Below are positions 1-64,000 of a stretch of DNA of 64,000 nt, piece by piece. Where the stretch lies: the NCBI GenBank assembly GCA_964618845.1, contig CAZUCU010000001.1, positions 468 to 64,467 on the forward strand. Reading direction: 5' to 3'. Numbering within the stretch: position 1 is the stretch's first letter; each line of letters begins with the position of its first letter. The notes beneath the pieces were generated by a model. The model worked only from the letters and a program-made list of their open reading frames with translations. It ran no database searches and was not told the DNA's origin. The DNA comes from an uncultured Candidatus Saccharibacteria bacterium (lineage in GTDB: Bacteria > Patescibacteriota > Minisyncoccia > Phycocordibacterales > JAACPR01). A program made the position numbers and the translations under genes.

Positions 1-24
1 AGTGTTAGAAATCACATTCATTTT

Positions 25-708
25 ATGTTAGTTGTTGGAAATGAATTCAAAAAAAATAAAGAAGACGATTTTTTTGTCCACAGGTGGACAGTTGACGGTG
101 ATTTATCTTTTAAAATTGAGGAAGCGATTAAGAATTTATACAAATCGCTTTCCATAGATCAAATTATTTCGGAATCAGAAATAAATTCTGCTTTTCTAAA
201 TTATTTACACGACATTGATATTAAAAATAAAAATGAAGAGATTTTAAAAAATTGGTTAAATCTTTCTAAGAAAATAAATAAAAACCCGTTAGGTGAATGG
301 GGTAGAGCAGACTCACCAAACATTAATGTAAAAGGAATTAGAGACTATGCTTACTTAATAATTAGAAGACATGGTTCACCAATACATTTTAGAGAAGTTG
401 CGGATCAAATAAATAAAATTTTTGCAAAAAAAGCACACGTTGCAACTTGTCATAATGAGCTTATAAAGGATCCGAGGTTTGTCTTGGTTGGGAGAGGTTT
501 ATATGCTTTAAAAGACTGGGGCTATGCTTCTGGAGTTGTAAGAGATGTTATTAAAGAAATTTTATTAAAACATGGGCCTTTGAGTAAGGAAGAAATTATT
601 AATAAAGTTTTGAAGGAAAGATATGTAAAAGAAAATACTGTTTTAGTAAATCTACAAAATCCAATTCATTTTAAAAAAGACAAGGATGGAAAATATTTAG
701 TTGTTTAA
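25..708 (+). CDS. Hypothetical protein with a probable HARE-HTH-type winged helix (RNA polymerase delta-like / restriction-enzyme-associated HTH). The N-terminus may extend upstream of the window.
   Basis: 227-aa ORF. A segment RRHGSPIHFREVADQINKIF resembles the HARE-HTH core. No other motif recognised. Confidence 0.4.
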   Translation: MLVVGNEFKKNKEDDFFVHRWTVDGDLSFKIEEAIKNLYKSLSIDQIISESEINSAFLNYLHDIDIKNKNEEILKNWLNLSKKINKNPLGEWGRADSPNINVKGIRDYAYLIIRRHGSPIHFREVADQINKIFAKKAHVATCHNELIKDPRFVLVGRGLYALKDWGYASGVVRDVIKEILLKHGPLSKEEIINKVLKERYVKENTVLVNLQNPIHFKKDKDGKYLVV

Positions 709-749
709 AATCTGTATCTCTTAATTTCTATCTGTTATAATATACTCAA

Positions 750-2009
750 ATGGAAATTGAATTAGGAAATTTATTTGCTGATACTTTTGATTTTATCTTT
801 TTCATATTGCCAATAGCTTTACCTATTATTTTAATTTGGATTAGTTTTGATTTTTTTATTGAATATAAAAGAAAAAAATTTTTAAATTCTTTAGAGTGGA
901 TTTTATTGGAGATTGTTCCTCCTGCTGATGTCAAAAGATCACCTATGGCAATGGAGTTGTTTCTTTTGGCGTTGTATCAAACATCGGGTGAGGGTGATTG
1001 GTATGCAAAATATATTGAAGGAAAATTTAGAAGTTGGTTTTCTTTGGAATTGGTTTCTTTGGGTGGGGTAGTAAAATATTTTATTAGAACAGAAAAGAAA
1101 TACAAAGTTATAATAGAAACAGGATTATATGCACAATTTCCAGGTATAGAAATATATGAAGCAAAAGAAGATTATACAGATGGTTATTATTATGACGAAA
1201 ATAAATTTGAACTATTTGGTTTTGAACTTAAACTCACTAAAGCGGATCCGTATCCAATTAAAACTTATGTTGATTATAAATTAGATTCTGAGCAAGAAGA
1301 TGAATTTAAGGTTGATCCAATTTCTCCTGTTTTGGAATTCTTAAATGCTGTTAAACCAAAAACCAATGTATGGATGCAAATAATAATTAGAGCACACAAA
1401 GAAGAAGATTTAGATACAGATAAATGGTTTCCTGCTTTATCCAAGAAAAAAGACAATTGGAAAGAAGAAGCTAAAGATGAAATCAAAAAAATTAGAGAGG
1501 AATCCTTTTTTGAAATAGAAGAAGGGAGTGGCGATAAAAAAACTAAGAAAAAAAGCGCACAACAAACCCCGGGGCAAAAAGAAACTATCTCTGCTCTTGA
1601 AAGAAGCATCTCTAAATTTGGTTTTGATGTTGGTATAAGAATGATTAATATTTCTGCAAAGGAGGATTTTGACAAAGGAAATAATGCAGGAATGCTTGGT
1701 TCTTGGAAACAATATAATTCTCCCAATCTAAATGGCTTTAAACCTGGTTATATTACTGATTTTGATTGGTGGTATCAGGATCCATTTAAAAAGAAATTAA
1801 AAAAAATTAAAAAGAATATATTAGAAGCTTATAAAGATCGAAATTATTTTTGGAAGAGAAATTATAAAGGTGAAAAAAGACAGCACTTTGTTTTGAATAC
1901 CGAGGAGCTTGCAACAATATATCATTTTCTTGGAAGGGTTACAGAAGCTCCTTCTGTTGCAAAAGTAGAAGCACGGAAAGTCCCTCCTCCTAATAATTTG
2001 CCGATATGA
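750..2009 (+). CDS. Hypothetical membrane protein: N-terminal TM helices and a Lys/Glu-rich C-terminal region.
   Basis: 419-aa uninterrupted ORF in an AT-rich genome where stop-free runs are rare. Hydrophobic segment FFILPIALPIILIWISF. Preceded by a TCTGTTATAATA promoter-like motif 7 nt before the ATG. Confidence 0.5.
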   Translation: MEIELGNLFADTFDFIFFILPIALPIILIWISFDFFIEYKRKKFLNSLEWILLEIVPPADVKRSPMAMELFLLALYQTSGEGDWYAKYIEGKFRSWFSLELVSLGGVVKYFIRTEKKYKVIIETGLYAQFPGIEIYEAKEDYTDGYYYDENKFELFGFELKLTKADPYPIKTYVDYKLDSEQEDEFKVDPISPVLEFLNAVKPKTNVWMQIIIRAHKEEDLDTDKWFPALSKKKDNWKEEAKDEIKKIREESFFEIEEGSGDKKTKKKSAQQTPGQKETISALERSISKFGFDVGIRMINISAKEDFDKGNNAGMLGSWKQYNSPNLNGFKPGYITDFDWWYQDPFKKKLKKIKKNILEAYKDRNYFWKRNYKGEKRQHFVLNTEELATIYHFLGRVTEAPSVAKVEARKVPPPNNLPI

Positions 2010-2986
2010 AAATTATAAAAATTTCAAAAATAAAAAATTTATTTTTGAAAAATAAAAAAGAAATTTTTTTTGTATTTTTGTTTTTAGTATTATTTTTTTG
2101 GATTTATATAACTGATATTCCAAATGGTTTTAAACCAAACGTTGTAATAATTATAGAAGAAGGAGAGAATTTAAAACAAGTAGCCGAAAAGATAAAAGAA
2201 AGTAAATTGATTAGATCTAAGACACTTTTTAATATCTTTTTAATTTTGCAAAACAAAGATAAAAATATTGTTTATGGAGAATATTTATTTGACAAACCAA
2301 GTAGTGTTTTTGAAATAGGAAAAAGAATTACAAATGGGTTTTTTGGGTTTCCCTCCAAAAGTGTTACCCTGAAAGAAGGTTTTACCTTAAAACAAATGGC
2401 TTTTGTTTTAGATAATAATTTTCCCCACTTTGATTACGATTTATTTTTGGAAAAAACCTCTGGTTTTGAAGGTTTTTATTTTCCTGATACCTACATATTT
2501 CCAGAAAATATAAAGACAGAAAAAGTAATCGAAACAATTCAAAATACTTTTCAACAAAAGATGACTGAAATAGATCCACTACTTGTTGAATCAAAAAATT
2601 CTTTGGATGAAATAATTATTATGGCTTCAATTGTTGAAAAGGAAGCAACAGCAGATGGTAGACAAGAAGTAGCTAATATTCTATGGAAAAGAATTGAAGA
2701 AAAAATGCCTCTTCAAGTCGATGCTAATTTTGTGTATTCAATTGGAAAAAATACTTTTGAATTAACAAAAAATGATCTAAAAGATAAAAATAATCTTTAT
2801 AATTCTTACATTTATTTGGGGCTTCCACCAACTGCAATATCAAATCCAGGATTGGAATCTATAAAGGCGGCGGCAAACCCACAACCAACAGAAAATCTTT
2901 TCTTTTTGACAGGAATGGATGGGGAGATGTATTATGCCAAAACTCATGAAGAGCATATAAAAAATAAACAAAAATATTTGAATTAA
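2006..2986 (+). CDS. mltG: Endolytic murein transglycosylase MltG (YceG family)
   Basis: N-terminal TM. A YceG-like C-terminal region with the LPPTAISNPGLESIKAA segment typical of the MltG catalytic domain. 326 aa. Confidence 0.75.
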   Translation: MKIIKISKIKNLFLKNKKEIFFVFLFLVLFFWIYITDIPNGFKPNVVIIIEEGENLKQVAEKIKESKLIRSKTLFNIFLILQNKDKNIVYGEYLFDKPSSVFEIGKRITNGFFGFPSKSVTLKEGFTLKQMAFVLDNNFPHFDYDLFLEKTSGFEGFYFPDTYIFPENIKTEKVIETIQNTFQQKMTEIDPLLVESKNSLDEIIIMASIVEKEATADGRQEVANILWKRIEEKMPLQVDANFVYSIGKNTFELTKNDLKDKNNLYNSYIYLGLPPTAISNPGLESIKAAANPQPTENLFFLTGMDGEMYYAKTHEEHIKNKQKYLN

Positions 2987-2992
2987 ATTCAA

Positions 2993-4078
2993 ATGGATAT
3001 AGAAAATAAAAAAGTTTTAGTAGGTTTATCGGGAGGAGTAGATTCGTCTGTTGCTTGTTTGTTGCTCAAAGAACAAAAATATTCTGTAGAAGCTGTATTT
3101 ATTAAAGTTTGGCAACCTGATTTTATTGAATGTAATTGGCGAGAAGAGATGCGAGATGCAATGCGAGTTTGTATTCAGCTTCAAATCCCTTTTCATTTTT
3201 TAGATTTAGAAAAAGAGTATAAAAAGAGGGTTGCGGATTATTTTATAAACGAATATAAAGCAGGTAGGACCCCAAATCCAGACGTAGTATGTAATAAATA
3301 TATTAAATTTGGTCACATGTTTGATTATGCTAAAAAAAATGGATTTGATTTTGTGGCTACAGGACATTATGTTAGAAATCTAAAAAATAAACTTTTTCGT
3401 GGTAAGGATTTAGACAAAGACCAAAGTTATTTTTTGTGGTCGCTTACCAAAAAAAGATTAAATAAGATTTTGTTTCCAGTAGGAGATTTAAATAAAGAAG
3501 AAGTTAGAAAAATTGCAAAAAAACATAATTTATTCAATTCTAAAAAAAAAGATTCGCAGGGTATTTGTATATTGGGCCCAATTAATATGAAAGATTTTTT
3601 AAAAAAATATATTGATGTCAAAAAAGGTGATGTTTTAGATAAAAGTGGTTCAATTATAGGAACGCACGAAGGTGCAATTTTATATACTATTGGTGAAAGA
3701 CATGGATTTACAATCGATAAAAAACATAAGAGTTCGAGTGATAAAACCCTGTATGTAATAGAAAAAGATGTGGCAAAAAACATAATTATTGTTTCAACGA
3801 GAAACGAGAAGCGAGAAGTAAGAAATATTGAATTGAAAGATGTTTCGTTTATAGATAAAGAAGTTGAGGGAGAAATAGAAATTCAAACAAGATATAGACA
3901 AAAGCCACAAAAAGGAATTTTATTAATAGATAAAAGGGAGAAGCGAGAAGTAAGAAGTAAGAAGTGGAAATTAGAAGCAAATTTTGAAGAAGACCCAGCC
4001 GTTGGGCAATCTGTTGTTTTCTATAAAGGCGATGAGTGTTTAGGTGGAGGAATTATAGATAAAATATTTTTTGAATAA
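2993..4078 (+). CDS. mnmA: tRNA-specific 2-thiouridylase MnmA
   Basis: PP-loop motif VLVGLSGGVDSSVA at the N-terminus. Conserved GHY and cysteine-containing segments of MnmA. 361 aa. Contains in-frame insertions derived from GAGAAGC repeats (EKREVRN and REKREVRSKK). Confidence 0.85.
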   Translation: MDIENKKVLVGLSGGVDSSVACLLLKEQKYSVEAVFIKVWQPDFIECNWREEMRDAMRVCIQLQIPFHFLDLEKEYKKRVADYFINEYKAGRTPNPDVVCNKYIKFGHMFDYAKKNGFDFVATGHYVRNLKNKLFRGKDLDKDQSYFLWSLTKKRLNKILFPVGDLNKEEVRKIAKKHNLFNSKKKDSQGICILGPINMKDFLKKYIDVKKGDVLDKSGSIIGTHEGAILYTIGERHGFTIDKKHKSSSDKTLYVIEKDVAKNIIIVSTRNEKREVRNIELKDVSFIDKEVEGEIEIQTRYRQKPQKGILLIDKREKREVRSKKWKLEANFEEDPAVGQSVVFYKGDECLGGGIIDKIFFE

Positions 4079-4082
4079 ATTT

Positions 4083-4706
4083 TTAGGTTCTCGGATCTGT
4101 TTTTTTCCATTCAATAATTTTTCCAGCTTTTATTTCCATTTTATCTGCTTTCCTTAAAAATTTTTTATTTTTTGGGGGGTAAAATCTTTTATGTGGACTT
4201 TTCTCTAATGCCTCTGCAATCTCAAAAAGTTCTTTTTTACTTGTTATCCACTTAGTTCCAAACCTTCTCATATCAAAGGGTAAAGAATAACTTTCTAAAA
4301 TTTTTTTACCGGTTTTGATATCAAAATATTCATGAAAATAAGAAAGTGCTAATTCTCTGATTGTCTTATAAACGGGATCACGAAATCGAAGAGTCGCATG
4401 ATTAGTTTTGCTTATTGCTCCCCAATGTCCATTTATCTTATAAATAGCCAAAGTATGGTCATCTCCACAATCAGATTTTAAGTCTAATATATAAGATTTT
4501 TGCTTATTAATCCAAAAACATAAAACAGCAAACATTGCTCCCTCCAAACAATGCGCTTTATTTTTTTGGAGAACTCTTTGGGGTGACATATAAGTTTCAC
4601 CATCTTTTTCCCAATTTATTGGTATGGTATCCAAAAAACTTTGAATTTTGATCGGAGTATTTATTTTTTTTAAAATTTTAATTTCTTCTTTTGTAAGTCC
4701 AAACAT
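4083..4706 (-). CDS. Putative transglutaminase-like cysteine peptidase domain protein
   Basis: Cys-His-Asp arrangement resembling the TGc core: KAHCLEGAMFAV, GDDHTLAIY, RFRDP. Confidence 0.4.
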   Translation of the reverse strand: MFGLTKEEIKILKKINTPIKIQSFLDTIPINWEKDGETYMSPQRVLQKNKAHCLEGAMFAVLCFWINKQKSYILDLKSDCGDDHTLAIYKINGHWGAISKTNHATLRFRDPVYKTIRELALSYFHEYFDIKTGKKILESYSLPFDMRRFGTKWITSKKELFEIAEALEKSPHKRFYPPKNKKFLRKADKMEIKAGKIIEWKKTDPRT

Positions 4707-4745
4707 ATATTGATGTTAACAAAAAATCATTTATACTAAAAGTCC

Positions 4746-5144
4746 ATGAAAAAATATGAGCCAAAGAATTTTAAGCTAAAAGTAAAGAAATCAAAAACCG
4801 GACTTGGTCTTTTTGCTGATGAAAATTTATCAAAAGGTCAATGTGTAATTGAATATGTTGGTAGAGAGATTTCTGAAAGAGAAAAATATACAAGTAGAAG
4901 TAAATATTTATTTGAAATAAATTCAAAGATAACTATTGATGGGCAAGATAGAAAAAACAAAGCTAGATATATTAATCATTCTTGTCGCCCAAATTGTGAA
5001 ATTAAAATAAAAAATAAAAAAATCTTTGTAATGTCTCTTAAAAAAATAAAAAAGGGAGAAGAATTAACTTATGACTATGGAGAAGAATATTTTGATGAAC
5101 ACATAAAACCCAAAGGTTGTAGATGTTGCAAGTGTTATAAGTAG
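4746..5144 (+). CDS. SET-domain protein (putative protein-lysine methyltransferase)
   Basis: Canonical SET motifs INHSCRPNC and ELTYDYG. Cys-rich post-SET tail CRCCKCYK. 132 aa. Confidence 0.8.
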   Translation: MKKYEPKNFKLKVKKSKTGLGLFADENLSKGQCVIEYVGREISEREKYTSRSKYLFEINSKITIDGQDRKNKARYINHSCRPNCEIKIKNKKIFVMSLKKIKKGEELTYDYGEEYFDEHIKPKGCRCCKCYK

Positions 5145-5167
5145 AGAGGTTGTTTTTTTCTATTTTC

Positions 5168-5176
5168 TGTTATAAT
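5168..5176 (+). promoter_or_regulatory. Extended -10 element TGTTATAAT, 8 nt upstream of the ATG at 5185 (leaderless-type promoter)
   Basis: TGnTATAAT consensus match. Part of the recurrent TCTGTTA(A/T)AATA motif. Confidence 0.5.
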
Positions 5177-5184
5177 AGCCTTGT

Positions 5185-5661
5185 ATGAAGAAAGGCGTAT
5201 TTATTTTCGTTGTTTTATTAATAATTTCGATTTTATTTATAATTTTTTCTCTATTAAAATTTCAAAAAAATAACAAATTAGAACCCGTATCTAGAGAGGA
5301 AGTACAAAACATCACCGAGGAAGAACCATTTGAATCTTTGGTTGTTAAACATCAATATAAAGATAACAAACATATTTTTGTTGGGGATTTACAATTACCA
5401 ACACCCTGTCATGAATTTGAAGTAAAGATTGAAGACACAAATGACCCAAATATTAAAAATATAAATTTTTTTACTAAACAAAATAATGAACAAGAAACTT
5501 GCGCTCAAATAGTAACACCAAAGGCTTTTCGTATTGAATATACAGGACCGGAAAATTTAGAATTTAAAGCTTTTATAGACAAAATTCCACGAAGATTAAA
5601 TATTTTTAATTTAGCACCAGATGTAGATATTGATGAATTTGAATTATTTATAAAGGGGTAA
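5185..5661 (+). CDS. Hypothetical membrane-anchored / secreted protein
   Basis: N-terminal hydrophobic segment VFIFVVLLIISILFIIFSLL followed by a hydrophilic domain with two Cys. 158 aa. Confidence 0.5.
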   Translation: MKKGVFIFVVLLIISILFIIFSLLKFQKNNKLEPVSREEVQNITEEEPFESLVVKHQYKDNKHIFVGDLQLPTPCHEFEVKIEDTNDPNIKNINFFTKQNNEQETCAQIVTPKAFRIEYTGPENLEFKAFIDKIPRRLNIFNLAPDVDIDEFELFIKG

Positions 5662-5664
5662 ATT

Positions 5665-6501
5665 ATGGAAGTAACAAAAAGAGATGGTACAAGTGAAGAA
5701 TTTAATGAACAAAAATTTTTGAATTCTTTGGAAAAAGCTGGTTTCTCAGATTTAGAAATTAAAATTGCCTTAGAAAAAACAAAGGAATCTTTATACGATG
5801 GTATTACTACTGATTTAATTTATGAAAAAGCATGGGAAACATTAAAAAATATCCAAAATGTTGAACCCATTGTTAAATATTCTCTTAAAAGAGCAATTTT
5901 GGAACTTGGACCTTCTGGTTTTCCTTTTGAACAGTTGGTTGCAAAAATCTATCAAGAATTAGGTTATAAAACCTTAACCGGAATTATGCTTGAAGGAAAA
6001 TGTATAGATCATGAAATAGATGTTATCGCTTATAAAGAAAATGAGCTACTTTTGATTGAAGCTAAATTTCACAATGAACAGTCTATGAAATCTGATACTA
6101 AGGTTGCCCTTTATGTAAAAGCACGTTTTGATGATCTAATTAATATAAAATTTGATATAGACGGTAAAAAAAGAAAGATGACAAGAGGGGTTTTGATTAC
6201 CAATACTGGATTTACTAATAATTCTAAAAAATATATAAAATGTGTTGATACTTTTGATATGATAAGTTGGTCTTATCCAAAAGATCAGGGTTTATTAAAG
6301 ATGATAGAAGATCACCACATTCATCCAATTACTTCCATTCCTAAATTATCTCAAAGGGAAAAGGGAGAGTTAATAGAAGCAGGATATATTTATTGTAAAG
6401 ATATTTTGAAAAATCCAAACATCCTTGATCAATTTAAAATTGTTGGTGAAAAGAAAAATGAAATTTTGAAATTTGCTCGAATAATTTGTAACGAAAAATG
6501 A
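5665..6501 (+). CDS. ATP-cone domain fused to an Mrr-like (PD-(D/E)xK) restriction endonuclease domain
   Basis: N-terminal VTKRDGTSEEFNEQKFLNSLEKAGFS matches the ATP-cone fold (as in NrdR and RNR). C-terminal CIDHEIDVIAYKENELLLIEAKFH has the D...E-x-K signature of Mrr_cat nucleases. Confidence 0.6.
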   Translation: MEVTKRDGTSEEFNEQKFLNSLEKAGFSDLEIKIALEKTKESLYDGITTDLIYEKAWETLKNIQNVEPIVKYSLKRAILELGPSGFPFEQLVAKIYQELGYKTLTGIMLEGKCIDHEIDVIAYKENELLLIEAKFHNEQSMKSDTKVALYVKARFDDLINIKFDIDGKKRKMTRGVLITNTGFTNNSKKYIKCVDTFDMISWSYPKDQGLLKMIEDHHIHPITSIPKLSQREKGELIEAGYIYCKDILKNPNILDQFKIVGEKKNEILKFARIICNEK

Positions 6502-8225
6502 CACATCAAAAATTGCGACAAAAATATTTTGATTTTATAAAAAACAAAGGTTTTGAAATTGTTCCGTCTGCATCACTTGTTCCAGAAAATGATTCTTCGA
6601 TTTTATTTACAACAGCCGGCGTTCAACCGCTCGTTCCATACCTTATGGGAGAAAAACATCCTAAAGGAAACAAACTTGCAAATATTCAAAAATGTACACG
6701 AACAATAGATTTAAACTCAATCGGTGATGATACCCATCTATCTTTTTTTGAAATGATAGGTTATTGGTATTTGGGAGAAAGCAAAAAAAGTCTCAAAAAA
6801 AAGGGTATAGAGACCACTTATGAAATGTTTTTTAGTAAAAAATGTTTTGGACTTGATATCAACAAAGCATATCTCACTTGTTTTGAAGGAAATGAAATTT
6901 CTCCGAAAGATGAGGAAAGTGCAAATTATTGGCAAGATTTAGGAGTTGCAAAAGAAAAAATTTTTTATACTGTTGATTCTAATTGGTGGGAAACAGGGGA
7001 AAATGGTCCTTGTGGTCCTGATAGTGAAGTTTTTTATAATATTTCGGGTGAGAATTTGGACATAAAAAGTAAAGAGGATTTTTTGAAAGCAGATAAAGAG
7101 GGGAAGATTGTAGAAATTGGAAACACAGTTTTTATGTTATTTGAAAAAAAAGATGGAAAAATTGTAGGTGAATTGAAACAACAAAATGTAGATTTTGGAG
7201 GAGGGTTTGAAAGACTTCTAATGGTTGTACAGAATAAAAATTCTGTTTACGAAACTGATTTATTTGAATCTCTTGTAAATAAAGTAGGTGGCAATAAAAT
7301 TATAGCCGATCATTTACGAACTTCTGTAATGATAATTTCTGATAAAGTTTTGCCAAGTAATACAGACCAGGGATATATTTTGAGAAGACTTATCAGAAGA
7401 ATTGTTAGATTTGCTAAAGAATTAAACATTAAAAAAGAAAAACTTCTTGAGGCAACAAATGAAATAGTTAAAATTTATAAAGGGGTATATAAAATTTTAG
7501 ATAAAAAAGAACTACATAAATTATTAGAAGAAGAAATAGAAAAATTTGAAAAAACTTTGGAAAGGGGATTAAAAGAATTTGAAAAAATGAGTAAAAATGG
7601 AAGAATCTCTGGTTATGATACTTTTATTCTTTTTACTACCCACGGTTTTCCATTTGAAATAATAAAAGAATTAGCAGATGAGAAAGGAATTTTTATAGAT
7701 GAAGAGGAATTTAAAAAAGAATTAGAAAAACATAGGAAACTTTCCAAAACCGCATCAGCCGGAAAATTTAGAGGGGGTCTTGCAGGAAATAGTGAAATTG
7801 AAATTAAATATCACACCGCGACACATCTTTTAAATGCGGCGCTTAGAAAATTTTTGGGAGATCACATTTACCAAAAGGGAAGTAACATAAACATTGAAAG
7901 ACTTAGGTTTGATTTTTCTCATAATGAAAAAATAGAAAAAGAAGTCTTGGATAAAATTGAAAATCAAGTGAACAAATGGATAAAAGAAAATATTTCAGTT
8001 GAAAAATTAGAAATGTCATACAATGAAGCCAAAAAAATGGGAGCAATTGGTGTTTTTGATGATAAATATGGAGATATTGTTTCGATTTATAAAATTGGAG
8101 ATATTTCGATGGAACTTTGTGGTGGTCCTCATGTTAAAAATACTGGAGAAATAGGGAAATTTAAAATTATAAAAGAAGAGGCATCTTCCAAAGGTGTTAG
8201 AAGAATAAAGGCCGTACTCGAATAA
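6498..8225 (+). CDS. alaS: Alanine--tRNA ligase, short form lacking the C-terminal DHHA1/oligomerisation region
   Basis: Class II catalytic core (FTTAGVQP). Editing-domain motif HTATHLL. CGGPHV near the C-terminus. Only 575 aa. Confidence 0.85.
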   Translation: MTHQKLRQKYFDFIKNKGFEIVPSASLVPENDSSILFTTAGVQPLVPYLMGEKHPKGNKLANIQKCTRTIDLNSIGDDTHLSFFEMIGYWYLGESKKSLKKKGIETTYEMFFSKKCFGLDINKAYLTCFEGNEISPKDEESANYWQDLGVAKEKIFYTVDSNWWETGENGPCGPDSEVFYNISGENLDIKSKEDFLKADKEGKIVEIGNTVFMLFEKKDGKIVGELKQQNVDFGGGFERLLMVVQNKNSVYETDLFESLVNKVGGNKIIADHLRTSVMIISDKVLPSNTDQGYILRRLIRRIVRFAKELNIKKEKLLEATNEIVKIYKGVYKILDKKELHKLLEEEIEKFEKTLERGLKEFEKMSKNGRISGYDTFILFTTHGFPFEIIKELADEKGIFIDEEEFKKELEKHRKLSKTASAGKFRGGLAGNSEIEIKYHTATHLLNAALRKFLGDHIYQKGSNINIERLRFDFSHNEKIEKEVLDKIENQVNKWIKENISVEKLEMSYNEAKKMGAIGVFDDKYGDIVSIYKIGDISMELCGGPHVKNTGEIGKFKIIKEEASSKGVRRIKAVLE

Positions 8226-8246
8226 TCCTGTCTAAATATCTAAACT

Positions 8247-8258
8247 TCTGTTAAAATA
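8247..8258 (+). promoter_or_regulatory. TCTGTTAAAATA extended -10-like motif, 3 nt upstream of the ATG at 8262
   Basis: Member of the recurrent motif family. Confidence 0.4.
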
Positions 8259-8261
8259 TAA

Positions 8262-9350
8262 ATGATGACAAAAGTTTTAGAAACCAAACTCGTTGTTTCT
8301 TTTAAAAGTTCAAGCATTGATCTTTCTGTTGTTGATTATGAAAATAAAATTCCAAGTATATTATTTACAACAAAAAATTTACTTTTGAGTAATAAACAAT
8401 TGACACCAAATGAATTTGTTGAAATTAGCCTGAAATCTTTGCAAAAAATGCTTGTAGATAATTCTTTTGAACTCAAAAAACATTTAAAAGAATCAAATAA
8501 ATGTGAGATTATTTTTCATTCGCCATGGTATTTAGCAGAGTTAATTTCAGAACAACACTCTGAGGGCAAAAAAGGATTGAAGCAATTTTTTTTGGAAAAA
8601 GTAAAACCACCAAAACAAAATGACTATTTGCAAATAGAAAATAAAATAACAAATATAATTTTAAATGGATATCAATTAACGAAATTACGAGATGTTGAAG
8701 GAGATGAAATACAAATAAATATTTATAGAAGTTTTGTCTCCCAAAGTAGTATCATAAAAATTAAAGAAATAATAAAAAATGAATTTAGGCAGTTTTGTTT
8801 TTTTGAATTTTCAACAAGTGCAATGATGATATATGAAACTATAAAAAATATTTTTGTAGATGAGGATAATTGTATTTTTATAAATATTGGTGGTGAAATT
8901 ACAGAAATTGGAGTAATTGAAGATGACATATTGGTTGATTTTATGACTATTCCAATTGGAATACATTTCTTTCAAAGAGAGCTGGAAACCTTTCTAACAG
9001 ACAAAAAAATATTGGATACCATAAAATTTTTATCAAATAACAAGACCGATGAAAATCTTAATCCCAAAAATAACGAGATGTTATCAACTACTGTAAAAAA
9101 TTGGGTAAATGAAGTTTTTGAAATTTTTTTAAATCAAAAAAAAGAATTTCCTAAAAAAGTTTTTGTTTTTACAAACTCAACAGCTGATGAATTTTTTAAA
9201 ATGATTTTTAAAAACAATGAGACATTAAAGAATTTTGAATTTTTCCACGTGATTTATGATACTTTTAGTAGTAGAATGAATATTCCAAGTAATGGAAAGG
9301 TTGATATTGAGTTTTTATTAAGTTCTTATTATTTGTCAGTCAAAAGTTAA
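8262..9350 (+). CDS. Hypothetical protein, possibly with an actin-like ATPase fold (FtsA/PilM-like)
   Basis: Segments SSIDLSVVD and IFINIGGEITEIGVI resemble the phosphate-1 and phosphate-2 motifs of the ASKHA fold. Weak. Confidence 0.3.
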   Translation: MMTKVLETKLVVSFKSSSIDLSVVDYENKIPSILFTTKNLLLSNKQLTPNEFVEISLKSLQKMLVDNSFELKKHLKESNKCEIIFHSPWYLAELISEQHSEGKKGLKQFFLEKVKPPKQNDYLQIENKITNIILNGYQLTKLRDVEGDEIQINIYRSFVSQSSIIKIKEIIKNEFRQFCFFEFSTSAMMIYETIKNIFVDEDNCIFINIGGEITEIGVIEDDILVDFMTIPIGIHFFQRELETFLTDKKILDTIKFLSNNKTDENLNPKNNEMLSTTVKNWVNEVFEIFLNQKKEFPKKVFVFTNSTADEFFKMIFKNNETLKNFEFFHVIYDTFSSRMNIPSNGKVDIEFLLSSYYLSVKS

Positions 9351-9354
9351 ATTT

Positions 9355-10716
9355 TTGTTTATGAGAAAAAAAATTATGCAAGATGTAATACCACCAAATC
9401 AAAAAAGATCTATAAGAGATATTCCTTTGCCAAGAAGTAGAAGGGGAAATTCTGATATAAAAATAAACAATGAGGAAGAATTTTTTCAAGAAAAATCATT
9501 TGGAAAAATAGATACAAAAAATATACCCCCAGACACAGATTATGAAGAGAACTCCTATTATGACGAAGAGAAACCTAAAAAATATTTCAAGAAAATTTTG
9601 TTTCTGTTTTTTTCTTTTTTTGTAATTTTTTCTCTATTGTTTTTTTTAAGGACAAAAGCCGAAGTCACAATTATACCAAAAAAAGAAACATCCAATATCT
9701 CTGGTATATATGAAATCAAAGAAAAAAATCAAAATACAGATTCCAATACTCTTGTATACGATAAGATTTTTGAAATTGAAAAGCAATCCTCAATAACTGC
9801 TGAATCCTCGGGAGAAGAAGAAGTAAAACAAAAAGCTTCTGGAATTATAAAAATATATAACGAATACTCCAAAGAAAAACAAAATTTAGTAAAAAACACT
9901 AGATTTGAGGCCAAAAATGGACTTATATTTAGAGTAGCAAATTCTGTTGAAATACCAGGATATAAAGAAGAAAATGGAAAAATTATTCCAGGCGAAGTAG
10001 AAGCAGAGATATTTGCTGATGAAGAAGGAGAAAAATATAATCTTTCAAAAACAAAATTCACTATTCCAGGATTCCAAAAATATCCAGATCGATATCAAAA
10101 GATTTATGCAGAATCTACAACAGATATTACTGGAGGATTTATTGGTAAAAAATACATAGTTTCTGAAGAAGATAAAAATTCTGCATTAGAAAAGCTGAAA
10201 CAAGATATTAAGGAACAGATGATTAAAGAAGTTAAAAATTATGATGGCAATTTCTTTATTATTTTTGATGAAAGTAAAATTAATTATTCAAACCTTGTAG
10301 AAGAAAACAGTGAAAATAAAGTAAACCTGAAAATAAGTGCTAATGTGGATGCTTATGCTTTTAATCTGAAAGATTTTTCTAAGTTTTTTGTAAAAAATCT
10401 AATCGTTGGTTCACCAGAGGGGGAAGTTATTATTACGAATCTCGACGAAATAAAATTTTCTTTGATTACAATAAAACCAGAAGATGAAAATCTTACAAAT
10501 AAACTAAGTTTGTCTGTTGAGGGCAATATGAATTTTGAGTGGGTAATTGATACTGAAGTATTAGCCCAAGAATTATCAGGGAAAAATAGAACTGAATTAC
10601 GGTCTATTTTGGAAAATAAAATTGCAATTTCTAAAGCTGAATTTGAACTGTCTCCTATGTGGAGCAAAAAATTTCCAAGAAATCCATCAAAAATAAAATT
10701 TACAATTAATAAATAA
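9355..10716 (+). CDS. Hypothetical membrane-anchored protein (about 80-aa cytoplasmic N-terminus, one TM, large extracytoplasmic domain)
   Basis: TM segment FFSFFVIFSLLFFL. 453 aa. Long stop-free ORF. Confidence 0.5.
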   Translation: MFMRKKIMQDVIPPNQKRSIRDIPLPRSRRGNSDIKINNEEEFFQEKSFGKIDTKNIPPDTDYEENSYYDEEKPKKYFKKILFLFFSFFVIFSLLFFLRTKAEVTIIPKKETSNISGIYEIKEKNQNTDSNTLVYDKIFEIEKQSSITAESSGEEEVKQKASGIIKIYNEYSKEKQNLVKNTRFEAKNGLIFRVANSVEIPGYKEENGKIIPGEVEAEIFADEEGEKYNLSKTKFTIPGFQKYPDRYQKIYAESTTDITGGFIGKKYIVSEEDKNSALEKLKQDIKEQMIKEVKNYDGNFFIIFDESKINYSNLVEENSENKVNLKISANVDAYAFNLKDFSKFFVKNLIVGSPEGEVIITNLDEIKFSLITIKPEDENLTNKLSLSVEGNMNFEWVIDTEVLAQELSGKNRTELRSILENKIAISKAEFELSPMWSKKFPRNPSKIKFTINK

Positions 10717-10753
10717 ATTGACTGTATTAAAATAATTATATATAAATTATTCA

Positions 10754-10966
10754 ATGAGTAAGGAGACAACATCAAAAAATGGTATAGTAATAGAGTCTTT
10801 ACCTAATACAATGTTTCGTGTTCAAATTGAAAATAGAGATGAACCAGTGTTAGCATATTTGTCTGGTAAAATGAGAATACACAAAATCCGCATTTTAATA
10901 GGAGATAGAGTAGAAATGATAATGGATCCCTATGATGGTAAAGCACGAATCATAAAAAGACTTTAA
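10754..10966 (+). CDS. infA: Translation initiation factor IF-1
   Basis: 70 aa. S1-like sequence GIVIESLPNTMFRVQIENRDEPVLAYLSGKMR. Confidence 0.9.
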   Translation: MSKETTSKNGIVIESLPNTMFRVQIENRDEPVLAYLSGKMRIHKIRILIGDRVEMIMDPYDGKARIIKRL

Positions 10967-11013
10967 AAAAACTTTACAAATGAATAATACTCTGCTAAAC
11001 TACGCATTCATAA

Positions 11014-11394
11014 ATGAGAATACAAGGTATTACAATTCCAGACAATAAAAGACTTGAGTTTGCTCTATCTGTGATTTTTGGTATTGGTAGGCAAAAATCC
11101 AAATCAATTCTCAAAAATCTTGGAGTTGACCATATGAAAAAAACAAAAGAATTATCAAGTGAAGAAGAAAATAAAATAAGAGAATCAATTGAAAAAATAA
11201 AGATTGAGGGTAATCTAAAACGAGAAATTTCTGGAAACATAAAAAGAATGAAAGATATTCATGCATATAGGGGAATAAGACACTCCAAAAGGCTTCCAGC
11301 AAGAGGACAGAGATCAAAAACAAACTCAAGAACCGTGCGAGGTAATGTTAGAAAGACCATGAGCTCTGGAAGAAAAACAGTTGATAAAAAATAA
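11014..11394 (+). CDS. rpsM: 30S ribosomal protein S13
   Basis: MRIQGITIPDNKRLEFALSVIFGIGR N-terminus typical of S13. Basic C-terminus. Confidence 0.9.
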   Translation: MRIQGITIPDNKRLEFALSVIFGIGRQKSKSILKNLGVDHMKKTKELSSEEENKIRESIEKIKIEGNLKREISGNIKRMKDIHAYRGIRHSKRLPARGQRSKTNSRTVRGNVRKTMSSGRKTVDKK

Positions 11395-11402
11395 AATATT
11401 TT

Positions 11403-11831
11403 ATGGGGAAAAAAAGAATTGTAACAAAAGGACAGAAACAAGAAACAGTAAATAGAGGAACGCAAATTAAACTACCAAGAAAAAAACTTGATCGAGGAAT
11501 TTTATATGTTCAATCTACTTTTAATAATACAAAATTATTACTTACAGATTTGAAAGGTAATGCAATAATTTCATCGTCAGCCGGATCACTGGGTTTTAGA
11601 GGTGCCAAAAAGGGTACTCCTTTTGCCGCTGCAAAAGCGGCTGAAGAATTGAGTGAAAAGGCAGAAAAACTTGGGTTAAAAGACATAGATGTTGTAGTTA
11701 GAGGTGTTGGAGCAGGAAGAGAATCTTCTATCAGAGGGTTTATTTCTCGAGGTATAAACATTAGATCTATAAAAGATACAACCCCTGTGCCACATAATGG
11801 TCCCAAACCACCCAAACCAAGAAGAGTTTAA
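11403..11831 (+). CDS. rpsK: 30S ribosomal protein S11
   Basis: GILYVQSTFNNTKLLLTDLKGNAI and GFRGAKKGTPFAAAKAAEE signature. Confidence 0.9.
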   Translation: MGKKRIVTKGQKQETVNRGTQIKLPRKKLDRGILYVQSTFNNTKLLLTDLKGNAIISSSAGSLGFRGAKKGTPFAAAKAAEELSEKAEKLGLKDIDVVVRGVGAGRESSIRGFISRGINIRSIKDTTPVPHNGPKPPKPRRV

Positions 11832-11852
11832 AAGAATAAAATTAAAAGTATC

Positions 11853-12458
11853 ATGAAAATAGGTCCAAAATACAAAATAGCAAGACGATTAGGAAGTTCT
11901 GTTTTTGAAAAAACACAGAACCCTAAATATATTTTAAATGAACAAAAAAAGTCAAAACTTAAAAAATCAAGACCGAAGTCTATTTTTGGTAAACAATTAA
12001 TAGAAAAACAAAAAGTAAGATTTACTTACTTACTTTCTGAAAAACAATTTTCAAAATATGTTAAGGAAATAATAAACAAAAAATCAGGAACACAAGCCGA
12101 AGATTTATATAAAAAATTGGAAAAAAGATTAGATAATGTGGTTCTTAGGTCTGGTTTTTTAAAAACAAGACCTCTTGCTAAACAAGCCGTCTCCCACGGT
12201 CATTTTCTGATAAATAATAAAAGAGTATATGTTCCATCAATAGAAACAAAAAAAGGAGATAAAATTACTATCAGAGAAGGAAGTTTAAATAAGGGCATTT
12301 TTATTGATTTAGAAAATACAGTAAAAAATAATCAAACTCCTGCTTGGTTAAAAATAAATTTTAATGAAAAATCAATACAAATAGTTGATGAACCAACCTA
12401 TTTTAAAACAAATTTGGACTTTGATCTACAAAAAGTCTTAGAGTATTACAAAAGGTAA
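11853..12458 (+). CDS. rpsD: 30S ribosomal protein S4
   Basis: GPKYKIARRLG N-terminus. S4 domain. Confidence 0.9.
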   Translation: MKIGPKYKIARRLGSSVFEKTQNPKYILNEQKKSKLKKSRPKSIFGKQLIEKQKVRFTYLLSEKQFSKYVKEIINKKSGTQAEDLYKKLEKRLDNVVLRSGFLKTRPLAKQAVSHGHFLINNKRVYVPSIETKKGDKITIREGSLNKGIFIDLENTVKNNQTPAWLKINFNEKSIQIVDEPTYFKTNLDFDLQKVLEYYKR

Positions 12459-12544
12459 AACTTGAAATTTTTCGACTTTTGATGTATATTTTAATAACAA
12501 AAAAAATCGAATTTATAAATTAAAAATTAACTAAAGTCAAATTT

Positions 12545-13489
12545 ATGTCAGAACAAAAAATTGCTATCCCATCCAAACCGAGAGTAGTTGAAGAAAGTGA
12601 TTCAAAGGGAATTTACGAAATTGATGGTCTATACCCAGGGTATGGTCATACTCTTGGTAACTCGCTTCGAAGAATTATTTTGTCATCATTGCCAGGATCA
12701 GCAATAACAGAAATTAAAATTGATGGAGTAGACCATGAATTTTCTACAATCGAAGGAGTAAAGGAGGATGTCTTATTAATAATTCTTAATATTAAAAAAA
12801 TAAGAATAAGAAACGAATCAGAAGAACCACAAATGATGACCCTAAAAGTTAAAGGACCCAAAAAAGTTACTGTCGCGGATATAGATGCCCCTTCTCAAAT
12901 TCGAATCATAAACAAAGATCAAGAATTATTTGAAATTACAAGTAAAAAAGAAATTGAAATTGAATTTAAAATAGAAAATGGAATTGGTTTTATACCAAGA
13001 GAAATCTTACACAAAGAAAAAATGGAAGTGGGAACTATTGCTCTTGATGCAATTTTTACACCTATTCGAAGAGTGCATTATGAAAAACAAAATATGCGTG
13101 TGGGTGATCGAACAGATTATAACAGATTAAAAATAACTATAGAAACAGACGGTACTATTACAGCAAGAGAAGCTTTAGAAAAATCTATTGAAACAATGAT
13201 TATTCAACTTAAGGCCATTATTGGTTTTAAAGAAGAATCTATAGACCAAGAAACAGAACCAGAGATTGAAAACCAAGAAGAGGTAGAAGATTTTTTGAAA
13301 ACTAGAATAGAAGATCTAAAACTTTCTGTTAGAACAACAAATGCTCTATCCAATGCAAATATTAGAACAGTGGGAGGTTTAGCAAGAAAAAAGGAATCTG
13401 ATATTTTGGAAATAGAAGGATTGGGTCAAAAAGGATTAGATGAAATAAAAGATCTTTTGGCAATACATAATATTTCATTAAAAGATTAG
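12545..13489 (+). CDS. rpoA: DNA-directed RNA polymerase subunit alpha
   Basis: Position after rpsD. N-terminal dimerisation domain (GYGHTLGNSLRRIL). C-terminal alpha-CTD (LKLSVRTTNAL). Confidence 0.9.
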   Translation: MSEQKIAIPSKPRVVEESDSKGIYEIDGLYPGYGHTLGNSLRRIILSSLPGSAITEIKIDGVDHEFSTIEGVKEDVLLIILNIKKIRIRNESEEPQMMTLKVKGPKKVTVADIDAPSQIRIINKDQELFEITSKKEIEIEFKIENGIGFIPREILHKEKMEVGTIALDAIFTPIRRVHYEKQNMRVGDRTDYNRLKITIETDGTITAREALEKSIETMIIQLKAIIGFKEESIDQETEPEIENQEEVEDFLKTRIEDLKLSVRTTNALSNANIRTVGGLARKKESDILEIEGLGQKGLDEIKDLLAIHNISLKD

Positions 13490-13527
13490 CTTTACTTTTG
13501 AATTGAAATATATTAATCTTTTAACCC

Positions 13528-13875
13528 ATGCAACACGGAAAGTCCAAAAAAACATTAGGAAGAACAAGAAGACAATACAAAGCACTTGTTAAATCTTTGG
13601 TTATTTCTTTGACAAAAAATGGATCTATAAAAACTACAGAAGCAAAAGCAAAGGAAATAAGGCCATTTGTAGAGAAACAAATAACTTTACTTAAAAAAGA
13701 AAATTTAAATTCTCTAAAATTAGTTTCGTCAAGACTGAATGTCATTACAGCCAAAAAACTTTTGGAAATTGCCAAATCTTTTAAAGATAAAAAAGGTGGA
13801 TATTCAAGGATTATCAAATTAGAACCACGAAAAGGGGATTCGGCAAAAATGGCCATTATTGAATTTGTAAAATAA
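13528..13875 (+). CDS. rplQ: 50S ribosomal protein L17
   Basis: [20 protein letters not shown] ... GGYSRIIKL pattern of L17. Confidence 0.9.
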
Positions 13876-13879
13876 AAAA

Positions 13880-14221
13880 ATGAAAGAAATAGATGCAACA
13901 AACAAAAAGTTAGGTAGAGTCGCTCAGGAAGTGGCAATGGTTTTGATGGGTAAAGACAGGCCAGATTATGAACCAAATAAAATTAACACGAATGGAATAA
14001 AAATCATAAATGCATCTAAGGTTATTATCGATGAAAAAAAGAAAGAACAAAAATTTTATAAAAGATTTACGGGCTATCCAGGTGGTTTAAAAAAGAGATC
14101 AATGAAAGAACAGATTAATAAAAAGGATATAAAGGAAATTTTTAAAAAAGCTATTTATGGAATGTTACCAAATAATAAATTAAGAAAAGAAAGAATGAAA
14201 AAATTAATAATTACAGAATAG
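13880..14221 (+). CDS. rplM: 50S ribosomal protein L13
   Basis: LGRVAQEVAMVLMGKDRPDYEP ... GYPGGLK ... GMLPNNKL matches conserved L13 blocks. Confidence 0.85.
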   Translation: MKEIDATNKKLGRVAQEVAMVLMGKDRPDYEPNKINTNGIKIINASKVIIDEKKKEQKFYKRFTGYPGGLKKRSMKEQINKKDIKEIFKKAIYGMLPNNKLRKERMKKLIITE

Positions 14222-14222
14222 T

Positions 14223-14633
14223 ATGAAAATAGCCAAAAAGAAAGAAAAATATGTTGAAGGTATTGGAAGAAGAAAAGAATCAGTGGCCAGAGTCAGGCTT
14301 TTTGAATCAAAAGAAAACTCTGTTTTAATTAATGAAAAAGCTGTAGAGGTTTTTTTTAAAACCGAAATCCAAAAAAAGATTGCTCTTCAGTCCCTAATCA
14401 ATATATCAACAGAAAAAAAATATAAAGTTATCGCTATAGTTAAAGGTGGAGGTATGTCATCTCAAGCGGAATCAATTAGACTTGGAATTGCAAGAGCTTT
14501 GGTTAAAATAGATGATAGTTTAAGAAAAGAATTAAAGAAAAAGTCTTTTCTTAAAAGAGACCCGAGAGCAAAAGAGAGGAGAAAGTTTGGTTTGAAAAAG
14601 GCTCGAAAAGCCCCACAATGGAGTAAGAGATAA
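14223..14633 (+). CDS. rpsI: 30S ribosomal protein S9
   Basis: C-terminal RDPRAKERRKFGLKKARKAPQWSKR is the S9 signature. Confidence 0.9.
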   Translation: MKIAKKKEKYVEGIGRRKESVARVRLFESKENSVLINEKAVEVFFKTEIQKKIALQSLINISTEKKYKVIAIVKGGGMSSQAESIRLGIARALVKIDDSLRKELKKKSFLKRDPRAKERRKFGLKKARKAPQWSKR

Positions 14634-14640
14634 TTCGAAA

Positions 14641-14732
14641 ATTCATATTACCAAAATATCTTTTCGAAATTGTTTAGCCCAGTTTGAGATATTGTGATAG
14701 TATGTTTTCAAAGATATTTTGGTAATATGAAT
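14641..14732. promoter_or_regulatory. Perfect 23-bp inverted repeat (ATTCATATTACCAAAATATCTTT ... AAAGATATTTTGGTAATATGAAT) with a 46-nt spacer, between rpsI and grpE
   Basis: Read directly: arms at 14641-14663 and 14710-14732 are exact reverse complements. The spacer contains TTGAGA and TAGTAT promoter-like hexamers. Confidence 0.5.
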
Positions 14733-14748
14733 TATCCTTATTTAAAAT

Positions 14749-15306
14749 ATGAAAAACAAAAAAGTAGAACAAGATGATATTGTTTTTGAATCTGATGATG
14801 AATCAGTGGAAATTGATTTTGTCCAAAAAATAAAAAAAATAAAAGAAGATTTAAAAAAATGTCAGGAAGAAAAAGCAGAGTATCTTGATGGTTGGCAAAG
14901 GGCAAAAGCAGATTTTATAAATTATAAAAAGACTCAAGAAGAAAATTTACATAATCACAGAAAATATGCCAACGAAGATTTGACTGTATCCATATTTCCA
15001 GTTTTGGATGCATTTGAAATGTCTCTTAAGGATCATGGTGAGGGGGAGGAAATTAAAAGGTGGAAAACTGGTTTTGAACATGTTTATAAACAATTAAAAA
15101 AAATTTTAGAAAGTGTAGGAGTTGAACAATTAAACCCAGAGGGAGAAACTTTTGATCCAAACCTACATGAATCTATAGAAATGATTGAGACAGACAAAAA
15201 AGACAAAGACCATAAAATTGCAAAAGTAGTAATGCGAGGTTATAAACTCGGTGATAAAATACTACGCGCTCCGCAGGTAAAAGTTTGGGTCTGTAAGACA
15301 GAGTAA
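14749..15306 (+). CDS. grpE: Nucleotide exchange factor GrpE
   Basis: GrpE coiled-coil and beta-domain blocks (DGWQRAKADFINYKK ... VLDAFE). 185 aa. Precedes dnaK. Confidence 0.85.
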   Translation: MKNKKVEQDDIVFESDDESVEIDFVQKIKKIKEDLKKCQEEKAEYLDGWQRAKADFINYKKTQEENLHNHRKYANEDLTVSIFPVLDAFEMSLKDHGEGEEIKRWKTGFEHVYKQLKKILESVGVEQLNPEGETFDPNLHESIEMIETDKKDKDHKIAKVVMRGYKLGDKILRAPQVKVWVCKTE

Positions 15307-15310
15307 GTGT

Positions 15311-15339
15311 TTACAAAAACATTTTTTTGTCTTATAATA
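15311..15339 (+). promoter_or_regulatory. Sigma-70-like promoter TTTACA-N17-TATAAT upstream of dnaK
   Basis: Near-consensus hexamers with 17-nt spacing. Followed by GAAGTGAAAAGT and a triple CTTCTCG tandem repeat (15391-15412). Confidence 0.45.
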
Positions 15340-15390
15340 CGCCCACTAATTAATAGCAAGGAGTAAGAAGTGAAAAGTGGGAAGAATTTG

Positions 15391-15412
15391 CTTCTCGCTT
15401 CTCGCTTCTCGC
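15391..15412. repeat. Tandem heptamer repeat (CTTCTCG)x3 in the dnaK 5' region
   Basis: Seen directly. The same GAGAAGC-family motif occurs at 3798-3825, 3946-3970 and 37342-37383. Confidence 0.8.
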
Positions 15413-15430
15413 TTTTAACTTTAAATATAT

Positions 15431-17329
15431 ATGTCAAAAATTTTAGGTATTGATTTAGGAACAACAAATTGTGCAATGGCAATAATGATTGCTGGGAATC
15501 CAGAAATTATTGAAAATACTGAAGGAAACAGAACAACCCCTTCGGTTGTTGCCATATCAAAAAATAATGAGAGATTGGTTGGTCAAACCGCAAAAAGACA
15601 ATCAGTGACAAATCCCAAAAATACAATTTTCGGCATAAAGAGGTTTATTGGTCATTCTCATGACGATCAATCGATTTTAAAAGACAAGGAAACTGTTCCT
15701 TTTGAAATTTTAAAATCTAATAATGGTGGAGTTACAGTAAAAATGCAAAATAAAGAATATCGACCAGAGGAAATCTCTGCTATGATTTTACAAAAATTAA
15801 AACAAGATGCAGAAGCAAAAACAGGAGAAAAAATTACAGAAGCAATAATTACAGTTCCGGCATATTTTAATGATTCTCAAAGACAGGCCACAAAAGATGC
15901 GGGTAAAATTGCAGGACTTGAAGTTAAAAGAATTATTAATGAACCAACGGCAGCGGCTCTTGCATATGGTTTTAATAAAAAGAAAAATGAGCAAATTATT
16001 GTTTTTGATTTTGGTGGAGGAACTTTTGATGTTTCTGTTTTGGAAGTGGGAGACGATGTCATTGAAGTAAAATCAACAGATGGTGATTCTCATATGGGTG
16101 GAAAAGATATTGATCAAAAAATTATAAAATGGATTATTGATGAATTTAAAAAACAAACAGCAATAAACCTTTCTGGTGATCCGCTTGCAATGCAACGACT
16201 TTATGAAGAAGCAGAGAAAGCAAAGATTGAACTTTCAACGGCACAAGAAACCGAAATAAACATTCCTTTTATTGCGTCAGGACCAAATGGACCAGAGCAC
16301 TTGGTTTTAAAATTTTCACGAGCTAAACTTGAAGAATTATCAAATGAATTTATAGAGAGAGCAATTGAAATCACAAAAAGAGCAATGGAAGCTTCTCCAT
16401 TTAAAATTTCGGATATTGATGAAATAGTGTTGGTGGGAGGTCAAACAAGAATGCCAAAAATCCAAGAAGAAGTAAAAAAACTTTTTAATGGAAAAGAACC
16501 AAATAAATCAATTAATCCAGATGAAGTGGTAGCTCTTGGAGCAGCACTTCAGGGGGGGATTATGCAAGGAGATGTAAAAGATGTTTTACTTCTTGATGTT
16601 ATTCCACTTTCACTTGGTATTGAAACACTCGGAGGAGTTGCAACAAAATTAATTGATAGAAATACAACAATTCCTGCATCAAAATCTCAAATTTTTTCAA
16701 CCGCAGCAGACAATCAAACTCAAGTAGAGATCCATATTGTTCAAGGGGAACGAGCAATGGCATCTGACAATAAATCTCTTGGAAGATTTATTTTGGATGG
16801 AATTCCACCAGCACGAAGAGGCATGCCACAAGTAGAAGTTACTTTTGATATTGATGCAAACGGAATTTTGAAAGTTTCTGCCAAAGATAAGGCGACAAAC
16901 AAAGAACAATCGATTAGAATCGAAGCGAGATCAGGTCTTAGTGAAGCTGATATAAAGAAAATGCAAGACGAAGCCACAATACATGCCAGTGAAGACGAAA
17001 AGAAAAAAACACTTATTGAAAAGAAAAATTTGGCAGAGCAAATGGTCTATACTGCAGAAAAAACTTTAAAAGATGGTGAAGAAAAAATTAAATCAGAAAC
17101 AAAAACTGAAGTTGAAGAAAAAATTAAAAATTTGAAAGAAAAATTAAATTCTGAAAATGTTGATGAACTTCAAAAACTTACAGAAGAACTTTCTGCATCA
17201 CTTCAAAAAGCAGGCACAGAGATGTATTCTAACCAAGGTTCAGAGAATAATGCTCAGAGATCAGATAAAAATGACAATGTAAAGGAAGCGGAGGTTGAAC
17301 GCGAAGATAAAAACGACGAAAATAAATAA
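15431..17329 (+). CDS. dnaK: Chaperone DnaK (Hsp70)
   Basis: [24 protein letters not shown] and other Hsp70 signatures. 632 aa. Confidence 0.95.
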
Positions 17330-17345
17330 TTCTATTAACTGATCA

Positions 17346-18221
17346 TTGAAAACCGATTATTTCATGTCAAAAGACTACTACAAAATTTTAGGTATAAACA
17401 AAAACGCTTCCAAAGAAGAGGTAAAAAAAGCTTTTCGCAAACTTGCTTTGGAACACCATCCAGATAAGGGGGGGAGTGAAGCAAAATTCAAAGAAATAAA
17501 TGAGGCATATTCTGTATTGTCAGATGATAAAAAACGTGCTCAATATGATCAATTTGGAACGGCTGATTTTAATGGTTTCAATGCTGGTCAGGGCTTTAGT
17601 GGATTTGATTTTTCTGGATTTGGACAAAATGGACAAGGATTTGAATTTGATTTGGGTGATATTTTCAACCAATTTTTTGGTGGAGGTTTTAGAAGACAGA
17701 GAAAAGGTTCAAACATCCAAGTTGATTTAGATCTTGATTTTAAAGAGTCAATTCTTGGAGTAAAAAAGAAAATTTCTTTTTATAAAAATAGATCTGATAA
17801 AAAAACAGAACTTGAAGTAAAAATTCCAGCAGGTGTTGATAATGGAGAAGTTTTAAAAATTAGAGGAGAAGGAGAACCAATAGAAGATGGCCAACCCGGA
17901 GATCTTTATGTTGCTATTCATGTAAAAACACACCCAAAAATACACAAAAGAGGTGTACATTTAGTTCAAGCCCTTGAAATTTCTATTTCCGAAGCAATTT
18001 TGGGAACCAAAAAAGAGATTGAAACTATAGATGGTAAATTAAAAATTAAAATACCACCAGGATCTAACACAGGCGATATTTTGAAAGTAAAAGGGGAAGG
18101 AGTAAAAATCTCTGAATATAAAAGAGGAGATATGTTAGTTGGAATAAAAGTCAATATTCCAGATAAGGTTTCAGGAAAAGTTAAAAAGATACTTGAAGAA
18201 TTAGATAAAGAAGGTTTATAA
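17346..18221 (+). CDS. dnaJ: J-domain co-chaperone (DnaJ/CbpA-like, lacking the CxxCxGxG zinc finger)
   Basis: J domain with HPD ([33 protein letters not shown]). G/F-rich linker. C-terminal substrate-binding repeats. Confidence 0.8.
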
Positions 18222-18228
18222 TATAATT

Positions 18229-18693
18229 ATGTCTATCGGTTTTTTAACTCTTGATATTATAATTATTTTAATCATTTTTATTGGGTCTTTTATTTATTCT
18301 TTTAATGCAGGAAAAAAAGAAGTTGTAAAATTAATTTTTCCAATTTATATAACTCTTTTGATATTTTCTAATTTAAAATTTTCTGCACTAAAAGATAATA
18401 CAACAATGATTTTAACATTTGTTGTTATTTATTTAATATTAATGTTTTTACTTCGTAAAAATTTTACAGCTCCATCAAATCATTCTGGTAGCAGAAAATT
18501 TTTTGATAGTCTGTTTATTAGTATTGCGGCAGTTTTTATGCTTTTGGTTATTTACTATAAAATATTACCAATAAGTGAATTTTATAATTTAAAACTTCCG
18601 TTTAGTGGATTCTTGATTCAAAAAATCCCTTCTTATATAAGTTTATTAGTTCCAATATTTGCAATATTTATAACCAATAGAAGAGACGACTAA
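18229..18693 (+). CDS. Hypothetical integral membrane protein
   Basis: Four or five hydrophobic helices. 154 aa. Confidence 0.45.
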   Translation: MSIGFLTLDIIIILIIFIGSFIYSFNAGKKEVVKLIFPIYITLLIFSNLKFSALKDNTTMILTFVVIYLILMFLLRKNFTAPSNHSGSRKFFDSLFISIAAVFMLLVIYYKILPISEFYNLKLPFSGFLIQKIPSYISLLVPIFAIFITNRRDD

Positions 18694-18719
18694 CATTTAC
18701 AATAAAAAAGATTAGGTAT

Positions 18720-18914
18720 ATATTTAAAAACGGTATGAAGATTAGATACCATCTGGTTAATGGCGTTCCTCAAAGGAAAAAAGAAGAAGAAATCGAAATC
18801 CGGGGAAAAACGGAAAAATACAAAAAACCTCGGAATCGCCGAGAACGCTTTCGCCACCACCCAAGTGGCAGATTTCTTCCGCATTTTTCCTTTGTTAGGT
18901 AGCCTCCAGTTTGT
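18720..18914 (+). ncRNA. Candidate structured RNA / 5' leader: a GC-rich island relative to flanks, upstream of trpS. Identity unknown.
   Basis: Local GC well above flanks. Ends in a strong intrinsic terminator (next feature). No canonical T-box, tmRNA, SRP or RNase P motifs recognised. Confidence 0.25.
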
Positions 18915-18956
18915 GCCCCACATCATGTCGTCATCAACATGATGTGGGGCCTTTTT
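18915..18956 (+). terminator. Rho-independent terminator: 13-bp perfect stem GCCCCACATCATG / CATGATGTGGGGC, then CTTTTT
   Basis: Seen directly. Confidence 0.8.
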
Positions 18957-19003
18957 AAATAAAAGATATTTTTAAAATACTATTTTTTTGATATGATAAA
19001 CAT

Positions 19004-19972
19004 ATGAAAAGAAAATTAGTTACAGGTATAAAACCTACTGGAAAGCCCCATCTGGGAAATTATTTTGGGGTTTTAAAAAGATTAAAGTCCTATCAAGAAG
19101 AATATGATTGTCGAATTTTTATTGCTGATTTACATGCTTTGACGTCAGTTTCAAACAAAAAAGAATTGGAAGAAAATATTTTTGATTTAATGGTGATGTA
19201 TTTGGCGATTGGTTTAGATCCTTCCAAAACTATCTTGTATAGACAATCAGATATTTCGCAAGTTTCAGAACTCTCTTGGATTTTTGGTTCGCTTGCAACT
19301 ATGCCATATTTAATGAGATCTCATTCATTCAAAGATGCTGAAGCCAAAAATAAAGAAATTAATGTTGCTACTTTTTCATATCCGCTTTTGATGGCTTCGG
19401 ATATTTTGCTTAGTGATGCGGATGTAGTTCCTATAGGCAAAGATCAAAAACAGCACGTTGAAATCACCAGAGACATGGCAAGAAAATTTAATCAAACTTT
19501 TGGAGAAACCTTCAAAGAACCAGAGGAATTAATAGAAAAAGAAACAGAAACAATTATTGGAACAGATGGACAAAAAATGAGTAAAAGTTATGACAATGTT
19601 ATTCCGCTTTTTGCATCACCTGACGAAATTAAAAAAATTGTAATGAGTATTCCAACCGATTCCAAAGGTATTGATGAGCCAAAAGATCCTGATAATAACC
19701 TGCTTTTTCAAGTTCATTCCATGATACTTATGAGTAATGCTGATAAAAGGGCCCTGCGGGCCAAATATGAGGCTCCTGGGCTTAGTTATAAGGTAGCAAA
19801 AGAAGATTTAATACGAGATTTGGACGCTCTTATTGCACCACTTCGTGCAGAAAAACAAAAACGGGAAGGGAATAGAAGTAAAGTATTAAAGATTTATAAA
19901 AAAGGAGGAGAGAAAATGAAGAAAATTGCGGAGAAAAAGATGGTAGAAATTCGATCTAAAGTTGGGTTGTAG
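19004..19972 (+). CDS. trpS: Tryptophan--tRNA ligase
   Basis: Class I motifs: PTGKPHLGNY (HIGH-like) and KMSKS. 322 aa. Confidence 0.9.
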   Translation: MKRKLVTGIKPTGKPHLGNYFGVLKRLKSYQEEYDCRIFIADLHALTSVSNKKELEENIFDLMVMYLAIGLDPSKTILYRQSDISQVSELSWIFGSLATMPYLMRSHSFKDAEAKNKEINVATFSYPLLMASDILLSDADVVPIGKDQKQHVEITRDMARKFNQTFGETFKEPEELIEKETETIIGTDGQKMSKSYDNVIPLFASPDEIKKIVMSIPTDSKGIDEPKDPDNNLLFQVHSMILMSNADKRALRAKYEAPGLSYKVAKEDLIRDLDALIAPLRAEKQKREGNRSKVLKIYKKGGEKMKKIAEKKMVEIRSKVGL

Positions 19973-19973
19973 A

Positions 19974-20070
19974 CCGTCATTCCCAAAACTATATAGAGAA
20001 TCTACACTTAGTAAAATAATGCTTAAAAAGCACGGACCTCCGATATTGCTTCGGAGGTGACAACTCTTTT
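19974..20070 (+). repeat. Copy A of a roughly 100-bp hairpin-containing repeat element (the second copy is at 45774-45863)
   Basis: Shared blocks CGTCATTCCC, ATGCTTWWAAAG, AAGCRYGGACCYCCGATANNGCTTCGGRGGTGAC. The hairpin at 20036-20058 carries compensatory T-A to C-G changes relative to copy B. Confidence 0.55.
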
Positions 20071-20150
20071 ATATTTCTTTGTTTTAAAACTTCATAAATT
20101 CTTCAACATTTCTTTATCAGGATTTAACCTCTTTTTGATAGCATTGTTCT

Positions 20151-20537
20151 ATGCTAAAGGATTTTGATAGTTGGAATCTAATAAAGAAAAGAATAGACCT
20201 AGAAAATAGGGTACCTATTAGGGTTGGTGAGATATTTTGGTGTAAGCTTGGTCTAAATATTGGTGTTGAACAGAATGGAAACGAAAAAGAATTTACTAGA
20301 CCAGTTATAATTATAAAAAAATTCTCAAATCAAATTGTTTTAATTGCTCCATTAACAACCAAACCCCATAAAGGCAATTGGTATTTAGAAAAAGATATTC
20401 TTGGAATTAAACAACAAATAATCCTAAATCAAATCAAACCAGTTGATGTTAAAAGGTTAACAAAAAGTTTGGGAGAGATATCTGAAAAAGAAGTTCAACT
20501 AATATTATATGAGTATTTTAAATTGCTTATTCTTTAA
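20151..20537 (+). CDS. PemK/MazF-family toxin-like protein (putative endoribonuclease) with no recognisable antitoxin partner
   Basis: GEIFWCKLGLNIGVEQNGNEKEFTRPVIIIK ... IAPLTT resembles the MazF/PemK signature (GxIxxxDxxP...RPxxVxS...xxPxTS). 128 aa. Confidence 0.5.
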   Translation: MLKDFDSWNLIKKRIDLENRVPIRVGEIFWCKLGLNIGVEQNGNEKEFTRPVIIIKKFSNQIVLIAPLTTKPHKGNWYLEKDILGIKQQIILNQIKPVDVKRLTKSLGEISEKEVQLILYEYFKLLIL

Positions 20538-20693
20538 TGTATAAAGACCGCTTGTGGCGGTCTTCGGCTGGGTTACCCCAAACTGTATGTGTCACTATTA
20601 TAACAAAATTATTTTGTCAAAGTCAACAAATGCCCCACAATGGCGAAGCCATCGCGGGGCTATAAATCACAAAATTTTTTGGGCAAAACTTGG

Positions 20694-21659
20694 ATGGATT
20701 ATGTGGGGGAGAGAGAGTTGAAAATTGAAAAACAAGGATTTTTGTGGTATTTTATAGATATGAAAAAGTGGTTTGGCGGTATTATTTTGATAATTATTTG
20801 TATAGCTATTTGGGGTTATATTTTTTATTTACAAAAATCTAAATTTGATTTGGCTTACGTAGACACAAAAGGTCAGGTTTGGCTCAAAGATTTGAATGGT
20901 TTTAAAAAAGACTTGATGGTTGTTGATGAAGCTGATGAGCAAGACACAAAAATAGATACTCCTAGAACTATAAGTGTTTCACCTAATAATAAAATGATCG
21001 CAGTAGATTTATTTAGACAAAATAACTCCGAAAAAGGCGTTGCAATCTATGACATAAAATCAGCAAATATTAAATTTATAACTGAAGGTGAAATAGGTAA
21101 TTTTGCATGGTCCCCTGATTCTAAGTATCTTCTAATGAATTCATATACATATGCAGACAAAATCTACTCAATTGAGTTTGGCGAATTAATTGAATTTCAG
21201 GAAGCTCCAAGATATAGACAAGACGGTGATTACTCAGCAGAAAAGGCATTTTATCGTATGGTAAGTTGGGGAGAATCTGACCGAGCTTATTTTATGAAAA
21301 TAAATTTAAATGATAATAGCCAACAAACTGTCTTATTTAATTTGATTACAAAAGAAGAAAAAGTAGTAGAAGATCTAAAAGAAACATCTTTTGATAAATT
21401 AAAACTAGCTTTTGGTTCTTTCGAGCCAAAACTTCTTGACTCTATGGACAATACCAAAAGTCCAAATGAACCTTTTTATCGTCGTCAAGAAAGACCAGGA
21501 AATAAAACACTTTGTGGATTTGAAAATAAAATAATCTATCCAACAAAATCTTTGAAAGAAATTTTATACAGAGATTATTCTTTGGCTATTTTTGATACTA
21601 AGACACAGAAAACCAAAAGAATCGTTGAAAACATAATAGACTATTCTTGTTTTTGGTAG
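20694..21659 (+). CDS. Membrane-anchored protein with TolB/PD40-like beta-propeller repeats. Start uncertain (20640, 20694 or 20760).
   Basis: TM GIILIIICIAIWGYIFYL. Repeats such as SPNNKMIAVDL and WSPDSKYLLMNSY are typical of PD40 blades. Confidence 0.45.
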   Translation: MDYVGERELKIEKQGFLWYFIDMKKWFGGIILIIICIAIWGYIFYLQKSKFDLAYVDTKGQVWLKDLNGFKKDLMVVDEADEQDTKIDTPRTISVSPNNKMIAVDLFRQNNSEKGVAIYDIKSANIKFITEGEIGNFAWSPDSKYLLMNSYTYADKIYSIEFGELIEFQEAPRYRQDGDYSAEKAFYRMVSWGESDRAYFMKINLNDNSQQTVLFNLITKEEKVVEDLKETSFDKLKLAFGSFEPKLLDSMDNTKSPNEPFYRRQERPGNKTLCGFENKIIYPTKSLKEILYRDYSLAIFDTKTQKTKRIVENIIDYSCFW

Positions 21660-21869
21660 GAGTGGGAGCTGTGTCCCGCGTAACGAAGTGTAGTGGGATT
21701 GAAAATTAAAGAGAAAGAAAGTATAAATATAACTATGAAAAAAACCAAAAAAATGAATTTATAAGAGTTACCACAGAACTTAAAAACGGAGTTTTCGTAA
21801 CTTCAACTTCTACAATTGACCGTTAACGAACCCTTCCATTTGGGCTTATTCCTTCAAAATATAAATTTT

Positions 21870-22118
21870 TTATTTAGTCCATTTTCTAAAAGATTTAATC
21901 ACTGCACCCAAAAGACTTCCTAATATATAAACTACTATAAAACTTATTATGGCTGGAGGAAGAACGGTTGAAATAATAATCTTATAATAATTCCATAGAT
22001 TCTCAGCACAAGAAAATTCACAAATTATTGTGCTGTCATAAACAATATATTTTCTTCTTAATTCTAACTTTCTAAATGCCCAAATGTCTGTTAAAATAAG
22101 CCTATAAATATGACACAA
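21870..22118 (-). CDS. Possible small membrane protein
   Basis: 82-aa ORF with a hydrophobic segment. No homology recognised. Could be spurious. Confidence 0.2.
   Translation of the reverse strand: MCHIYRLILTDIWAFRKLELRRKYIVYDSTIICEFSCAENLWNYYKIIISTVLPPAIISFIVVYILGSLLGAVIKSFRKWTK
22087..22098 (+). promoter_or_regulatory. TCTGTTAAAATA extended -10-like motif upstream of scpA
   Basis: Member of the recurrent motif family. Confidence 0.4.
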
Positions 22119-22123
22119 GATTA

Positions 22124-22861
22124 ATGACAGAAAATTATAAAATCAAAACCGAAAAGTTTGAAGGACCCCTTGATATACTTTTGGATATGATTGAGAGGAG
22201 AAAACTTCTAATCAATGATTTTTCTCTTTCAAAAATTACAGATGATTTTATAGATTATATTTCTAATTTAGGAAAAATATCCGCTTCCAAGATTTCAGAT
22301 TTTTTGGTTGTTGCTTCAACTCTAATTTTAATTAAATCTCGGTCTCTTTTACCCACTTTAACATTAGGTGGAGATGAAGAAAAAGATATACAAGATTTAG
22401 GGATAAGATTAAATATTTTAAAAATTATAAAAGAAATTTCAATTTTTGTGGAATCGTCTTTTCAAAAGATAATCAGATTCCCCAAAAGACAAATCAAAAT
22501 CTTAAAACCAAAATTTTCACCCACAAAAGAATTAAACTCTCATAACATGAGAATTATAATGCTCAGTATCATAAATACATTTCCTTCCTTTGAGGAAAAA
22601 AAAGAAGCAAGAATCAAAAAAACTATATCTTTAGAAGATACAATGAATAAGTTGATAAACAGAATAAGAAGTCATACCTCGATGTCTTTTTTTGAATTTT
22701 CTGGAAAAAAGACCAGAACAGAAAAAATAAATATTTTGGTAAGTTTCTTGGCTGTGTTAGAGTTGGTAAAAAGAGGCCTATTAAAGGCTAATCAAAGTAA
22801 CAAATATCATGATATTAATCTTGAATCAAACGAAATTAACATACCAAAATTTGGAATATGA
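22124..22861 (+). CDS. scpA: Segregation and condensation protein A
   Basis: N-terminal FEGPLDILLDMIERRKLLINDFSL is the ScpA signature. Followed by scpB. Confidence 0.8.
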   Translation: MTENYKIKTEKFEGPLDILLDMIERRKLLINDFSLSKITDDFIDYISNLGKISASKISDFLVVASTLILIKSRSLLPTLTLGGDEEKDIQDLGIRLNILKIIKEISIFVESSFQKIIRFPKRQIKILKPKFSPTKELNSHNMRIIMLSIINTFPSFEEKKEARIKKTISLEDTMNKLINRIRSHTSMSFFEFSGKKTRTEKINILVSFLAVLELVKRGLLKANQSNKYHDINLESNEINIPKFGI

Positions 22862-23403
22862 GTGAATTAGATAAAAAAATAGAAGCATTAATTTTTTATA
22901 AAGGGGAAGAAATAACTTTCAAAGAGCTTTCAAATATTTTGGAAGTCAGCGAAGAAGAAATAAAAAATGGCGTTTTAAATATCAAAGAAAAAAATAAATA
23001 TTCAGGGATAAAAATTTTGACAACAGACAATTCGGTTATGTTTACAACAGGTGAGGAAATTGCTCCAATAATAGAAAAATTAGAAAAAGAAGAATATGAA
23101 AAAGAATTATCCAAAGCATCACTTGAAACTTTAACAATTATTCTTTATCGCGGACCAATAAAAAAAAGCATGGTTGATTATATAAGAGGAGCAAACTCTC
23201 AATTTACTCTTCGAAATTTATTAATCAAAGGTTTAATCGAAAAAGAAACGGATCCCAAAGACGAGAGGTCTTATCTTTATAAACCAACAATTGAACTTTT
23301 GCGATATATGAATATTTCTAATATCAAAGAATTACAAGAATATAAAGAAATAAATGAAAAAATTGATAGTTTTATTAAAAATTCAGAAAAAGAAAATGGA
23401 TGA
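22858..23403 (+). CDS. scpB: Segregation and condensation protein B
   Basis: IEALIFYKGEEITFKELSNIL ... LETLTIILYRGPIKKSMVDYIRG are the ScpB winged-helix blocks. Overlaps the scpA stop. Confidence 0.8.
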   Translation: MSELDKKIEALIFYKGEEITFKELSNILEVSEEEIKNGVLNIKEKNKYSGIKILTTDNSVMFTTGEEIAPIIEKLEKEEYEKELSKASLETLTIILYRGPIKKSMVDYIRGANSQFTLRNLLIKGLIEKETDPKDERSYLYKPTIELLRYMNISNIKELQEYKEINEKIDSFIKNSEKENG

Positions 23404-24328
23404 ACAAGAAAAAAAACAGAATAGAGATTTGTTTATACTTTTTTTATTTTTTTTGATTCCGCTTTTGATCCTTGCCTTCTCATTAATAATTAAGAATCCA
23501 AAAAATATAAATGAAGAAGCGACGAATAAAAATCAAAAAGAATATGTTTTTGATACAAAAAATATAAAAGCAGAATCAATATTGGTAACCGAACTTAATA
23601 CAGATAAAATTATTTTTAAAAAAAATGAGAAAGAAAAAAGGGCAATAGCTTCAATAACCAAATTGATGACAGTTTTAGTGGCAAGTGAAAAATTATCAAC
23701 CAAAAATATAAATAATATAAAAATAAATGAAAAACATTTAACGGCCTTTGGAGACTCAGGGTTATTGGTAGGACAAGTATGGAAGGTCAAAGATTTGATA
23801 GATTTTACTTTAATAACTTCATCAAATGACGGAGCAAAAGCCTTAGCATTATCTGCTTTTGAAAATGATGAAACATTATTTGTAAAAAATATGAATTTGT
23901 TTGCACAAAATTTGGGTTTACAAAATACTCATTTTGTCAATGAAACTGGATTAGATTTAATAGATAAAAATGAAGCAGGGGCCCTATCAACAGCAGAAGA
24001 TATTACTAAAATATTAAAATTTATTGTATTAAACGAAACAGATGTTTTTTCTGAATCAACAAAGGGAAATAAGAGGTTGACAGTCGGAGACAAAAATTAT
24101 GAAATATCAAATACTAGCTCTGCCGTTGATATGCTTCCAGGAGCTATTATATCCAAAACAGGGTATACAGACCTCGCAGGAGGAAATTTAGCAATAGTAA
24201 TTGATTTTGGGCTTAATAACCCTATATCCATAGTCATTTTAGGTTCTACAATGGAAGATAGAGATCAGGATATCATTAATTTATACAACCAAACAGCTAA
24301 TTATTATGCTAAAAATATCAGGAAATAA
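23354..24328 (+). CDS. dacA: D-alanyl-D-alanine carboxypeptidase (PBP5/6-like, S11 family). The true start is probably at 23398.
   Basis: SITK (SxxK), SSND (SxN) and KTGYT (KTG) motifs in the correct order. N-terminal TM. Confidence 0.8.
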   Translation: MKKLIVLLKIQKKKMDEQEKKQNRDLFILFLFFLIPLLILAFSLIIKNPKNINEEATNKNQKEYVFDTKNIKAESILVTELNTDKIIFKKNEKEKRAIASITKLMTVLVASEKLSTKNINNIKINEKHLTAFGDSGLLVGQVWKVKDLIDFTLITSSNDGAKALALSAFENDETLFVKNMNLFAQNLGLQNTHFVNETGLDLIDKNEAGALSTAEDITKILKFIVLNETDVFSESTKGNKRLTVGDKNYEISNTSSAVDMLPGAIISKTGYTDLAGGNLAIVIDFGLNNPISIVILGSTMEDRDQDIINLYNQTANYYAKNIRK

Positions 24329-24349
24329 TCTTTAGTTTTTTTTATTTTT

Positions 24350-24361
24350 TCTGTTAAAATA
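24350..24361 (+). promoter_or_regulatory. TCTGTTAAAATA extended -10-like motif, 6 nt upstream of the mraY ATG
   Basis: 19-nt near-identity with the motif at 5161-5179 (TTTTCTGTTAWAATARCCT). Confidence 0.45.
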
Positions 24362-24367
24362 ACCTCC

Positions 24368-25438
24368 ATGACAATAGATATAATAAAAATTTTAATACCA
24401 GCAATATTAGCATTTTTTGTTGGGATAGGAATTACTCCCACTATTACCAATTATCTTTATAAAAATAAGATGTGGAAAAAGAAGGCAAAGACAGTTACGA
24501 TTGATGGTAGGGAAGCAACAGTTTTTAATTCTTTACACAAAGAAAAAGAAGTTAATACACCAAGACTTGGTGGAACCGTAATTTGGATCTCTGCGTTGAT
24601 TGCTACTCTTATAATATGGTTAATAGCAAGAATAACTTCAATAGATGTTTTTGAGAAACTTGAATTTGTCTCCAGAAATCAAACATGGATTCCATTTTTT
24701 ACTTTACTTTTTGGAGCTGGCATTGGTGCAGTTGATGATATTTTGGAAATAAAAGGTATTGGCGGGCACATCGCTGGGGGTTTGTCTCTCAAAAAAAGAT
24801 TAGTTTTTGTTGGGATTGTAGGATTAATAATAAGTTTATGGTTTTTTATAAAATTAGAGGTCTCTTCTATATTTTTACCATTTTGGGGGTATAAAGAAAT
24901 TGGGTGGTTATTTGTTCCTTTTTTTATAATTGTTATGTTACTTATTTATTCAGGTGGTATTATAGATGGAATTGATGGATTATCTGGAGGAATTTTTGCA
25001 ATTGCTTTTGCTGCTTATGGTGTAATTGCATTATCAAATACTCAAATAGATTTAGCCACTTTTTGTGTATTGATAGTTGGGTCTATTCTTGCTTTTTTGT
25101 GGTTTAATATACCGCCCGCCCGTTTTTATATGTCAGAAACAGGATCAATGGCGCTCACTATGACATTGACGGTTGTTGCATTTATGACTGATTATTTAGG
25201 AAAGGGGAGGGGCCTTATTGTTCTTCCTCTTATTGCTCTTCCACTTATATTAACCACCCTGTCTGTTATTGTTCAATTATTATCCAAAAAATTTAGAGGA
25301 AAAAAAATATTTTTGTCTACTCCTATACATCATCACTTTGAAGCAATTGGTTGGCCTGCCTACAAAGTAACAATGCGATATTGGATTTTTTCTATAGTAT
25401 TTGCAACTATTGGTGTAATTTTTGCCATAATAAAATAA
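24368..25438 (+). CDS. mraY: Phospho-N-acetylmuramoyl-pentapeptide transferase
   Basis: GGIIDGIDGLSGG motif. Multi-TM. 356 aa. Confidence 0.9.
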   Translation: MTIDIIKILIPAILAFFVGIGITPTITNYLYKNKMWKKKAKTVTIDGREATVFNSLHKEKEVNTPRLGGTVIWISALIATLIIWLIARITSIDVFEKLEFVSRNQTWIPFFTLLFGAGIGAVDDILEIKGIGGHIAGGLSLKKRLVFVGIVGLIISLWFFIKLEVSSIFLPFWGYKEIGWLFVPFFIIVMLLIYSGGIIDGIDGLSGGIFAIAFAAYGVIALSNTQIDLATFCVLIVGSILAFLWFNIPPARFYMSETGSMALTMTLTVVAFMTDYLGKGRGLIVLPLIALPLILTTLSVIVQLLSKKFRGKKIFLSTPIHHHFEAIGWPAYKVTMRYWIFSIVFATIGVIFAIIK

Positions 25439-25464
25439 ATCAAAATTTTGTTATAATCTTATAA

Positions 25465-26565
25465 ATGTATAATAAAATTAAAGTTGAAAAATATTTTTTA
25501 TGGACTGTAATAATACTTACTCTTTTTGGTTTTTTAATTTTTTATTCAGCTTCAACAGGATTAGCCGCCAAAGAAAATTTAAATTTTTATTCTAGAATAA
25601 TAAATCAATTTACAATAGGTATACTGGGGGGGCTATTTTTGATGTTTATTTTTTATAAAATTATTAATAATGATTTTATAAAGAAACACGCTATTATCTT
25701 GTTTTTAATTTCTTTCACATTAAATCTTGTTGTTTTTATTCCTGGAGTTGGAATAGAACACGGTGGATCTATAAGATGGATTGATTTTAAATTTTTTACT
25801 CTTCAGCCTTCAGAATTATTAAAAATAACTTCCATAATTTTTTTTGCTTCATGGATTAATTATCATAAAGAAAAGATCAAAAAAAACTTTTTTTCTATAA
25901 TATCCTTATGTGTGCTAATTCTTTTAATTTCCATCCCATTGATATTTCAGAGAGATTTTGACACAATATTTTTAATCACGGTACCAATTTGTGCAATGTA
26001 TTTAGTAGCAAAGGCCCCGTTTAAACATTTTTTGTTATTTTTATCTTTACCAATAATTTTAGGGTTAATTTTATTTTTTACAGTACCCCATATAAATTCC
26101 AGAATAATGGGTTTCCTAAATCAAAGTGAAGATGGACAAACAATAAATTATCAAACTCAACAATCGCAAATCGCAATTGGTTCTGGTGGAATTTTTGGCA
26201 AAGGATTAGGAAAAAGTACTCAAAAATTTGGAGCGTTACCTGAACCCACAAGTGATTCTGTTTTTGCAGTTTTAGCAGAAGAGACTGGTCTGATTGGTGC
26301 GACTTTCATTTTAATTTTATATTTTTTACTTATTGTGTTTGGATATAAAATCGCCTTGAACTCTAAAAATATATATGGTTCTCTATTTACTTTTGGGGTT
26401 ATGACATTAATTGCTACACAATCTATTATGAATATTGCTTCGATGGTTGGTTTGTTTCCAATTACTGGACAACCTTTAGTTTTTGTTTCTCATGGAGGTA
26501 CCTCCCTTCTTGTGACACTTGCTTCAATGGGAATGATTTTAAATATATCCAAAAAAGAAAAATAA
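25465..26565 (+). CDS. ftsW: SEDS-family peptidoglycan polymerase (FtsW/RodA)
   Basis: 10-TM SEDS topology with conserved blocks. Sits between mraY and murG, as in division and cell-wall gene clusters. Confidence 0.8.
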   Translation: MYNKIKVEKYFLWTVIILTLFGFLIFYSASTGLAAKENLNFYSRIINQFTIGILGGLFLMFIFYKIINNDFIKKHAIILFLISFTLNLVVFIPGVGIEHGGSIRWIDFKFFTLQPSELLKITSIIFFASWINYHKEKIKKNFFSIISLCVLILLISIPLIFQRDFDTIFLITVPICAMYLVAKAPFKHFLLFLSLPIILGLILFFTVPHINSRIMGFLNQSEDGQTINYQTQQSQIAIGSGGIFGKGLGKSTQKFGALPEPTSDSVFAVLAEETGLIGATFILILYFLLIVFGYKIALNSKNIYGSLFTFGVMTLIATQSIMNIASMVGLFPITGQPLVFVSHGGTSLLVTLASMGMILNISKKEK

Positions 26566-26605
26566 TTTATTTTATAATAATCAATTTTTTTGGTAGAATA
26601 AAAGC

Positions 26606-27733
26606 ATGAAGATTATTTTTACGGGAGGCGGTTCTGGGGGTCATTTTTATCCAATAATAGCAATAGCCCAGGAACTTAGAAAATTAATAAAAGAAGAAAA
26701 ATTAGTTGACCCAATTTTGTATTTTCTGGCACCCGATCCTTATGATAAAGGAATATTATTTGACAATGGAATAATTTACAAAAAAATATTTTCTGGGAAA
26801 AAAAGATTGTATCCTTCATTCTTAAATTTTCTCGATAAAATTAAACTCGCAATTGGTGTGTTACAAGCAATGTGGATGGTTTTTTGGATTTATCCTGATA
26901 TTGTTTTTAGCAAAGGGGGTTTTGGTAGCATTCCCGTCGTCTTTGTAAGTAAATTACTTAAAATTCCAATTGTCATACATGAATCAGATAGTGCTCCAGG
27001 CAGAGCAAATCAGTGGGCCAGTAAATTTGCAGAAAAAATTGCAATTTCTTATCCAGAAGCAGCAAATTATTTTGATAAAGAAAAAGTTGCCTGGACGGGT
27101 CATCCTGTAAGAGATGAAATAAAAGTACCAACAAAAGAAGGCGGGCACGAATATTTGGGTTTTGATAAAAATATACCAACTCTCTTTATATTAGGTGGTT
27201 CCTCAGGGTCACAAACTATTAATGACAAAATTGTTGATGTCTTACCAGAGTTGGTAAAAAAATATCAAATTATTCACCAAGTCGGAAAGAAAAATTTAAA
27301 GGAAATGAGAGAAACAACAAATTTAGTGTTAAATGATTCTTTATTTGGTAATCGCTACAAAATTTTTGATTATTTAAGTAATTTAGGAATTAAAATGGCT
27401 TCTGGAGCTACAGATTTAATAATATCTCGAGCAGGTTCAACTATTTTTGAAATAGCATCGTGGGGAAAGCCAAGTATCATTATTCCAATAACAGAATCTA
27501 ATAATGATCACCAGAGAAAGAATGCTTATAACTATTTAAGAGCAGGAGCTTGTGTGGTAATTGAAGAAAATAATTTAACCTCAGAAATATTGCTCTCAGA
27601 AATAGAAAGATTATTAACAAATCAAGTTTTATTAAAAGAGATGTCAGAAAGGGCTCTATCTTTTGTAAAACCAAATGCAAGTTATTTGATAGCTAAAGAA
27701 ATTATTGATACATTAATAAGACATGAATCATAG
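26606..27733 (+). CDS. murG: Undecaprenyldiphospho-muramoylpentapeptide beta-N-acetylglucosaminyltransferase
   Basis: IIFTGGGSGGHFYPIIAIAQEL N-terminal G-loop of MurG. 375 aa. Confidence 0.85.
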   Translation: MKIIFTGGGSGGHFYPIIAIAQELRKLIKEEKLVDPILYFLAPDPYDKGILFDNGIIYKKIFSGKKRLYPSFLNFLDKIKLAIGVLQAMWMVFWIYPDIVFSKGGFGSIPVVFVSKLLKIPIVIHESDSAPGRANQWASKFAEKIAISYPEAANYFDKEKVAWTGHPVRDEIKVPTKEGGHEYLGFDKNIPTLFILGGSSGSQTINDKIVDVLPELVKKYQIIHQVGKKNLKEMRETTNLVLNDSLFGNRYKIFDYLSNLGIKMASGATDLIISRAGSTIFEIASWGKPSIIIPITESNNDHQRKNAYNYLRAGACVVIEENNLTSEILLSEIERLLTNQVLLKEMSERALSFVKPNASYLIAKEIIDTLIRHES

Positions 27734-29138
27734 AAAACAGCCAGAAGAAAACAGCGAGAAAAGAAAAGCAAAGAAGAGTTTTTTTTCCTTTTTCCGTTCT
27801 TTTTTTTTGGTAAAGAAAGAAGCTCCAGTCATAGTTAGAATTGCCCCATCTCCAACAGGAAATTTACATATAGGAACGGCACGAACCGCTTTATTTAATT
27901 ATCTATTTGCCAAACAAAATAATGGAAAATTTGTTCTAAGAATTGAAGATACAGACAAAGAAAGAAGCAAAAAAGAATACGAAGAAAATATAATTGAAGG
28001 CTTAAAATGGCTTGGAATTTCTTGGGACGAATTTTACAGACAAAGTGAAAGGGGAGAAATATATAAAAAATATTTGAAAAGATTGATTGATGAAAAAAAA
28101 GCTTATATTTCAAGAGAAACCCCCAAAGAAGAAAGCCAGAGGAGCGAGGTTATTAGATTTAGAAATCCAAATAAAAAAATAAAGTTTAAAGATATCATAA
28201 GGGGAGAAATAGAATTTGATACTACAGAATTAGGAGATTTTGTAATTGCTAAATCAGTAGATGAGCCGATTTTTCATTTTGCTGTGGTTGTTGATGACTA
28301 TGAAATGAAAATTACTCATGTAATAAGGGGTGAAGATCATATCTCTAATACACCAAGACAAATATTGATACAAGAAGCAATTAGGGCTCCAAGACCTCTT
28401 TATGCCCACATGCCATTAACTTTAAATAAACAAAGAGCAAAATTATCAAAAAGAGATGGTGTAATGTCTATAAATGAGTTTAAAGAGATGGGATATTTAC
28501 CAGAAGCTTTTATAAATTTTTTGGCAATGCTTGGTTGGGCACCCAAAGATGATAGAGAACTGTTTACTTTGGAAGAACTCAAAAAAGAATTTAAATTAGA
28601 GGATTTACAAAAAGGAGGAGCAATTTTTAATATTGAAAAATTAGATTGGTTCAATAAAGAATGGATTAAAAAAATGGATAATCAATATCTCAAAAAAATA
28701 ATATTAGAAAAAGCTAAAAATATTAAAGAAGATGTTTTGGATAGATCTTTACCAGAAATAAAAGGGCGCATTGAAAAAATTAAGGATCTGGAAAAACTAT
28801 TTCAGATAGGTGGGGAATTTGAATATTTAATAATCTTGTCATCATATAAAAAAGAAAAATTAAATTGGAAAAACAATCCAAATGAAATTACCAAAAAACA
28901 TTTACAAAAAATATTAAGCTTGGTTGGAACAATTTTAATTGATGATTTTGAAATTGAAAAAATTAAAACAGAAATATTTAACTATGCCAATAAAGAGGGG
29001 AGGGGTGATGTTTTGTGGCCATTTCGTTTTGCATTATCAGGAAAAGACAAATCTATAGATCCATTCACACTAAGTTATATTTTAGGAAAAAATGAAACAA
29101 TAAATAGACTTGAAAATGCAATTACAAAATTGGGATAA
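27723..29138 (+). CDS. gltX: Glutamate--tRNA ligase
   Basis: RIAPSPTGNLHIGTARTALFNY (HIGH) and KLSKR (KMSKS). 471 aa. Confidence 0.9.
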   Translation: MNHRKQPEENSEKRKAKKSFFSFFRSFFLVKKEAPVIVRIAPSPTGNLHIGTARTALFNYLFAKQNNGKFVLRIEDTDKERSKKEYEENIIEGLKWLGISWDEFYRQSERGEIYKKYLKRLIDEKKAYISRETPKEESQRSEVIRFRNPNKKIKFKDIIRGEIEFDTTELGDFVIAKSVDEPIFHFAVVVDDYEMKITHVIRGEDHISNTPRQILIQEAIRAPRPLYAHMPLTLNKQRAKLSKRDGVMSINEFKEMGYLPEAFINFLAMLGWAPKDDRELFTLEELKKEFKLEDLQKGGAIFNIEKLDWFNKEWIKKMDNQYLKKIILEKAKNIKEDVLDRSLPEIKGRIEKIKDLEKLFQIGGEFEYLIILSSYKKEKLNWKNNPNEITKKHLQKILSLVGTILIDDFEIEKIKTEIFNYANKEGRGDVLWPFRFALSGKDKSIDPFTLSYILGKNETINRLENAITKLG

Positions 29139-30432
29139 AAAAATATATAAAATAGTATTTTTGATTATCTTTATTATTATTTTTTTGCCATTTGTTTCTC
29201 AATCAGAAACCGTAGAAGAATTAGAAGATAAAATTGAGTCTTTTGAAGCAAGAATTCTACAATTAGAAAAAGAAATTACAGAACAAAGAGCCAAAGTTCA
29301 AGATACTTCAAAGAAAGCAGCTGATTTACAATCCGTAGTAAATTCTTTAAATGCAACAAAAAAAACATTAGAAAAGGAAATTGCCAGGACAGAAACAGTA
29401 ATAGATAAAAGTAAAACGAATATTGAAAAATTATCTATAGAAATTGATGACAAAAATCAAAAGATAAAAATTACTAATAAAGCTTTGGCAGAATCTATTA
29501 GGTCTTTAAATATGCTTGAGGAAAGATCTTTTTTTGAGATGTTATTTTCAAGTCAAACTATATCAGAATTTTCTAATGATTTGATAAATGTACAAAAGGT
29601 CAAAGACAGATTAAAAAGAACAAAATATGAATTATTAAATTTAAATCAGGAATTAAGTGTTAAAAAAGATGAAGAAGAAGGTGAAAAAGAAAATTTAGAA
29701 CAAGAACAAAAAAAATTAGTTGGTCAAAAACAAACTGTTGAGTATACAAAAAAAGAAAAAGATTCTCTGCTTGCAATTACAAAAAATGAGGAGGCCCGAT
29801 ATAAAACATTATTAGCAGAAAAAGAAGCACAAAAAAAGGCTTTTGAAGCCGAACTTTTTGATATAGAATCGAAATTAAAAATTTTAATAGATCCCAATAG
29901 CTATCCTACAGCAAAAAAGGGAGTTTTAGATTGGCCTGTTTCTGGTTTTAGAATTACTCAATTTTTTGGTAATACTACTTTTGCACGCAGTAATCCACAA
30001 TTTTATTCAAGTGGATTTCATAATGGAGTAGATTTAGCTATACCAATTGGTACTTCTGTTCGCTCAACTGATTCTGGTGTTATAATGGGATTTGATAACA
30101 CAGACAGATATCCAGGTTGTTATTCTTGGGGTGGATGGGTTTTAGTCAAACACGATAATGGTCTGTCTACTCTTTATGCTCATCTATCGAGTTCAATAGT
30201 AAAAGTTGGTCAAAGAGTAGAAAGAGGACAAACAATTGCATATAGTGGAAGCACTGGTATGTCAACTGGACCACACCTTCACTTCACTGTTTATGCAAGC
30301 CAAGGAGTAACTGTAAGATATTATAAAGATGTCAAACCAAGCACCATTGGTTGTGGAGCAACCAATGCCCAAATTCCGATAGCATCGCTTGATTCTTATC
30401 TTGATCCAATGCTTTATTTACCACAATTATAA
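29110..30432 (+). CDS. M23-family peptidase with an N-terminal coiled coil (EnvC/LytM-like murein hydrolase or activator)
   Basis: HNGVDLAIPIGTSVRS and GSTGMSTGPHLHF M23 motifs. Long coiled-coil N-terminus. Signal/TM. Confidence 0.8.
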   Translation: MKMQLQNWDKKIYKIVFLIIFIIIFLPFVSQSETVEELEDKIESFEARILQLEKEITEQRAKVQDTSKKAADLQSVVNSLNATKKTLEKEIARTETVIDKSKTNIEKLSIEIDDKNQKIKITNKALAESIRSLNMLEERSFFEMLFSSQTISEFSNDLINVQKVKDRLKRTKYELLNLNQELSVKKDEEEGEKENLEQEQKKLVGQKQTVEYTKKEKDSLLAITKNEEARYKTLLAEKEAQKKAFEAELFDIESKLKILIDPNSYPTAKKGVLDWPVSGFRITQFFGNTTFARSNPQFYSSGFHNGVDLAIPIGTSVRSTDSGVIMGFDNTDRYPGCYSWGGWVLVKHDNGLSTLYAHLSSSIVKVGQRVERGQTIAYSGSTGMSTGPHLHFTVYASQGVTVRYYKDVKPSTIGCGATNAQIPIASLDSYLDPMLYLPQL

Positions 30433-30433
30433 A

Positions 30434-31465
30434 ATGTCACAATTAGAATTTAAAAAAATAGATAACCCCAAAAATTATCAAAATTTTATTATTGAAAACA
30501 GTGGTAAATTTACTCAGGCAGATTTTTATGGAGATTGGCATTTAAATTTGGGAAAAGGTGTATACCATTTTATCATCTTAAATCAAGATAAACCGGTTCT
30601 TTTTATGCAAATAATTGAAATTAATGCACTTTTTAATCAAAAATTTTTATATTCTCCATATGGACCGATTTATAAAAAAGAGTTCTTAAAAGAAATTTTA
30701 CCCGTGCTTAAAAATGGATTAATAAAAGAATTTAAAAACACAAAAAATTTCTTTTGCCGGTTAGACTTTTGTCCAACATTAAACAAAGAACAAGAAGATT
30801 TAATAAAAAAATATTTTTGGAAATCGAATAAAAAAATCTACAAAGGGTCTCTTTTTCAACCAAGAGACGAGTGGGTATTAGATTTAAACAAAGAGGAAGA
30901 TGAGATTTATAAAAATATTGACAAAAAAAATAGATATTGTATTAGGCAAGCTGAAAAAAGGGGAGTGGTGGTAGAAATTATTACTGATCAGTTTAATAGA
31001 TATTTTGAAGAATTTTACAAATTACTTTTGGAAACTTCAAAGAGAAATAATTTTGGAATTCATAAAAAAGAATATTATCAGGAAATTTTCAATTCAATAC
31101 AAAAAAATAAAAATGGATATTTAGTTAGATCAATTTATAAAGGAAAAATTAATGATTCTCTTTTATTTTTAAACTTTGGAAAGACAACAATGTTTATATT
31201 TGGTGCTTCAAGTGACTTAAATAGGACTCTACCTACAGCTCACTTAGCTCAGTGGCATAGTATTCTGTACGCAAAAAGCATTGGTATGGATTTATACAAT
31301 TTTGGTGGAATATCGACTGATTCTGATCCAATACCGAGTCTTGAAAAAGTAACAAGGTTTAAGAAGAGATTTGGGGGATATATATTTAAACATTCTCAAT
31401 ATTTTGATCTGATAATTAATAGGTTTTGGTATTTGTTGTTTATAATAAGAAAATTTATAAAATAG
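30434..31465 (+). CDS. Putative FemAB-family peptidoglycan aminoacyltransferase (start taken at MSQLEF)
   Basis: Size and composition fit FemX-like GNAT-fold proteins. The neighbourhood (M23 peptidase, murG, gltX) is consistent. Motif recognition is weak. Confidence 0.45.
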   Translation: MSQLEFKKIDNPKNYQNFIIENSGKFTQADFYGDWHLNLGKGVYHFIILNQDKPVLFMQIIEINALFNQKFLYSPYGPIYKKEFLKEILPVLKNGLIKEFKNTKNFFCRLDFCPTLNKEQEDLIKKYFWKSNKKIYKGSLFQPRDEWVLDLNKEEDEIYKNIDKKNRYCIRQAEKRGVVVEIITDQFNRYFEEFYKLLLETSKRNNFGIHKKEYYQEIFNSIQKNKNGYLVRSIYKGKINDSLLFLNFGKTTMFIFGASSDLNRTLPTAHLAQWHSILYAKSIGMDLYNFGGISTDSDPIPSLEKVTRFKKRFGGYIFKHSQYFDLIINRFWYLLFIIRKFIK

Positions 31466-31569
31466 AAATCCCGTGGTCTTAGTCATATTGTATAGGGCGC
31501 AAAGATATATTGTGCGACATAGATATATAGAGCAAAAGGCGCTTCCCCCTCCAAAAGAAAGCACAAAGT

Positions 31570-31635
31570 TCGAAATCAGAAATATAAAATTCTTCGATCA
31601 GGCTCAGAACAAGCAAATCAGAAATCCAAATATCC
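31570..31635. repeat. GAAATCAGAAAT / CAAATCAGAAATCC purine-rich heptamer repeats (GAAATCC family)
   Basis: Seen directly. Related arrays lie at 39260-39294, 39394-39466 and 53107-53125. Confidence 0.6.
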
Positions 31636-31710
31636 TCTTTTGTGTTTGTATTATTATTTTGTATTTTGTGCTTGGTACTTCGGATTTATTTTTTTACCTC
31701 TCCCCCAGAC

Positions 31711-31752
31711 AAACCAAAAATCCCCAGGATAAACCTTGGGGATTTTTGGTAA
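31711..31752. terminator. Bidirectional intrinsic terminator (stem CCCCAGG / CCTTGGGG, flanked by an A-run and a T-run) between the convergent FemAB-like gene and the SLT-like gene
   Basis: Seen directly. Confidence 0.65.
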
Positions 31753-31762
31753 ATGGAATAAT

Positions 31763-32200
31763 TTAATTACTGTTCATCGCAATACCTTCACCTTTGTTCC
31801 AACATTTGGAAGATGAATACCAGGGTTTTAATCCTTGAGTTTCATATAAATGTTTTGCATAAGCAAGGTTTCCTTCGAGAGTATAAATGTCGTGACCTAA
31901 TTTTTTGGAATTTTCTAAATGAAAATATTCATTTATTTGCATGATCCCAACATCTAATCGATTTTTCACACCTCGTAGGGTATTTCCATTCGCATCGAAT
32001 TGATTGTATTTTGATTCGCAGAATGCGACTTTTGAAAGTATTGGTGTATTTGTGAAGTACTCTTTGACAGTTTCTTCAACTGTTTTGGGCTCTTCCAAAG
32101 CCTCGTTCTTGATGCTCTCATCAACAGTCGTTGTTGATGCGACGCTATCAAGGCTTGCGATATTTACTGAGTTAGCTCCTGTTACAGATGCTACAAGCAT
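31763..32200 (-). CDS. Lytic transglycosylase (SLT/lysozyme-like) domain protein, secreted
   Basis: AFCESKYNQF ... GIMQINE matches the SLT catalytic E-S ... G-[LI]-M-Q-I block. 145 aa. Confidence 0.55.
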   Translation of the reverse strand: MLVASVTGANSVNIASLDSVASTTTVDESIKNEALEEPKTVEETVKEYFTNTPILSKVAFCESKYNQFDANGNTLRGVKNRLDVGIMQINEYFHLENSKKLGHDIYTLEGNLAYAKHLYETQGLKPWYSSSKCWNKGEGIAMNSN

Positions 32201-32458
32201 CGCAAGTCCGATAGTAAATTGTATAATAAGCCTACTTTTAACTGTAATCTACACATGCAACCCTATATGGAGTGTAGGTTTTGAGTTATTTTTAGATTAT
32301 GGATTTTTATTCCAATTCTATTATCTTCAATCAAATTTTATTGATTCAAGCCCTGTTTACAGGCCCCAAAACTAAAGTTCGGTGTGCTTAACCGAACAGT
32401 AAATATTGTACCATATTTTGAATTATAATCAACATTACACTATTAATTTAATGTATTG

Positions 32459-32818
32459 TCAATGCTCAAAATATGGCTTAAAACCTGCCTTTTCTGCTTC
32501 TTCTTGACTTTTAAAATAAATTCTATTCTTCTCAGAAAGAGAATTTGCTCGATTTGAGTCTATTTGATAATAGTACTTTCCTCTGCTTGAAGCGACAAAT
32601 AAAAATATACTTGATGAAGTTGCAATTTTTTCTTCTTCGGTTTGTTTAGATTCACTAATTATTATAATTTTTTCTTCTTTACTCAATACTTTATTCCATA
32701 CAAAAAATATACCTATCGTTAAAAATAATAAATAAAAACCAATATCAACAAGCATTTCCATAATAATTTTTCTTTTAAAAAGTCGCTTGATTTTTATTAT
32801 TTGTTGTATTAGAATCAC
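32459..32818 (-). CDS. Hypothetical small membrane protein
   Basis: TM FYLLFLTIGIFFVW. The C-terminal NRIYFKSQEEAEKAGFKP resembles the Ada N-terminal metal-binding fold but lacks all Cys ligands. Confidence 0.4.
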   Translation of the reverse strand: MILIQQIIKIKRLFKRKIIMEMLVDIGFYLLFLTIGIFFVWNKVLSKEEKIIIISESKQTEEEKIATSSSIFLFVASSRGKYYYQIDSNRANSLSEKNRIYFKSQEEAEKAGFKPYFEH

Positions 32819-32887
32819 AGAACTTAGTATAAAACATTAAGGTTAAATTCTGATAAATAAAAGATTAAAAAATTATAAAACAAGATT

Positions 32888-33166
32888 ATGTCAAAAGTTA
32901 AAGCCGGTGGAACAGCTAAAAACCTCAGAGATTCAGGACCAAAATATTTGGGAGTAAAAATTTCTGACGGTCAAAAAGCCAAAAAAGGAAACATCATAGT
33001 AAAACAAAGAGGTACAAAATACCTTCCTGGGACAAATACAATGATCGGCAAAGATCATACTATTTTTTCAATTAAAGATGGGGTTGTTAAATTTTCAACA
33101 AAAAGAAAAACCAGATTTGATTCAAAAAAAGTTACAAGAAAATTAGTTGAAGTTATATCTAAATAA
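32888..33166 (+). CDS. rpmA: 50S ribosomal protein L27
   Basis: AGGTAKNLRDSGPKYLGVK ... KQRGTKYLPGTN signature. Confidence 0.9.
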   Translation: MSKVKAGGTAKNLRDSGPKYLGVKISDGQKAKKGNIIVKQRGTKYLPGTNTMIGKDHTIFSIKDGVVKFSTKRKTRFDSKKVTRKLVEVISK

Positions 33167-33182
33167 GTAAAGATTGATTTTT

Positions 33183-33614
33183 TTATTTTATTTCTAAAGT
33201 AAAACTTCCCTCTTTGTTTTTACTTTCCATAGGAATTTTATATATACCCACTTCTCTAATTTCTGGCATTTTAATTATTTCTTTTGCTTCTTTGTTTTCT
33301 ATAACCCGCAACACCTCGTCTAAATGAAGTTTAGAGAACATATGTCCCTTATCATTTTTTGCTACTCCAAGTTCAAAACTCTTACCATTTAATGAATCAA
33401 TAATCAAATTTAACTTTGCTATCTGGGTATTTTTTTCTTCTTCTAATGCAGACTTTTTTGTCTCAATGTTGGAAATTGCACTCTCTGAAGCTTCAATCGC
33501 TAATCCTTTTGGTAAAAGCAGGTTAAGAGCATAACCGGTCTTGACCTCTTTGATATCATCCTTTTTCCCCAAATTTAGTACATCTTTTAATAGAATTATT
33601 TTCATTCTGCTCAT
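33183..33614 (-). CDS. rplI: 50S ribosomal protein L9
   Basis: [37 protein letters not shown]-terminal domain of L9. Confidence 0.85.
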
Positions 33615-33619
33615 AGAGC

Positions 33620-34867
33620 CTACTTTAGCATTTCAATAGCTTTTTGCAACTGAATATCTATACCTTTATCAAATTTATCCTTATCAAATTTAACCTTAAA
33701 ATTAGGTTCTAATCCCCCATCCGAAATAGATTTGCCGTTTGGAGTTAACCATTTGGCAATGGTTACTTTTAAAGATGTCTCTCCATTTATACTTAATAAT
33801 TCTTGTACAGAACCCTTACCAAAGGTGGTTTCACCAACAAGTTTTGCTACGCCGTGTTCTTCTAATGCACCAGCAACTATTTCAGAAGCTGAAGCAGAAC
33901 CTCCATCAATTAAAACTACCATTTTCAAATTTTTGGTAAAAATATCATATCCTTTACTTCTAAAAATCTTTTGTTCCCCCTCATCTCCAAAATCTTCTAT
34001 TACTATTGATTTACCAACTGGTAAAAACCAGCTTGCAATATCAATTGCGCTCTCCAAAAAACCACCAGGGTTGCCTCTCAAATCTAAAATTAATTTATTT
34101 TTTTTCGATTTAATAAATTGTCTGAGAGCATTTCTAAAATCATAACTCGATGAAGAAGTAAAATTATATAAACTTATAACAAAAACATCATCAATAGTTT
34201 TTGTTTCAAGAGTAGGTATAGTTATCTTATCTCTCATAATTTCTATAAGAATTGGGTCTTTTTCTCCTTCTCTAATAATCGTAAGCCCAACCGCAGTTTT
34301 TTGGGGACCTCTTATTTTTTTTATTGCTTCATCAACAGTAATATCCATAGAGGTTTCTCCATCAATTGCAATTATTTTATCTCCGCTTTTTATGCCAGCT
34401 TTTTCTGAAGGAGAATTTTTAAGCGGAGAAACCACTGTTAAAAACCCATCTTTGAAACCGACCTCCATCCCAACCCCCTCAAATGTTCCAGAAATTGTTT
34501 CCTCAAATTGTTCACTTTCTTCTGGGGGTAAAAACACTGTGTATGGATCACCATAAGATTCAACTAATCCAGATATCGCTCCATAAATTTTGTCTTCATC
34601 CGAAATTTTTTCACCAGAGACAGAAACAAATTTTTCCTCTAAAAGATTGAAGGTTTTCCAAAATAGGTCTAAATTAATGGGTTCACTAGCACTCACCCCA
34701 TTGCTAATATGATTTTTGTTATTTCCAACAAAAAACCCGGTACCAAAAATAAGTACAAACAACATCAAACTAAAAACAATAGTGGCACTTTTTGTATAAA
34801 AATTTTTCATACGAGTATTATAGCAGAAATTTAAAGATTTGAGGATATAAAAAGATATCCCTTTCAT
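33620..34867 (-). CDS. ctpA: Carboxyl-terminal processing protease (S41 family, PDZ-containing)
   Basis: PDZ segment ([13 protein letters not shown]). S41 catalytic region (LRGNPGG ... GSASASEI). N-terminal TM. Confidence 0.85.
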
Positions 34868-34896
34868 GTTTTTGTCTTAGCATTTATAATATATTT

Positions 34897-35826
34897 ATGA
34901 TATATACTCGAAGACATAAAAATATTATTTGGATTGACTTAGATTCACCAACTAGAAATGAAGTTAGAGAACTGATTGAAAAATATGATATTGATCCAAT
35001 TGTTGCCGACGAACTTTTGATTCCGACTCTTAGATCAAGAGTTGATTTGCACGATAATTATATTTATTTAATTTTACATTTTCCTCAAAAAATAAAAGGT
35101 CATAAATACGAAAAAAATTTTAACAAAGAAACACAAGAAGTAGATTTTATTATTGGAAAAAATTTTATAATTACTGCTCGATATGGAGCAATTGATGCGC
35201 TTTTGGAATTTTCAAAAATTTTTGAAGCTAATTCTATTTTGGACAGAAGCAATATTGGAAAACATGCAGGATATGTATTTTATTATATGATTAGAAATAT
35301 TTATAAATCTATGTATGAGGAGATTCAAAATATGAGAGATAAAATCTCTGAATATGAAGAGAAGGTTTTTTCTGGGCAAGAAAGAGAGATGGTTCAAAGC
35401 CTCTCCCAAATGAATCGATTACTTTTGTATTTTAAAGAATCCCTTTTGTTTCATAAAGAAATTTTAATTTCTTTTGAAGAGGCGGGGAAAAAAAATTTTG
35501 AACCAGAATTTACTTACTATTTGCGAGCAGTATTGGGAGAATATTATAAAGTTCAAAATATTCTTGAAAGTTCGAGGGATTATCTTTCAGAAATAAGAAA
35601 TACCAACGACTCATTACTTTCAACTAAACAAAATGAATTTATGAAAATGATAGCAATAATTACTTTGCTAACCTTCCCCACCACTTTAATTTCAAATATA
35701 TTTAGTATGAATACTGAAAGTACACCAATTGTCGGTAAAATGAATGATTTTGTGATTATTGTTAGCATGATGTTTTTATCAGTTGCTATTCTATTTCTCT
35801 TTTTCAAGAAGAAGAGATGGTTTTAG
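34897..35826 (+). CDS. CorA-like divalent cation transporter
   Basis: Cytoplasmic alpha/beta domain followed by two C-terminal TM helices, with an MN motif (FSMN) at the first TM end, reminiscent of CorA GMN. Confidence 0.55.
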   Translation: MIYTRRHKNIIWIDLDSPTRNEVRELIEKYDIDPIVADELLIPTLRSRVDLHDNYIYLILHFPQKIKGHKYEKNFNKETQEVDFIIGKNFIITARYGAIDALLEFSKIFEANSILDRSNIGKHAGYVFYYMIRNIYKSMYEEIQNMRDKISEYEEKVFSGQEREMVQSLSQMNRLLLYFKESLLFHKEILISFEEAGKKNFEPEFTYYLRAVLGEYYKVQNILESSRDYLSEIRNTNDSLLSTKQNEFMKMIAIITLLTFPTTLISNIFSMNTESTPIVGKMNDFVIIVSMMFLSVAILFLFFKKKRWF

Positions 35827-35834
35827 ATTAAAAA

Positions 35835-37247
35835 ATGTTAAAGATAAAAAATACATTAACTGGAAAAATTGAGAATTTTGAGCCCTTAAAAAGGACATTT
35901 TGGGGCAAATCCAAAATCGGAATGTATAATTGTGGTCCAACTGTTTATAGTAAAGCTCATATTGGGAATTTGCGTGCATATATTTTTGCAGATTTAATAA
36001 GAAGAACTCTGGAATTTAATGGGTATAGAGTTAAACAGGTGATAAATATTACTGATGTTGGACACTTAACTTCAAATTCAGATGAGGGAGAAGATAAAAT
36101 TGAAGAACAAGCAAAAAAAGAGAATTTAAAAGCAAAAGAAATAACCCAAAAATATACTGACCTTTTTTTTTCTGATTTAGATAGATTAAATATTGATAAA
36201 AGCAAGATTTTATTTCCCAAGGCCACAGAACACATAAAAGAACAAATTGATATAATAAAAAAATTAGAAAAAAAAGGTTTTACTTATAAAATTTCTGATG
36301 GTATCTATTTTGATACTCTAAAATTTAAAGATTATGGAAAACTTGGAAAGATAGATATCAAAGGATTAGAGGGAGGTGCAAGAATTGAAGTAAATAAAGA
36401 AAAAAGAAATTCAACTGATTTTGCTCTTTGGAAATTTACTCCACGACAAAACTCGAGGCAAGGTGGCAGACAGCAAGAATGGAAATCTCCTTGGGGTATA
36501 GGTTTCCCTGGGTGGCACTTAGAGTGTTCTGCTATGAGCATGAAATATTTGGGAGAGACTTTTGATATTCACACGGGAGGAATTGATCATATTAACACTC
36601 ATCATAATAATGAAATTGCTCAATCGGAAAGCGCTACTGGAAAAGCTTTAGCAAAGTATTGGATGCATGTAAATCATATTCAAATAAACGGAGAAAAAAT
36701 TTCTAAATCAATAGGTAATGTGGTATATCTTGATGAACTTGAATCAAGGGGATATACTTCAATGAGTTATAAATATCTTTTACTTACCGCTCACTACTCT
36801 ACTCTTTTGAATTACACTGAGGAAAATTTAAGGGCTTCTCAAAAAGCTTTGTTTAGGATTTATAGTTTTCTTTTAGGAGTTACCAGTGATCAATTATCAG
36901 AGATCAGTGAAGATTATTATAAAAAATTTAAAGAAGCAATTAATGATGATTTAAATACGGCGAAAGCCATTGCAATTATTTTTGAATTACTATCAGATAA
37001 AGGAATCTCAAATCAAGATAAAAAAACAACAATATTGAAGTTTAATAAAGTTTTAAATTTGGGGTTTGATAATCCAATAATTTTAAAAACAGAAATACCA
37101 GAAGAAGTTTTAAACCTTGCAAATGAAAGACTAAAAGCGAGAAAAAATAAAGATTTTGTAGAATCAGATAAATTGAGAGAAAAAATAAAACATTTAGGTT
37201 TTGAAATAAAAGATGTCCCCGAAGGCTTTAAATTAGATAGAATATAA
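35835..37247 (+). CDS. cysS: Cysteine--tRNA ligase
   Basis: MYNCGPTVYSKAHIGNLRAY (HIGH) and KISKS. Zn-binding Cys. 470 aa. Confidence 0.9.
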   Translation: MLKIKNTLTGKIENFEPLKRTFWGKSKIGMYNCGPTVYSKAHIGNLRAYIFADLIRRTLEFNGYRVKQVINITDVGHLTSNSDEGEDKIEEQAKKENLKAKEITQKYTDLFFSDLDRLNIDKSKILFPKATEHIKEQIDIIKKLEKKGFTYKISDGIYFDTLKFKDYGKLGKIDIKGLEGGARIEVNKEKRNSTDFALWKFTPRQNSRQGGRQQEWKSPWGIGFPGWHLECSAMSMKYLGETFDIHTGGIDHINTHHNNEIAQSESATGKALAKYWMHVNHIQINGEKISKSIGNVVYLDELESRGYTSMSYKYLLLTAHYSTLLNYTEENLRASQKALFRIYSFLLGVTSDQLSEISEDYYKKFKEAINDDLNTAKAIAIIFELLSDKGISNQDKKTTILKFNKVLNLGFDNPIILKTEIPEEVLNLANERLKARKNKDFVESDKLREKIKHLGFEIKDVPEGFKLDRI

Positions 37248-37341
37248 AGACTATTTTTATCTTGAGATTTAATACATAAAATAACAAATAAAACAATGTG
37301 TTTTGATAAATTTGTCAAATTTGATTTTTCCCCAATTCATC

Positions 37342-37383
37342 CACTTTTCTTAAACTTTTCACTTCTCGCGGTTCTCTTCTCGC
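37342..37383. repeat. GAGAAGC-family motif cluster upstream of dnaB (reverse orientation relative to the copy upstream of dnaK)
   Basis: The reverse complement reads AGCGAGAAGAGAACCGCGAGAAGTGAAAAGTTTAAGAAAAGTGG. It shares GAGAAGTGAAAAGT with 15370-15385. Confidence 0.6.
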
Positions 37384-37401
37384 TATGATAACATTACATT
37401 T

Positions 37402-38763
37402 ATGAATTCATTAAAAATCCCACCACAAAGTCAAGAAAGTGAGAAAGCTTTAATTGGAGCAATTTTGCTTCGACCAGAAGCAATTTATGAAATTATGGAT
37501 ATGATTTCTCCCGAAGCATTTTATGCCACCAAAAATAAACTAATTTTCCAAACAATGCTTGAACTGATCAGTAAAGGAATAGAGATAGATTCTGTTTCTG
37601 TCTCCGAAAAACTTCGAGAAAAAGGAAATTTTGATAAAACAGGAGGAAAATCATATATAGCAGAACTTTTGGACTCTGTTCCCTCTTCCTCTAATATTAA
37701 ACATTATGCAAATATAATTTTAAAGAAAAAATTAATGCGAGATCTTTTAGAAGTAGCTGATCATTTATCTTTTCTGGGTTATGAAGAATCAAAAGAAATT
37801 GAAGAAATATTAGATGAAGCCGAAAAAAAAGTTTTCTCTGTTACAAATTTAAAAACTACAAAAAATTATATTGAACTCAAAAAAGCTCTTGGTGAAGCAT
37901 TTGAAAGATTGGATAGACTACATAAATCAAAAGAAGATTTAAGAGGTATACCTACTGGTTTTGCTGGGCTTGATAATTTACTCTCTGGATTTCAAAAATC
38001 AGATTTAATAATTTTGGCAGCTCGTCCCTCTATGGGAAAAACCTCTCTGGCTTTAGATATTTCAAGAAAAGTTGCATTAAATTATAAAATTCCTGTAATA
38101 TTTTTTTCTCTTGAAATGAGTCACGACCAACTGGTAGATAGGGTTTTGGCAGCTGAATCTGGTGTTAATTCTTTTAATATTAGACGAGGGAAGGGACTTA
38201 AAGAACAGGATTTTGAAAATATTGGTAATGCGATATCACGACTTTCTGAAGCACCGTTTTTTATAGAAGATACCTCTGGATTAAATATTATTCAAATGAA
38301 ATCAATGATTCGAAGAATTATTTCTGAAAAATTTAAAGATGGGGATAGAGGTTTAGTAGTTGTGGATTATTTACAACTTATGACACCAACAAATTCTCGA
38401 ATTGATAATACCGTAGCTCAAATTACAGAAATTTCTAGATCACTAAAAGGTATGGCAAAAGAATTTAGAATTCCCGTTATTGCTCTTTCACAACTTTCAA
38501 GAGCAGTAGAGTCAAGAGGTGGAAAACCTCGATTATCAGATCTGAGAGATTCTGGCGCAATCGAACAAGATGCCGACGTTGTTATGTTTATTCATCGAGA
38601 AGATAAATATAACGAAGAATCTAATAAGCCAAATATTGCGCAGATTCTAATTGAAAAACACAGAAATGGACCAACGGGTCGAGTTGATCTCTATTTTGAC
38701 GAAAAGAAAACAACCTTTGTTGATATAGATAAAACTCACAGTAATCTTCTTGAAAATTTTTAA
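37402..38763 (+). CDS. dnaB: Replicative DNA helicase DnaB
   Basis: SQESEKALIGAILL N-terminal domain. Walker A (ARPSMGKTS). RecA-like C-terminal domain. 453 aa. Confidence 0.9.
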   Translation: MNSLKIPPQSQESEKALIGAILLRPEAIYEIMDMISPEAFYATKNKLIFQTMLELISKGIEIDSVSVSEKLREKGNFDKTGGKSYIAELLDSVPSSSNIKHYANIILKKKLMRDLLEVADHLSFLGYEESKEIEEILDEAEKKVFSVTNLKTTKNYIELKKALGEAFERLDRLHKSKEDLRGIPTGFAGLDNLLSGFQKSDLIILAARPSMGKTSLALDISRKVALNYKIPVIFFSLEMSHDQLVDRVLAAESGVNSFNIRRGKGLKEQDFENIGNAISRLSEAPFFIEDTSGLNIIQMKSMIRRIISEKFKDGDRGLVVVDYLQLMTPTNSRIDNTVAQITEISRSLKGMAKEFRIPVIALSQLSRAVESRGGKPRLSDLRDSGAIEQDADVVMFIHREDKYNEESNKPNIAQILIEKHRNGPTGRVDLYFDEKKTTFVDIDKTHSNLLENF

Positions 38764-38772
38764 ATTTAAAAT

Positions 38773-39381
38773 ATGAATATTATTGACGAACTAACAGAAT
38801 TATTTAAGGAATTTCCCGGGATTGGTCCGCGTCAGGCCCGAAGATTTGTTTACTATTTACTTAGAAAAAACGGGGATTACATAAACAAAATAGTCACCCT
38901 CATTCCAGAACTGCGAAAAAAAACTAAAACTTGTAATGAGTGTTTTCGATTTTTTTCTTCCCCGTCTTCTAAATGTAGTATTTGTGAAAATAAAAACCGC
39001 AATTCAAAAATTTTGATGGTTGTTGCTCGAGATTCTGATCTTGAAAATATAGAAAAAACAGATACTTTTAATGGGTATTATTTTGTACTTGGTGGACTTT
39101 TGCCAGTACTTGAGAAAGATAGCAAAAAGCATATTAGACTTAATGAACTTTTAAAACTAATTTCTCAAAAAAAAGATCTTGGGGAAATAATTCTGGCCTT
39201 TCCAGTAAATCCCGAAGGAGATAACACTGCTCAATTTCTTAAAAAAGAAATTGAACAACAAATTCGAAATTCGAAATCCGAAATCCGAATTTCTACATTG
39301 GGAAGAGGACTTTCTACAGGATTAGAACTTGAATATTCAGACAAAGAAACAATCAAAAATGCACTACAAAATAGAAACTAA
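38773..39381 (+). CDS. recR: Recombination protein RecR
   Basis: FPGIGPRQARRFVYYL helix-hairpin-helix. Cys4 zinc finger. Toprim domain. The C-terminus contains repeat-derived IRNSKSEIRIS. Confidence 0.85.
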   Translation: MNIIDELTELFKEFPGIGPRQARRFVYYLLRKNGDYINKIVTLIPELRKKTKTCNECFRFFSSPSSKCSICENKNRNSKILMVVARDSDLENIEKTDTFNGYYFVLGGLLPVLEKDSKKHIRLNELLKLISQKKDLGEIILAFPVNPEGDNTAQFLKKEIEQQIRNSKSEIRISTLGRGLSTGLELEYSDKETIKNALQNRN

Positions 39382-39466
39382 AGAACAAATATAAAATCCG
39401 AAATACGAAATCAGAAATTCAAAACAAATCCGAAATTAGAAATACGAAATTCCAAACACGAGTTTT
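39260..39466. repeat. Two arrays of GAAATYC / CGAAAT heptamer repeats, one inside the recR 3' coding region and one downstream
   Basis: AAATTCGAAATTCGAAATCCGAAATCCGAATTTC (39260-39294) and AAAATCCGAAATACGAAATCAGAAATTCAAAACAAATCCGAAATTAGAAATACGAAATTCC (39394-39466). Confidence 0.8.
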
Positions 39467-39506
39467 AAATTTCTAATTTTGTGCTTAGTGCTTCGAATTT
39501 AATTAT

Positions 39507-39896
39507 CTAGATCTTAACGATCTTAACTTTCATAAAATCTTGTCTGTGTCCCCTTTTTATAAAATATCGAGATTTTGCTTTGTATTTGATAACAACAATT
39601 TTTTTATCCTTTCCTTGTTCTACTAACTCCCCCTCTACAGATGCACCTTTAACATACGGGGTACCAATTTTGATTTCTTTTCCATCATCTATTAATAAAA
39701 CATTATCAAATTTTACTTTATTACCTCCCTTGATTTCACCACCTAATTTTGCAATTTTAATAATTTGACCGACAAAAACAACCATTTGTTTGCCTCCCGT
39801 CTCCACAACCGCATACTCCTTTGCCAAGTTCGTGCTCTTGGCGACAGCGGATTTGTCTTTTATTTTCACTTTCTCTGTTTTAGTTTCTTTTTTCAT
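39507..39896 (-). CDS. rplU: 50S ribosomal protein L21 (with a Lys-rich N-terminal extension)
   Basis: YAVVETGGKQ ... KIVVIKYKAKSRYFIKRGHRQ signature. Confidence 0.85.
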   Translation of the reverse strand: MKKETKTEKVKIKDKSAVAKSTNLAKEYAVVETGGKQMVVFVGQIIKIAKLGGEIKGGNKVKFDNVLLIDDGKEIKIGTPYVKGASVEGELVEQGKDKKIVVIKYKAKSRYFIKRGHRQDFMKVKIVKI

Positions 39897-39940
39897 AAGT
39901 CCTACGATTTTACACTATTTTTAATGTTTTGCAAGAATTT

Positions 39941-41014
39941 TTACCCCTCTACTTTTACACTTTCTTCAATTTGAAGTGGGTCTAATTTTACTTCTCCGTC
40001 TGTAATTCGCACGATATCTTTATCGATTTTTTTAAATTCTTTAGCTGACAAATTATATTGATTTACAACTGTCCCCAAATTTTTTCCAAGCTTATCATGA
40101 TAATCTTCATAGGACTTTAAATGTCTTTGAAGCTCTCCTACATATTTTCTAATCTTTTGAGCTGATTCCTCGATCTTGTAGGCCTTAAAACCAAAAAGAA
40201 CTGATTGTAAATATGCCAAAAAAGTTGTCGGCGAAACTATAAAAACTTTTTTTTCATTGTAAGAATAATCGATTAGACTTCGCGAATTTATAGTTGTTGC
40301 ACCAACTGCTCCTGTAAGCAATTCATAATAAATTCCCTCAGCTGGAATAAACATAAAAGCAAAAGAAAGAGTTCCCTCATTCGGTCTAATATATTTGGCA
40401 GTTTCATCAATTCTTCTTTTTAAATCATTTTTGAAATCTCTTTCAAGTTCTGCTCTTCTAACTTCATCACTTTCATTTACTAAACGAGAATAATTATCCA
40501 GAGAAAATTTAGCATCAATTGGGATAATTCCCTCTTTGGTTTTAATTATTGCATCAACCACATCACCATTTTTGAACATATATTGAAGATCATAAGTAGT
40601 TGGATCCAAGGCGTTTTGTAAAACAAGCTCCAAAGCTGCTTCTCCCCAATTCCCTCTTTGTTTTTGATGTTTCAAAACTTTTTCTAAATTGGAAAGTTGC
40701 TCAGCAATTGTAAACACTTGTTTAGTTGATTGGGAGACTTCTGTTACCCCTTTTGTAACATTTAAAAGTTGCTCAGTCATTTGTTTGTTTATGTCTTGTA
40801 TAAGTTGCTGAGATCTTGCAAATTGTTCAGAAGAAACCTGAGCTACATTTTTTTGAGAATCTTGAATAGACCTATTTACTTCATTCATCTGAGTAAGTAA
40901 CATATTTAAACTCTTTTCATCTTGAGAATCCTTTTTCTTGGTAATCAAAAAAACAACCGCTATAACATTTATAACAAGTAAAATAAGCACGATAACAAGT
41001 AATGTTTCTACCAT
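39941..41014 (-). CDS. rmuC: DNA recombination protein RmuC
   Basis: N-terminal TM, a long coiled coil, and the conserved C-terminal RmuC block (GNWGEAALELVL ... PIDAKFSLD ... FMFIPAEGIYYE). Confidence 0.8.
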   Translation of the reverse strand: MVETLLVIVLILLVINVIAVVFLITKKKDSQDEKSLNMLLTQMNEVNRSIQDSQKNVAQVSSEQFARSQQLIQDINKQMTEQLLNVTKGVTEVSQSTKQVFTIAEQLSNLEKVLKHQKQRGNWGEAALELVLQNALDPTTYDLQYMFKNGDVVDAIIKTKEGIIPIDAKFSLDNYSRLVNESDEVRRAELERDFKNDLKRRIDETAKYIRPNEGTLSFAFMFIPAEGIYYELLTGAVGATTINSRSLIDYSYNEKKVFIVSPTTFLAYLQSVLFGFKAYKIEESAQKIRKYVGELQRHLKSYEDYHDKLGKNLGTVVNQYNLSAKEFKKIDKDIVRITDGEVKLDPLQIEESVKVEG

Positions 41015-41099
41015 TGAGAATGATTATAACATATTACAAACATCGGATGTTTGTAATATATGATAAAATTGTTTATATATTAAAATTAATAAAAACAAT

Positions 41100-41552
41100 A
41101 TGAGTTTAATAGAAAAAATTAAGGGAGAAATGAAAGAAGCAATGAAATCTAAAGATACTGTAAAATTAACAGTTCTACGGGGTCTTATTTCTGGTTTTAC
41201 AAACGAATTGGTTGCAACTGATAAAACTCCCCAAGATGAAGTTACTGATGATTTAGCCCTTACTGTAATCAAAAGAGCTTCCAAACAAAGAAAAGACGCA
41301 ATAGAACAATTTGAAAAAGGGGGACGATCTGATCTTGTTGATAATGAAAAAGCAGAATTAAAAATTATTGAAACTTACATGCCCCAAATGATGAGCGAAG
41401 AACAAATAAAAGAAATTGTTCTTAGAAAAAAATTAGAACTTAAAATTTCTGATACTTCTCAAGCGGGACAATTAATAGGAGCTGTTATGAAAGAAATAAA
41501 CGGAAAAGCTGATGGGAGTTTGGTCAAAAAAATTATAACCGAAAATTTATAA
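41100..41552 (+). CDS. GatB/YqeY-domain protein
   Basis: 150 aa with YqeY-type helices (ETYMPQMMSEEQIKEIV). Confidence 0.75.
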   Translation: MSLIEKIKGEMKEAMKSKDTVKLTVLRGLISGFTNELVATDKTPQDEVTDDLALTVIKRASKQRKDAIEQFEKGGRSDLVDNEKAELKIIETYMPQMMSEEQIKEIVLRKKLELKISDTSQAGQLIGAVMKEINGKADGSLVKKIITENL

Positions 41553-41570
41553 GAATTTAAAAAAAGATTA

Positions 41571-41593
41571 GGCGTCGCGCTTCGCGCGACGCC
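41571..41593 (-). terminator. Intrinsic terminator: 10-bp GC-only stem GGCGTCGCGC / GCGCGACGCC followed by a T-run on the - strand
   Basis: Seen directly. Lies immediately downstream of the - strand ORF 41599-41880. Confidence 0.6.
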
Positions 41594-41598
41594 CCCTA

Positions 41599-41880
41599 TC
41601 AAATTCCTCCCCACTTGAAGAGCGAGTCTTTTTCTTCAAGTTTAGCCCTTCGTTTTGCTTCCCTCCTCCTTCTTACAAATTCAGAAATTGGTTTTTGGTT
41701 CCATTTTCCAAATTTTTTGAGATCGTTCTCTATTTTTTCCGCTCTCAAAAACCTGCCAGAAGGATTAGACTGAAGAGTACAATCTACAAAAATATCATCA
41801 GTCAACTCTTCGGGGACAGAACTTCCCCTTTTTGGTTTTTTCATTTTTTTGTTTTTGTGCTCTTTATTTAGAGAATACAA
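41599..41880 (-). CDS. Hypothetical small basic protein
   Basis: 93 aa. Locally elevated GC. A terminator lies downstream. Confidence 0.35.
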   Translation of the reverse strand: MYSLNKEHKNKKMKKPKRGSSVPEELTDDIFVDCTLQSNPSGRFLRAEKIENDLKKFGKWNQKPISEFVRRRREAKRRAKLEEKDSLFKWGGI

Positions 41881-41929
41881 TAAATACCCCTATTGTCAAT
41901 TTTTTCAAAATGTTTATAATTAAGGAGGT

Positions 41930-42241
41930 ATGAACCTTAAGGAAATAAACCCGAGTCGCCTTTCGAACATCGAATTGGCGAAAGTTATCGTTGCGGAAAC
42001 ATTTAAAATCACCGAGACAAGAGGCGAGAAAAAAATCGCCCAAATCGTTGACTTGGTGATGGGTCTCTTCATGTTTCAGGTCACTTCTTTTGAAGTACTC
42101 TTGGAGCGTTTTAGAAAGTACGGACCCGACCCTGATGCTCTCGAGATCATTAGGAAAAAGTTTCCACAAAAAGCGGAATACCTGTGCCAAGAAGCGGGTG
42201 TTCCATTTGAAAGTCAATCTCAATTTGACTTTCAAGATTAG
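41930..42241 (+). CDS. Hypothetical protein
   Basis: 103 aa. Followed directly by an intrinsic terminator at 42249-42287, which favours this frame over the overlapping - strand ORF. Confidence 0.4.
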   Translation: MNLKEINPSRLSNIELAKVIVAETFKITETRGEKKIAQIVDLVMGLFMFQVTSFEVLLERFRKYGPDPDALEIIRKKFPQKAEYLCQEAGVPFESQSQFDFQD

Positions 42242-42248
42242 CTCTTAC

Positions 42249-42287
42249 ACCTCGCTTGTCCCACAAGACAAGCGAGGTATTTTTATT
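42249..42287 (+). terminator. Intrinsic terminator: stem ACCTCGCTTGTC / GACAAGCGAGGT, then ATTTTTATTT
   Basis: Seen directly. Confidence 0.7.
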
Positions 42288-42314
42288 TATCAGAATCAGA
42301 CTCCATATCTTTAT

Positions 42315-43013
42315 TTAAAACTCAATTTTCCCTTTTGGAGAATAAATTTCAACTGTTTCTATTTTTTGGTAATAAGAAATAGTATCTTTTAAAATAGAAA
42401 ATAAGTGCTGATTTTCACAACTACTAAGTCCAGTAATGAGTCTGCCGGATGGCATATTTTCACTTTTCAAAAAAACTTTAGCAACCTTATTTGAAATTTC
42501 TACTTTTTCATACACTCCGTAATTTGATAGTTCATCTTCAAACAAAACTTTTACAGCTGAATCAATTAAGTTATTTGTTTTGGGAATTATTTTTGAAATT
42601 TGTTGGGTTACACCACAATCACTTGTTCTTGCAATTTCTTTGTTTTGAATAAAAAGAGTTATCGTCTCGGTTGTATTTGGACAAACAAACTGACAATCAG
42701 GTCCAGTACGCCCAACATAAGATCCGTCAGGACATTGCATCGCATCCATTGTGCAAGCGACAGAAGTAGAACTCACTTCACACTTCTCTTCCCAAACTCT
42801 CAAACATTTATTTTTTGCTTCACACCAAGAATATCCTGCAGATCCAATACATCCATGTGCATCTTTGTCTCCCCCAACAACAGGTGGATTGACATCAGGA
42901 AGAGATATTTCTTTAGAAGTTTTTTCTATATACAAATAAAGCCCAGCTCCTACCAGAACCATAAAGAACAACAAACCTAATAAGGTCGAAAATCCTTTCT
43001 GTTTATTTTTCAT
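42315..43013 (-). CDS. Secreted / membrane-anchored cysteine-rich protein (10 Cys in the N-terminal half) with a GerMN-like C-terminal region
   Basis: Signal/TM LLGLLFFMVLVGAGLYLYI. Cys-rich segment. 232 aa. Confidence 0.45.
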   Translation of the reverse strand: MKNKQKGFSTLLGLLFFMVLVGAGLYLYIEKTSKEISLPDVNPPVVGGDKDAHGCIGSAGYSWCEAKNKCLRVWEEKCEVSSTSVACTMDAMQCPDGSYVGRTGPDCQFVCPNTTETITLFIQNKEIARTSDCGVTQQISKIIPKTNNLIDSAVKVLFEDELSNYGVYEKVEISNKVAKVFLKSENMPSGRLITGLSSCENQHLFSILKDTISYYQKIETVEIYSPKGKIEF

Positions 43014-43211
43014 ATAGATATTATATCAAATTTCAAAATTGAAATATGTAGAATTTTTCCCAAAATCTGTTATTATTCTTTTCACAAACAACGGAGGAAA
43101 ACTTGAAGAATAAATGTTGTCCGAGAGTGTTCGAGTTAGATTTTTGGCGAAGTCATATCGCCAAAAAGCAACGAGTTTCGAGGAAACATTTATTATTTAA
43201 GTTTTCCGTAG

Positions 43212-43283
43212 GGCCCTATCGTCTAACGGTTAGGACAGCGCCTTCTCAAGGCGTAAATCCGGGTTCGATTCCCGGTAGGGTCA
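43212..43283 (+). tRNA. tRNA-Glu (anticodon CUC)
   Basis: Manual cloverleaf: acceptor GGCCCTA / TAGGGTC (one G-U pair), D-arm GTCT-AACGGTTA-GGAC, anticodon stem GCGCC / GGCGT with loop TTCTCAA (anticodon CTC), T-arm CCGGG-TTCGATT-CCCGG, discriminator A. Resembles canonical tRNA-Glu blocks (TCGTCTA..GG..AGGAC, GGTTCGAWTCC). Confidence 0.8.
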
Positions 43284-43364
43284 CATCATATTTTAGCTTT
43301 ATTTTAAGCCATTTTATTTTTGAAAAAGTTTTGTTTTCCGAATTTTTTGATATGATTATTTCAT

Positions 43365-43949
43365 ATGGAAAAACAACCAAGCGAAGTATATAAAGATGAA
43401 GCAGAAGAAACAAAAAAAGCTTTAGAGAACTTTTTTGATGATAATAGCGATTTCCCAACTGATGTTTCCTCTCTTTTGTACTCTCATGATGAACCTATCA
43501 TTAAAGATAATACAGAAGACCTGTTAATTTATGGAATAGATAAAATATTAAGAGAGTTAGTTATAATAGACGTTAATGAAGAAGATAACCAAGAAGTAAT
43601 TAAAAAATTACGAAATATTTTTCTTCACCAAGTTTCACATACACTCCTTTCATTATCATTTTTTGATGATAAATTAATTAAATCTAAACAATATATAGAC
43701 ATACTTAACAAAATATCTTACCTCGCTCTTTTATTTTGGGTTGATTTAAAAAGTACTGGAAAAGAAGATGTATTTATGAATTACAAAGATTTTTGTAAAA
43801 AATATGAAATAAAAGAATATGATTATTCAAAAGAATTTAATTTTGTTGAAGAATACACAAAAATTATTACTGAATTAAAAAAGTTTCTATTATCTAATGG
43901 AAAGAGGGAAGAAATAAAAAACAAAATTTTAAAAAATATAAACTTATGA
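43365..43949 (+). CDS. Hypothetical protein (first gene after the tRNA; island cargo)
   Basis: 194-aa ORF. Acidic N-terminus. No recognised motif. Confidence 0.45.
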   Translation: MEKQPSEVYKDEAEETKKALENFFDDNSDFPTDVSSLLYSHDEPIIKDNTEDLLIYGIDKILRELVIIDVNEEDNQEVIKKLRNIFLHQVSHTLLSLSFFDDKLIKSKQYIDILNKISYLALLFWVDLKSTGKEDVFMNYKDFCKKYEIKEYDYSKEFNFVEEYTKIITELKKFLLSNGKREEIKNKILKNINL

Positions 43950-44049
43950 ACATCGTAGATATTATATGATTGATAAATTCAATTCTTCTAAACTTTCTTT
44001 AATACAATCTCTATATCCCAAAAGTTCGGAAAGCCACACTTTGGGGTCA

Positions 44050-44151
44050 CCGCGTCAAACGCGGTTTCAGAACCGTATCAAACGGTATGGAACCACCAAA
44101 TTAACAAACCCCGTTTGACGGGGTCGCAGTGAAGGAGCCCGTCAGACGGGC
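44050..44151. repeat. Cluster of four small GC-stem hairpins (CCGCG-TCAAA-CGCGG, ACCGT-ATCAA-ACGGT, CCCCG-TTTGA-CGGGG, GCCCG-TCAGA-CGGGC) abutting the IS element
   Basis: Seen directly. A near-identical copy of the last hairpin occurs at 53239-53253 in the opposite orientation. Confidence 0.6.
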
Positions 44152-44196
44152 ACGTTCTCATCGCGTCAAAAATTCTCTAAAAAAGTTGATCGTTTT

Positions 44197-45078
44197 CTAA
44201 TCAATAGCTTGGAAACACCCAGACAATAATTGCATCGGAGTTTTGAGCTCAATTCCCATGTGCAATCTTTGCTCGTTATAGTATTTCAAATATTTCTCTA
44301 AAGCACAATTAATAACAGAAACGTTTCTTGGAAGAGTGTCTAAACACTCTTCTTGAAGTGTTCTGTTAAATCTTTCAATGTGTGCATTGTCATTAGGTTT
44401 TCCAATTCTAGTGTATCTATGGTTTCTCTTCACTCTGTCATAAAACCATTTTCCAAATTCACTTCCATGATCTGTTTGTATCATTTCAAAATTAAAAACT
44501 GATTGTCTCTCTGCTTCATTCAAAAACTCAACACTTATTGAAGAGTTTAATCTTTCATACGCTTTCGCAAAAGTGTTTCTAGAATAAACATCAATTAAGG
44601 TGAGAACATATATCCTAGTCTTCGGTCCTGTCATAAGGTGTATAGTGTCAATTTGAACCAAAGAACCTGGCTTTATTGGATATGGTCTATCAACAGGAGG
44701 ATGATATCTCTTCCAAGGAGATCTCTTTTTCATAAGTCCATGTCTATCAATTGTTCTTCTAACAGAGTTCAAAGAAACTTGGATATTTTCATTTAAAAGA
44801 TGTTGATGAACAACTTCACTTGTTCTCTTTGTGTCTAATCTGATTTTAATAATTCTTTTAACTACATTTTCTTCTAATTCCTTAGGATGATGATGTGGTC
44901 GTGAAGATTTGGTTGGTATTGGGTGAATACCGAGTTTTTCAGCTTTCTTTACCCATTTACTAATTGTTCCTGGACTTACGCCATATCTTCTAGCAACCGT
45001 TCTAACACCATATCCAATTCGAACCATAGTCGCAGCATCTCTACGAACTTTTGGCATGTTTGGATTATTTGTATACAT
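44197..45078 (-). CDS. IS481-type DDE transposase (rve integrase core)
   Basis: HTH (RYGVSPGTISKWVKK). The rve core spans LVQIDTIHL ... LIDVYSR ... IQTDHGSEF ... HIERFNRTLQEE. Confidence 0.85.
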   Translation of the reverse strand: MYTNNPNMPKVRRDAATMVRIGYGVRTVARRYGVSPGTISKWVKKAEKLGIHPIPTKSSRPHHHPKELEENVVKRIIKIRLDTKRTSEVVHQHLLNENIQVSLNSVRRTIDRHGLMKKRSPWKRYHPPVDRPYPIKPGSLVQIDTIHLMTGPKTRIYVLTLIDVYSRNTFAKAYERLNSSISVEFLNEAERQSVFNFEMIQTDHGSEFGKWFYDRVKRNHRYTRIGKPNDNAHIERFNRTLQEECLDTLPRNVSVINCALEKYLKYYNEQRLHMGIELKTPMQLLSGCFQAID

Positions 45079-45123
45079 AATGCTTGGATATTACTTTTTA
45101 ATGGAAGTGTTTCCAAGCTATTG
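44202..45123 (-). mobile_element. IS481-family insertion sequence (single-ORF DDE transposase with an N-terminal HTH) bounded by 17-bp terminal inverted repeats CAATAGCTTGGAAACAC
   Basis: Inverted repeats at 44202-44218 and 45107-45123 are exact reverse complements. The transposase ORF sits between them. Confidence 0.75.
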
Positions 45124-45147
45124 GGATATTACGGTTGATTTGACAAA

Positions 45148-45654
45148 ATGTTACGTCATGGTAATTTTACCTTAGACTTTAGCACAACACACACCATGAA
45201 AACATACGTACTGAATCGCTCGATATGTTCTCTTCTTGCATTAATCCCACTTTTGGGTTTTACGTATCTTGAGACCGTATATCATCTAATTCCCAGATTT
45301 AATGAAATATTTTCTCTAACACCAAAATCAACGAATTTGAATCACCTTGAACTAGTTTGGGTCCCGATCATCGCTTATATTTTGATTGCAACTATTGTTT
45401 ACCTCTTGTTAAAGATTTTCAAGAAACTGGAAGGTTTTAATAGAGAATGTGTCATTTGGGGTCTTACATGGGGTCTTATTATAGGCATCATCGCTGGTCT
45501 AATCTGGGGTCTGACGTCGGGTCTAATCGGTAGTGTCAATGGTGATCTCATTGGGAACATCATCTTGAATATCATTCTTGATCTCATCGTAGGCCTTATC
45601 TTGAGCCTCATCATAGGTCTAATTATAGGTCTCAAGCATGAATTCGAGTTATAA
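45148..45654 (+). CDS. Hypothetical membrane protein with degenerate GLI(x) glycine-zipper-like repeats
   Basis: GLIIGIIAGLIWGLTSGLIGSVNGDLIGNIILNIILDLIVGLILSLIIGLIIGL. The underlying DNA shows GGTCT(A/T)AT(C/T) periodicity. Confidence 0.45.
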   Translation: MLRHGNFTLDFSTTHTMKTYVLNRSICSLLALIPLLGFTYLETVYHLIPRFNEIFSLTPKSTNLNHLELVWVPIIAYILIATIVYLLLKIFKKLEGFNRECVIWGLTWGLIIGIIAGLIWGLTSGLIGSVNGDLIGNIILNIILDLIVGLILSLIIGLIIGLKHEFEL

Positions 45655-45773
45655 GCGTCAAGCTTAAATTCGAAAACAGTTTACACACAAAACGCACGAC
45701 CTTCGGGTACGGCGTTTTCTTTTTACATAACCACTGCAAATGTCCGACATTTGCAGTAAATGTACTTCATTTT

Positions 45774-45863
45774 CGTCATTCCCGTGAAGACGGGAATTCA
45801 TGCTTTTAAAGATATTAATAAAGCGTGGACCCCCGATACGGCTTCGGGGGTGACGATTATTTT
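45774..45863 (+). repeat. Copy B of the roughly 100-bp hairpin-containing repeat element (copy A at 19974-20070). Contains hairpins ATTCCCGT-GAAG-ACGGGAAT and CCCCCGA-loop-TCGGGGG.
   Basis: Direct alignment by eye with copy A. See findings. Confidence 0.55.
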
Positions 45864-45909
45864 GTTTGTTATTTTGTTGTGACTAGTACAGAGATGATAC
45901 TACAAAACA

Positions 45910-46401
45910 TCACGCCATTTTTAATTTTGATTTTAGGAGTCGTATGTTGTCGGTATTTCGATCTAATTGATTAGAATGTGAAAGCTGAATTTTTTTGATT
46001 TCTTGAACATCACTTTTTACTTCTTTCATATCTATTTTTAATTCGTGTATATCTTCTTCAACTCTATCAAATTGATTTTTGACAACAATTGTAAAATTTT
46101 CAAAATCTGTTCTTAATTCGCTTATTTCCGATTTCATAGAAACAATACTCTCTTTTATAGAAACAATATCTGTTTTTGTAGAAACAATACTCTCTTTTAT
46201 AGAAACAATATCTGTTTTCGTAGACACAATATCTGTTTTCATAGAAACAATATCTGTTTTTGTAGACAAAATATCTTCTTTCATTAAAGATATATCTTTT
46301 TTCATTGGATTAATCACTTTTTTTGTGTGAACAGCAAAAGCACCATTTATTGAAGTATTAACTATAAAAGAAATTTGTTTTAAATCATTTTTTGTTAACA
46401 T
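45910..46401 (-). CDS. Coiled-coil protein with about eight tandem heptad repeats (TKTDIVS / IKESIVS), encoded by 21-bp DNA tandem repeats
   Basis: Protein repeats KTDIVSMKTDIVSTKTDIVSIKESIVSTKTDIVSIKESIVSMKSEI. DNA repeats span 46135-46290. Confidence 0.5.
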   Translation of the reverse strand: MLTKNDLKQISFIVNTSINGAFAVHTKKVINPMKKDISLMKEDILSTKTDIVSMKTDIVSTKTDIVSIKESIVSTKTDIVSIKESIVSMKSEISELRTDFENFTIVVKNQFDRVEEDIHELKIDMKEVKSDVQEIKKIQLSHSNQLDRNTDNIRLLKSKLKMA

Positions 46402-46532
46402 AGTTTGATTCTATCATAAGTGAAAAACAGACTTATCAACATACCCCCCTCCATTTAATTAGTTTTTAATCTCTTTTTAATAAAAACACCGCCCATGTAT
46501 TTGATACTCTGGGCGGTGTTCAGCAAGGTAAA

Positions 46533-47576
46533 TTAATGACGAGGTTTTAAACCCTTCTTGATAGCATTGAGAATCTCTTTGCCAGTAAGAAGAGTCGGCT
46601 CAACAGCACAGTGATGTTCTGTGCCATTGTAAATCCGAGAAAAATTACTCTTCTCATGAACATGCCACATCAATAAATCGGGATGAGTTCCCTCTCCTGA
46701 AAGCCAACCACTTGGTTTAATTCCCCGTTTTTGAGCCTCAGCAAGCCGAAACTGATATGCTACAGCCTGCAGATGAAGACCGGAATTTCCCGAAGCTGAG
46801 ATCATCAGATAACCACCTGATTTGTTTTTGCAAACAACCAAGTCAACTATCTTTTCGGCCTCATTTCCGGAAAATGGATTTTCTGTCTGAAAAATCAGAA
46901 GTTTTTTGGGTCCTGCCCAAGTTTGGATTTCTCGAACTTTGAGTCCAGAAATTTCTTCTCGGGCTTTCTCCCTCAAAACTTCCGCTTCATCCAAAACATT
47001 TTTACCCCAAGAGAGCCATTCTTTGTCATTCTCCTGTTCCATCACTCCTGCTATACAGTGCAAAAGCATAGATCTCCAAGGATGAAGGGTTTTTGGGTTT
47101 GTTGCCCCCCTCTTAGCCATTGGATTATCACTTTCCCAGACGATGATGGCATCAATCGCCTGATTAGTCCAATCACGAACATCGCTCAGTGACTTCCCAA
47201 CTCGATAGGCAGTGACAACCACAGAGGCAAGTTCATCTTTGAACTTTCTACCGACTTTATCCTGCTCATGGACTTTCTCCACAAGCATAGACACAGCAGG
47301 ATTACCAGTAATTCCAAGATTCTCTGCCACCAAGAGAGTAGCCGATTTTGTGGCATTGTCTCCATGACCATCATATGGGCTTCCCGCACAATCAATAAAA
47401 CACTTGTTAGGATAATCCCTCCAAGTCTTATCGTCAGGGAAACCACCAACACAAAAAACTTCCCATCCAAATTTGCGTGATAACAAGTCACTGAATTTTT
47501 CCAGTAACCTGACCGCAAATAATTTGTCCAAATTTGGATGATAAGGAGTCACAACAAAATCATACTGACGAGACAT
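46533..47576 (-). CDS. GC-rich island cargo: hypothetical protein, tentatively a divergent DHH/DHHA1-family phosphoesterase
   Basis: Locally about 45-50% GC against a background near 30%. Weak motif resemblance to NrnA: YHPNLDKLFAV (motif I-like), CFIDCAGS (II-like), YDGHGDN (III-like), SGNSGLH (GGGH-like). Confidence 0.35.
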   Translation of the reverse strand: MSRQYDFVVTPYHPNLDKLFAVRLLEKFSDLLSRKFGWEVFCVGGFPDDKTWRDYPNKCFIDCAGSPYDGHGDNATKSATLLVAENLGITGNPAVSMLVEKVHEQDKVGRKFKDELASVVVTAYRVGKSLSDVRDWTNQAIDAIIVWESDNPMAKRGATNPKTLHPWRSMLLHCIAGVMEQENDKEWLSWGKNVLDEAEVLREKAREEISGLKVREIQTWAGPKKLLIFQTENPFSGNEAEKIVDLVVCKNKSGGYLMISASGNSGLHLQAVAYQFRLAEAQKRGIKPSGWLSGEGTHPDLLMWHVHEKSNFSRIYNGTEHHCAVEPTLLTGKEILNAIKKGLKPRH

Positions 47577-47682
47577 TTTTTCTCCTTTTTTGGGGTTGTT
47601 TCTTGCTCAATATCACCATGATAAAGAACTTCAAGTCGCCTTGATTAATAACACAATTTTTGAATTTTGTAAATACAAAATG

Positions 47683-47711
47683 GCCCCGACCCATTCCATG
47701 GGTCGGGGCCT
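47683..47711 (-). terminator. Intrinsic terminator: 12-bp GC-rich stem GGCCCCGACCCA / TGGGTCGGGGCC, T-run on the - strand
   Basis: Seen directly. Lies downstream of the - strand ORF 47720-48298. Confidence 0.7.
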
Positions 47712-47719
47712 AAAAAGAA

Positions 47720-48298
47720 CTAAGCCTCTGGCGCCTTTTTCTTACGCTTAGGCTTAGCAGGAGAAGTTTCCTCCAATGATGCCTGAGTGGCCATCATTGC
47801 CCTGTCCAGAGCCTCCTGGGCTTCTTTTGCGAGCCGAAAACCATTGTTTTGGATCGTCGGCTTACGCAGAGTTCTCCTCGAACTCAGAACTTGAAGCTCG
47901 TTGTTGACCCTTTCAACATCCGAGCCCCGAAGCCCCCTCTTTTGAGTAAGCCCTTTTGAAACCCTTCTAAAATAGGGTCCAAAAGAGGCCCAGGCAAACG
48001 CCTTATTTTTTCCATTCTCCAAAATCTTGGGAGTGGAAAAAACAACCACGTCTCCGGGCTCGACTCTTTCGACATCCCGTTCAAACCAAGACTCGCCCCT
48101 GGCCTGATGGAATTGATACTGACCAGAGAGCGCGATATAGACATCGCGATCCACTTCTGGACAGTACACAAAAGAAAACCCGTCCTCCGGAAAGGGGATG
48201 TCTTTTAGAAACCCCCAATGAACATGGACATGGTCCGGAAGACCCAGATCATCCAAGACCCCCGCAAAGAGGTCTTGAAAATTCTGAATGGTTAACAT
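47720..48298 (-). CDS. GC-rich island cargo: hypothetical protein with a Lys-rich C-terminal tail
   Basis: 192-aa ORF. High GC relative to the genome. No motif recognised. Confidence 0.45.
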   Translation of the reverse strand: MLTIQNFQDLFAGVLDDLGLPDHVHVHWGFLKDIPFPEDGFSFVYCPEVDRDVYIALSGQYQFHQARGESWFERDVERVEPGDVVVFSTPKILENGKNKAFAWASFGPYFRRVSKGLTQKRGLRGSDVERVNNELQVLSSRRTLRKPTIQNNGFRLAKEAQEALDRAMMATQASLEETSPAKPKRKKKAPEA

Positions 48299-48378
48299 AT
48301 TATTCTCCTGTTTTTCCTCCCAAAGTCTGCCCCTTTTGACAGATTGTTCGGTTGGTCTGCAAAAATTATACTCAATTT

Positions 48379-49671
48379 TCAGTTTTTGTCAATCCAAAAA
48401 TCTTCCTGCCTCACCAATAATTCCTTTGCTTTTTCTTTGTTTTCTATAACTTCTTTTACAATCTTTTCCATTCTCATTGTTTGAGAGCCTTTTATCAAGA
48501 CAATACTTCTTTTATCTAAAAGTTCTTTTAATTTAAAAACTAATTTCTCATGTGTTTCAAAAGAAAAAACTTTTTCTTTCTCCATTCCAGAAATTAATAC
48601 TTCTTCAACAATAAACTCCGCTCTTTTACCAATAGTTAATAAGTAATCAAATTTTAATTCACAAATTAATTTTCCGATCATTCTGTGTTCATTAGCAGTA
48701 TATTTTCCAAGTTCTGACATGTCACCTAAAACCACTATCTTTGGTTTGACATTTTTTATTTTTGACAAAACTTTTAATGCTTCTTCAACGGCAACAGGAG
48801 AAGAATTATAACTATCGTCTATTATTGTGGAATTATTAATGCCCTTTAAAATTTTCATTCTGCCTGGAGCAGTAACATAGTTTGCAATAGAATTTAACAT
48901 TTTCACTACATCTATTTCATTTGATATTCCGCAAGCAAAAGCTATTAAAATTGGATAGATATGTTGCTTTCCTAAAACTCCCAAAATTTTGAAAGGCATG
49001 GAATTGTTTCCAAAATTAATTTTAAAATTGACTCCAATTGGATATTTGTTTTCATAGATTATATCAATATTAGAAGCTTTTATATCCGCATCTAAATCAA
49101 TCCCATAGGTGATAACTCGACTTTTGATCTCGTTTTTTATCTCCATTATAAGAGGGTCATCAGCATTCAAAATGGCGTGACCATCTTTCTTAAGGCCTTT
49201 TATCATTTTTTTATCTTCATCATTTAATTCTTTTGGAGAAGAAAAATATTCAACATGAACAGGCACCTTCGGAAATCTGGTAAAAACAGCAATATCTATT
49301 TTTATCCAACTTATAAGTTTATCCATATCTTTTGGGTGATCAGTACCCAATTCCAAAACTAACCATTTAGGATATTTTTTATTAAATAAAACCAAAAATC
49401 CTTCAGAGATATTTATCAACCATTTAAATAAATTATGATATCCATTTTCTAATCCTAAAATAGTCAATGGAACTCCAATCTCACTATTAAAACTTTTTTG
49501 GTTTTTTCTTATGTATAGAGAACCAGACAAAGCAGAAAAAATAGCATCTTTTGCAGAAGTTTTTCCAACACTACCAGAAACACCAATTATTTTGGGTTTA
49601 AATCTCTTTAAAACCATTTTGGATTCTAATTTCAATATAAAAATGATAATTTTTTTTAATATTTCTTTCAT
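48379..49671 (-). CDS. murF: Mur ligase, most likely UDP-MurNAc-tripeptide--D-Ala-D-Ala ligase MurF (MurE not excluded)
   Basis: P-loop GVSGSVGKTSAKDAI. Mur ligase middle and C-terminal domains. Located after ftsI in the cell-division gene block. 430 aa. Confidence 0.7.
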   Translation of the reverse strand: MKEILKKIIIFILKLESKMVLKRFKPKIIGVSGSVGKTSAKDAIFSALSGSLYIRKNQKSFNSEIGVPLTILGLENGYHNLFKWLINISEGFLVLFNKKYPKWLVLELGTDHPKDMDKLISWIKIDIAVFTRFPKVPVHVEYFSSPKELNDEDKKMIKGLKKDGHAILNADDPLIMEIKNEIKSRVITYGIDLDADIKASNIDIIYENKYPIGVNFKINFGNNSMPFKILGVLGKQHIYPILIAFACGISNEIDVVKMLNSIANYVTAPGRMKILKGINNSTIIDDSYNSSPVAVEEALKVLSKIKNVKPKIVVLGDMSELGKYTANEHRMIGKLICELKFDYLLTIGKRAEFIVEEVLISGMEKEKVFSFETHEKLVFKLKELLDKRSIVLIKGSQTMRMEKIVKEVIENKEKAKELLVRQEDFWIDKN

Positions 49672-49672
49672 A

Positions 49673-51373
49673 TTATCTATCTGGTTCTATTTGATAATAA
49701 TTTATCAAATATTTCACAATTTCACTAAAAGGTAAAGTCAAAGAATCAGCAGAATATAAAACTCCGTGTGGTTCAACTGCATAAAGTAAAATTATAAACT
49801 TGGGATCAAAAGCAGGAAAATATCCTATAAAGGAATGTAGATATTTATCTTCTGAATATTTTCCATTTTCTACAACTTGAGCAGTCCCTGTTTTGGCTGC
49901 AATTGAATAATTCTTCATAGAAATTTTTCCTCCCAAAAGAGCTTCGTCTACTGCCTTTACCAACATAGAAGAAACTTGAGCTGTAGTTTCTCCATTAAAG
50001 ATTTTTATTTTTTCTTTTGGTTTTATTTCTTCCTCCTTGTTTAAGGAATATTTAATTGATTTTACGACATGTGGATAAATCAAATAACCACCATTTGCCA
50101 ATGTATTTAAAGCTCTTATTGTTTGAATAGGAGAAACCGCTATTCCCTGTCCAAAAGAAGCACTTGCTATTTCTATACTTCGCAAAGAATTCAAATTATC
50201 AATTTTTGATCCTACTTCATTTGGTAAATCGATCTCTGTTTTTTGATCAAAGATTTTTTTTATATAATCTCTAAATTTTGATTCTCCTACTAATAAGGCC
50301 ACATGAGCTGCTCCCAAATTAAGAGATTTGTTCAAAACTTCTTGCATATTAACTACACCATGGGGCTTTTTATCATGATTATAAAAAGTTTCTCCATTTA
50401 GGGTCATACTACCCAAATCATTATATGTACTATTAGGAGATATTTTATTTTCTTCAATACCAATCGCAATTGTCAGTGGTTTAATAATTGATCCCATCTG
50501 ATAAATACTCTCTACAATATCATTATTAAAGATAGAGACATTTTCTTCTTTACCAAAATTATTTAAATCAAAAGTTGGATTTAGAGCCATAGCATAGATT
50601 TCTCCATTTTCTGGATTCATTATAATAATACCAACCTTTTGTGGATTCCACTGTTTATTTATTTTAGAAATGGTTTCTTCTGCAAATGTTTGGACATTTG
50701 GTTCTATAGTTAAAACAATAGACTCTAAATTTTCTTTTGTGTTCTTTTTCTCATTTGGTCTCGAAAAAAGTTGCACAAAAAAATTTTTAAACAAGACATT
50801 TTTTTCCTTTATTAGTAAGTCATTAAACTGCCTTTCTAAACCATATGTCCCAGTTAAATTATCACCCCTATATGACAAAAACCCTATTATATGAGCTGCT
50901 AATTCTTTACCGGGATAAAATCTAAATTTTTTCTCATCATTAGAGATTCCTTGTAATCTTAATTTCATTACCCTCTCTGTGATTTCTTTACTTACATTAT
51001 TTGCAATCAATTCTGAACTATCATTTTTTTTCGTTGCTTTAACAAAAAATTCCTCGGCGTTTAGGCTTATTTCTGCTGACAAAATATTAAAAACGTCTTC
51101 TGGATTTTTGATAACTCTTGGATCAATAAAAATATTATAATTTGATTTATCGATCGCTGCAAAAAATTCTTTTCCATCTTTATATTTTAAAATAATAGCT
51201 CCCCTATCAATATAATCTGGAGAAAATTCTACATATTGTTTATTTGAAATTTCTTTATAAGAATCAAATTTATTAACTTGTAAATCATAAAGTTTAAAAA
51301 TAATTAAGATAAAAAAAATGGCAAAAAATAAAGTAAATAATCTTATCCAAAATATACTAATTTGAGATTGCAT
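49673..51373 (-). CDS. ftsI: Penicillin-binding protein transpeptidase (FtsI/PBP3-like)
   Basis: N-terminal TM. SIIK (SxxK) and KTGTAQV (KTG) motifs. Position between ftsL and murF. Confidence 0.85.
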   Translation of the reverse strand: MQSQISIFWIRLFTLFFAIFFILIIFKLYDLQVNKFDSYKEISNKQYVEFSPDYIDRGAIILKYKDGKEFFAAIDKSNYNIFIDPRVIKNPEDVFNILSAEISLNAEEFFVKATKKNDSSELIANNVSKEITERVMKLRLQGISNDEKKFRFYPGKELAAHIIGFLSYRGDNLTGTYGLERQFNDLLIKEKNVLFKNFFVQLFSRPNEKKNTKENLESIVLTIEPNVQTFAEETISKINKQWNPQKVGIIIMNPENGEIYAMALNPTFDLNNFGKEENVSIFNNDIVESIYQMGSIIKPLTIAIGIEENKISPNSTYNDLGSMTLNGETFYNHDKKPHGVVNMQEVLNKSLNLGAAHVALLVGESKFRDYIKKIFDQKTEIDLPNEVGSKIDNLNSLRSIEIASASFGQGIAVSPIQTIRALNTLANGGYLIYPHVVKSIKYSLNKEEEIKPKEKIKIFNGETTAQVSSMLVKAVDEALLGGKISMKNYSIAAKTGTAQVVENGKYSEDKYLHSFIGYFPAFDPKFIILLYAVEPHGVLYSADSLTLPFSEIVKYLINYYQIEPDR

Positions 51374-51677
51374 TTATAGCAGTTTTTGGATTCTTTTTAA
51401 TAAAAACGATATCAGAAATTTCAACAAAACCATTTTCTAAAGCCATTTCTCTATTTATTGTTCTTTTAACATCTACCATTTGAAATTCTGTTTCACTTAT
51501 TTGTGATTTTATATCAGAAATTTTCTCTTCTAAATTTTGAATACTAATAGCATAAGAGATTGATAATTGATATGAATATATATAAATAAAAATTGAAACA
51601 ACAATAAAAATTATAGACAAAAATGATAAGTTATATGTTGATAAAATATTTATTTTTAGGTTTTTTGTTTTATTCAT
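51357..51677 (-). CDS. ftsL: FtsL-like cell division protein (small bitopic coiled-coil protein)
   Basis: 106 aa. One TM followed by a coiled coil. Position between rsmH and ftsI. Confidence 0.5.
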   Translation of the reverse strand: MNKTKNLKINILSTYNLSFLSIIFIVVSIFIYIYSYQLSISYAISIQNLEEKISDIKSQISETEFQMVDVKRTINREMALENGFVEISDIVFIKKNPKTAINAISN

Positions 51678-52569
51678 ATAATTTTTCTAATATTCTTAAT
51701 TTTGCACTTCTTGATCTTGAGTTATTTTCTAATTCACTTTTCTTCGGAATTATTGGCTTTTTATTAATTCTTTTGGCCCTTTTAGTCTTTTCTTTATGGA
51801 TCATAAATCTTTTTACAATCCTATCTTCTATAGAATGAAAAGAAATTACTAACAATCTGCCTCCCTTTTTTAAGTAATCAAAAGTTTTGTTCAAAGTAAT
51901 AGATAGACCATCAAATTCATCGTTTACAACAATTCTAAGTGCTTGAAAAGTCTTTGTTGCTGGATGAATTTTTCCATAATGATAAAATTTTGGGGTTGCT
52001 TTTTTAATTATATCTACTAATTCAAAAGTGGTTTTTATTTCCTTGGTTTTTCTTTCATCCACAATTTTTTTAGCAATTTTTTTAGCATACTTCTCTTCTC
52101 CAAAACCATAAATAATATCTGCTAATGACTCTTCACTAAAAGTATTAACAATCATCTTTGCTGTTAAATCCGAGGATTCCAGATTCTTTTTCATTGTCAT
52201 AAGTAGTGGTTCATCTTTTTGAAAAGTAAAACCCCTACCCGAAGATTCTAATTGTTCAGAACTAATTCCCAGATCAAGTAAAAATGCGTCAACTTTTTCA
52301 ACACCATTTTTATCTAAAATTTTATCAAATTGAGTGTTAGAGGATTTTTCCAAAATAATTTTAGATTTTGAGTTTTCCAAATAATTAGCAGATCTTTTAA
52401 TAGCATCAATATCTTTATCAATTCCGATTATAATTAGATTATTCAAACCTAATTTAGAAACCGCTTGGCTATGCCCCGCACTACCCAGAGTTAAATCTAC
52501 AAAAACAGCATTATCTTTTAATTTTAGATTTTCTATTACTTCTTGTAAAAGAACAGGTTTGTGTCTCAT
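51670..52569 (-). CDS. rsmH: 16S rRNA (cytosine1402-N4)-methyltransferase RsmH (MraW)
   Basis: MRHKPVLLQEVIENL ... VDLTLGSAGHSQAV SAM-binding block. 299 aa. Confidence 0.9.
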   Translation of the reverse strand: MRHKPVLLQEVIENLKLKDNAVFVDLTLGSAGHSQAVSKLGLNNLIIIGIDKDIDAIKRSANYLENSKSKIILEKSSNTQFDKILDKNGVEKVDAFLLDLGISSEQLESSGRGFTFQKDEPLLMTMKKNLESSDLTAKMIVNTFSEESLADIIYGFGEEKYAKKIAKKIVDERKTKEIKTTFELVDIIKKATPKFYHYGKIHPATKTFQALRIVVNDEFDGLSITLNKTFDYLKKGGRLLVISFHSIEDRIVKRFMIHKEKTKRAKRINKKPIIPKKSELENNSRSRSAKLRILEKLYE

Positions 52570-52571
52570 GT

Positions 52572-53006
52572 TTAAATTGCTCCTATTTCCCCCAATTTTT
52601 CTGCCATTTGATCAGCATTCTTGGTAACTTGAAATTTGTACTTTTCCCAACTATCTTCATCCCAAACTTCAATTCGATTGTATACACCAGCAAAAACAAC
52701 TTTAGTTTTTATGTTTGCAAATTTTTTTAAATTTTCTGGAATTAATATTCTTCCAACGGAATCAACATTTATTTCTGTTGCTCCTGACAAGAAAAAACGA
52801 TTAAATCCTCTTTTATCTGCTTGTCCCATTCCAAGCTCTCCAACTTTGGATGCAATTTTTTCCCATCCTTTAACAGGATAGATAAAGAGACAATTATCTA
52901 ATCCTTGTGTAATGATTAATCTTTTTCCAAGCACACTTCTAAACTTACTAGGAAGTGAAATCCTTTTTTTTTCATCAAGTGTGTGTTTGTACTCTCCGAT
53001 TAACAT
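52572..53006 (-). CDS. mraZ: Transcriptional regulator MraZ
   Basis: MLIGEYKHTLDEKKRISLPSKFR. Duplicated SpoVT/AbrB-like halves. 144 aa. Confidence 0.85.
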   Translation of the reverse strand: MLIGEYKHTLDEKKRISLPSKFRSVLGKRLIITQGLDNCLFIYPVKGWEKIASKVGELGMGQADKRGFNRFFLSGATEINVDSVGRILIPENLKKFANIKTKVVFAGVYNRIEVWDEDSWEKYKFQVTKNADQMAEKLGEIGAI

Positions 53007-53160
53007 TTCATATATTTACCACTTTATCCCACTTGATTAATATTATAACCCACTATTTAACATTTTGCACAAATAGTTATCCACAGCATAAGACGAAGCG
53101 CAAAATAAAAAATTCAAAATTCAAAATAAAATTTATTTTCTTTTTTTAGTGAGAACTGAT

Positions 53161-53321
53161 CTTCCCAAAATAAAATTAAATATCTTTCGAGAACCGTGTT
53201 TGAGCGGGAGGATGATTATATTTTTTATAAAGCATATACCCCGTCTGACGGGGTGTAACGAAAATGGCAATCGTGTCTAGAGCGAGTTTTCGAGAAAGAT
53301 ATATAATTTTATTTTGGGAGG
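53161..53321. mobile_element. MITE-like element: about 34-bp imperfect terminal inverted repeats (CTTCCCAAAATAAAATTAAATATCTTTCGAGAAC) flanking about 90 bp that contain a CCCCGTCTGACGGGG hairpin
   Basis: Arms at 53161-53194 and 53286-53321 match in about 30 of 34 positions as reverse complements. The internal hairpin belongs to the CCCGT-loop-ACGGG family. Confidence 0.45.
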
Positions 53322-53322
53322 A

Positions 53323-54798
53323 TTATTCGAGTCGTGGTTTCATTAAAGGAAAGAGTTGTGTTTCTCTTATGGGTTTATCTATCAAAAAAGCAAAGAGCCT
53401 TTCTCCTACTCCAAAACCAAAATTAGGTGGCATTCCATATTCAAGCATTTCAACAAATTCATTGTCACTCATCATTGCTTCTTTGTCTCCTTCCTTTATT
53501 AATTTATTTTGAATATCAAAACGATTTTTTTGATCAATAGGATCATTTAACTCTGCGTGGGCTCTACCAATTTCACTTCCAGCAATTATAATCTGAAACA
53601 TTTCTGTCTTTCTATTATCTTTTTCGTTTTCTTTTGAAAGTGGAGCAACGAGTTTTGGATGATTTACCAAAAAAACAGGACCTGAAATGTTTTTTCTACA
53701 ATATTTCCAAAGAGCATCGGTCATTCTTTCTTTGTTTTTTCCTTCAAATTTTATTTCCAATTTTTCAAGAACTTTTTCCATTTCATTTTCATTTGCTTCC
53801 AAAACATCAACTCCTGTTTGTTTTTTAACTTCATCAACATAATCAATTTCTTTCCACTCAGAAGCCAAATCAAATTTATGACCTCTTGTTTTAAACTTAG
53901 TTTTTCCAAAAACATCTTCCGCAATTTTTATATATAAATCTCTAACAAGCTTTTTCCCCTCTTCCAAATTCATATAGGAAGCATAAAATTCCATATTAGT
54001 AAATTCTTGTAAGTGTTCTGCGCTCCCCCCTTCATTTCTAAAAATCCTTCCTATTTCAAAAGTTCTTGGAAATCCAGCTGCCATTAATCTTTTTTGCCAA
54101 AGTTCACCAACAGAAATTCGAAGATATATATCTATATCAAAATCATTATGATGAGTTTGAAACGGTCTTGCCTCTGCTCCTCCTGTTGTTATTTCCAAAT
54201 ATGGAGTCTCTACTTCTAAAAAATTTTTATTTAGCAAAAACTCTCTCATTGTTTGCCAAAATTTTGCTTTTTTGTAGAAAATCTTTTTTGCGTCATCATC
54301 AAACAATAAATCTAAATATCTTTTTCTAAATCTTTCATCTTCGTCTTTTATTCCATAAAAACTATCGGGAATTGGAAGAAGGGATTTGGTCAAAATTCTC
54401 CAAGATACAACATCCAGACTTTCTTGCCCAGATTTTGTAATAAAAGGTTTTCCTTTTACTTCAATAAAATCTCCAATGTCTACAGTGTCTTTAAAAAGAA
54501 TAAAGGCATCTTCTATTTCTTTATCAAAATAAGAAATATTGTTTTCTTTTTTTAAAACTATTTGAAATTTAGAGGTACCATCAAATATATCGACAAATAT
54601 TATCGCCCCTTGTCCACGTTGAGACATTATTCTACCAACAACTATTAGCTCTTGATTTTGTAATTTATCAAAATAATCAACAATCTCTTTGAGATTGTGG
54701 GTTTTTAATGACTTACTTGGATAAACATTTATCCCCAAAGTTTCTAATTTTTTTCTTTTTTTGAGCCTTATGGCTCGTAATTCTTCATGTGATGCCAT
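53323..54798 (-). CDS. lysS: Lysine--tRNA ligase (class II)
   Basis: N-terminal OB fold. Motif 2 FEIGRIFRNEG. Motif 3 region. 491 aa. Confidence 0.9.
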   Translation of the reverse strand: MASHEELRAIRLKKRKKLETLGINVYPSKSLKTHNLKEIVDYFDKLQNQELIVVGRIMSQRGQGAIIFVDIFDGTSKFQIVLKKENNISYFDKEIEDAFILFKDTVDIGDFIEVKGKPFITKSGQESLDVVSWRILTKSLLPIPDSFYGIKDEDERFRKRYLDLLFDDDAKKIFYKKAKFWQTMREFLLNKNFLEVETPYLEITTGGAEARPFQTHHNDFDIDIYLRISVGELWQKRLMAAGFPRTFEIGRIFRNEGGSAEHLQEFTNMEFYASYMNLEEGKKLVRDLYIKIAEDVFGKTKFKTRGHKFDLASEWKEIDYVDEVKKQTGVDVLEANENEMEKVLEKLEIKFEGKNKERMTDALWKYCRKNISGPVFLVNHPKLVAPLSKENEKDNRKTEMFQIIIAGSEIGRAHAELNDPIDQKNRFDIQNKLIKEGDKEAMMSDNEFVEMLEYGMPPNFGFGVGERLFAFLIDKPIRETQLFPLMKPRLE

Positions 54799-54813
54799 GA
54801 AAAGATTATACCA

Positions 54814-55278
54814 TTATTTTACATCAATAATCTTATATTCAATTTTTCCTCTTGCCGTTTTAAATTCAAAAGTCTCCCCCTTTTTCTTTCCAAGAATAGA
54901 CTGGCCAAGAGGAGATTGGTTAGAGATTTTATTTTGAGTAATGTCAGCTTCTTCTGAACCCACAATAACAAAAGTTTGCTTCTCTGAAGAGGGGGTTCTG
55001 AGGACAACAACTTGTGAACCAATTTCTACAGTATTACTTTTTTTATGCTCAACAATTTCTGAGCTTTTCAAAATATTTTCTATTTGAGAAATTCGAAATT
55101 CTATTTGCGCTTGTCTATCACGGGCTTCATGATACTCAGCATTTTCTGATAAATCACCCATACCTTTTGCGACTTGCAATTGTTCTGCAATTTCTCTTCT
55201 TTTATTTGTCTGAAGTTCTGCTAATTCAGCTTGCAATTCTTCAAATTTTTCTTTTGTTAAATATTCTTTTTCCTCCAT
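54814..55278 (-). CDS. greA: Transcription elongation factor GreA
   Basis: Coiled-coil N-terminus with DLSENAEYHEARD. FKBP-like C-terminus. 154 aa. Confidence 0.9.
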   Translation of the reverse strand: MEEKEYLTKEKFEELQAELAELQTNKRREIAEQLQVAKGMGDLSENAEYHEARDRQAQIEFRISQIENILKSSEIVEHKKSNTVEIGSQVVVLRTPSSEKQTFVIVGSEEADITQNKISNQSPLGQSILGKKKGETFEFKTARGKIEYKIIDVK

Positions 55279-55410
55279 TAAAATATAAGTAAATAATAAT
55301 TAAAGAGACATTATACTTTTTTTCTTTTAGAAGTAAAGGACTTTTTTCAGTTAACACTCTGAGGTGACAAATTGGCTTTTTAAAGGTAACAAGTGTTAGC
55401 CAAAAAAATA

Positions 55411-57099
55411 TTAAAGATATTCCTGTCTATAAAGATTCATCCATTCAAAAACCTGTTTCATCACGGCAACTCCTCCTACCAGATTGACTGTGCCCCCCCT
55501 TTCCATTATGACAACAAAAGCGTACTTTGGATTTTCATAAGGGAAAAAACCAATAAGAGATGAGTTAACTTTATCTTTTAAAATTCCGATTTCTGCAGTA
55601 CCAGTTTTGGCTGCTACTTTTACAAAAGGAAAGTCTAAACTTTTTACCCTGCCATCAGTAACTGCTAAACGCATTCCTTCTTTTACGGTTTTATAAACCC
55701 AAGGTTCAATATAGTTTAATTCTCTTTCAACTTCTGAATTAGAATTCAATAAAATTTTTGGTTTCAAAATCTTCCCTTCATTTGCTATCATAGCAACTCC
55801 CCTAACAGCTTGAATTGGGGTAATTTGAAAGCCATATTGTCCAATAGAAGTAAAATAAGTATCCCCAAGACGCCAGATATCACCATCAAAATTTTCTGAT
55901 TTCCATTTTGGATTCGGCACTGTACCAGAAAGCATTGAAGAAATTTCTCCGTTTACAGGATTTCCAAAACCATAATCTCTCATATATTTTTCAATTCTTG
56001 AAATACCCAAACCCTCTATGTCTTCATATCCTCCTCCAACAACATAAAAATAAATATTAGAAGAAACGGCCAATGCTTCTTTTATATTTACTGGTCCATA
56101 AGCTTGAAAATCACTAAAATAACTTGGATTATCAGGGTCATAAGGATTTGGAACTACCAACTCGCCTTTGGAGACAATTTTTGTAGTCGGATCAATAACT
56201 TTTTCATTTAAGGCTGCTAATGCCATAAAGGGTTTGACTATAGACCCAGGAGTATAAAGACCCTGAATGGCTCGATTTAAAAAAGGATTTCGAGAATCTG
56301 AACTTATTTGTTTTAAATATTCTTGATCCCCATCCGTTAATTTATTTGAATTAATTTCTGGATAAGTAGTTAAAGCCAAAATTTGTCCTGTATTAACATC
56401 CATTATAATCGCGCTACCACCTACATAACCGACATTATCCGCAATTTCTTTTACTGATTGATACAACTTTTCTTGTAAACCTAAATCTATACTCAATTTT
56501 ATACTATCACCTTGTTTGGGATTTAAAATCACATTCTTAGAAATAATTTCATCCAGCGCATTGGTTTCAACAATTGTCGTTCCATTTATACCAGATAAAA
56601 TATCATCAAATATTTTTTCGACACCATCAATTCCTCTATAATTTAGCTCGTAATAAAAACCTTTACTATCTTTTTTGGGATATTTTATATAACCAATTAG
56701 ATTTCCTATTCCATCTTTTTTGGCATAAATTCTTTTGGCAAAATCATTATCTTTTTGTGGTTCATTCCATGCTATCAATTCTCCATTCCGATCTAAAATA
56801 TTTCCCCTACTTGCAAAGATAACTGAGTGATTTAACCGATTATTTTCGCTCAAATTTTGGTAAGTTTGGCCTTCTATTATCTGTAATTTAAAAATTCTGT
56901 ATGACAAAAAACACAAAATAAAAAAGAAAAAAAGGGATAAAAATCGAATAGATTTTTTTGAAACAGGTTTTTCAATCCTTCCTTCAAATTGATCTTTATC
57001 AAATTCAGGTAAATTTTGAGAATCTAAAAAAATTTCATCAGGATCAATATTTTTATTGTAGATTCTTTTTTCTTTTTTATTTAAAAATTTTTTAATCAT
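55411..57099 (-). CDS. mrdA: Penicillin-binding protein 2 (elongation-specific transpeptidase)
   Basis: N-terminal TM. SIVKP (SxxK) and KTGTAE (KTG) motifs. Adjacent to mreBCD. 562 aa. Confidence 0.85.
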   Translation of the reverse strand: MIKKFLNKKEKRIYNKNIDPDEIFLDSQNLPEFDKDQFEGRIEKPVSKKSIRFLSLFFFFILCFLSYRIFKLQIIEGQTYQNLSENNRLNHSVIFASRGNILDRNGELIAWNEPQKDNDFAKRIYAKKDGIGNLIGYIKYPKKDSKGFYYELNYRGIDGVEKIFDDILSGINGTTIVETNALDEIISKNVILNPKQGDSIKLSIDLGLQEKLYQSVKEIADNVGYVGGSAIIMDVNTGQILALTTYPEINSNKLTDGDQEYLKQISSDSRNPFLNRAIQGLYTPGSIVKPFMALAALNEKVIDPTTKIVSKGELVVPNPYDPDNPSYFSDFQAYGPVNIKEALAVSSNIYFYVVGGGYEDIEGLGISRIEKYMRDYGFGNPVNGEISSMLSGTVPNPKWKSENFDGDIWRLGDTYFTSIGQYGFQITPIQAVRGVAMIANEGKILKPKILLNSNSEVERELNYIEPWVYKTVKEGMRLAVTDGRVKSLDFPFVKVAAKTGTAEIGILKDKVNSSLIGFFPYENPKYAFVVIMERGGTVNLVGGVAVMKQVFEWMNLYRQEYL

Positions 57100-57100
57100 T

Positions 57101-57355
57101 TTAGTAGATAATTAAATTCTTTTTAAAATTTAAAACTAAAAACAAAAGAATTATCGCGAATAAAGTTATTGGATACGGAAAATCCAAAATATACATGCTC
57201 CCATACAAAACATCTGCCAAAATAGCAATAATAATAATTTCATAAAATTTATCAAAATAAAATAATGAGGCCAAGGACAAAATTAAGACTAACCACCAAG
57301 GAAAAACAAAAAAAGAAAAAATTAACAAAACACCCAAAATTACCCTTAAAATCAT
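57101..57355 (-). CDS. Possible MreD-like small polytopic membrane protein
   Basis: 84 aa with two or three TM helices. Lies between mreC and PBP2. Shorter than typical MreD. Confidence 0.3.
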   Translation of the reverse strand: MILRVILGVLLIFSFFVFPWWLVLILSLASLFYFDKFYEIIIIAILADVLYGSMYILDFPYPITLFAIILLFLVLNFKKNLIIY

Positions 57356-57431
57356 AGAAGTATTTTAGCACAAAAAATATATTAGTGGGTATTTATTTTT
57401 AGTATAAATTTAATCTATAATATTAAATATC

Positions 57432-58223
57432 TCATTGGGAATCGTTTGGGGGGTTTTCTACTGAAACATAATTTATATCTCTAAAATCAATTGGAATATT
57501 AAAAAGAGCCTTTTTAAATAAATCATCTGAGGTAGAAGTTATTTTATTTATTACACCAAGTAAAATAATTTCATTTTCTGGATAAATTATAGGGTCCCCT
57601 TCTTTTATTTCAACATCTTTTGGTAAAATCATTTCATATTGTCCGCTTCCTTTTCCCAAGGCCTCAAATTGATTCCCATCAATTAGTTTTGCAGGTATTT
57701 TTGATTCAGAAGCAGAATAAAGTTTTGCGATAGCAATATTATCTCCTATTTCAACAATTTCACCCAAAATTACATTTTGATAATAGATTTTTTGTCCAAT
57801 TTTGGACTCATCAAATTTTCCCCCTAAAAGAAAATTGTCAAAACTAGAAAAAGGGGGTTTTAAAATCACTTTTGCTAACAAAGAATCTTTGGATTTTTCT
57901 TCTTTTTGAAAAAGTAAATCATTATACTCTTTTTTTAAAATTATATTTGACAAAACTTCAATTTTAAGATTTAGATTTTCTCTTTTTAAGAGCTGATTTT
58001 CTTTTTCCATTTTTTGTTTAGAAGAGAAAAAAAAGGAAATATTTGAAAAAGGTTTTAAAACTACCTCTTTGATATTCAAAATTGGTCCGGACATTAGCAA
58101 AGTAACTTTGTGAAGTGGTTTCCACTTAAAATAATTAAAAATAAGAAAAATAATTATCAAAATAACTATAAAAAATCGAAAAAAACTTTTTTTGTCTTTT
58201 CGACTTTTTTTAATATTCGTCAT
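57432..58223 (-). CDS. mreC: Rod shape-determining protein MreC
   Basis: N-terminal TM, a coiled coil (KMEKENQLLKRENLNLKIEVL), a C-terminal beta-domain. Immediately downstream of mreB. Confidence 0.55.
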   Translation of the reverse strand: MTNIKKSRKDKKSFFRFFIVILIIIFLIFNYFKWKPLHKVTLLMSGPILNIKEVVLKPFSNISFFFSSKQKMEKENQLLKRENLNLKIEVLSNIILKKEYNDLLFQKEEKSKDSLLAKVILKPPFSSFDNFLLGGKFDESKIGQKIYYQNVILGEIVEIGDNIAIAKLYSASESKIPAKLIDGNQFEALGKGSGQYEMILPKDVEIKEGDPIIYPENEIILLGVINKITSTSDDLFKKALFNIPIDFRDINYVSVENPPNDSQ

Positions 58224-58269
58224 GAACCAATTATATCAAAAAAATTATAATGTTCCGAATCTAAAAAAA

Positions 58270-59367
58270 CTATCTTTTAGGAGGTAACTCTTCTTCTCTT
58301 TCAACTAAAATATCTTGGAATTTCTCTAAATTTTCAAGAATAATTCCAGTACCACGAGCAACGGCGGTCAATGACTCATTTGCCACATAAATTGGAATCT
58401 CAAGTTCTTGATTCAAAATCTCAGGAAGTCCTTTTAAAAGCGCACTACCACCAACTAAATAAATTCCCCGCTTCATAATATCAGACAAAATTTCTGGTGG
58501 AGTTGATTCCAATACTTCTTTGGCACCTTCAATAATAGAAACAACGGAGTGGGAAATTGCTTCTCTAATATCTGCATCAGTTACAATAACTTCTCGCGGA
58601 AGACCCGTGACTAAATCTCTACCTCTAATAGTCGTCTCTTCTGTATTTTTACCTGGTAAAACATTTCCTATAGCAATTTTAACATCCTCAGAGGTTTTTT
58701 CTCCGATCAAAATTTTAAATTCATTTCTTACATAATTCATTATATCATCATTAAATTTATCTCCTGCAATTTTTAAATTCTTTGATCTAACAATTCCCCC
58801 AAGAGAAATAACAGCAATATCTGTAGTGCCTCCACCAATATCAATTATCATATTCCCAACAGGATCAGAAATAGGTAGTTTAATACCAATGGCCGCCGCC
58901 ATAGACTCTTCAACAATATGTACTTCTCGAGCTCCAGCATTTAATGTGGCATCCCTGACTGCTCTTGATTCGACATTAGTTACTTCAGATGGCACCCCAA
59001 CAACAACTTTTGGACCAAAATAATTTTTGTTACCTTTTTGGGCTTTATTTATCAAATAATTTATCATTTCTTCGGTAACTTCAAAATCAGAAATAACCCC
59101 ATCAACAAGGGGTTTAATTGCCTCTATATGACCCGGGGTTCTACCAATCATTCTTTTGGCCTCTTCTCCAACAGCCACCACTTGACCAGTTTTGGTATTA
59201 ACTGCCACAACAGAAGGTTCATTTATAATTACCCCTTTATTTGGCACATAAACAAGCGTATTGGTTGTTCCCAAATCAATACCGATATTGCCAGAGAATA
59301 GGTTATAAAAATTCCCAACTCTGTTAATTAATCCCCTTATTTTCTTTCTCATATATTTACCAAACAT
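58270..59367 (-). CDS. mreB: Rod shape-determining protein MreB
   Basis: [30 protein letters not shown] and other actin-like MreB blocks. 365 aa. Confidence 0.9.
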   Translation of the reverse strand: MFGKYMRKKIRGLINRVGNFYNLFSGNIGIDLGTTNTLVYVPNKGVIINEPSVVAVNTKTGQVVAVGEEAKRMIGRTPGHIEAIKPLVDGVISDFEVTEEMINYLINKAQKGNKNYFGPKVVVGVPSEVTNVESRAVRDATLNAGAREVHIVEESMAAAIGIKLPISDPVGNMIIDIGGGTTDIAVISLGGIVRSKNLKIAGDKFNDDIMNYVRNEFKILIGEKTSEDVKIAIGNVLPGKNTEETTIRGRDLVTGLPREVIVTDADIREAISHSVVSIIEGAKEVLESTPPEILSDIMKRGIYLVGGSALLKGLPEILNQELEIPIYVANESLTAVARGTGIILENLEKFQDILVEREEELPPKR

Positions 59368-59431
59368 TTAGAATCTAAACATTTAGTAAATTTAAATATC
59401 TAAATGTCTATCTGTCTAAATGTCTAATTAC

Positions 59432-60685
59432 CTATACATTAAAATCACCCTCTACAATATCAAAAAAAGACTTATGTGTCATTTCTCCAGTTTTTCTATC
59501 TTTAACTTCAAAATTACCGTCTTCAATAGATCTTTTACTAACAACCACAGAATATGGTATACCAATCAAATCAGCATCATTAAACTTTTCGCCTGCCGAA
59601 ATATCTCTATCGTCAAATAAAACTTCTATATCGTTTGCCAGAAATCCTTCATACATTTTCTGTGCCTCTTCTATTACTTCCTTATCATTTTGGAGAGCAA
59701 TCAGATGAATTTGAAAAGGTGCAATTTCTTTTGGCCAAACAATTCCTTTGGCATCTGACAAAACTTCTACAATCGTTGCCATCAGTCTTCCAATACCTAT
59801 ACCATAACTTCCCATCCATGGATATTTTTCATTTCCTTCCCTATCTTTAAACTTTAAATTTTCAGCTTCTGCAAATTTTTGTCCTAATGAAAAAATATTT
59901 CCAACTTCAATGGTTTTTTTCTCCACTAAAGAAGTTTTATCAAGGTTAGCCTCTTTCAGATTTTCATCTGTCATAATATCTTTATTAATTCCTATCTTGG
60001 TTTGTTCATCAACATAAACCGTATCTTCTCCTGCTTCTGTTACGGTTTGAAATTCATGAGAATATTTTGAAAAAACACCACCACTTGCAAACACACAATA
60101 AGTCCTATCTCCAAGCCCAACTCTGTCAAAAATATTTATATAAGCTTTTTTGGCTCTTTCATAATATTCATCTTGTTCTTCTTTTGATTCACAATATGAA
60201 TATAAATCTTTCATTAAAAATTCACGACCGCGCATAAGCCCAGATTTAGCTCTAAGTTCATTTCGAAATTTTGTTTGAAATTGATAAACATAAATAGGTA
60301 AATCTTTATAAGAAGAGACGTGATCACGAAGCATATTGGAAATTGGTTCTTCGTGTGTAATTCCTAAACCAAGCTCAGTATCATTTTTTAATTTAGTTTT
60401 AAACCAAATATCTACTTTATTGTCATCCCATCTATCTGATGCTTTCCAAACTTCTGGGTTTTGTAAAGCTGTCATAGAAATTTCAACACCCCCAATTTCC
60501 TCCATTTCTTCTTTGATAATTTTTTTGATTTTTTCAAAAACTCTAACTCCAAGTGGCAAAAGAGCATAAACTCCTGCTAACTCCTTATGTATAAAACCGG
60601 CCCTAATTAATAATTGCGCATTTTGAGATGTTTCATCCTTTGGCACCTCCCTCCTCGTTTTTAAAAATAATTGACTGAATTTCAT
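59432..60685 (-). CDS. proS: Proline--tRNA ligase (short, editing-domain-less form)
   Basis: N-terminus QNAQLLIRAGFIHKELAGVYALLPLGVRVFEKI is ProRS-like. Class II core plus a C-terminal anticodon-binding domain. 417 aa. Confidence 0.8.
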   Translation of the reverse strand: MKFSQLFLKTRREVPKDETSQNAQLLIRAGFIHKELAGVYALLPLGVRVFEKIKKIIKEEMEEIGGVEISMTALQNPEVWKASDRWDDNKVDIWFKTKLKNDTELGLGITHEEPISNMLRDHVSSYKDLPIYVYQFQTKFRNELRAKSGLMRGREFLMKDLYSYCESKEEQDEYYERAKKAYINIFDRVGLGDRTYCVFASGGVFSKYSHEFQTVTEAGEDTVYVDEQTKIGINKDIMTDENLKEANLDKTSLVEKKTIEVGNIFSLGQKFAEAENLKFKDREGNEKYPWMGSYGIGIGRLMATIVEVLSDAKGIVWPKEIAPFQIHLIALQNDKEVIEEAQKMYEGFLANDIEVLFDDRDISAGEKFNDADLIGIPYSVVVSKRSIEDGNFEVKDRKTGEMTHKSFFDIVEGDFNV

Positions 60686-60727
60686 ATAGAATATATTAAC
60701 ATACTAATAATTTAGTAAATATAAAGT

Positions 60728-61321
60728 TTATCTTTCCCATACAATATGTCCGTTTATATCATGTTTTTCGAAAGTTTTTAAAATATCTGCACAAAATTTT
60801 ATAAGTTCTTTATTTTTTTCAGTTTTGGCCAATTCATAAAGTCGTATAAACATTTTCTTTCCTGTTTCTGTCTGTTTAAAATTTTTCTTAATAAAATTAT
60901 GTTGAGAACATAAAGTTTGGCCGTTTTCAATTGTTGCTTCTCCACCGAAATCTTTAGATTTAATATGATCAATATGCAATTCAACTCCTTCTTTTTTACC
61001 TCTGCCACAAATAACACATTTATATCCGTCTCTCTTCAGAATTTCTGTTTTTTGAGAATATGTAAAATCTTCTAATTTCCTTAAGTGAGCTTTTTTAGGA
61101 TCATACTTATAAATTCCTTTCGCTACTTTAACCAAAAAACCATTTTGTGATAGTTTTCTAATCGCTCGATCTGGATCACGAAAAATCTTACCTGTCCGTT
61201 TCTTATATGTTGAAACTACCCAATCAACAACTTCGGGATGTTTTATATCCCTTTTAGGATTTGATTTAAAAAATTCGATTATTAAATCTTGTTGAATTAA
61301 ATTATTTTTGTCTTTTTTCAT
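60728..61321 (-). CDS. HNH-family endonuclease: candidate restriction endonuclease of a Type II R-M pair
   Basis: CVICGRGKKEGVELHIDHIKSKDFGG ... NGQTLCSQHN HNH motif with flanking Cys. Directly downstream of a DNA methyltransferase. Confidence 0.7.
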   Translation of the reverse strand: MKKDKNNLIQQDLIIEFFKSNPKRDIKHPEVVDWVVSTYKKRTGKIFRDPDRAIRKLSQNGFLVKVAKGIYKYDPKKAHLRKLEDFTYSQKTEILKRDGYKCVICGRGKKEGVELHIDHIKSKDFGGEATIENGQTLCSQHNFIKKNFKQTETGKKMFIRLYELAKTEKNKELIKFCADILKTFEKHDINGHIVWER

Positions 61322-61324
61322 AAA

Positions 61325-62173
61325 TTATTTTATTAAAATTTCTTGATTAATTTTTGCTTCTTCTTTTAAACGTGTTATAGCAATATCACAATATTTTCTA
61401 TCAATATCAATTCCAATTCCAATTCTATTATGTAAATATGAAGCAATAAGAGTTGAACCACTTCCCAAAAACGGATCCAAAATTGTGTCCCTTTCAAAAC
61501 TAAATAATTTTATACATCGTCTCGGCAACTCCACAGGAAAAGGTGACGGATGCCCACCCGCTCCTTTTTTATTTTGTCCGGGAAAAGTCCAGATACCATA
61601 TGTCCAATCTAAAAATTCTTTTTTAGTAATATCATTTATTCTACTGCCACCAGTTTTTTTCCAACTATCTTTATATAAAACCAATATTAATTCAACAGGA
61701 GCTATAACATAAGGAGCAGAAGCTGACATATAAGAACCCCAAGCAGTTCGACGAGAAATATTTCCTTCATTCCAAATAATAGTTGAATGATATTTCCAAC
61801 CAATATCTTTTGCAATTTTTGTTATATCTGCACCAACAGATTTTTGACCACCTTTATTTTTATCTAAAGGAATATTTAATAATAATCGCCCCTCGATTTT
61901 TGCCAAATCAAAACATTTTTTTATCCATTTTTTAGTAAACTCCAAATATTCTTCATATGAAAGATTATCATCATTAGAATTGTAATGAATATCGACATTG
62001 TAGGGTGGTGAAGTAACAATAAGATCAATCGATTCATTGGGAATAGATTTTATAGTTAAAATATCTTCATTGAAAATTTTAATATTTTTAGTCTCAAAAT
62101 AAGGCCTTCGAGTTAAAATTTTTGAATTTTTTATATTTTTTTTTACTATTTGCATTGATTGGTATTCTAACAT
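61325..62173 (-). CDS. DNA methyltransferase, beta-class amino-MTase (N4-cytosine or N6-adenine)
   Basis: Motif IV SPPY (IVTSPPYNV) precedes motif I DPFLGSGST, the circular permutation typical of beta-group N4C/N6A methyltransferases. 282 aa. Confidence 0.8.
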   Translation of the reverse strand: MLEYQSMQIVKKNIKNSKILTRRPYFETKNIKIFNEDILTIKSIPNESIDLIVTSPPYNVDIHYNSNDDNLSYEEYLEFTKKWIKKCFDLAKIEGRLLLNIPLDKNKGGQKSVGADITKIAKDIGWKYHSTIIWNEGNISRRTAWGSYMSASAPYVIAPVELILVLYKDSWKKTGGSRINDITKKEFLDWTYGIWTFPGQNKKGAGGHPSPFPVELPRRCIKLFSFERDTILDPFLGSGSTLIASYLHNRIGIGIDIDRKYCDIAITRLKEEAKINQEILIK

Positions 62174-62280
62174 GTATTATATATACCATAAACAACATTA
62201 AATTTTCATAAAAAAGTGATAAAGAATTGATTAAATAATCCTTAGTTATCCACACAATTATATGTATTATTAATAAAATA

Positions 62281-63351
62281 TTAAAATAACTTCCCTATAT
62301 CAGAAATTGTAATGACAATCATTAAAATCAATAGAATTGCAAAACCAACAAAGTTTAAAACATTCGCCACTTTTGGATTTATGTTTCTTCTGGTAAGAAC
62401 TTCAATCAAAATAAACAACAATCTTCCACCATCCAAAGCTGGGAACGGAAGTAAATTCAAAATTGCTAAATTCACAGAAATAAATGCGGTAAAAATAATT
62501 AAATTAACAATCCCAGATTTGGCAGCTTCCCCCACAAGTCCAACAATGCCTATCGGACCAGCAATATTTTCAAGTTTAGCTTCTCCAGAAAAAGCATCAA
62601 AAATTAAATTTTTGAGAGCAATTGTTGTTTCTTTAAGTGTATATCCGGTCATCAAAAATCCATGCCAGAAAGATTTAAAAACATTTGTTTTGGTATTTAC
62701 AACATCTTCCATATAAAAACCAACGACTTCCCCATCACTCGTCTTTAATTTTGAATTAATCGCCACATCACCCTTGGAAGTTTTAAGTAAAAACGGCACA
62801 TTATTATTTTTTATATTTTGCAAAGCATCAGAAGAGTTTTTAAAATAAATTTCATTGTTTCCTTTCACTAAACCTAAAATTTGATCACCCTTTTTTATTC
62901 CTAATCTTTCGGCTGGAGTATTTTCTTCAACAGAAATAACTTGAATTTTAGAATTTTCGTTATTAACAAAAGAAAAAGTATCCTTGGAAACATCAAAACC
63001 AATTACAAATGCAACTCCAAACAAAAACCAAGCAAAAAATATATTAAACATAACACCGGCAACCAAAACTGAAATTTGTGTAAACTTGGATTTATTTACA
63101 AAAGAATCTTTTGCATTTTTAGCCATTGATTCTTCGTCAGGGTTTTCTCCAAAAATTTTTACATACCCCCCAAAAGGGATAAAGTTAAGAGCATACCTTG
63201 TACCACCTTTAACCCAAGAGAAAATCCGAGGCGGAAAACCGATTGCAAATTCATCAACTCTTATTCCACTTTTCTTGGCTACTAAAAAATGTCCAAGTTC
63301 ATGAACAAAAATGAGTGCACCAAGTATTATGATAAAAATTATTACAGACAT
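62281..63351 (-). CDS. rseP: RIP zinc metalloprotease RseP (site-2 protease, M50) with a PDZ domain
   Basis: HELGHFLVAK HExxH in the first TM. PDZ region. LDGG motif. 356 aa. Confidence 0.85.
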   Translation of the reverse strand: MSVIIFIIILGALIFVHELGHFLVAKKSGIRVDEFAIGFPPRIFSWVKGGTRYALNFIPFGGYVKIFGENPDEESMAKNAKDSFVNKSKFTQISVLVAGVMFNIFFAWFLFGVAFVIGFDVSKDTFSFVNNENSKIQVISVEENTPAERLGIKKGDQILGLVKGNNEIYFKNSSDALQNIKNNNVPFLLKTSKGDVAINSKLKTSDGEVVGFYMEDVVNTKTNVFKSFWHGFLMTGYTLKETTIALKNLIFDAFSGEAKLENIAGPIGIVGLVGEAAKSGIVNLIIFTAFISVNLAILNLLPFPALDGGRLLFILIEVLTRRNINPKVANVLNFVGFAILLILMIVITISDIGKLF

Positions 63352-63902
63352 TATGATCTAATTTCTTGTTCTTTTAATTTAAATTTACTATCTAACTCTT
63401 TTGTTTTTTCATCGACTAACTTTTGAATTTCATCTTTTTTTCTTTTTAAATCATCTTCAGACATTGCGCCTTCTTTCTCTAATTTTTCTAAAGATTTTAT
63501 AATATCCCCCCTTTCATTTCTAATAGAAATTTTAGCTTCTTCAGTTTTTTTGTGGGCCTGTTTTATAAGCTGTTCTCGAGTTTCTGATGTCAAATCTGGA
63601 AATTTAACTCGAACCCCTTCTGCATCTGTTAAAACAGAGACTCCAAGATCAGCCTTGGTAATAGCGCTTTCTATTGCTCTTACCAAACTTTTATCCCAAG
63701 ATAAAATTCTTATAGATTTTGAATCTTCTATATTAATGGAAGCCAATTGATTTATTGGGGATTTAGTTCCATAAGCTTCTACAACAATATCGTCCAATAA
63801 ATTAACTGTGGCTCGACCAGTTCTAATAGAAGAAAATTCTCTAACAAGCCAAACAACCACATCATCAAGCTTCTTTTTAAAAGTATTTATATCTGTATTC
63901 AT
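63351..63902 (-). CDS. frr: Ribosome-recycling factor
   Basis: 183 aa. Conserved RRF blocks (VREFSSIRTGRA ... RIKFPDLTSETR). Confidence 0.9.
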   Translation of the reverse strand: MNTDINTFKKKLDDVVVWLVREFSSIRTGRATVNLLDDIVVEAYGTKSPINQLASINIEDSKSIRILSWDKSLVRAIESAITKADLGVSVLTDAEGVRVKFPDLTSETREQLIKQAHKKTEEAKISIRNERGDIIKSLEKLEKEGAMSEDDLKRKKDEIQKLVDEKTKELDSKFKLKEQEIRS

Positions 63903-64000
63903 AAGTAAATTTTAACAGAAAAGTCTATACATTCAAAGCAACAGTCTCAAGTAAAATTTTTATTGAGGCACCATTTAAATTTATATATTTTCTCGCATTC

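Follow-up and report, generated by a model that had tools for sequence, protein, structure and literature searches.

A long inverted repeat between rpsI and grpE

The 64-kb window (the whole stretch of DNA analysed here, with a G+C content of ~30%) carries the gene run rpsM-rpsK-rpsD-rpoA-rplQ-rplM-rpsI, whose final ribosomal protein gene, rpsI (14223..14633, plus strand), is followed by grpE (14749..15306, plus strand), dnaK (15431-17329), and dnaJ (17346-18221). rpsI and the three chaperone genes were assigned with Pfam, which also confirmed rplM in the same run. The nearest relatives of the encoded GrpE came from uncultured Patescibacteria labelled Paceibacterota, Nomurabacteria, or Saccharibacteria.

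Between rpsI and grpE, the sequence ATTCATATTACCAAAATATCTTT (14641-14663) was found again as its exact reverse complement at 14710-14732, after a gap of 46 nt. The first-pass annotation had described a perfect 23-bp inverted repeat with a 46-nt spacer at this place, and this was borne out, with perfect pairing extending one base further, to 24 bp (14640-14663/14710-14733; 24/24 Watson-Crick pairs). When one mismatch was allowed, the pairing reached 27 bp (26/27 pairs), with a left arm at 14637..14663 and a right arm at 14710..14736 (neither assigned to a strand), and the segment 14637-14736 reads as GAAAATTCATATTACCAAAATATCTTT, 46 nt of spacer, and AAAGATATTTTGGTAATATGAATTATC. Its placement between the two genes also held, with 7 nt from the rpsI stop codon to the start of the repeat and 16 nt from its end to the grpE ATG. 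In a window-wide scan, this was the top-ranked long-spacer inverted repeat in the 64 kb. None of the shuffled window sequences gave an arm match, and the repeat was confirmed as real and far beyond chance. Further copies of the arm were absent across the 64-kb window with up to three mismatches allowed; matches to 17-mers of the arm at three mismatches were scattered and attributed to chance.

A Shine-Dalgarno sequence was present before only 4 of the 67 genes in the window, and a T-rich TGnTAnnnT motif was found 6 to 8 nt before the ATG in 19 of the 67. The position of this motif next to the ATG suggests that leaderless transcripts are made in the host genome. grpE has neither a Shine-Dalgarno sequence nor an adjacent leaderless-type promoter of its own. 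dnaK, on the other side, has its own strong promoter, TTTACA-N17-TATAAT (15310-15338), followed in the dnaK 5'-UTR by a hairpin that is unrelated to the rpsI-grpE repeat.

A heat-shock operator is not supported

The repeat had been proposed to be a protein operator pair for heat-shock control, and CIRCE and hrcA had been noted as missing. Within the window, this held: no CIRCE match was found in the window at up to three mismatches, no HrcA domain was detected with Pfam in the 65 window ORFs scanned, and the CIRCE core TTAGCAC-N15-GTGCTAA occurred in 0 of 154 fetched loci (a CIRCE-like repeat in locus L081 lay inside rpsI and was regarded as a chance match). Like CIRCE, the element is an inverted repeat upstream of a grpE-dnaK-dnaJ cluster. 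However, in CIRCE a conserved 9-bp repeat surrounds a spacer of 9 nt (TTAGCACTC-N9-GAGTGCTAA), a consensus to which the present repeat does not conform. CIRCE is also found repeatedly, in company with hrcA, at dnaK and groESL operons, which is not the case in this window.

The junction was then compared among 12 species-level relatives that share the rpsI-grpE synteny and whose GrpE is at least 58% identical. Seven of these (L008, L013, L016, L097, L101, L103, and L105) were without the repeat, with an rpsI-grpE gap of 24 to 51 nt. An inverted repeat with the same start after the rpsI stop codon was present in L012 (GrpE 73% identical; 26-nt arms and a 66-nt spacer) and L015 (GrpE 66% identical; 28-nt arms and a 41-nt spacer), so that the junction is polymorphic for the element, which is present in the window, L012, and L015 and absent in the seven relatives. 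The arm sequences differed among these three, and complementarity was kept within each pair. Other long palindromes occupied the same junction in L099 (21 to 31-bp arms) and L098 (a hairpin); neither was recognised as a family member by the covariance model described below or by alignment. In contigs with an identical GrpE, from seven samples, the element was identical wherever it was spanned. A GrpE search of genome contigs gave four loci, and a metagenome search by GrpE alignment yielded, among the matches listed, distant relatives only (37 to 50% identity) and no element of the family. The literature on repeats or heat-shock regulation in CPR bacteria that we searched contained nothing relevant.

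These comparisons bear directly on the operator reading, for which the first-pass annotation had said beforehand what would count against it, namely arms that are not conserved in related genomes and do not recur at other stress genes. Both were observed, the second within the window. The arm is found neither upstream of dnaK nor elsewhere in the window; between relatives its sequence changes and the pairing alone is kept; and the related copies described below adjoin a tRNA gene and an aminoacyl-tRNA synthetase (aaRS) gene and mraZ, none of them a stress gene. By the criteria set beforehand, the reading as a heat-shock operator is refuted, and we conclude that the element is not a heat-shock repressor binding site. 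Judged by the sequence comparisons, it was also shown not to be a conserved protein-binding sequence. One could still imagine a heat-shock repressor other than HrcA that binds both 23-bp arms as a dimer or tetramer and loops out or occludes a promoter. Such a protein would find two identical sites flanking promoter-like hexamers directly upstream of grpE-dnaK-dnaJ, in a window that lacks CIRCE and hrcA. Against this, the region upstream of dnaK has its own promoter and no arm, the orthologous elements of L012 and L015 have different arms, more than half of the same-synteny relatives (7/12) have no repeat, homologous elements stand at non-stress genes, and Pfam scans gave no candidate regulator encoded nearby. 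We regard this version of the operator as scarcely credible.

A probable family of palindromic intergenic elements

The three strongest long-spacer inverted repeats in the window were the rpsI-grpE copy, a repeat at 53159-53323, and a repeat at 43096-43207. The repeat at 43096..43207 (minus strand) has 23-nt arms and a 66-nt core and lies 4 nt from a tRNA gene (43212-43283). The one at 53159..53323 (minus strand) has 35-nt arms at 89% and a 95-nt core, and it directly adjoins the stop codon of a class II aaRS gene (53323-54798, minus strand) and is located upstream of mraZ (52572-53006, minus strand). When reverse-complemented, 43096-43207 aligned without gaps over ~123 nt with the rpsI-grpE element of L012 (nhmmer, E = 2e-33); the L012 copy at rpsI-grpE is thus most similar to the window copy beside the tRNA gene, which is at a non-orthologous site. 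An nhmmer match in L036 fell inside the grpE coding sequence and was discarded as spurious.

A MAFFT alignment of six candidate copies put the arms out of register, and RNAalifold returned no pairs from it; a covariance model was therefore built from 43096-43207 and L012 alone, as a two-sequence gapless alignment with a hand-specified structure. This model matched the rpsI-grpE repeat on both strands (35.4 bits on plus and 32.5 on minus; E about 1e-5), the repeat at 53159-53323 on the minus strand only (37.4 bits, E = 6e-6), and L015 on the plus strand only (42.7 bits). No match was obtained in 292 kb of other loci or in 498 kb of viral loci. Matches to core motifs in viral contigs (0, 0, 41, and 8 in four scans) were due to chance according to the covariance model.

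In the common plan of the copies, the left arm is followed by T(C)TCGAAAC(TCG), then by a variable inner hairpin (TTTTTGG...CCAAAAA or CCCGTCAAACGGG, among others), and then by (G)CTCAAACA.TCTC.GA(C) and the right arm. All are small non-coding elements of 100 to 165 bp with terminal inverted repeats of 23 to 35 nt that are 89 to 100% complementary, and no ORF lies inside them. Three copies occur in 64 kb (at 14.6, 43.1, and 53.2 kb) and others in related genomes, five in all. The matches show that the rpsI-grpE copy belongs with the others. We consider it probable, on balance, that together they represent a family of palindromic, intergenic, non-coding repeats of ~100 to 165 bp, with A+T-rich arms of 23 to 35 bp and a conserved core, in a narrow lineage of Patescibacteria (Paceibacteria-like CPR). 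This small family of elements in Patescibacteria is apparently undescribed. The element was shown not to be specific to stress genes, since other copies adjoin a tRNA gene and aaRS/mraZ.

Several points temper this reading. Sampling is thin, with five members known (three in the window and two in relatives). On inspection of the flanks, none of the five copies was bordered by a direct repeat, i.e., by a target-site duplication, and no transposase with matching ends was found in the window. The only insertion sequence (IS) in the window has an rve transposase (44197-45078) and ends at 44202-44218 and 45107-45123; this IS (44202-45123) was considered as an autonomous partner and rejected, its terminal repeats being unrelated to the element. 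The arms vary between copies, unlike classical MITEs, in which the ends are most conserved: the arms of L012 and the 43-kb copy are 52% identical in the gapless register and 68 to 88% in gapped local alignments, and three copies have only the outermost GGAAA...TTTCC in common. Furthermore, a conserved core combined with covarying arms would equally mark a structured RNA or DNA element that is functional and not a selfish repeat, a reading to which we return below.

Arms covary around a conserved core

Of the cells in the model-fitted alignment, 95.2% were paired, and 33 of 42 pairs had changed on both sides; this alignment was fitted to the structure and included both strands of three loci, so these counts are inflated. 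None of 500 shuffles reached these values, and sliding the partner lowered pairing to 38 to 58%. An independent pairwise count gave 3 to 6 compensated pair changes between any two copies. G·U pairs made up <2% of the arm cells and were rarer than other mismatches, implying that complementarity is kept on both strands. This pattern points to a palindrome that would be held at the DNA level and not by selection on RNA only, although selection for hairpins on both strands also fits.

The pattern resembles what quasipalindrome correction would leave behind. In this process, a template switch during replication makes imperfect inverted repeats more perfectly complementary (PMC7202029), and it would explain a 24/24 Watson-Crick stem without a G·U bias. 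It is a mutational mechanism and not an element family, and its action here is suggested by the pair pattern only.

The core of the 43-kb copy (TCCTCGAAACTCGTTGCTTTTTGGCGATATGACTTCGCCAAAAATCTAACTCGAACACTCTCGGAC) and that of L012 (TCTTCGAAACTCGCTGCTTTTTGGCAGTATGCGACATCCAAAAATCTAGCTCAAACAATCTCAGAC) are identical at 55 of 64 positions (86%). Between the same two genomes, 27 of 68 four-fold sites of rpsI and grpE were identical, with a chance expectation of 0.34. Since the four-fold sites are near chance, the identity of the core is far above neutral. Recent transfer is an unlikely cause, because the arms have diverged, and the core therefore looks constrained, as far as this comparison goes. Its unusual conservation leaves room for a function of the element itself.

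The core of the rpsI-grpE copy is flipped

The spacer of the rpsI-grpE repeat (14664..14709, minus strand) corresponds to the family core and runs opposite to the cores of the orthologous copies; its minus strand carries the motifs GAAAAC ... CTCAAAC ... CTAAACAAT.TCGA. The reverse complement of the spacer aligned with the L015 core at z = 6.0 (forward, -0.5) and with the L012 core at z = 2.8 (forward, 1.0). With the covariance model, the core of this copy was matched on the minus strand only and the outer flanks on the plus strand only, and the flanks outside the arms were colinear with those of L012 and L015 (left, TAATTCGRAAA; right, TCCTYATTTAAA). Scoring an in silico flip of the spacer with profile HMMs produced very small values that did not agree with one another, and it is by the pairwise spacer-core alignments that the core of the rpsI-grpE copy was shown to be flipped against its orthologues. 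An evolutionary inversion of the segment between the arms is the simplest reading.

Such inversions have been described in plastid genomes, where the loops of small inverted repeats are flipped between species by a passive, recombinase-independent process (PMC12371153). As here, a segment enclosed by inverted repeats stands in opposite orientations in related genomes, with the stems and flanks colinear. The plastid inversions, however, usually span a few to a few tens of nucleotides and have no conserved core, whereas the flipped part here is the conserved core of a bacterial repeat.

Within the same spacer, 14687..14704 (plus strand) is a degenerate third copy of the arm, directly repeating the right arm (AGATATTGTGATAGTATG against AGATATTTTGGTAATATG; 15/18 identical, 83%). 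It is 83% complementary to the left arm, with which it could form an alternative, weaker hairpin. An equivalent was not found in L012 or L015.

Orientation of the segment in contigs

A flipped core between arms could also indicate a programmed invertible promoter (inverton), in which the 46-bp segment would flip within the population and turn a grpE-facing promoter on and off. The inversion relative to the orthologous copies with colinear flanks is what such a switch would leave, the promoter-like motif TGATAGTAT faces grpE in the present orientation, and three short metagenome contigs from this strain terminate no more than 3 nt from an arm edge. The known invertons (fimS, hin, and the Bacteroides type) likewise have inverted repeats around a promoter-like segment, and in our case the orientation differs between genomes. 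However, invertons come with a cognate recombinase, their segments are usually at least 100 bp, and both orientations occur in a population; none of this was seen here. A segment of 46 bp is very short for recombinase-mediated inversion. Pfam scans found no serine or tyrosine recombinase in the window, and the ends of the IS transposase are unrelated.

In the forward orientation the junctions read ...AAAATATCTTT/TCGAAATTG and ...GTATGTTTTC/AAAGATATT, and in the flipped one they would read ...AAAATATCTTT/GAAAACATAC and ...AACAATTTCGA/AAAGATATT, the flipped junctions also being written ATATCTTT/GAAAACATAC and AATTTCGA/AAAGATAT. All five assembled contigs that span the element (5/5) share one orientation. 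Reading forward, the contig ends fall 2 to 3 nt into the spacer, and an inversion bubble would be expected to break a k = 31 graph elsewhere. The three ends at arm edges, which come from one project, may reflect poor coverage at a strong hairpin. Flipping of a hairpin loop between species is, moreover, a passive property (PMC12371153). Together, these observations make an inverton highly improbable, and we retain the evolutionary inversion of a family member as the reading of the flipped core.

RNA folding, termination, and a possible function of the element

Folding of the rpsI-grpE junction, which had been recommended as a check of a long RNA stem, gave a long hairpin on either strand. The junction RNA is predicted to form a single long hairpin (-36.9 kcal/mol, z = -5.5), with no difference in quality between the two strands (z = -5.5 to -7.8); the folding energy of the rpsI-grpE element is about -33 to -37 kcal/mol, with a helix of 24 to 27 bp. 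All copies of the family fold (z = -6 to -8). Assuming read-through from rpsI, the plus-strand RNA is predicted to contain a perfect 24-bp helix, an uninterrupted double-stranded stretch longer than about 20 bp. When transcription reads through from the ribosomal operon, an RNA stem is, on these predictions, physically plausible, and the closest known analogues show such behaviour; we keep it solely as a plausible by-product of the palindrome. An RNA thermometer of the ROSE or fourU type was considered and rejected: the helix is too stable, it ends 12 to 16 nt before the AUG, and there is no Shine-Dalgarno sequence to sequester. Rfam searches of the whole window at gathering thresholds returned tRNA only.

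A hairpin directly 3' of the last ribosomal gene might be expected to serve as the terminator of the ribosomal protein operon, in this case an unusually long one. More distant Paceibacteria (L009, L010, and many of at least 80 metagenome loci) indeed have a classical terminator exactly there, after rpsI, followed by a leaderless-type grpE promoter. However, the stem here is A+T-rich and not G+C-rich, the loop is 46 nt, there is no U-tract (the tail reads AUUAUCCUUAUUUAAAAU), and the terminator scan did not report it. Canonical terminators are used elsewhere in this genome (e.g., 18915-18950), and elements of the same type stand upstream of genes and beside a tRNA gene. An intrinsic terminator was rejected on the features of the stem, loop, and tail, and we consider termination of the operon by this hairpin very unlikely.

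The folding of every copy would also suit a functional structured element, of RNA or single-stranded DNA, that is not selfish. The closing helix would present an internal loop (GAAAC ... CUCAAACA.UCUC) and the inner hairpin to a protein, and the rpsI-grpE copy would be a selected cis-regulatory device, for instance an insulator or processing site setting the ratio of ribosomal protein to chaperone message. Consistent with this, the core is 86% identical where synonymous sites are saturated, the arms covary, and two compensated pairs lie within the core (alignment A4, columns 32/92, T-A to C-G, and 43/78, C-G to T-A). Four of the five copies point the same way as the neighbouring transcription unit, and the same junction holds the unrecognised palindromes of L099 and L098. 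On the other hand, the core of the rpsI-grpE copy is on the non-transcribed strand, G·U pairs are not favoured in the arms, no Rfam family matches, 7 of 12 close relatives manage without an element at the junction, and a sound covariation test would need more than five copies. We regard a selected function of this kind as unlikely, though it deserves to be weighed. A broader version, in which CPR bacteria would have an undescribed class of functional nucleic acid, with a covarying helix and a conserved core of ~40 to 95 nt, that sets transcript boundaries and delivers promoters, and in which the flippable core at rpsI-grpE would let these regulator-poor bacteria couple chaperone expression to the ribosomal protein operon, or uncouple it, independently of any recombinase, appears distinctly improbable.

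One further repeat in the window, at 18771-18894, was examined as a candidate member of the family and set aside with only 15.5 bits; it is probably a separate, small-RNA-like locus. Permissive Rfam searches around the three window copies and this region at 18.7 kb yielded only sub-threshold matches to plant miRNA-precursor hairpins.

Relation to known palindromic repeats

The palindromic repeat family that we favour has its closest analogues in the Correia elements of Neisseria and in ERIC. By this analogy, the rpsI-grpE element would work like a palindromic repeat of the Correia/ERIC type; we do not claim it as a proven transposable MITE. Correia elements (CREE/NEMIS) are likewise non-coding and intergenic, ~100 to 155 bp long, with long terminal inverted repeats around a conserved core; they are co-transcribed with neighbouring genes, form long hairpins (here predicted), and vary in presence and absence among related genomes. 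For CREE, promoters created by the element ends and binding or cleavage by RNase III have been reported (PMC2649163, PMC2229807). They differ in having a TA target duplication, 26-bp ends conserved over hundreds of copies, and an IHF site, whereas the five copies described here have no duplication, variable arms around a conserved core, and no sequence similarity to CREE, with the promoter and RNase III roles predicted.

ERIC (also IRU) are imperfect palindromes of ~127 bp in transcribed intergenic regions, with sequence conserved between species at different loci. Conservation across loci was also what we observed between the L012 element and window copy 43096-43207. ERIC differ in sequence and phylum and have far higher copy numbers, and we know of no flipped core described for them. 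In comparison with classical MITEs, the pattern is reversed, in that the arms vary and the core is conserved, and no IS in the window has matching ends.

The analysis disposes of an attractive but mistaken lead, that of a new heat-shock operator in Patescibacteria, and puts in its place a concrete object, a small family of palindromic intergenic elements, whose conserved core and, in this copy, flipped orientation deserve attention. Should a broader census bear the family out, it would provide a marker for the dynamics of reduced genomes and show hairpin-loop flipping and palindrome 'perfecting' in a bacterium. It could then also be a source of promoters or RNA-processing sites in organisms that, judging from this window, have few Shine-Dalgarno sequences and mostly apparently leaderless promoters.

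Possible effects of the element on grpE transcription

We infer that the arms would be kept complementary by a process at the DNA level, either hairpin-templated quasipalindrome correction or arm-arm exchange, and the same exchange would flip the enclosed core. Read-through from rpsI into grpE is likely, because the two genes are only 24 to 51 nt apart in close relatives, and read-through RNA from the ribosomal operon would fold into the helix of 24 to 27 bp. By analogy with Correia and ERIC elements, this helix could act as a transcript boundary or an RNase III site between the ribosomal protein message and grpE. By its predicted length, it would be long enough for an RNase III substrate; no rnc gene was seen in the window.

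Transcription of grpE, in turn, may start within the element, from one of two extended -10-like motifs that face grpE, and a transcript from such an internal start would hold the right arm only and form no hairpin. Promoter-like hexamers in the spacer had been part of the first-pass annotation and are present, as consensus matches only. The motif TGATAGTAT (14695..14703, plus strand; consensus TGnTAnnnT) has a predicted start near 14710, the first base of the right arm. The motif TGGTAATAT (14720..14728, plus strand), also a consensus match only, lies in the right arm, and its mirror on the minus strand (14645-14653) faces into rpsI. With a position-weight matrix of leaderless promoters, which was derived from 19 sites and is over-fitted, TGATAGTAT scored weakly; TGGTAATAT ranked at the 99.7th percentile of the window but fell far short of the training promoters. 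The promoter step is the least secure part of the putative mechanism, and no -10-like motif was found in the L015 core. The grpE promoters of two distant relatives fit the same pattern (TGTTAGTAT in L009 and TGCTAGTAT in L010).

An apparently fast-evolving hairpin in the dnaK leader

The spacer between grpE and dnaK (15307-15430) carries a conserved dnaK promoter, TTTACA-N17-TATAAT, followed by ACGCCCAC. Downstream of this promoter, a long hairpin was found in the dnaK 5'-UTR, at about 15355-15415, and its arms consist of short tandem repeats, (CTTCTCG)x3. Among the relatives, the grpE-dnaK spacers of L099, L016, L101, L098, and L105 also contained such a hairpin, and its arms were again tandem repeats in L101, (CATGTCT)x3, and in L099, (TCTATCTG)x2 (L099:2123-2201), while none was seen in the corresponding spacers of L097, L015, and L103. 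The sequence of the hairpin differed between all species carrying one, and G·U pairs were numerous on the plus strand. This element looks like a structure of the chaperone gene's leader that acts at the RNA level and evolves fast (z = -4.1).

In L098, a near-identical hairpin, GTCAGTAGTCAGTCTTCAG ... ACTGATGACCGACGACTGA, was located both 5' of grpE (1419-1487) and 5' of dnaK, within the grpE-dnaK spacer (about 2340-2415), and one hairpin type is therefore common to two chaperone genes in this locus. This is the pattern hoped for in the first-pass annotation, which read the inverted repeat between rpsI and grpE as a candidate operator or RNA stem and proposed a search for its arm at other stress genes, yet here the species is a different one and the hairpin differs in sequence from the window repeat.

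Contig ends at the long element and repeats in relatives

The strain of the window is also represented by three short contigs, all from one study, that ended no more than 3 nt from an arm edge of the long inverted repeat between rpsI and grpE. These Logan contigs stop at the window equivalents of 14708 (L004, from SRR16642469), 14639 (L005, from SRR16642462), and 14707 (L006, from SRR16642468). As seen in these assembled contigs, the ends may stem either from reduced coverage where a strong hairpin forms or from true structural heterogeneity.

Two relatives carried other repeats. In the distant relative L011 (178-269), rpsI ends in a 14-nt stretch, GGAGTAAAAGATAA, whose perfect reverse complement comes next, and a second direct copy of the rpsI end, GGAGTAAGAGATAA, follows a 46-nt G+C-rich segment; the arrangement resembles an insertion bordered by the duplicated gene end. 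In L103, a G+C-rich nested palindrome (1089-1214), whose 20-nt arms enclose an 86-nt spacer containing inner hairpins, lies between alaS and a gene with ATP-cone and Mrr_cat domains. It is unlike the long element, whose covariance model gave no match to it.

Other palindromes in the window

Four or five short REP-like palindromes, centered on GTCAAAC or GTCAGAC, are clustered at 44047-44170 (CCGCGTCAAACGCGG, ACCGTATCAAACGGT, CCCCGTTTGACGGGG, CCCGTCAGACGGG), and the inner hairpins of the long-element copies in L015 and at 53 kb in the window are of this same type. Adjoining the cluster, within a stretch of raised G+C, is an IS (44202-45123) with an HTH + rve transposase and 17-bp perfect ends.

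A further palindrome (41024-41066; 21-bp arms, 1-nt spacer) lies between the divergent genes rmuC (39941-41014, minus strand) and a yqeY-like gene (41100-41552, plus strand). It overlaps the rmuC promoter TGTTATAAT and could serve as an operator or, alternatively, as a divergent promoter of symmetric layout. RmuC of E. coli has been described as restricting inversions at short inverted repeats, and the presence of an RmuC-family gene is curious in a genome with long perfect inverted repeats and a flipped core.

Gene starts, a possible small RNA, and toxin and probable restriction-modification genes

Across the 67 gene starts of the window, only 4 were preceded by a Shine-Dalgarno-like motif. 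The T-rich motif TGnTAnnnT was present 6 to 8 nt 5' of the ATG in 19 of the 67, which suggests that leaderless mRNAs are widespread in this bacterium.

Between trpS and an ORF for a membrane protein, the stretch 18696-18950 may encode a small RNA. Such a gene would comprise a promoter-like TTTACA-N17-TATATT at 18696-18724, a body that is relatively rich in G+C and contains an inverted repeat (18771-18794/18871-18894), and a strong canonical terminator (18915-18950); the locus had no match in Rfam. Downstream of trpS is a MazF/PemK-type toxin gene (20151-20537). Finally, an HNH endonuclease gene adjoins an N6/N4 DNA methylase gene (60728-62173), and the two probably form a restriction-modification pair.

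Follow-up and report, generated by a model that had tools for sequence, protein, structure and literature searches.

Candidate NTS/SRM-class DNA hairpin repeats arranged as gene-less inverted pairs at two intergenic sites of a Parcubacteria-like bacterium

A repeat of about 90 bases occurs twice on the plus strand of the window, by which we mean the whole 64-kb stretch of DNA that was analyzed, from an AT-rich (30% G+C), Parcubacteria-like CPR bacterium: copy A lies at 19974-20063 and copy B at 45773-45857. We favor the interpretation that each copy consists of two hairpin repeats in inverted orientation, without a gene, that probably belong to the NTS/SRM class (Neisseria Transformation Sequence / Ssn-related motif) and act as DNA. 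A sequence-only reading had reported two plus-strand copies, and these are indeed present at both places; it had gone on to propose a structured RNA under selection or a MITE-like family. If our interpretation is right, an apparent structured RNA turns out to belong to a class of DNA hairpin repeats whose description dates only from 2025, and the NTS/SRM class is extended to an AT-rich, reduced-genome, candidate-phyla bacterium.

The unit from which both copies are built is a hairpin module that reads YGTCA, a G+C-rich stem of 7-8 bp, a loop of 4-7 nt, the stem complement, and TCCRYGC; two such modules stand head to head in each copy, their GTCA ends outward, 20-25 nt apart. Copy B is the intact composite, in which a closing stem (TCGTC/GACGA) encloses three hairpins (45778-45797, 45798-45828, and 45829-45851). 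Its left arm (45773-45803, plus strand) is an NTS/dRS3-like hairpin, CGTCATTCCCGTGAAGACGGGAATTCATGC, and its right arm (45823-45856), read on the minus strand, is the SRM-type hairpin TCGTCA-CCCCCGA-AGCCGTA-TCGGGGG-TCCACGC. In copy A a short central stem lies between a left module that has decayed and a right hairpin module that is intact. The left arm of A (19974-20008, plus strand) retains CGTCATTCCC, its hairpin having decayed to ATTCCC..GAGAAT, while the right arm (20030-20063) is again an SRM-type hairpin in the minus-strand reading, TTGTCA-CCTCCGA-AGCAATA-TCGGAGG-TCCGTGC. The 5′ hairpin ATTCCCGT-GAAG-ACGGGAAT, intact in B, is lost in A, where the single-stranded DNA fold gives z = 0. As single-stranded DNA, three of the four arms reach fold z-scores near -3.5, among them the right arms of A (-7.8 kcal/mol, z = -3.4) and B (-10.4 kcal/mol, z = -3.6); the left arm of A folds at -0.4 kcal/mol (z = -0.03).

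Several blocks are common to the two copies. CGTCATTCCC lies at 19975-19984 in A and 45774-45783 in B, a 10-mer that is not significant by itself (1.44 expected with 1 mismatch); ATGCTTAAAAAG at 20019-20030 in A has its counterpart ATGCTTTTAAAG at 45800-45811 in B; and ATGCTT..AAAGC is found in both. The 28-nt hairpin block GGACCYCCGATANNGCTTCGGRGGTGAC, at 20034-20061 and 45827-45854, has no other match in 64 kb even at 3 mismatches and was recovered in 0 of 100 shuffles. The middle parts of the copies are out of register when aligned.

The degenerate SRM motif HGTCWYN(0-2)YYVSBRHN(0-5)WNVSBRGN(0-2)RNCYNB (Chenal et al. 2025, PMC11893778) matches the window exactly twice, at 20032-20062 in A and 45825-45855 in B, both times on the minus strand and in a right arm, against about 0.02 matches expected per simulated window; these hairpins are oriented, as in the SRM class, by a conserved non-palindromic 5′ flank. 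The left arms of A and B do not match this motif, and that of A matches neither the SRM nor the NTS pattern. In the left arm of B, 24 of 28 positions agree with the NTS consensus (over 27 nt there are 3 mismatches), and this arm is the only match to the consensus in the window, with 0 expected; its 4 mismatches in 28 leave it outside the strict definition of NTS, which is CGTCATTCCCGCGMAVGCGGGAATCYRG with at most 1 mismatch (PMC11893778). Two of those mismatches amount, by eye, to a compensating C-G to T-A pair. Directly after the palindrome this arm has a T in place of the C reported to be the most critical base for SsnA binding (PMC11893778). The same arm is an exact dRS3 (ATTCCCGTGAAGACGGGAAT; pattern ATTCCC-N8-GGGAAT). 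In NIMEs, such ATTCCC-N8-GGGAAT repeats surround a 50-150-bp RS element, typically in arrays, whereas the right arm of B is not dRS3 and only about 20-25 nt separate the arms. When a plasmid collection was searched by blastn, an unbiased approach, matches were limited to the left arm of B, the best being Neisseria gonorrhoeae records with 6 places each, followed by Photobacterium, Azospirillum, and Sphingomonas. Three intact hairpins of this class and one decayed one are present in 64 kb, compared with an expectation of about 0.

A third composite was found at another locus in a related Parcubacteria-like contig (L033, 9803-9927), where it separates two co-directional genes; in two other relatives these genes overlap. 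Further GTCA-hairpin units occur in related contigs where gene order breaks (an array in L036, and L031); the L036 array is direct and stands directly after trpS, and it is the only NIME-like array seen. Inverted pairs of canonical NTS that enclose no gene and have the polarity of our pairs were also seen in six unrelated IMG/VR contigs. A blastn-short search with the three composites returned nothing beyond them from the window and its relatives. The exact right-arm variant was not found in the GTDB species genomes, JGI metagenomes, and IMG/VR contigs searched. The scan of GTDB species genomes with CCGATANNGCTTCGGNGGTGAC yielded 13 matches, all in coding DNA of G+C-rich genomes, and the metagenome scan with GTCACNNNCGAAGNNNTATCGNNNGTCC yielded 5, all G+C-rich and none with complementary stems; the first scan pattern was too strict in the loop, as a strain variant of copy A (L015) shows. 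None of three right-arm versions had a true match in viral scans, and a phage collection gave no match.

The stem of the right arm is CCTCCGA/TCGGAGG in A and CCCCCGA/TCGGGGG in B. The compensatory T-A to C-G change to which the sequence-only reading had drawn attention is therefore real, being visible in the sequences of both copies, although one double change between two sequences is no statistical test by itself. In a set of 16 hairpins from this class, several of them found by criteria favoring complementarity, the GTCA flank does not vary, pairing in the 7-bp stem reaches 99.1%, 4 of its 7 pairs are changed on both sides, and the covariation score is reached by 0 of 500 shuffles. Copy A is identical across seven Logan samples, and 2 of the 4 substitutions in the L015 variant restore base pairs; copy B recurs unchanged in L016 and L017. 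The compensatory change is evidence that the hairpin is conserved, but not that it acts as RNA.

The RNA reading would make the element a small structured RNA whose transcript comes from the plus strand and forms a cloverleaf-like four-way junction. In its favor, the RNA fold of copy B is strong (-41.3 kcal/mol, z = -6.7), the plus strand folds 7 kcal/mol better than the minus strand, stems carry compensating changes, and the L033 element adopts this shape too. But the minus strand folds as well (-33.9 kcal/mol, z = -5.5), as does the DNA of the two strands (-23.4 and -21.5 kcal/mol), so that the fold of the paired element forms on both strands; the closing and middle stems that make up the cloverleaf arise because two modules with conserved flanks (YGTCA ... 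TCCRYGC) are placed head to head; and elsewhere such modules are found alone or in direct arrays, and in both orientations. There is no promoter-like site upstream of either copy on the plus strand. In a search with Rfam 15 only a tRNA passes the gathering score in the window, and permissive scans of both loci gave chance-level hits alone. Since both strands fold, the inverted modules account for the shape, one hairpin is missing from A, Rfam offers no match, and a class of DNA repeats does, its characterized enzyme binding and cutting single-stranded DNA and having no interaction with RNA (PMC11893778), the claim of a structured RNA under selection is not supported, and we consider this explanation very unlikely. 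For annotation the lesson is that such pairs can fold convincingly and covary and need not be RNA genes. It also seems quite unlikely that the elements are bidirectional terminators or insulators, in which each hairpin, read inward and followed by CAYGCTTT, stops transcription arriving from either side. A simple scan with a permissive rule does flag one arm of each copy (A right, minus strand; B left, plus strand), both elements are intergenic and downstream of genes, and a Sphingomonas NTS lies between convergent genes. Yet the T run is short and begins 4-6 nt from the stem (about 8 nt in the outward-reading direction), a conserved non-palindromic GTCA flank serves no role in termination, and the L033 copy sits between co-directional genes. 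Between the neighboring 168-aa ORF and copy B, moreover, there is by eye another G+C-rich, terminator-like hairpin that has a T run (about 45682-45720) and that the simple scan did not flag.

Two further explanations accept a DNA element and differ over what, if anything, acts on it. The enzyme might be of another kind, either a RAYT (IS200/IS605-type) working on REP/BIME-like repeats or an IS110-family/Piv-type recombinase for which the hairpins are a target. Paired inverted hairpins are BIME-like, an IS110-family transposase adjoins a hairpin array in L037, and dRS3 is a documented integration target of a Neisseria filamentous phage (PMC1797815). The GTAG head typical of REP is absent, however, and the window encodes no Y1 or IS110-family protein, its sole transposase being rve-type; we regard this possibility as highly improbable. 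Alternatively, the hairpin pairs could be fossils that came with, or were left by, acquired DNA, and that now decay with no cognate nuclease and no present function. The left arm of A has lost its hairpin, copies are few in the window, both lie in or beside acquired-looking DNA, and a GIY-YIG gene was found neither in the window nor in the relatives fetched. We think this rather unlikely, given how well the right arms of A and B have been conserved at otherwise unrelated loci, with a compensating double change between them, and given the pair-restoring substitutions of L015 and the constancy of copy A among samples.

Both copies sit at the edges of strain-variable DNA, which is consistent with the mode of action proposed below. 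Copy A begins 2 nt past the stop codon of the PF00579 tryptophanyl-tRNA synthetase gene (trpS), at the trpS edge of a segment (19973-22123, plus strand) that, by comparison with related genomes, is inserted between trpS and scpA. The 2.15-kb insertion is absent from L029, L031, and L032, in which the trpS-scpA gap is 5 nt; it carries a PemK/MazF-like toxin gene (20151-20537, Pfam), and encodes ORFs of 42 and 339 aa and a minus-strand ORF of 82 aa. The trpS|scpA junction is an insertion hot spot, with copy A at the edge of the insertion. A connection with the PemK toxin was rejected, as a 61%-identical homologue from the same samples is without such an element. Copy B lies in a higher-G+C stretch and adjoins an insertion sequence: the only transposase gene in the window, which is rve-type and has 17-bp inverted repeats of its own, ends 650 nt from it, and the ends of this insertion sequence are unrelated to the hairpin elements. 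Both copies had been described as sitting at gene 3′ ends; copy B is found 119 nt past the stop of its upstream neighbor, the 168-aa ORF. The copies could be imagined as attL and attR of an integrated island; we rejected this reading because the 25.7 kb between them holds core genes in the order seen in relatives, including those for ScpAB, MraY, FtsW, MurG, GltX, and ribosomal proteins L9 and L21. The link to variable loci is anecdotal, and it is confounded because a compact genome has room for intergenic repeats only at such places. If it holds genome-wide, this would point to Ssn-type hairpin systems as shaping gene flux far beyond Neisseria and the alphaproteobacterial symbionts studied.

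With SRM and NTS the elements share an oriented hairpin, a conserved 5′ GTCA flank, an intergenic position adjoining variable genes, and, in the right arms, the C after the palindrome. They differ in their host, an AT-rich bacterium from the CPR, a group unmentioned in PMC11893778; in number, there being two composites in 64 kb here versus hundreds of copies per genome in the published cases; in left arms that fail the formal motif and the lack of an ssn gene in the window; and in the ACCYCCGA stem and 7-nt loop of the right arms, a variant for which the public collections searched gave no match and which would represent a new hairpin specificity to pair with a nuclease. NIMEs (neisserial intergenic mosaic elements, dRS3-RS-dRS3 units; Bentley et al. 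2007, PMC1797815) similarly place a short A+T-rich spacer between G+C-rich hairpin repeats, associate with variable genes, and form arrays, as do the hairpins of L036. But NIMEs are described as Neisseria-specific, their RS families number over 100, and their copies run to hundreds (PMC1797815), whereas our units stand alone and include a literal dRS3 in just one arm, the left one of B. Like MITEs, REPs, and BIMEs, the elements are small, gene-less, bounded by inverted repeats, and variably present (in L033 versus L034/L035). The term MITE-like family is apt for a gene-less inverted repeat pair with a third member in L033 and pairs of the same design elsewhere; it is inapt in other respects, since of terminal inverted repeats, target-site duplication, and transposase only inverted arms are present. 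No target-site duplication flanks either copy, no matching transposase was found, a GTAG head is missing, and the inverted repeats are themselves hairpins that have diverged from each other.

SsnA cleaves near NTS solely when it is single-stranded DNA, and not as double-stranded DNA or RNA, a property demonstrated for the Neisseria and Wolbachia enzymes alone; at least one SRM lies near 71% of ssn homologues (PMC11893778). A genome with repeats of the SRM class is expected to encode a cognate GIY-YIG protein of the single-domain kind (cd10448), in most cases with the motif on either side of the gene. By motif and Pfam, no GIY-YIG gene was found in the 64-kb window or in about 140 kb fetched from relatives. 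An Ssn-like protein probe, an approximate one built on conserved motifs of the family, retrieved real PF01541 proteins of about 93 aa that are candidate cd10448 members, none of them tied to this lineage. One GIY-YIG locus was examined: in L037 a 94-aa PF01541 gene (P0200) lies between GTCA hairpins, plus upstream and minus downstream, with GTCA ends outward. The polarity of our pairs is that of the hairpins at this one locus, and the inverted pair may thus be a gene-less (MITE-like) derivative of a hairpin-GIY-YIG-hairpin unit.

We suspect that the paired unit would act as DNA when either strand becomes transiently single-stranded, during DNA uptake, replication, or repair. A small Ssn-family nuclease, consisting of a single GIY-YIG domain, could then bind a correctly oriented hairpin and would nick just 5′ of it, and the nick might alter recombination of the surrounding DNA. 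Because the window has no cognate nuclease gene, recognition of the single strand is something we infer. CPR organisms depend on competence machinery for DNA uptake. One may speculate that inverted SRM pairs in CPR genomes are non-autonomous derivatives of hairpin-ssn-hairpin units that mark, and help to create, hot spots of cassette exchange between core genes, such as trpS|scpA, with the nuclease acting on competence-imported DNA; we consider this extension unlikely. If true, it would mean that a gene-flux system resembling that of NIMEs exists outside Neisseria, and it would be the first hint that Ssn units are mobile.

Two minor features near the copies may be recorded here. A possible decayed hairpin at 21660-21705, within the trpS|scpA insertion, was rejected on its fold (z = -1.0), and a 12-nt match between 45634-45645 and 45794-45805, the latter within copy B, was judged compatible with chance.

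The repeat is real and conserved, and we identify it as a new member of the NTS/SRM hairpin class, only recently described, found here in a CPR bacterium and bearing a stem variant that is new. Its two copies, A (19974-20063) and B (45773-45857), lie on the + strand at the positions first assigned to them by the sequence-only reading. They share a 3′ block, GGACCYCCGATANNGCTTCGGRGGTGAC, which occurs exclusively at 20034-20061 and 45827-45854 when the whole window is scanned with up to three mismatches, and which has no match in 100 dinucleotide-preserving shuffles; the 5′ decamer CGTCATTCCC, common to both copies, is by itself within chance expectation. The reported double change in the stem, T-A in copy A and C-G in copy B, is borne out. 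The fold of copy B is a closed junction of three hairpins (−41.3 kcal/mol, z = −6.7 as RNA; −33.9, z = −5.5 for the opposite strand), and as DNA both strands fold well (−23.4 and −21.5). Its left arm reads TCGTCA-TTCCCGT-GAAG-ACGGGAA-TTCATGCTTT and its right arm, in reverse complement, TCGTCA-CCCCCGA-AGCCGTA-TCGGGGG-TCCACGCTTT; these are two versions of a single module set head to head, which accounts for the symmetry of the fold. The "closing stem" is GTCA pairing with TGAC and the middle stem CATGCTT pairing with AAGCRTG, both arising from the conserved flanks of the modules. Copy A retains an intact right module, and its left module has kept the decamer alone and lost its hairpin (fold z = −0.03). 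Separately, a perfect 12-bp palindrome, ACTGCAAATGTC-C-GACATTTGCAGT, lies 16 nt before copy B, at 45733-45757, and folds with z = −6.6 as single-stranded DNA.

The identity of the repeat with this class is well supported. The Neisseria Transformation Sequence (NTS), CGTCATTCCCGCGMAVGCGGGAATCYRG, extends the dRS3 repeat ATTCCC-N8-GGGAAT, and a degenerate Ssn-related motif (SRM) has been defined in the same work (Chenal et al. 2025, PMC11893778). The SRM has exactly two matches in the window, both on the minus strand and each the right arm of one copy, where about 0.02 would be expected; the NTS consensus, searched over 27 nt at up to three mismatches, has one, the left arm of copy B, where none is expected. 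The same arm is a dRS3 to the letter, and in an unbiased blastn search of copy B against a plasmid collection it alone was matched, best by two records from Neisseria gonorrhoeae, at six places in each, and next by Photobacterium, Azospirillum and Sphingomonas.

Further members came from related contigs reached through TrpS homologues, which place the host among Parcubacteria/Paceibacteria-like CPR bacteria. A third composite, alike in design and reading CGTCA-TCCCGGA-(35 nt)-TCCGGGA-TCCATGCTT ... AAGCATGGA-TTCCGGC-CTTC-GCCAGAA-TGACA, occupies a different locus at 9803-9927 of contig L033, flanked by a histidine-kinase gene and by trpS; in L034 and L035 these two genes overlap. Contig L036 carries, directly after trpS, GTCA-hairpin units, three of them full and three half, set in a NIME-like direct array (2646-2835), an arrangement previously given as Neisseria-specific (PMC1797815); such units also lie between dnaJ and a pilin-like gene in L031 and are missing from L029. 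Six unrelated IMG/VR contigs hold gene-less inverted pairs of canonical NTS, GTCA ends outward. Searches of GTDB species genomes, JGI metagenomes and IMG/VR did not find the exact right-arm variant, all matches being chance ones in G+C-rich coding DNA. Over 16 hairpins, several of them picked on grounds that themselves favour complementary arms, pairing in the 7-bp stem reaches 99.1%, four pairs have changed on both sides, and no shuffle or slid register approaches the observed covariation score. L015, a strain variant of copy A, has four substitutions, of which two restore base pairs and two are in the loop.

Copy A starts 2 nt past the stop codon of the class-I tryptophanyl-tRNA synthetase gene, trpS, at a junction with scpA that is a hot spot for cargo. 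The junction is empty in L029, L031 and L032, where the gap is 5 nt; in the window it holds 2.15 kb (19973-22123), of which copy A forms the trpS-side edge, followed by a PemK-like toxin gene and three further ORFs; and the cargo differs again in each of L033, L034, L035, L036 and L063, with a methylase and an Eco47II-like restriction enzyme among that of L036. The PemK/MazF-like gene (within 20151-20665) has no upstream antitoxin ORF, and a 42-aa ORF overlaps its stop; a homologue 61% identical, from the same samples, adjoins pheS (L045-L047).

Copy B lies 119 nt past a 168-aa ORF without a Pfam match, and a terminator-like hairpin with a T run, judged by eye and not flagged by a simple terminator scan, stands between them. 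Copy B is 650 nt from an insertion sequence (44197-45123) that encodes, on the minus strand, an rve-type transposase with HTH domains and ends in perfect 17-bp inverted repeats (44202-44218 and 45107-45123). G+C content reaches 0.37-0.39 at 44-48 kb, compared with about 0.30 over the remaining window, which suggests that the DNA around copy B was acquired. The 25.7 kb separating the copies encodes core genes whose order is conserved; the two copies are therefore not the ends of an island. Hairpins of this class are thus located at points of gene turnover, in a small sample and in compact genomes that offer few other sites for repeats; the NIME and NTS repeats of Neisseria are likewise found at such points (PMC1797815).

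The partner enzyme of NTS/SRM hairpins is a single-domain GIY-YIG nuclease of about 94 aa that binds and cuts near the hairpin in single-stranded DNA only, and not in double-stranded DNA or RNA (PMC11893778). An Ssn-like protein probe, built from conserved motifs of the family, led to a very large PF01541 family of proteins of about 93 aa. One 94-aa member, P0200, is encoded in contig L037 by a gene flanked by GTCA hairpins, + upstream (1196, 1344) and − overlapping the stop (1778-1811). This is the polarity of the window composites, which therefore look like a hairpin-GIY-YIG-hairpin unit minus its gene. L037, L038 and L039 are 97-99% identical apart from the number of half-hairpin units (GTGTCATCCTGAGCCCCTTAATAG) by the GIY-YIG gene, with two in L037 (1069-1124) and about five to six in L038 (966-1124) and L039 (418-599); in L037 an IS110-family transposase lies upstream.

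The best-supported reading is that the hairpin pair acts at the level of DNA: an Ssn-type nuclease would recognise its single-stranded form, and this recognition would influence recombination at the site. The suggestion of a structured RNA is not supported, since the opposite strand folds too, Rfam has nothing at either copy's locus, and the shape is that of head-to-head modules. A MITE-like family, the other original proposal, was roughly right in that the element is a gene-less inverted hairpin pair, the actual class being NTS/SRM. No GIY-YIG gene was found in the window or the fetched relatives, Pfam batches included. Less probable readings, each short of a defining feature, are a fossil persisting without its partner enzyme, a bidirectional terminator, for which a scan flagged the hairpins only weakly, a small RNA, and a RAYT or IS110 substrate.

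Elsewhere in the window, a minus-strand ORF (45910-46401) contains nine tandem 21-nt repeats (46082-46333) that encode a heptad-repeat, coiled-coil-like protein. Short intergenic direct repeats lie near the L21 gene, at 39274-39465 (AAATCCGAAATCCGAA...) and at 31656-31701 and 39469-39514 (ATTTTGTGCTTGGTACTTCGGATTT), and this CPR genome encodes a 132-aa SET-domain protein (PF00856, E = 1e-25) at 4746-5144.

Follow-up and report, generated by a model that had tools for sequence, protein, structure and literature searches.

A MazF/PemK-family toxin gene in the DNA analysed here (one stretch of 64 kb, called the window below) has no protein antitoxin gene beside it, and is instead followed by a predicted small RNA gene on the opposite strand that runs towards the toxin stop codon. 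The same arrangement recurs in relatives of the toxin, and the sequence comparisons give good support to the view that toxin and RNA form a conserved gene pair, which we regard as highly likely. The RNA probably stands in for the usual protein antidote. As to its mode of action, we favour a type I-like module in which an antisense RNA would control the MazF toxin, with head-on transcription as a possible contributor, and we put the chances of this reading at about even. The whole module takes up about 0.5 kb (20136-20626); its parts are listed in Table 1.

Table 1. Positions and strands of the toxin gene, the predicted small RNA and neighbouring features in the window.
Feature	Position	Strand	Remarks
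TrpRS (tryptophanyl-tRNA synthetase) gene	19004-19972	+	upstream of toxin
Extended -10 element of toxin, TG-A-TAGCAT	20136-20144	+	6 nt before ATG; predicted from sequence
MazF/PemK-family toxin gene	20151-20537	+	ATG to TAA, 128 aa; stop codon 20535-20537
Predicted small RNA, ~50 nt	~20590 to 20538	-	from covariance model and promoter position
Hairpin P2, GAAGACCGC-CACAA-GCGGUCUUU	20543-20565	-	9 bp, GC-rich, terminator-like, flanked by A-tract and U-tract
Hairpin P1, UUGGG-GUAA-CCCAG	20568-20581	-	5 bp, GNRA tetraloop on minus strand
Predicted small-RNA promoter	20597-20626	-	-35 TTGACT 20626-20621, spacer 18 nt, TG 20605-20604, -10 TATAAT 20602-20597
GC-rich hairpin, 13 bp	20632-20660		strand undefined; just outside the small-RNA -35 box

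The toxin gene and its flanks

A preliminary description of this DNA had assigned the 128-aa ORF to the MazF/PemK toxins, and this assignment holds. The GEIFW, TRPVIIIK and IAPLTT motifs are present, and residues 25-118 match PF02452 (PemK_toxin) in Pfam with an E value of 5.8e-11 (43 bits, against a cutoff of 23.1). Solved MazF structures gave weak but consistent matches to the sequence. The AlphaFold2 model of the toxin, built on 25 homologues (pLDDT 84), has a beta core between an N-terminal helix (residues 5-18) and a C-terminal helix, and Foldseek comparison of this model with the PDB bore out the expected PemK fold, as the top 50 matches were all MazF-family chains (best E 2.8e-7, probability 1.0, TM ~0.65-0.73). 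The top chains were MazF, EndoA/YdcE, MoxT and related mRNA interferases, with MazF structures from S. aureus, B. subtilis, M. tuberculosis and E. coli among those matched. The model has the SH3-like beta-barrel of the MazF/Kid fold. Among the 25 homologues, R50 is invariant and T69 is conserved in more than 90%. In alignments with Staphylococcus (S. aureus) and Bacillus MazF, they fall within the RPV and AAIT motifs, which hold the catalytic Arg and Thr (R25 and T48 in B. subtilis MazF numbering). Its fold, its Pfam match and the conserved Arg50 and Thr69 make it very probable that the protein is active as a MazF-type endoribonuclease; its N-terminal extension is specific to the family. This extension is the additional helix, with the motif KDFDxWNxxKK, which canonical MazF lacks. 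PHROGs returned only 'MazF-like growth inhibitor', PADLOC defence-system models gave no match, and no second copy of the toxin was found elsewhere in the 64-kb window.

A profile search of 1.84 billion representative proteins recovered 1,718 clusters (at 50% identity) with E<=1e-10. Almost all of the best 150 of these match nearly the full profile, N-terminal helix included. Species-representative genomes contain at least 580 relatives of the toxin, nearly all of them labelled Patescibacteria/CPR.

We gathered 173 related loci from species-representative genomes and metagenomes, and clustered the ORFs of about 25-140 aa on both strands in the ~450 nt upstream and 550 nt downstream of the toxin at 160 distinct loci. 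No conserved protein family was found beside the toxin in this set. The ORF clusters that did emerge represented the DNA motif of the RNA module described below, read in three frames, or the antisense strand of the toxin itself, and the ORFs across the RNA module of relatives use all three frames or start within the promoter. Candidate antitoxin ORFs in the window were rejected as well: a 42-aa ORF (20537-20665; called as a gene by one public annotation) overlaps the toxin stop codon, covers the RNA hairpins and is not conserved, and neither a 22-aa ORF on the minus strand (20527-20595) nor the upstream ORFs of 32 and 36 aa are conserved. The small ORFs on both toxin flanks are chance ORFs. 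Toxin homologues of 45-73% identity have no called small gene adjoining them, and their neighbours (PheRS, AspRS/MraZ, a peptidoglycan-binding protein, glycosyltransferases) vary by locus. The kind of adjacent protein antitoxin gene that type II modules have is absent here and in ~160 distinct loci, which extends to the relatives what had been said earlier of this locus alone.

Other parts of the preliminary description of the flanks stand only in part. The downstream neighbour, which it called TolB-like, is a 339-aa protein that does match a PD40 repeat, but weakly and below the Pfam cutoff. Upstream of the toxin it placed a structured hairpin repeat (19980-20150). The region 19973-20150 folds modestly (z = -2.6), and its sole strong hairpin, at 20034-20061, does have one further copy in the window (45827-45854), with a compensatory change; however, this hairpin looks like an ordinary terminator-type element of the plus-strand TrpRS gene, and in other genomes it was not found accompanying toxin relatives. 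Nothing upstream of the toxin is conserved among the relatives except the -10 box of the toxin itself. We rejected the upstream 180 nt as a regulatory RNA, since what they hold is the TrpRS terminator-type hairpin, which is absent beside relatives, and the toxin promoter. The repeat had rightly been judged not to be tandem, and a classical ToxIN system unlikely: there are no tandem repeats of the ToxI kind and no direct-repeat family between 19800 and 20900, and the RNA is a single copy that lies downstream.

In the window, no Shine-Dalgarno motif precedes the toxin ATG. Of 133 relatives with a confident start codon, 42 have a TGnTAnnnT element that ends 6-8 nt before the start, as compared with 0/133 in a control inside the CDS, and SD-like motifs were found in 8. 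As the -10 box lies so near the start codon and SD-like motifs are rare, the toxin mRNA is likely to be leaderless in many members of the family, the window's toxin included. Consensus scans rate the toxin promoter as weak, with no -35 box, and the convergent promoter as strong.

The predicted convergent small RNA gene

The RNA is predicted to start near 20590, as judged from the position of its promoter, which was the best match in the region (11/12 plus TG) in consensus scans that, like all promoter and terminator calls given here, are tuned to sigma-70 organisms. From its 5' end, the RNA consists of a single-stranded leader (ACAUACAGU), P1, a linker of 2 nt, P2 and a short U/A tail reaching as far as the toxin stop codon. 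Folded as 55 nt, it reaches -20 kcal/mol (z = -4.95). We built a covariance model, R1, on 11 members of the window's clade but not on the window itself, and scanned the 64 kb without filters. R1 matched positions 20538-20588 on the minus strand with 50.1 bits (E 2.8e-11). The next best match in the 64 kb scored 12.6 bits, and the R1 scan yielded no second RNA element in the window. Rfam 15 gave no gathering-score match in the window except tRNA, and chance-level matches only (E>0.7) in 19950-20780. The GC-rich hairpin beyond the -35 box, which is not conserved as sequence among relatives, could serve as an insulator for the promoter or lie where the toxin transcript ends.

Alignment of the flanks revealed that a non-coding module, starting right after the toxin stop codon, is common to the relatives. 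Read on the minus strand, it begins with a predicted promoter (-35 TTGACA/TTGACT, spacer of 16-18 nt, extended -10 TGnTAnnnT), followed after ~7 nt by a short A-rich leader, P1 with its tetraloop, a linker of 1-3 nt, a GC-rich P2 and a tail to the stop codon. The majority form of the RNA is ACAAAU-GGCUUCGGCC-P2. P1 is recognisable in at least 143 of the 179 homologous toxin genes that have enough downstream sequence (at least 80%), and many of the remaining genes are variants or truncated. On a scale where a perfect match scores ~13, the convergent promoter scores 10 or more at 142 of 179 loci, and the TG extension is present at 86 of the 125 distinct loci that reach this score. This promoter is the most constant part of the module, and is kept even where the hairpins are missing. 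The carriers are mostly Patescibacteria (CPR), with Campylobacterota plasmids and prophages in addition.

The model R1 covers the window's clade only, because MAFFT misaligned the two P1 types in a joint alignment, and the wider family was analysed with custom scripts. R1 also detects a second module that adjoins a second PemK gene, at locus L011; the two modules in this genome share leader and P1 and have different P2 hairpins. In a model-based alignment of 19 elements, which was fitted to R1 and is hence biased towards the structure, 90% of cells are paired and eight of nine P2 pairs have changed on both sides. The covariation score of the window's clade is 0.369 as compared with 0.154 in shuffles (0/500 reach it), and it drops when the partners are slid. 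P1 is constant in this clade. Its stems across the whole family are GGC/GCC (57), GCC/GGC (18), GGG/CCC (14), CCC/GGG (10) and others that are less common. As folding was used to select these hairpins, what counts as evidence is that the pair types vary, and not that the stems pair.

The strand of the RNA is settled by its tetraloops. P1 loops are of the UNCG or GNRA type in 97 of 118 cases when read on the minus strand and in 0 of 118 when read on the plus strand, and for P2 the corresponding counts are 64 and 2 of 78. As neither a DNA-level feature nor a plus-strand RNA explains this asymmetry, the RNA is a minus-strand one.

The surroundings of the unit bear on how it moves. At about 25 of the 160 distinct loci, host sequence is directly duplicated on the two sides of the unit, in copies of 28-150 nt that are 73-100% identical. 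Between the upstream copy and the toxin start there are 6-100 nt, and the downstream copy begins 4-100 nt beyond the -35 box of the RNA. The exception is L159, where the duplicated piece extends into the -35 box; at no locus does the downstream copy begin between toxin and RNA promoter. Because the duplication boundaries enclose both, toxin and RNA gene appear to be one inserted unit. At L172, L076 and L159 the duplicated piece includes the promoter of the downstream host gene together with its first codons, so that this gene stays intact; at L009/L010 and L023/L100 the -10 box from which the toxin is now driven lies within the duplicated piece. The window's own copy has no flanking direct repeats (z = 1.4). 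These host duplications suggest an unusual kind of insertion, together with promoter capture by the module.

The co-occurrence of toxin and RNA also has to be weighed against a solitary toxin, for which MazF-mx, the solitary MazF of Myxococcus xanthus, is a precedent (PMC2701414). An unlinked antitoxin or regulator, or the toxin's own N-terminal helix, would then keep the toxin in check, or the toxin would be a tolerated housekeeping RNase, and the RNA would have another role, such as protecting the 3' end of the mRNA or acting in trans elsewhere. That the two genes occur together in at least 80% of loci, in very different neighbourhoods, and move as one unit makes this quite unlikely in our view. 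An unlinked antitoxin, which the preliminary description had considered, has become much less necessary as an explanation.

The leader (ACAAAU or ACAGUU) and P1 are conserved between toxins of only ~40% identity. Such conservation is what would be expected if the small RNA bound the MazF-like protein directly and blocked its active site, in a type III-like manner. The ACA of the leader would act as a pseudo-substrate (ACA occurs in known MazF cleavage sites), P1 and P2 would be a scaffold, and the lysine-rich, family-specific N-terminal helix, absent from canonical MazF, would help to hold the RNA. UUCG and GNRA tetraloops would suit a rigid protein-binding scaffold, the two modules of L011 share just the leader and P1, and the type III toxin ToxN has a MazF/Kid-like fold. 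However, there are neither tandem repeats nor a same-strand upstream array, and the toxin belongs to Pfam PemK, not ToxN. Moreover, loci whose promoter abuts the stop codon, with neither P1 nor P2, still keep the convergent promoter, the apparent conservation of P1 involves only 3-5 GC pairs and may reflect needs of stability alone, and the predicted start may put ACA at the very 5' end of the RNA. We thus consider direct binding an unlikely alternative to antisense control. Less likely again is a fuller scheme, in which the family would be an undescribed, large class of MazF modules, mainly of CPR/Patescibacteria, whose single-copy, two-hairpin RNA of ~50 nt neutralises the toxin directly (as a repeat-free type III system, via the N-terminal helix). 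In this scheme, units of 0.55-0.8 kb would spread as insertion cassettes, with tens to over 100 bp of target sequence duplicated each time. The leaderless toxin would thereby come under a copied host promoter, and the host gene would stay intact.

Predicted transcript overlap and probable control of the toxin

Plus-strand terminator-like signals between the toxin stop codon and the RNA start were found at 2 of 105 loci, and minus-strand ones within the RNA at 32 of 105. Because 103 of the 105 loci have no plus-strand terminator before the RNA start, the toxin and RNA transcripts should overlap at most loci and be complementary over ~50 nt or more. In the window's clade, the A-tract and U-tract that flank P2 make it resemble a bidirectional terminator. 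An A-rich tail takes the place of the U-tract in 46 of 67 P2 hairpins of the largest clade, where the antisense RNA may continue into the toxin gene. At L026, L028, L030, L037, L071 and L168, the convergent promoter directly adjoins the stop codon and no hairpins intervene, and therefore the predicted transcript would be antisense to the toxin coding region. The constant feature of the family is a strong predicted convergent promoter at the 3' end of the toxin gene, which would usually give rise to an RNA with a structured 5' domain.

A promoter that outlasts the hairpins raises the question of whether transcriptional interference alone could be at work. The convergent promoter would then be a roadblock and insulator at the toxin 3' end, the RNA would be functionless, and the hairpins would serve to stop or stabilise transcription. 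The strength of this promoter, as opposed to the weak toxin promoter without a -35 box, fits such a view, as does its constancy at loci without hairpins. Yet the UNCG/GNRA loops on the minus strand and the covarying stems argue for selection on the RNA itself, and in the window's clade the RNA stops before the toxin gene, so that collisions within the gene would be rare. Interference as the sole mechanism thus seems to us very improbable.

In the type I-like module that we favour, an extended -10 promoter of the toxin's own would give rise to a toxin mRNA that probably has no leader, and the partner of the toxin would be the small structured RNA, made from the strong convergent promoter and running towards the toxin stop codon. 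The toxin mRNA would run across the RNA gene, which would make the two transcripts complementary. We infer that the RNA is made and that it neutralises the toxin by pairing: abundant antisense RNA would hold toxin output low, its duplex with the 3' part of the toxin mRNA would be cleaved and degraded, as happens in type I systems whose transcripts overlap at the 3' end, and head-on transcription would help to repress the toxin. Loss of the RNA would release the toxin. Pairing between the 5' part of the RNA and the 5' end of the toxin mRNA was rejected as an alternative site of action, with -9.49 kcal/mol for cognate and -9.14 kcal/mol for non-cognate pairs (p = 0.18).

Several lines of evidence argue for this reading. 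The flanks hold no conserved small ORF amid varying neighbours at ~160 distinct loci, whereas at least 143 of 179 toxin genes are followed by the module, with a convergent promoter of near-consensus sequence at a fixed distance. R1, though built without the window, detects the window's copy as its only match in 64 kb; the stems covary, and UNCG/GNRA loops are confined almost wholly to the minus strand; toxin and RNA gene travel as one inserted unit. Further support comes from the predicted transcript overlap, which is the rule, with hairpin-free loci necessarily antisense, and from the distant Campylobacterota homologues, which keep a convergent extended -10 promoter and hairpins (see below). 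Other features count against it. Loop-loop pairing does not start readily from tetraloops as stable as those of P1 and P2, which are found more typically in elements that confer stability or bind proteins. An RNA acting purely as a cis-antisense would not require the degree of sequence conservation seen in leader and P1. The P2 of the window's clade looks terminator-like and the RNA ends at the stop codon, which would limit pairing to the 3' UTR. Finally, the toxin is a 128-aa protein with an RNase fold, not a small membrane peptide.

Known systems and implications

The type II modules MazEF, PemIK and Kis-Kid have toxins of the same fold (PF02452), with the catalytic Arg and Thr aligned to those of the window's toxin. 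They include a MazE/PemI-type gene, whereas the window's toxin and its relatives have none on either flank; a convergent RNA gene stands where the antitoxin gene would be. The window's toxin further differs in its extra N-terminal helix and in having its own, probably leaderless, promoter.

In convergent type I systems, such as par of pAD1 (Fst RNA I/RNA II, with a shared bidirectional terminator) and txpA/RatA and bsrG/SR4 of B. subtilis (overlapping at the 3' ends), the toxin mRNA decays once its 3' part has been paired with the antisense RNA. Toxin and small RNA genes lie tail to tail in these systems, as in the window. The RNA of the window's module is likewise predicted to have a strong promoter of its own, and in the window's clade the GC-rich hairpin between the genes, with its A-tract and U-tract, resembles the bidirectional terminator of par. 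However, the par, txpA and bsrG toxins are membrane peptides of less than 60 aa, and the window's RNA is shorter (~50 nt) and has UUCG/GNRA tetraloops in place of open recognition loops. Type I toxins in the classical sense are typically small hydrophobic membrane peptides, although exceptions are known. The window's module thus shares with type I, as predicted from sequence only, a cis-encoded RNA gene on the opposite strand with its own promoter, and departs from it in its toxin, a 128-aa soluble protein modelled with a MazF fold. SymE/SymR and RalR/RalA of E. coli are type I systems with larger, non-membrane toxins, and provide a precedent for an antisense RNA acting against a protein toxin that targets nucleic acids. 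SymR covers the ribosome-binding site and 5' end of symE, and RalA is a trans-acting RNA that works with Hfq, whereas the window's RNA lies at the 3' end of an apparently leaderless toxin gene, and the toxin families are unrelated.

The type III systems ToxIN, CptIN and TenpIN combine an RNA antitoxin with an endoribonuclease toxin, as proposed here. All type III antitoxins that we know of are tandem repeat arrays located upstream on the same strand and processed by the toxin, whereas the window's RNA is a single copy without repeats, downstream on the opposite strand, and its toxin is assigned by Pfam to PemK rather than ToxN. In layout, the window's module resembles type I, with its cis-encoded antisense RNA, more than type III. 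The preliminary description had considered RNA-based control of this toxin, possibly type III-like, through the upstream sequence. Control by an RNA is likely, but the RNA in question lies downstream on the minus strand and not in the upstream 180 nt, and its arrangement is nearer to type I.

Outside the CPR, homologues are found on plasmids of Campylobacter, Helicobacter and Nitratiruptor and in Campylobacter prophages. In all four Campylobacterota homologues that we inspected, the stop codon is closely followed by hairpins and a predicted extended -10 promoter that faces the toxin gene. One of them, encoded at 30630-31034 of plasmid pVir of C. jejuni 81-176, is a 134-aa protein (37.6% identity over 77% of the query, E 2e-10) and the only gene of toxin-antitoxin type annotated on the plasmid; the promoter and hairpins are directly downstream of it. 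Compared with the window's RNA, its RNA region is longer, has three hairpins and shares no sequence. A toxin-antitoxin pair of pVir, CjrA/CjpT, is reported as a type I pair, with CjrA as antisense RNA antitoxin and CjpT as protein toxin, in two publications that both cite Shen et al. 2016 (PMC10470494, PMC7826846). No source that names the pVir PemK homologue as CjpT was found in the literature consulted or among cluster names. Should CjpT be this homologue, antisense control would have experimental backing within the family, and the family described here would be a large new branch of a known, obscure system. If it is not, a MazF toxin with an RNA partner is new.

To our knowledge, MazF is the textbook type II toxin and is always discussed together with a protein antidote. 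The family described here is a MazF subfamily that consistently lacks one; in its place stands a conserved small RNA gene, convergent with the toxin. Should this RNA be the antitoxin, genome surveys that list such genes as "orphan" toxins misread them, and a single toxin family would cross the boundary between toxin-antitoxin types (I, II and III). We know of almost no regulatory RNAs in CPR bacteria, and if this RNA is indeed the antitoxin, these bacteria would gain a widespread and easily recognised small RNA family.

Hairpins and reading frames near the toxin gene

The preliminary description placed a structured repeat element before the MazF/PemK-family toxin gene. Such a hairpin is indeed present (GGACCYCCGATAYKGCTTCGGRGGTGAC), in two copies within the window, but it has no link to the toxin family. 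The stems of the two copies differ by a compensatory change, and each copy lies directly 3' of a plus-strand gene, with a T-rich tract after it; the pair is probably a recurrent terminator.

On the other side of the toxin gene, beyond the convergent small RNA gene, a second hairpin is GC-rich. Read on the minus strand, it is terminator-like, with a 3-nt UUC loop (GGC-UUC-GCC) followed by AUUUGUUGAC, and there is no gene upstream of it on the minus strand. As 20640-20660 falls within this hairpin, the 339-aa downstream ORF probably starts at the ATG at 20762 and not at 20640. In the strain variant L003, whose sequence diverges from that of the window from ~20725, a different gene takes the place of this ORF. 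Elsewhere in the window, a 21-nt unit is tandemly repeated; this stretch probably belongs to a minus-strand coding region of repetitive sequence.

Features of the window and of two related loci
Feature	Position (strand)	Detail
Hairpin element, copy 1	20034-20061 (+)	
Hairpin element, copy 2	45827-45854 (+)	
GC-rich hairpin	20632-20660	13 bp; next to the -35 box of the small RNA, on its outer side
Downstream ORF	20640-21659	339 aa; candidate start ATG 20762 (MKKW...)
Tandem repeat	46082-46333	~12 repeats, ATA[CT]CT[CG]T[CT]TTT[ATC][AG]TAGAAACA-like
L011 contig, RNA 1	3384-3436 (-)	
L011 contig, RNA 2	3675-3728 (+)	
Distant toxin homologue with downstream region (L174/L178)	30630-31130	C. jejuni pVir

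Multiple modules and distant homologues

Several MAGs carry at least two modules of toxin gene plus RNA (L016 and L034, L021 and L093, L045 and L057), and L129 and L168 have two apiece. On the L011 contig, two modules lie tail to tail; their RNAs have the leader and first hairpin (P1) in common and differ in the stem of the second (P2). L012 is listed with L011 as such a case.

Small GIY-YIG (URI-type) nuclease genes (~85-110 aa) were found no more than ~0.7 kb from the toxin gene at four unrelated loci (L038, L050, L055 and L069), which may be a coincidence or a tie to mobility.

Distant homologues in Campylobacterota plasmids and a prophage have 31-38% identity: besides pVir, these are an H. 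suis plasmid (L175), a Nitratiruptor plasmid (L176) and prophage CJIE4-3 (L177). In all of them, an extended -10 promoter of convergent orientation lies directly past the stop codon, together with two or three hairpins. A type I pair, CjrA/CjpT, has been reported on pVir (PMC10470494, PMC7826846), and its toxin may or may not be the L174/L178 gene.

Host sequence duplications flanking the units

In ~25 of the 160 distinct toxin-plus-RNA units (L006-L010, L023, L076, L083, L084, L087, L100, L131, L159, L172 and others), the same stretch of host DNA stands on both sides in direct orientation, as a duplication of 28-150 nt with 73-100% identity between the copies. No flanking repeats of this kind were found at the window's own copy. 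These duplications suggest that the unit is an insertion cassette of 0.55-0.8 kb with long, variable target duplications. In some, the duplicated stretch takes in the downstream host gene's promoter and its first codons, and the cassette appears able to borrow a host promoter.

Follow-up and report, generated by a model that had tools for sequence, protein, structure and literature searches.

Layout of the interval between tRNA-Glu and murF

What separates the tRNA-Glu(CUC) gene from murF in this CPR (Patescibacteria) genome, and how did it come to lie there? The window, the whole 64-kb stretch of DNA that was analysed, contains a single tRNA gene, tRNA-Glu(CUC) (43212–43284, + strand; ARAGORN; Rfam tRNA, 63.6 bits), which forms the left boundary of the interval. 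The right boundary is murF (48379–49671, − strand; Pfam Mur_ligase_M and Mur_ligase_C), the terminal gene of the mraZ-rsmH-ftsL-ftsI-murF block conserved in synteny among relatives. In five relatives (L009, L011, L012, L016 and L033), murF is followed directly by a co-directional tRNA-Glu(CUC) at a distance of 13–520 bp, and this is the ancestral layout. In the window, compared with these five, the tRNA gene is inverted and lies 5.1 kb from murF. The interval is therefore not ancestral.

The preliminary description had taken the interval for a horizontally acquired island of about 5 kb at tRNA-Glu. All the features that it listed are present where it placed them, and both the non-ancestral interval and the IS481-like element stand, but the single horizontally acquired island does not. 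Comparison with relatives, which it had proposed, showed that the interval is missing at the junction in the five relatives and that L022, the closest relative (MurF 67% identical), already has, immediately 3′ of murF, a gene homologous to the 347-aa one. The L022 contig stops 3 kb past murF, and this stretch has no tRNA. We searched for an empty-site genome of sufficiently close kinship and found none. The 192-aa and 347-aa genes are present in 8/8 metagenome contigs from different samples with 0–3 mismatches, and both are thus fixed in this population. With a probability of roughly 0.6, we consider 43285–48378 a variable region put together in stages at the 3′ end of the dcw mini-operon (mraZ-rsmH-ftsL-ftsI-murF), the order and number of events being reconstructed from distant relatives.

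Mosaic composition of the interval

Foreign composition is found in only three of the six genes, against a background of 29.5 ± 2.7% GC (n = 49 genes). The two genes previously singled out as GC-richer are indeed so, with 42.8% GC at 46533–47576 (347-aa gene) and 49.6% at 47720–48298 (192-aa gene). A turn to foreign composition immediately past the tRNA, also claimed, was not seen; the segment at 43.4–44.0 kb has 20–26% GC. The GC3 and codon-usage analysis splits the genes. The GLI-repeat ORF, the 347-aa gene and the 192-aa gene are atypical, with GC3 z-scores of +8.1, +7.1 and +13.2, and the codon-usage z-scores of the latter two fall between −8 and −14. The 194-aa ORF, the IS481-like transposase and the heptad-repeat coiled-coil gene look native (GC3 z −1.4, +1.8 and −1.5, respectively; codon-usage z within ±2).

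Next to the tRNA lies the expected 194-aa ORF of unknown function (43365–43949, + strand), which is AT-rich (23.8% GC), has a codon-fit z of 0.0 and matches nothing in Pfam, NCBIfam, PHROGs or PADLOC. The cluster of GC palindromes beyond it is real, consisting of four or five GC-stem hairpins (about 44040–44165, unstranded; RNA fold z-score −4.7) with the shared core CGTCARACG, which occurs 4 times against 0.02 expected from shuffles; the cluster is REP-like and sited between convergent genes.

An IS481-family insertion sequence of 943 bp follows (44191–45133, − strand), and its 17-bp inverted repeats had been recognised correctly. The transposase ORF (44197–45078, − strand) contains rve and rve_3 domains with an HTH and aligns to the NCBIfam IS481 model NF033577 with an E-value of 3e-55 over model positions 11–283 of 284, at a score of 187.6 bits that lies below the NCBI cutoff of 224. 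The perfect 17-bp repeats (44202–44218 and 45107–45123) form the core of imperfect 27/28-nt terminal inverted repeats, flanked by a probable 6-bp target duplication GTTGAT (44185–44190 and 45134–45139), where a shared 6-mer is expected by chance in 12%. The element resembles the IS481 family in its single DDE (rve) transposase with N-terminal HTH, for which IS481 is the top NCBIfam model, and in its terminal inverted repeats and probable duplication. It differs in its short length, sub-cutoff score, single visible copy and termini that begin CGT, whereas IS481 termini start with TGT.

The GLI-repeat ORF exists as described (45148–45654, + strand; 168 aa, hydrophobic, GRAVY 0.99) and is of uncertain coding status. 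Its codon fit (z −11.8) also sets it apart in composition, and it matches no family in the databases searched, Pfam among them. Four hairpins (45689–45850, unstranded; fold z-score −6.3) then lie between convergent genes, comprising terminator-like stems from the terminator scan at 45689–45718 and 45821–45847, a perfect 11-bp stem at 45733–45757 and ATTCCC-N8-GGGAAT at 45778–45797. They had been labelled copy B of a repeat, for which the window offers no convincing copy A, the sole match being 40 nt at 82% (20023–20061). The coiled-coil gene was confirmed (45910–46401, − strand; 163 aa), with a 21-nt unit in about 7–9 tandem copies that correspond to the heptads; 6/8 metagenome assemblies are broken within it, at 46189.

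The 192-aa orphan gene (47720–48298, − strand) is equipped with its own signals. A sigma-70 promoter, TTGACA-N16-TATAAT, of perfect consensus (48365–48392, − strand; 12/12) overlaps the murF stop codon and is directed into the gene, and a strong intrinsic terminator, whose stem spans 13 bp, 10 of them G-C pairs, lies at 47682–47710 (− strand). The terminator scan thus confirmed GC-rich termination signals such as the one reported earlier. The encoded protein combines an acidic N-terminal part (pI 5.0) with a basic C-terminal tail (pI 10.7). No homologue was found anywhere searched, including beside 10 other DHH-like family members, and its proposed role as partner of the 347-aa protein is thus not a conserved one. 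The 347-aa gene is likewise followed by a GC-rich hairpin and T-run, a likely terminator (46488–46525, − strand), which reads CACCGCCCA...TGGGCGGTG then TTTTT on the − strand. This hairpin was read directly from the sequence; the terminator scan does not cover loops of its length.

A DHH-like family at the borders of the dcw block

The 347-aa gene (46533–47576, − strand), present in single copy, encodes a DHH/DHHA1-fold phosphoesterase homologue from an unannotated CPR family. The family is patchy, numbering about 105 clusters in a set of 1.84 billion representatives, and is absent from L009–L021. The clade to which the window protein belongs has 7 members, all with the signature NxD / D / DGH / D. 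Its copies lie after murF in the window and L022 and before mraZ at three loci (L023, L025 and L033). The clade recurs at either end of the dcw block and runs in the same direction as the block in every case; family members in L024, L027, L030 and L031 occur in contexts other than dcw borders.

Divergence within this clade far outpaces that of the core genes on either side. Its copies are 30–38% identical even where core proteins of the hosts are 80–90% identical: between L025 and L033, MraZ shares 90%, RsmH 80% and the DHH-like proteins 38%, and nucleotide similarity sets in abruptly about 80 bp before mraZ. The 347-aa copies of the window and L022 share 37%, compared with 67% for MurF. A GC excess over the neighbouring genes of +5 to +15 points was found at 8/9 family loci; even in the most GC-rich host, L030, the gene exceeds the host (57% against 47%), and over the family loci the GC of the gene is partly correlated with that of the host (r about 0.65). 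High GC is thus a trait of the whole family and therefore dates no acquisition in the window.

Fold, motifs and predicted function of the 347-aa protein

The suspected resemblance to DHH/DHHA1 phosphoesterases holds at the fold level. The protein has a combined DHH and DHHA1 fold, interrupted by a long helical insertion that spans residues of about 130–210, and in structural comparison it is matched best by RecJ/GAN/Cdc45 and a PAP phosphatase. At the sequence level, Pfam DHH, DHHA1 and UPF0160 showed no link to the family, and hhalign against E. coli RecJ returned nothing (0.5%). Among 111 family sequences, D17 is kept in 106, D69 in 105, H71 in 108 and D106 in 107; the canonical forms DxD and DHH occur in 8/111 and 14/111. 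Motif I is HxD in 75/111, and MYG1 probably shares the H-x-D-E form that predominates here. In two members, P0047 and P0060, the column of the DHH motif reads FDHH, and their alignment with the family extends over 300 columns with a probability of 99.9%. As a hint to function, P0047 joins the full module to a 2H/LigT phosphoesterase, which scores 41.9 bits where the cutoff is 27.

In the window protein, the motifs are N15-x-D17, D62, D69-G-H71 and D106, of which D17, D62, D69, H71 and D106 are the predicted metal or catalytic residues; the clade also keeps R277, E280, W304, N317 and G318 on the DHHA1 side, where an NG(S/T) loop would be the phosphate-binding element. We infer that the protein is most probably a phosphoesterase that depends on divalent metal, likely acting on nucleic-acid-derived substrates such as short oligonucleotides or 3′-phosphorylated or cyclic-phosphate nucleotides. 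Because the clade has lost two usual metal-ligating positions (H/D to N15 in motif I and E/H to G70 in the middle of motif III), its protein could be catalytically impaired.

Each known relative differs from this protein. Unlike the RecJ/GAN/RecJ-Cdc45 branch, it lacks detectable sequence similarity as well as OB or extra domains, and it has NxD for DxD, DGH for DHH and NG(S/T) for GGGH. It is also unmatched by the Pfam and NCBIfam models of NrnA, PAP phosphatase and PggH-type enzymes, from which it departs in its altered motif set and helical insert, and its family in sporadic, CPR-restricted occurrence, anomalous GC and very fast divergence. MYG1/UPF0160, a DHH-motif 3′-5′ RNA exonuclease and phosphoesterase modelled on RecJ, has the canonical DHH triad in place of DGH (PMC6582341). 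No family member matches Pfam UPF0160.

Alternative explanations and assembly of the interval

Site-specific integration of a single island at the tRNA-Glu 3′ end, with the six genes as cargo, is largely refuted and now very improbable. As in tRNA-linked genomic islands, the interval adjoins a tRNA 3′ end, is missing at the junction in the five relatives and holds a mobile element and compositionally atypical, GC-rich genes. Unlike them, it has no tyrosine or serine recombinase or integrase (ORFs, Pfam, NCBIfam) and no att repeat: the direct repeat anticipated for the tRNA 3′ end is absent, the best match of 12/20 being reached in 198/200 shuffles. Its composition is mosaic, with three of six genes native; the tRNA points the opposite way from the ancestral layout, and its 3′ end therefore did not originally face the interval; and L022 has some of the same content at the same place. 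A recent one-off import of the 192-aa and 347-aa genes from a GC-richer donor, with the L022 copy imported independently into the same hot spot, is unlikely, even though it would accommodate the strong GC3 and codon-usage deviations (z +7 to +13 and −8 to −14), the low identity to the L022 copy relative to MurF, the sporadic family and the separate promoter and terminator of each gene. The dcw-border copies, however, all share NxD / D / DGH / D in related hosts, the genes are fixed in the population, and gene GC partly tracks host GC; the excess persists even in L030 and hence reflects more than a donor signature.

Concerning function, a non-catalytic, Cdc45-like scaffold is a rather doubtful reading of the window clade. 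It draws on N in motif I and G, not E/D/H, in the middle of motif III in 7/7 members, and on Cdc45 and GAN among the best structural matches, but the predicted catalytic and DHHA1-side residues are kept, Asn can ligate metal, and the canonical motif II Asp, missing in most of the family, is a gain of this clade that suggests ligand swapping rather than decay. Somewhat less probable still is degradation of cyclic oligonucleotides or other signalling nucleotides in defence or anti-defence, or of c-di-AMP/pApA in cell-wall homeostasis. The fold is common to PggH, GdpP, DhhP, Pde2 and NrN, some members carry the 2H phosphoesterase fusion, divergence is very fast, and the gene recurs beside a cell-wall and division operon. 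The defence context proposed earlier nevertheless found no backing: PADLOC and PHROGs gave no match, none of 11 family neighbourhoods, which are housekeeping, has defence genes, the top structural matches include no cyclic-dinucleotide phosphodiesterases, and viral structural matches are generic DHH phosphohydrolases.

In the piecemeal assembly that we favour, the 347-aa gene would be an accessory gene with rapid allelic turnover, brought about either by recombination or replacement for which the conserved flanks serve as anchors, or else by evolution at a very high rate; it would not be a single recent import. Later, the 192-aa orphan, with a perfect promoter and a terminator of its own, may have been inserted between murF and the DHH-like gene; the IS481-family element would then have transposed into the hairpin-rich intergenic region, and a rearrangement may have left tRNA-Glu inverted. 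The main gene of the interval, a relative of RecJ/NrnA-type (DHH) phosphoesterases, is unannotated, evolves fast, is unusually rich in GC and recurs at the edges of the cell-division cluster.

Gene content and composition of the tRNA-Glu–murF junction

The interval between tRNA-Glu(CUC) (43212-43284, forward strand) and murF (48379-49671, reverse strand, with Mur_ligase_M and Mur_ligase_C domains) is a variable junction, assembled stepwise, between this tRNA gene and the dcw block, the conserved cell-division gene cluster mraZ-rsmH-ftsL-ftsI-murF. Within it lie an IS481-like element, ORFs specific to the lineage and one member of an unannotated DHH-superfamily clade. The tRNA gene is the only one identified in the window by ARAGORN, and Rfam agrees (63.6 bits). 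All ORFs named in a preliminary description of this DNA were found at their coordinates, but the composition of the interval is mosaic. Against a background of 49 genes (GC 29.5 ± 2.7%, GC3 18.8 ± 2.4%), three ORFs are foreign in GC3 and codon fit: the GLI-repeat ORF (168 aa; 45148-45654, forward; z +8.1 and -11.8, respectively), the 347-aa gene (46533-47576, reverse; +7.1 and -7.8) and the 192-aa gene (47720-48298, reverse; +13.2 and -14.0). The GC-richness reported for the latter two is thus borne out, and the codon fit of the GLI ORF is the second worst in the window, exceeded only by that of the 192-aa gene. The other three ORFs are native-like: the 194-aa ORF (43365-43949, forward; -1.4 and 0.0), the 293-aa transposase (44197-45078, reverse; +1.8 and -0.2) and the coiled-coil heptad-repeat ORF (163 aa; 45910-46401, reverse; -1.5 and +1.7). 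The window has around 30% GC overall, and among its 64 one-kb bins the maximum, 44.7%, falls at 47-48 kb. A shift in composition had also been described immediately after the tRNA; the sequence there is in fact AT-richer than average (20-26% GC).

The heptad-repeat gene is built on a 21-nt unit repeated approximately 7-9 times, and six of eight independent metagenome assemblies stop exactly at 46189, within this tandem array, a pattern that fits a varying number of repeats or a collapse in assembly. Opposite the repeat part of the GLI ORF lies an open antisense frame of 78 aa (45399-45635, reverse), rich in R, P and M. On the other side of the tRNA, mild GC enrichment (36-39.5%) was observed at 41560-42300, with ORFs overlapping on both strands, including 41864-42235 (reverse; GC3 0.476) and 41930-42241 (forward). 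Pfam gave no match for any ORF within 41560-42300; the variable region may extend leftward past the tRNA. The cumulative GC skew shows a peak and plateau at around 31000-39000, and gene orientation turns there from mostly forward to mostly reverse, which suggests a replication terminus within a few kb of the variable region.

Comparison of the junction with related genomes

The preliminary description had read the interval as a single horizontally acquired island at tRNA-Glu. Several observations speak against this reading besides the mosaic composition. No recombinase domain of an integrase was found in any ORF of the interval, the only enzyme of this kind being a DDE transposase. A repeat of the tRNA 3' end, which the description advised looking for at the far boundary, does not occur up to murF; the best match, 12 of 20 positions, was equalled by 198 of 200 shuffled sequences.

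MurF-anchored metagenome and genome scans, with best identities of 55% (partial) or 49%, recovered distant relatives from the candidate phyla radiation (CPR) only, labelled Saccharibacteria, Kaiserbacteria or Liptonbacteria (35-49% identity), and they yielded no near-identical genome that lacks the region. The closest relative, L022 (MurF 67% and RsmH 74% identical), was reached via the genomic context of its DHH-like protein instead. The mraZ-rsmH-ftsL-ftsI-murF synteny is kept in all relatives from the MurF scans, and tRNA-Glu(CUC) follows next after murF on the same strand wherever the sequence suffices (loci L009, L011, L012, L016 and L033). As to the presence of these genes at this place in relatives, murF and the tRNA are adjacent in the five distant ones, and L022 has the DHH-like gene at the same position.

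In the window, the tRNA gene lies 5.1 kb from murF and on the opposite strand. The interval is therefore derived, yet its layout cannot have arisen by simple insertion at the 3' end of the tRNA gene. In one consistent history, material would have been inserted between murF and tRNA-Glu, and the tRNA-proximal segment (approximately 43.2-46.45 kb) would next have been inverted; undoing such an inversion would restore the order murF, 192-aa gene, 347-aa gene, tRNA-Glu. No repeats were found at the putative joints of this inversion. Taken as an island, the locus is unremarkable, with an IS and accessory genes at a tRNA/operon junction.

The IS481-like element and the hairpin clusters

The presence of an IS481-like element with 17-bp inverted repeats is confirmed. 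Its transposase carries rve, rve_3 and HTH domains, and NF033577 (IS481) is the best of all IS models in the NCBIfam search, covering the full model length with an E value of 3.3e-55; its score of 187.6 bits is short of the 224-bit cutoff. The exact transposase protein is not on record. Perfect 17-nt repeats at 44202-44218 and 45107-45123 form the core of imperfect terminal inverted repeats of 27/28 nt. Both ends, read outwards, begin with CGT, and GTTGAT is found symmetrically on either flank. The element plausibly spans 943 bp (44191-45133) with GTTGAT as a 6-bp target duplication, bearing in mind that chance alone gives a shared 6-mer in 12% of cases when two random 20-nt pieces of this AT-rich window are compared. 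The predicted empty site is AAAAAAGTTGATTTGACAAAATG.

Two clusters of hairpins, cluster A at around 44040-44165 and a second cluster at 45689-45850, have significant RNA-fold structure (z -4.7 and -6.3, respectively). The core CGTCARACG is repeated in cluster A (4 occurrences in the window, 0.02 expected). The second cluster had been named repeat copy B; the window holds no real second copy. A 165-bp intergenic element upstream of mraZ (53159-53323) comprises 35-nt inverted arms (53159-53193 and 53289-53323; 89% complementary) around the hairpin CCCCGTCTGACGGGG, the core of which recurs in the three hairpins of cluster A that lie at 44053, 44112 and 44140. The element could be of the MITE/REP-like kind or could form a structured leader; the Rfam matches to it are generic hairpins only, all sub-threshold. 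A conserved mraZ-upstream hairpin was considered and rejected: the sole further CCGTYWRACGG match, in L012, is attributed to chance because it falls inside a LysRS-like coding sequence. The single-copy hairpin ATTCCCGTGAAGACGGGAAT at 45778-45797 follows the pattern ATTCCC-N8-GGGAAT, which we take to be the form of the Neisseria dRS3 repeat, and this likeness is almost certainly a coincidence.

The 347-aa protein belongs to a divergent DHH-superfamily clade

Searches of four profile libraries, PDB sequences and a word-indexed protein search returned nothing but the 347-aa protein itself. An alignment query in the word-indexed search found 8 sequences, and 105 cluster representatives passed E<=1e-3 in an exhaustive HMMER scan, with 39% identity at best. 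The gene itself occurs in the same surroundings on 8 metagenome contigs, which come from several samples and show 0-3 mismatches, too few base differences for dN/dS. AlphaFold confidence rose from a pLDDT of 35.5 with the single sequence to 94.2 (pTM 0.91) with a 42-sequence alignment, and the model has a two-domain DHH + DHHA1 fold. Lower-scoring structural matches include NrnA, DhhP and GdpP. Foldseek agrees, and from the viral library it retrieves generic DHH phosphohydrolases encoded by giant viruses and jumbo phages. From these structural matches, the earlier guess of a DHH/DHHA1 protein proves correct at the fold level.

The sequence-based searches do not detect this relationship. Pfam DHH (PF01368) and DHHA1 (PF02272) match neither the window protein nor, at E<=0.01, any of 42 members; one member reaches Pfam DHH at E 0.22. 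Pfam UPF0160 (MYG1) does not match the window protein or the family members tested, hhalign against E. coli RecJ gave nothing, and the family profile against PDB sequences retrieved designed helical repeats only. MYG1, a 3'-5' RNA exonuclease with a DHH motif that has been modelled on RecJ (PMC6582341), compares with the 347-aa family as a functional analogue, kinship not being demonstrated.

Among 111 family sequences, D17 (106), D69 (105), H71 (108) and the motif IV Asp D106 (107) are conserved. Motif I is N15-L-D17 in the window rather than DxD, the family having HxD in 75 sequences, DxD in 8 and NxD in 6. The motif II Asp is present in the window (D62 in FIDCAG); across the family this position is Asp in 26 and Gly in 82 of the 111. 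Motif III reads D69-G70-H71 instead of DHH, and the family shows DEH (62), DDH (18), DHH (14) and DGH (6-7). The substitutions co-vary. Written as the first His and ligand residue of motif I, motif II and the middle of motif III, the combination H..H / G / E-or-D occurs in 76 sequences, P..H-or-Q / D / H in 12, and P..N / D / G in 7, the last being the clade of the window (P0001-P0006 and P0008). Two ligand positions are altered in this clade. It keeps D17, D62, D69, H71 and D106, together with R277, E280, W304, N317 and G318 on the DHHA1 side, and because of these residues an active metal-dependent phosphoesterase appears more likely than a Cdc45-like scaffold. The N317-G318-(S/T)319 loop is near-invariant in the family and, judging from its position, would be the counterpart of the DHHA1 GGGH phosphate-binding loop.

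Among the 14 sequences with a canonical motif III are P0047 and P0060. Both read GGGRFDHHGK there, and their alignment to the family extends over 300 columns with 99.9% probability. P0047 (L034, 44-1690) combines a complete DHH-like module with a C-terminal 2H/LigT phosphoesterase domain (41.9 bits, cutoff 27), a fusion suggestive of chemistry on RNA ends, cyclic phosphates or oligonucleotides. The distant member P0060 also carries a C-terminal 2H/LigT fusion, and P0047 adjoins ftsH. In L030 (7674-8957), 254 bp separate the member P0111 from a tRNA-Lys(UUU) gene, and a stand-alone LigT-like gene is found four genes off.

Position, divergence and GC content of the family across genomes

The DHH-like gene is single-copy in the window and in every locus, and the family is absent from L009-L021. 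It lies directly after murF in L022, and a window-clade gene is placed directly before mraZ in L023, L025 and L033 and between tgt and uvrB in L027. At dcw borders its orientation is always that of the operon. L025 and L033 share 90% identity in MraZ and 80% in RsmH, but their DHH-like proteins are only 38% identical, and nucleotide similarity (72.5%) between the two loci sets in sharply around 80 bp upstream of mraZ. In L022, the region 5079-6650 after the DHH-like gene encodes a pair of short membrane proteins that are paralogs of each other (88 and 70 aa), followed by a 364-aa protein with a prepilin N-methylation motif; these ORFs bear no resemblance to anything in the interval of the window.

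The GC excess of the gene over its neighbors recurs in eight of nine measurable loci (+5.5 to +14.6 GC points, +11 to +23 GC3 points), and in six of those loci it is the ORF with the highest GC3. The contrast is 47.6% against 33.1% GC in L022 and 57.1% against 46.7% in L030, the GC-richest host. High GC is therefore a trait of the family and cannot date acquisition in this genome. One hypothesis is that the excess arises from recurrent allele replacement with GC-biased conversion.

A link to defence or anti-defence had been suggested for the cargo and finds no support: PADLOC gave no match for the 347-aa or the 192-aa protein, no defence genes were seen in the recovered family neighborhoods, and all recovered contexts are CPR-like and housekeeping.

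The 192-aa gene

The 192-aa gene had been presented as the partner of the 347-aa gene in a two-gene cargo, an idea that finds no support. It was found beside no other family member and is therefore not a conserved partner; in L022, which lacks it, murF is followed 110 bp on by the DHH-like gene. The protein has no match in a 5.8-billion-protein index, only a chance hit in the PDB (E 1.1), and none in viral contigs, phages, plasmids or the ORFs of 20 related loci, and Pfam gave nothing at E<=10 for the whole protein or its halves separately. By its sequence features, the gene nevertheless looks like a real, autonomous unit. A sigma-70 consensus promoter (TTGACA-N16-TATAAT, 12 of 12 positions; 48392->48365) overlaps the murF stop, the start codon has an AGGAG Shine-Dalgarno sequence ahead of it, the codon-position GC follows a coding-like order (GC1 > GC3 > GC2), and a terminator with a 13-bp stem lies 3' of the gene (47710->47682). 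The N-terminal part of the product is acidic (pI 5.0) and its tail basic (pI 10.7).

Discussion

GC excess alone would suggest recent horizontal transfer, and the family-wide pattern, with an excess of 5-15 points across hosts of 30 to 47% GC, makes that inference unsafe here. A speculative and, in our view, improbable explanation is that the DHH-like gene is a replaceable conflict cassette of CPR episymbionts: a phosphoesterase clade kept at cell-division operon borders, with alleles that recombination, anchored in the conserved sequence on either side, would keep exchanging. Its targets would be nucleotide signals or RNA ends, in conflicts between host and symbiont or with phages. In this genome, the orphan 192-aa gene with its strong promoter would then be a partner recruited recently. 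Such swapping would explain the 30-38% identity between close hosts and the sharp similarity breakpoints and, if accompanied by GC-biased gene conversion, the lasting GC excess.

What is noteworthy in the stepwise-assembled junction is a branch of the DHH superfamily that is invisible to Pfam, NCBIfam and PDB sequence searches and is so far found, sparsely, only in CPR bacteria. Its co-varying metal-ligand replacements, its recurrence at dcw borders, its extreme divergence and its persistent GC excess are the traits worth keeping. CPR bacteria rely on salvaged nucleotides, and an undescribed (oligo)nucleotide phosphoesterase could therefore matter for their physiology.
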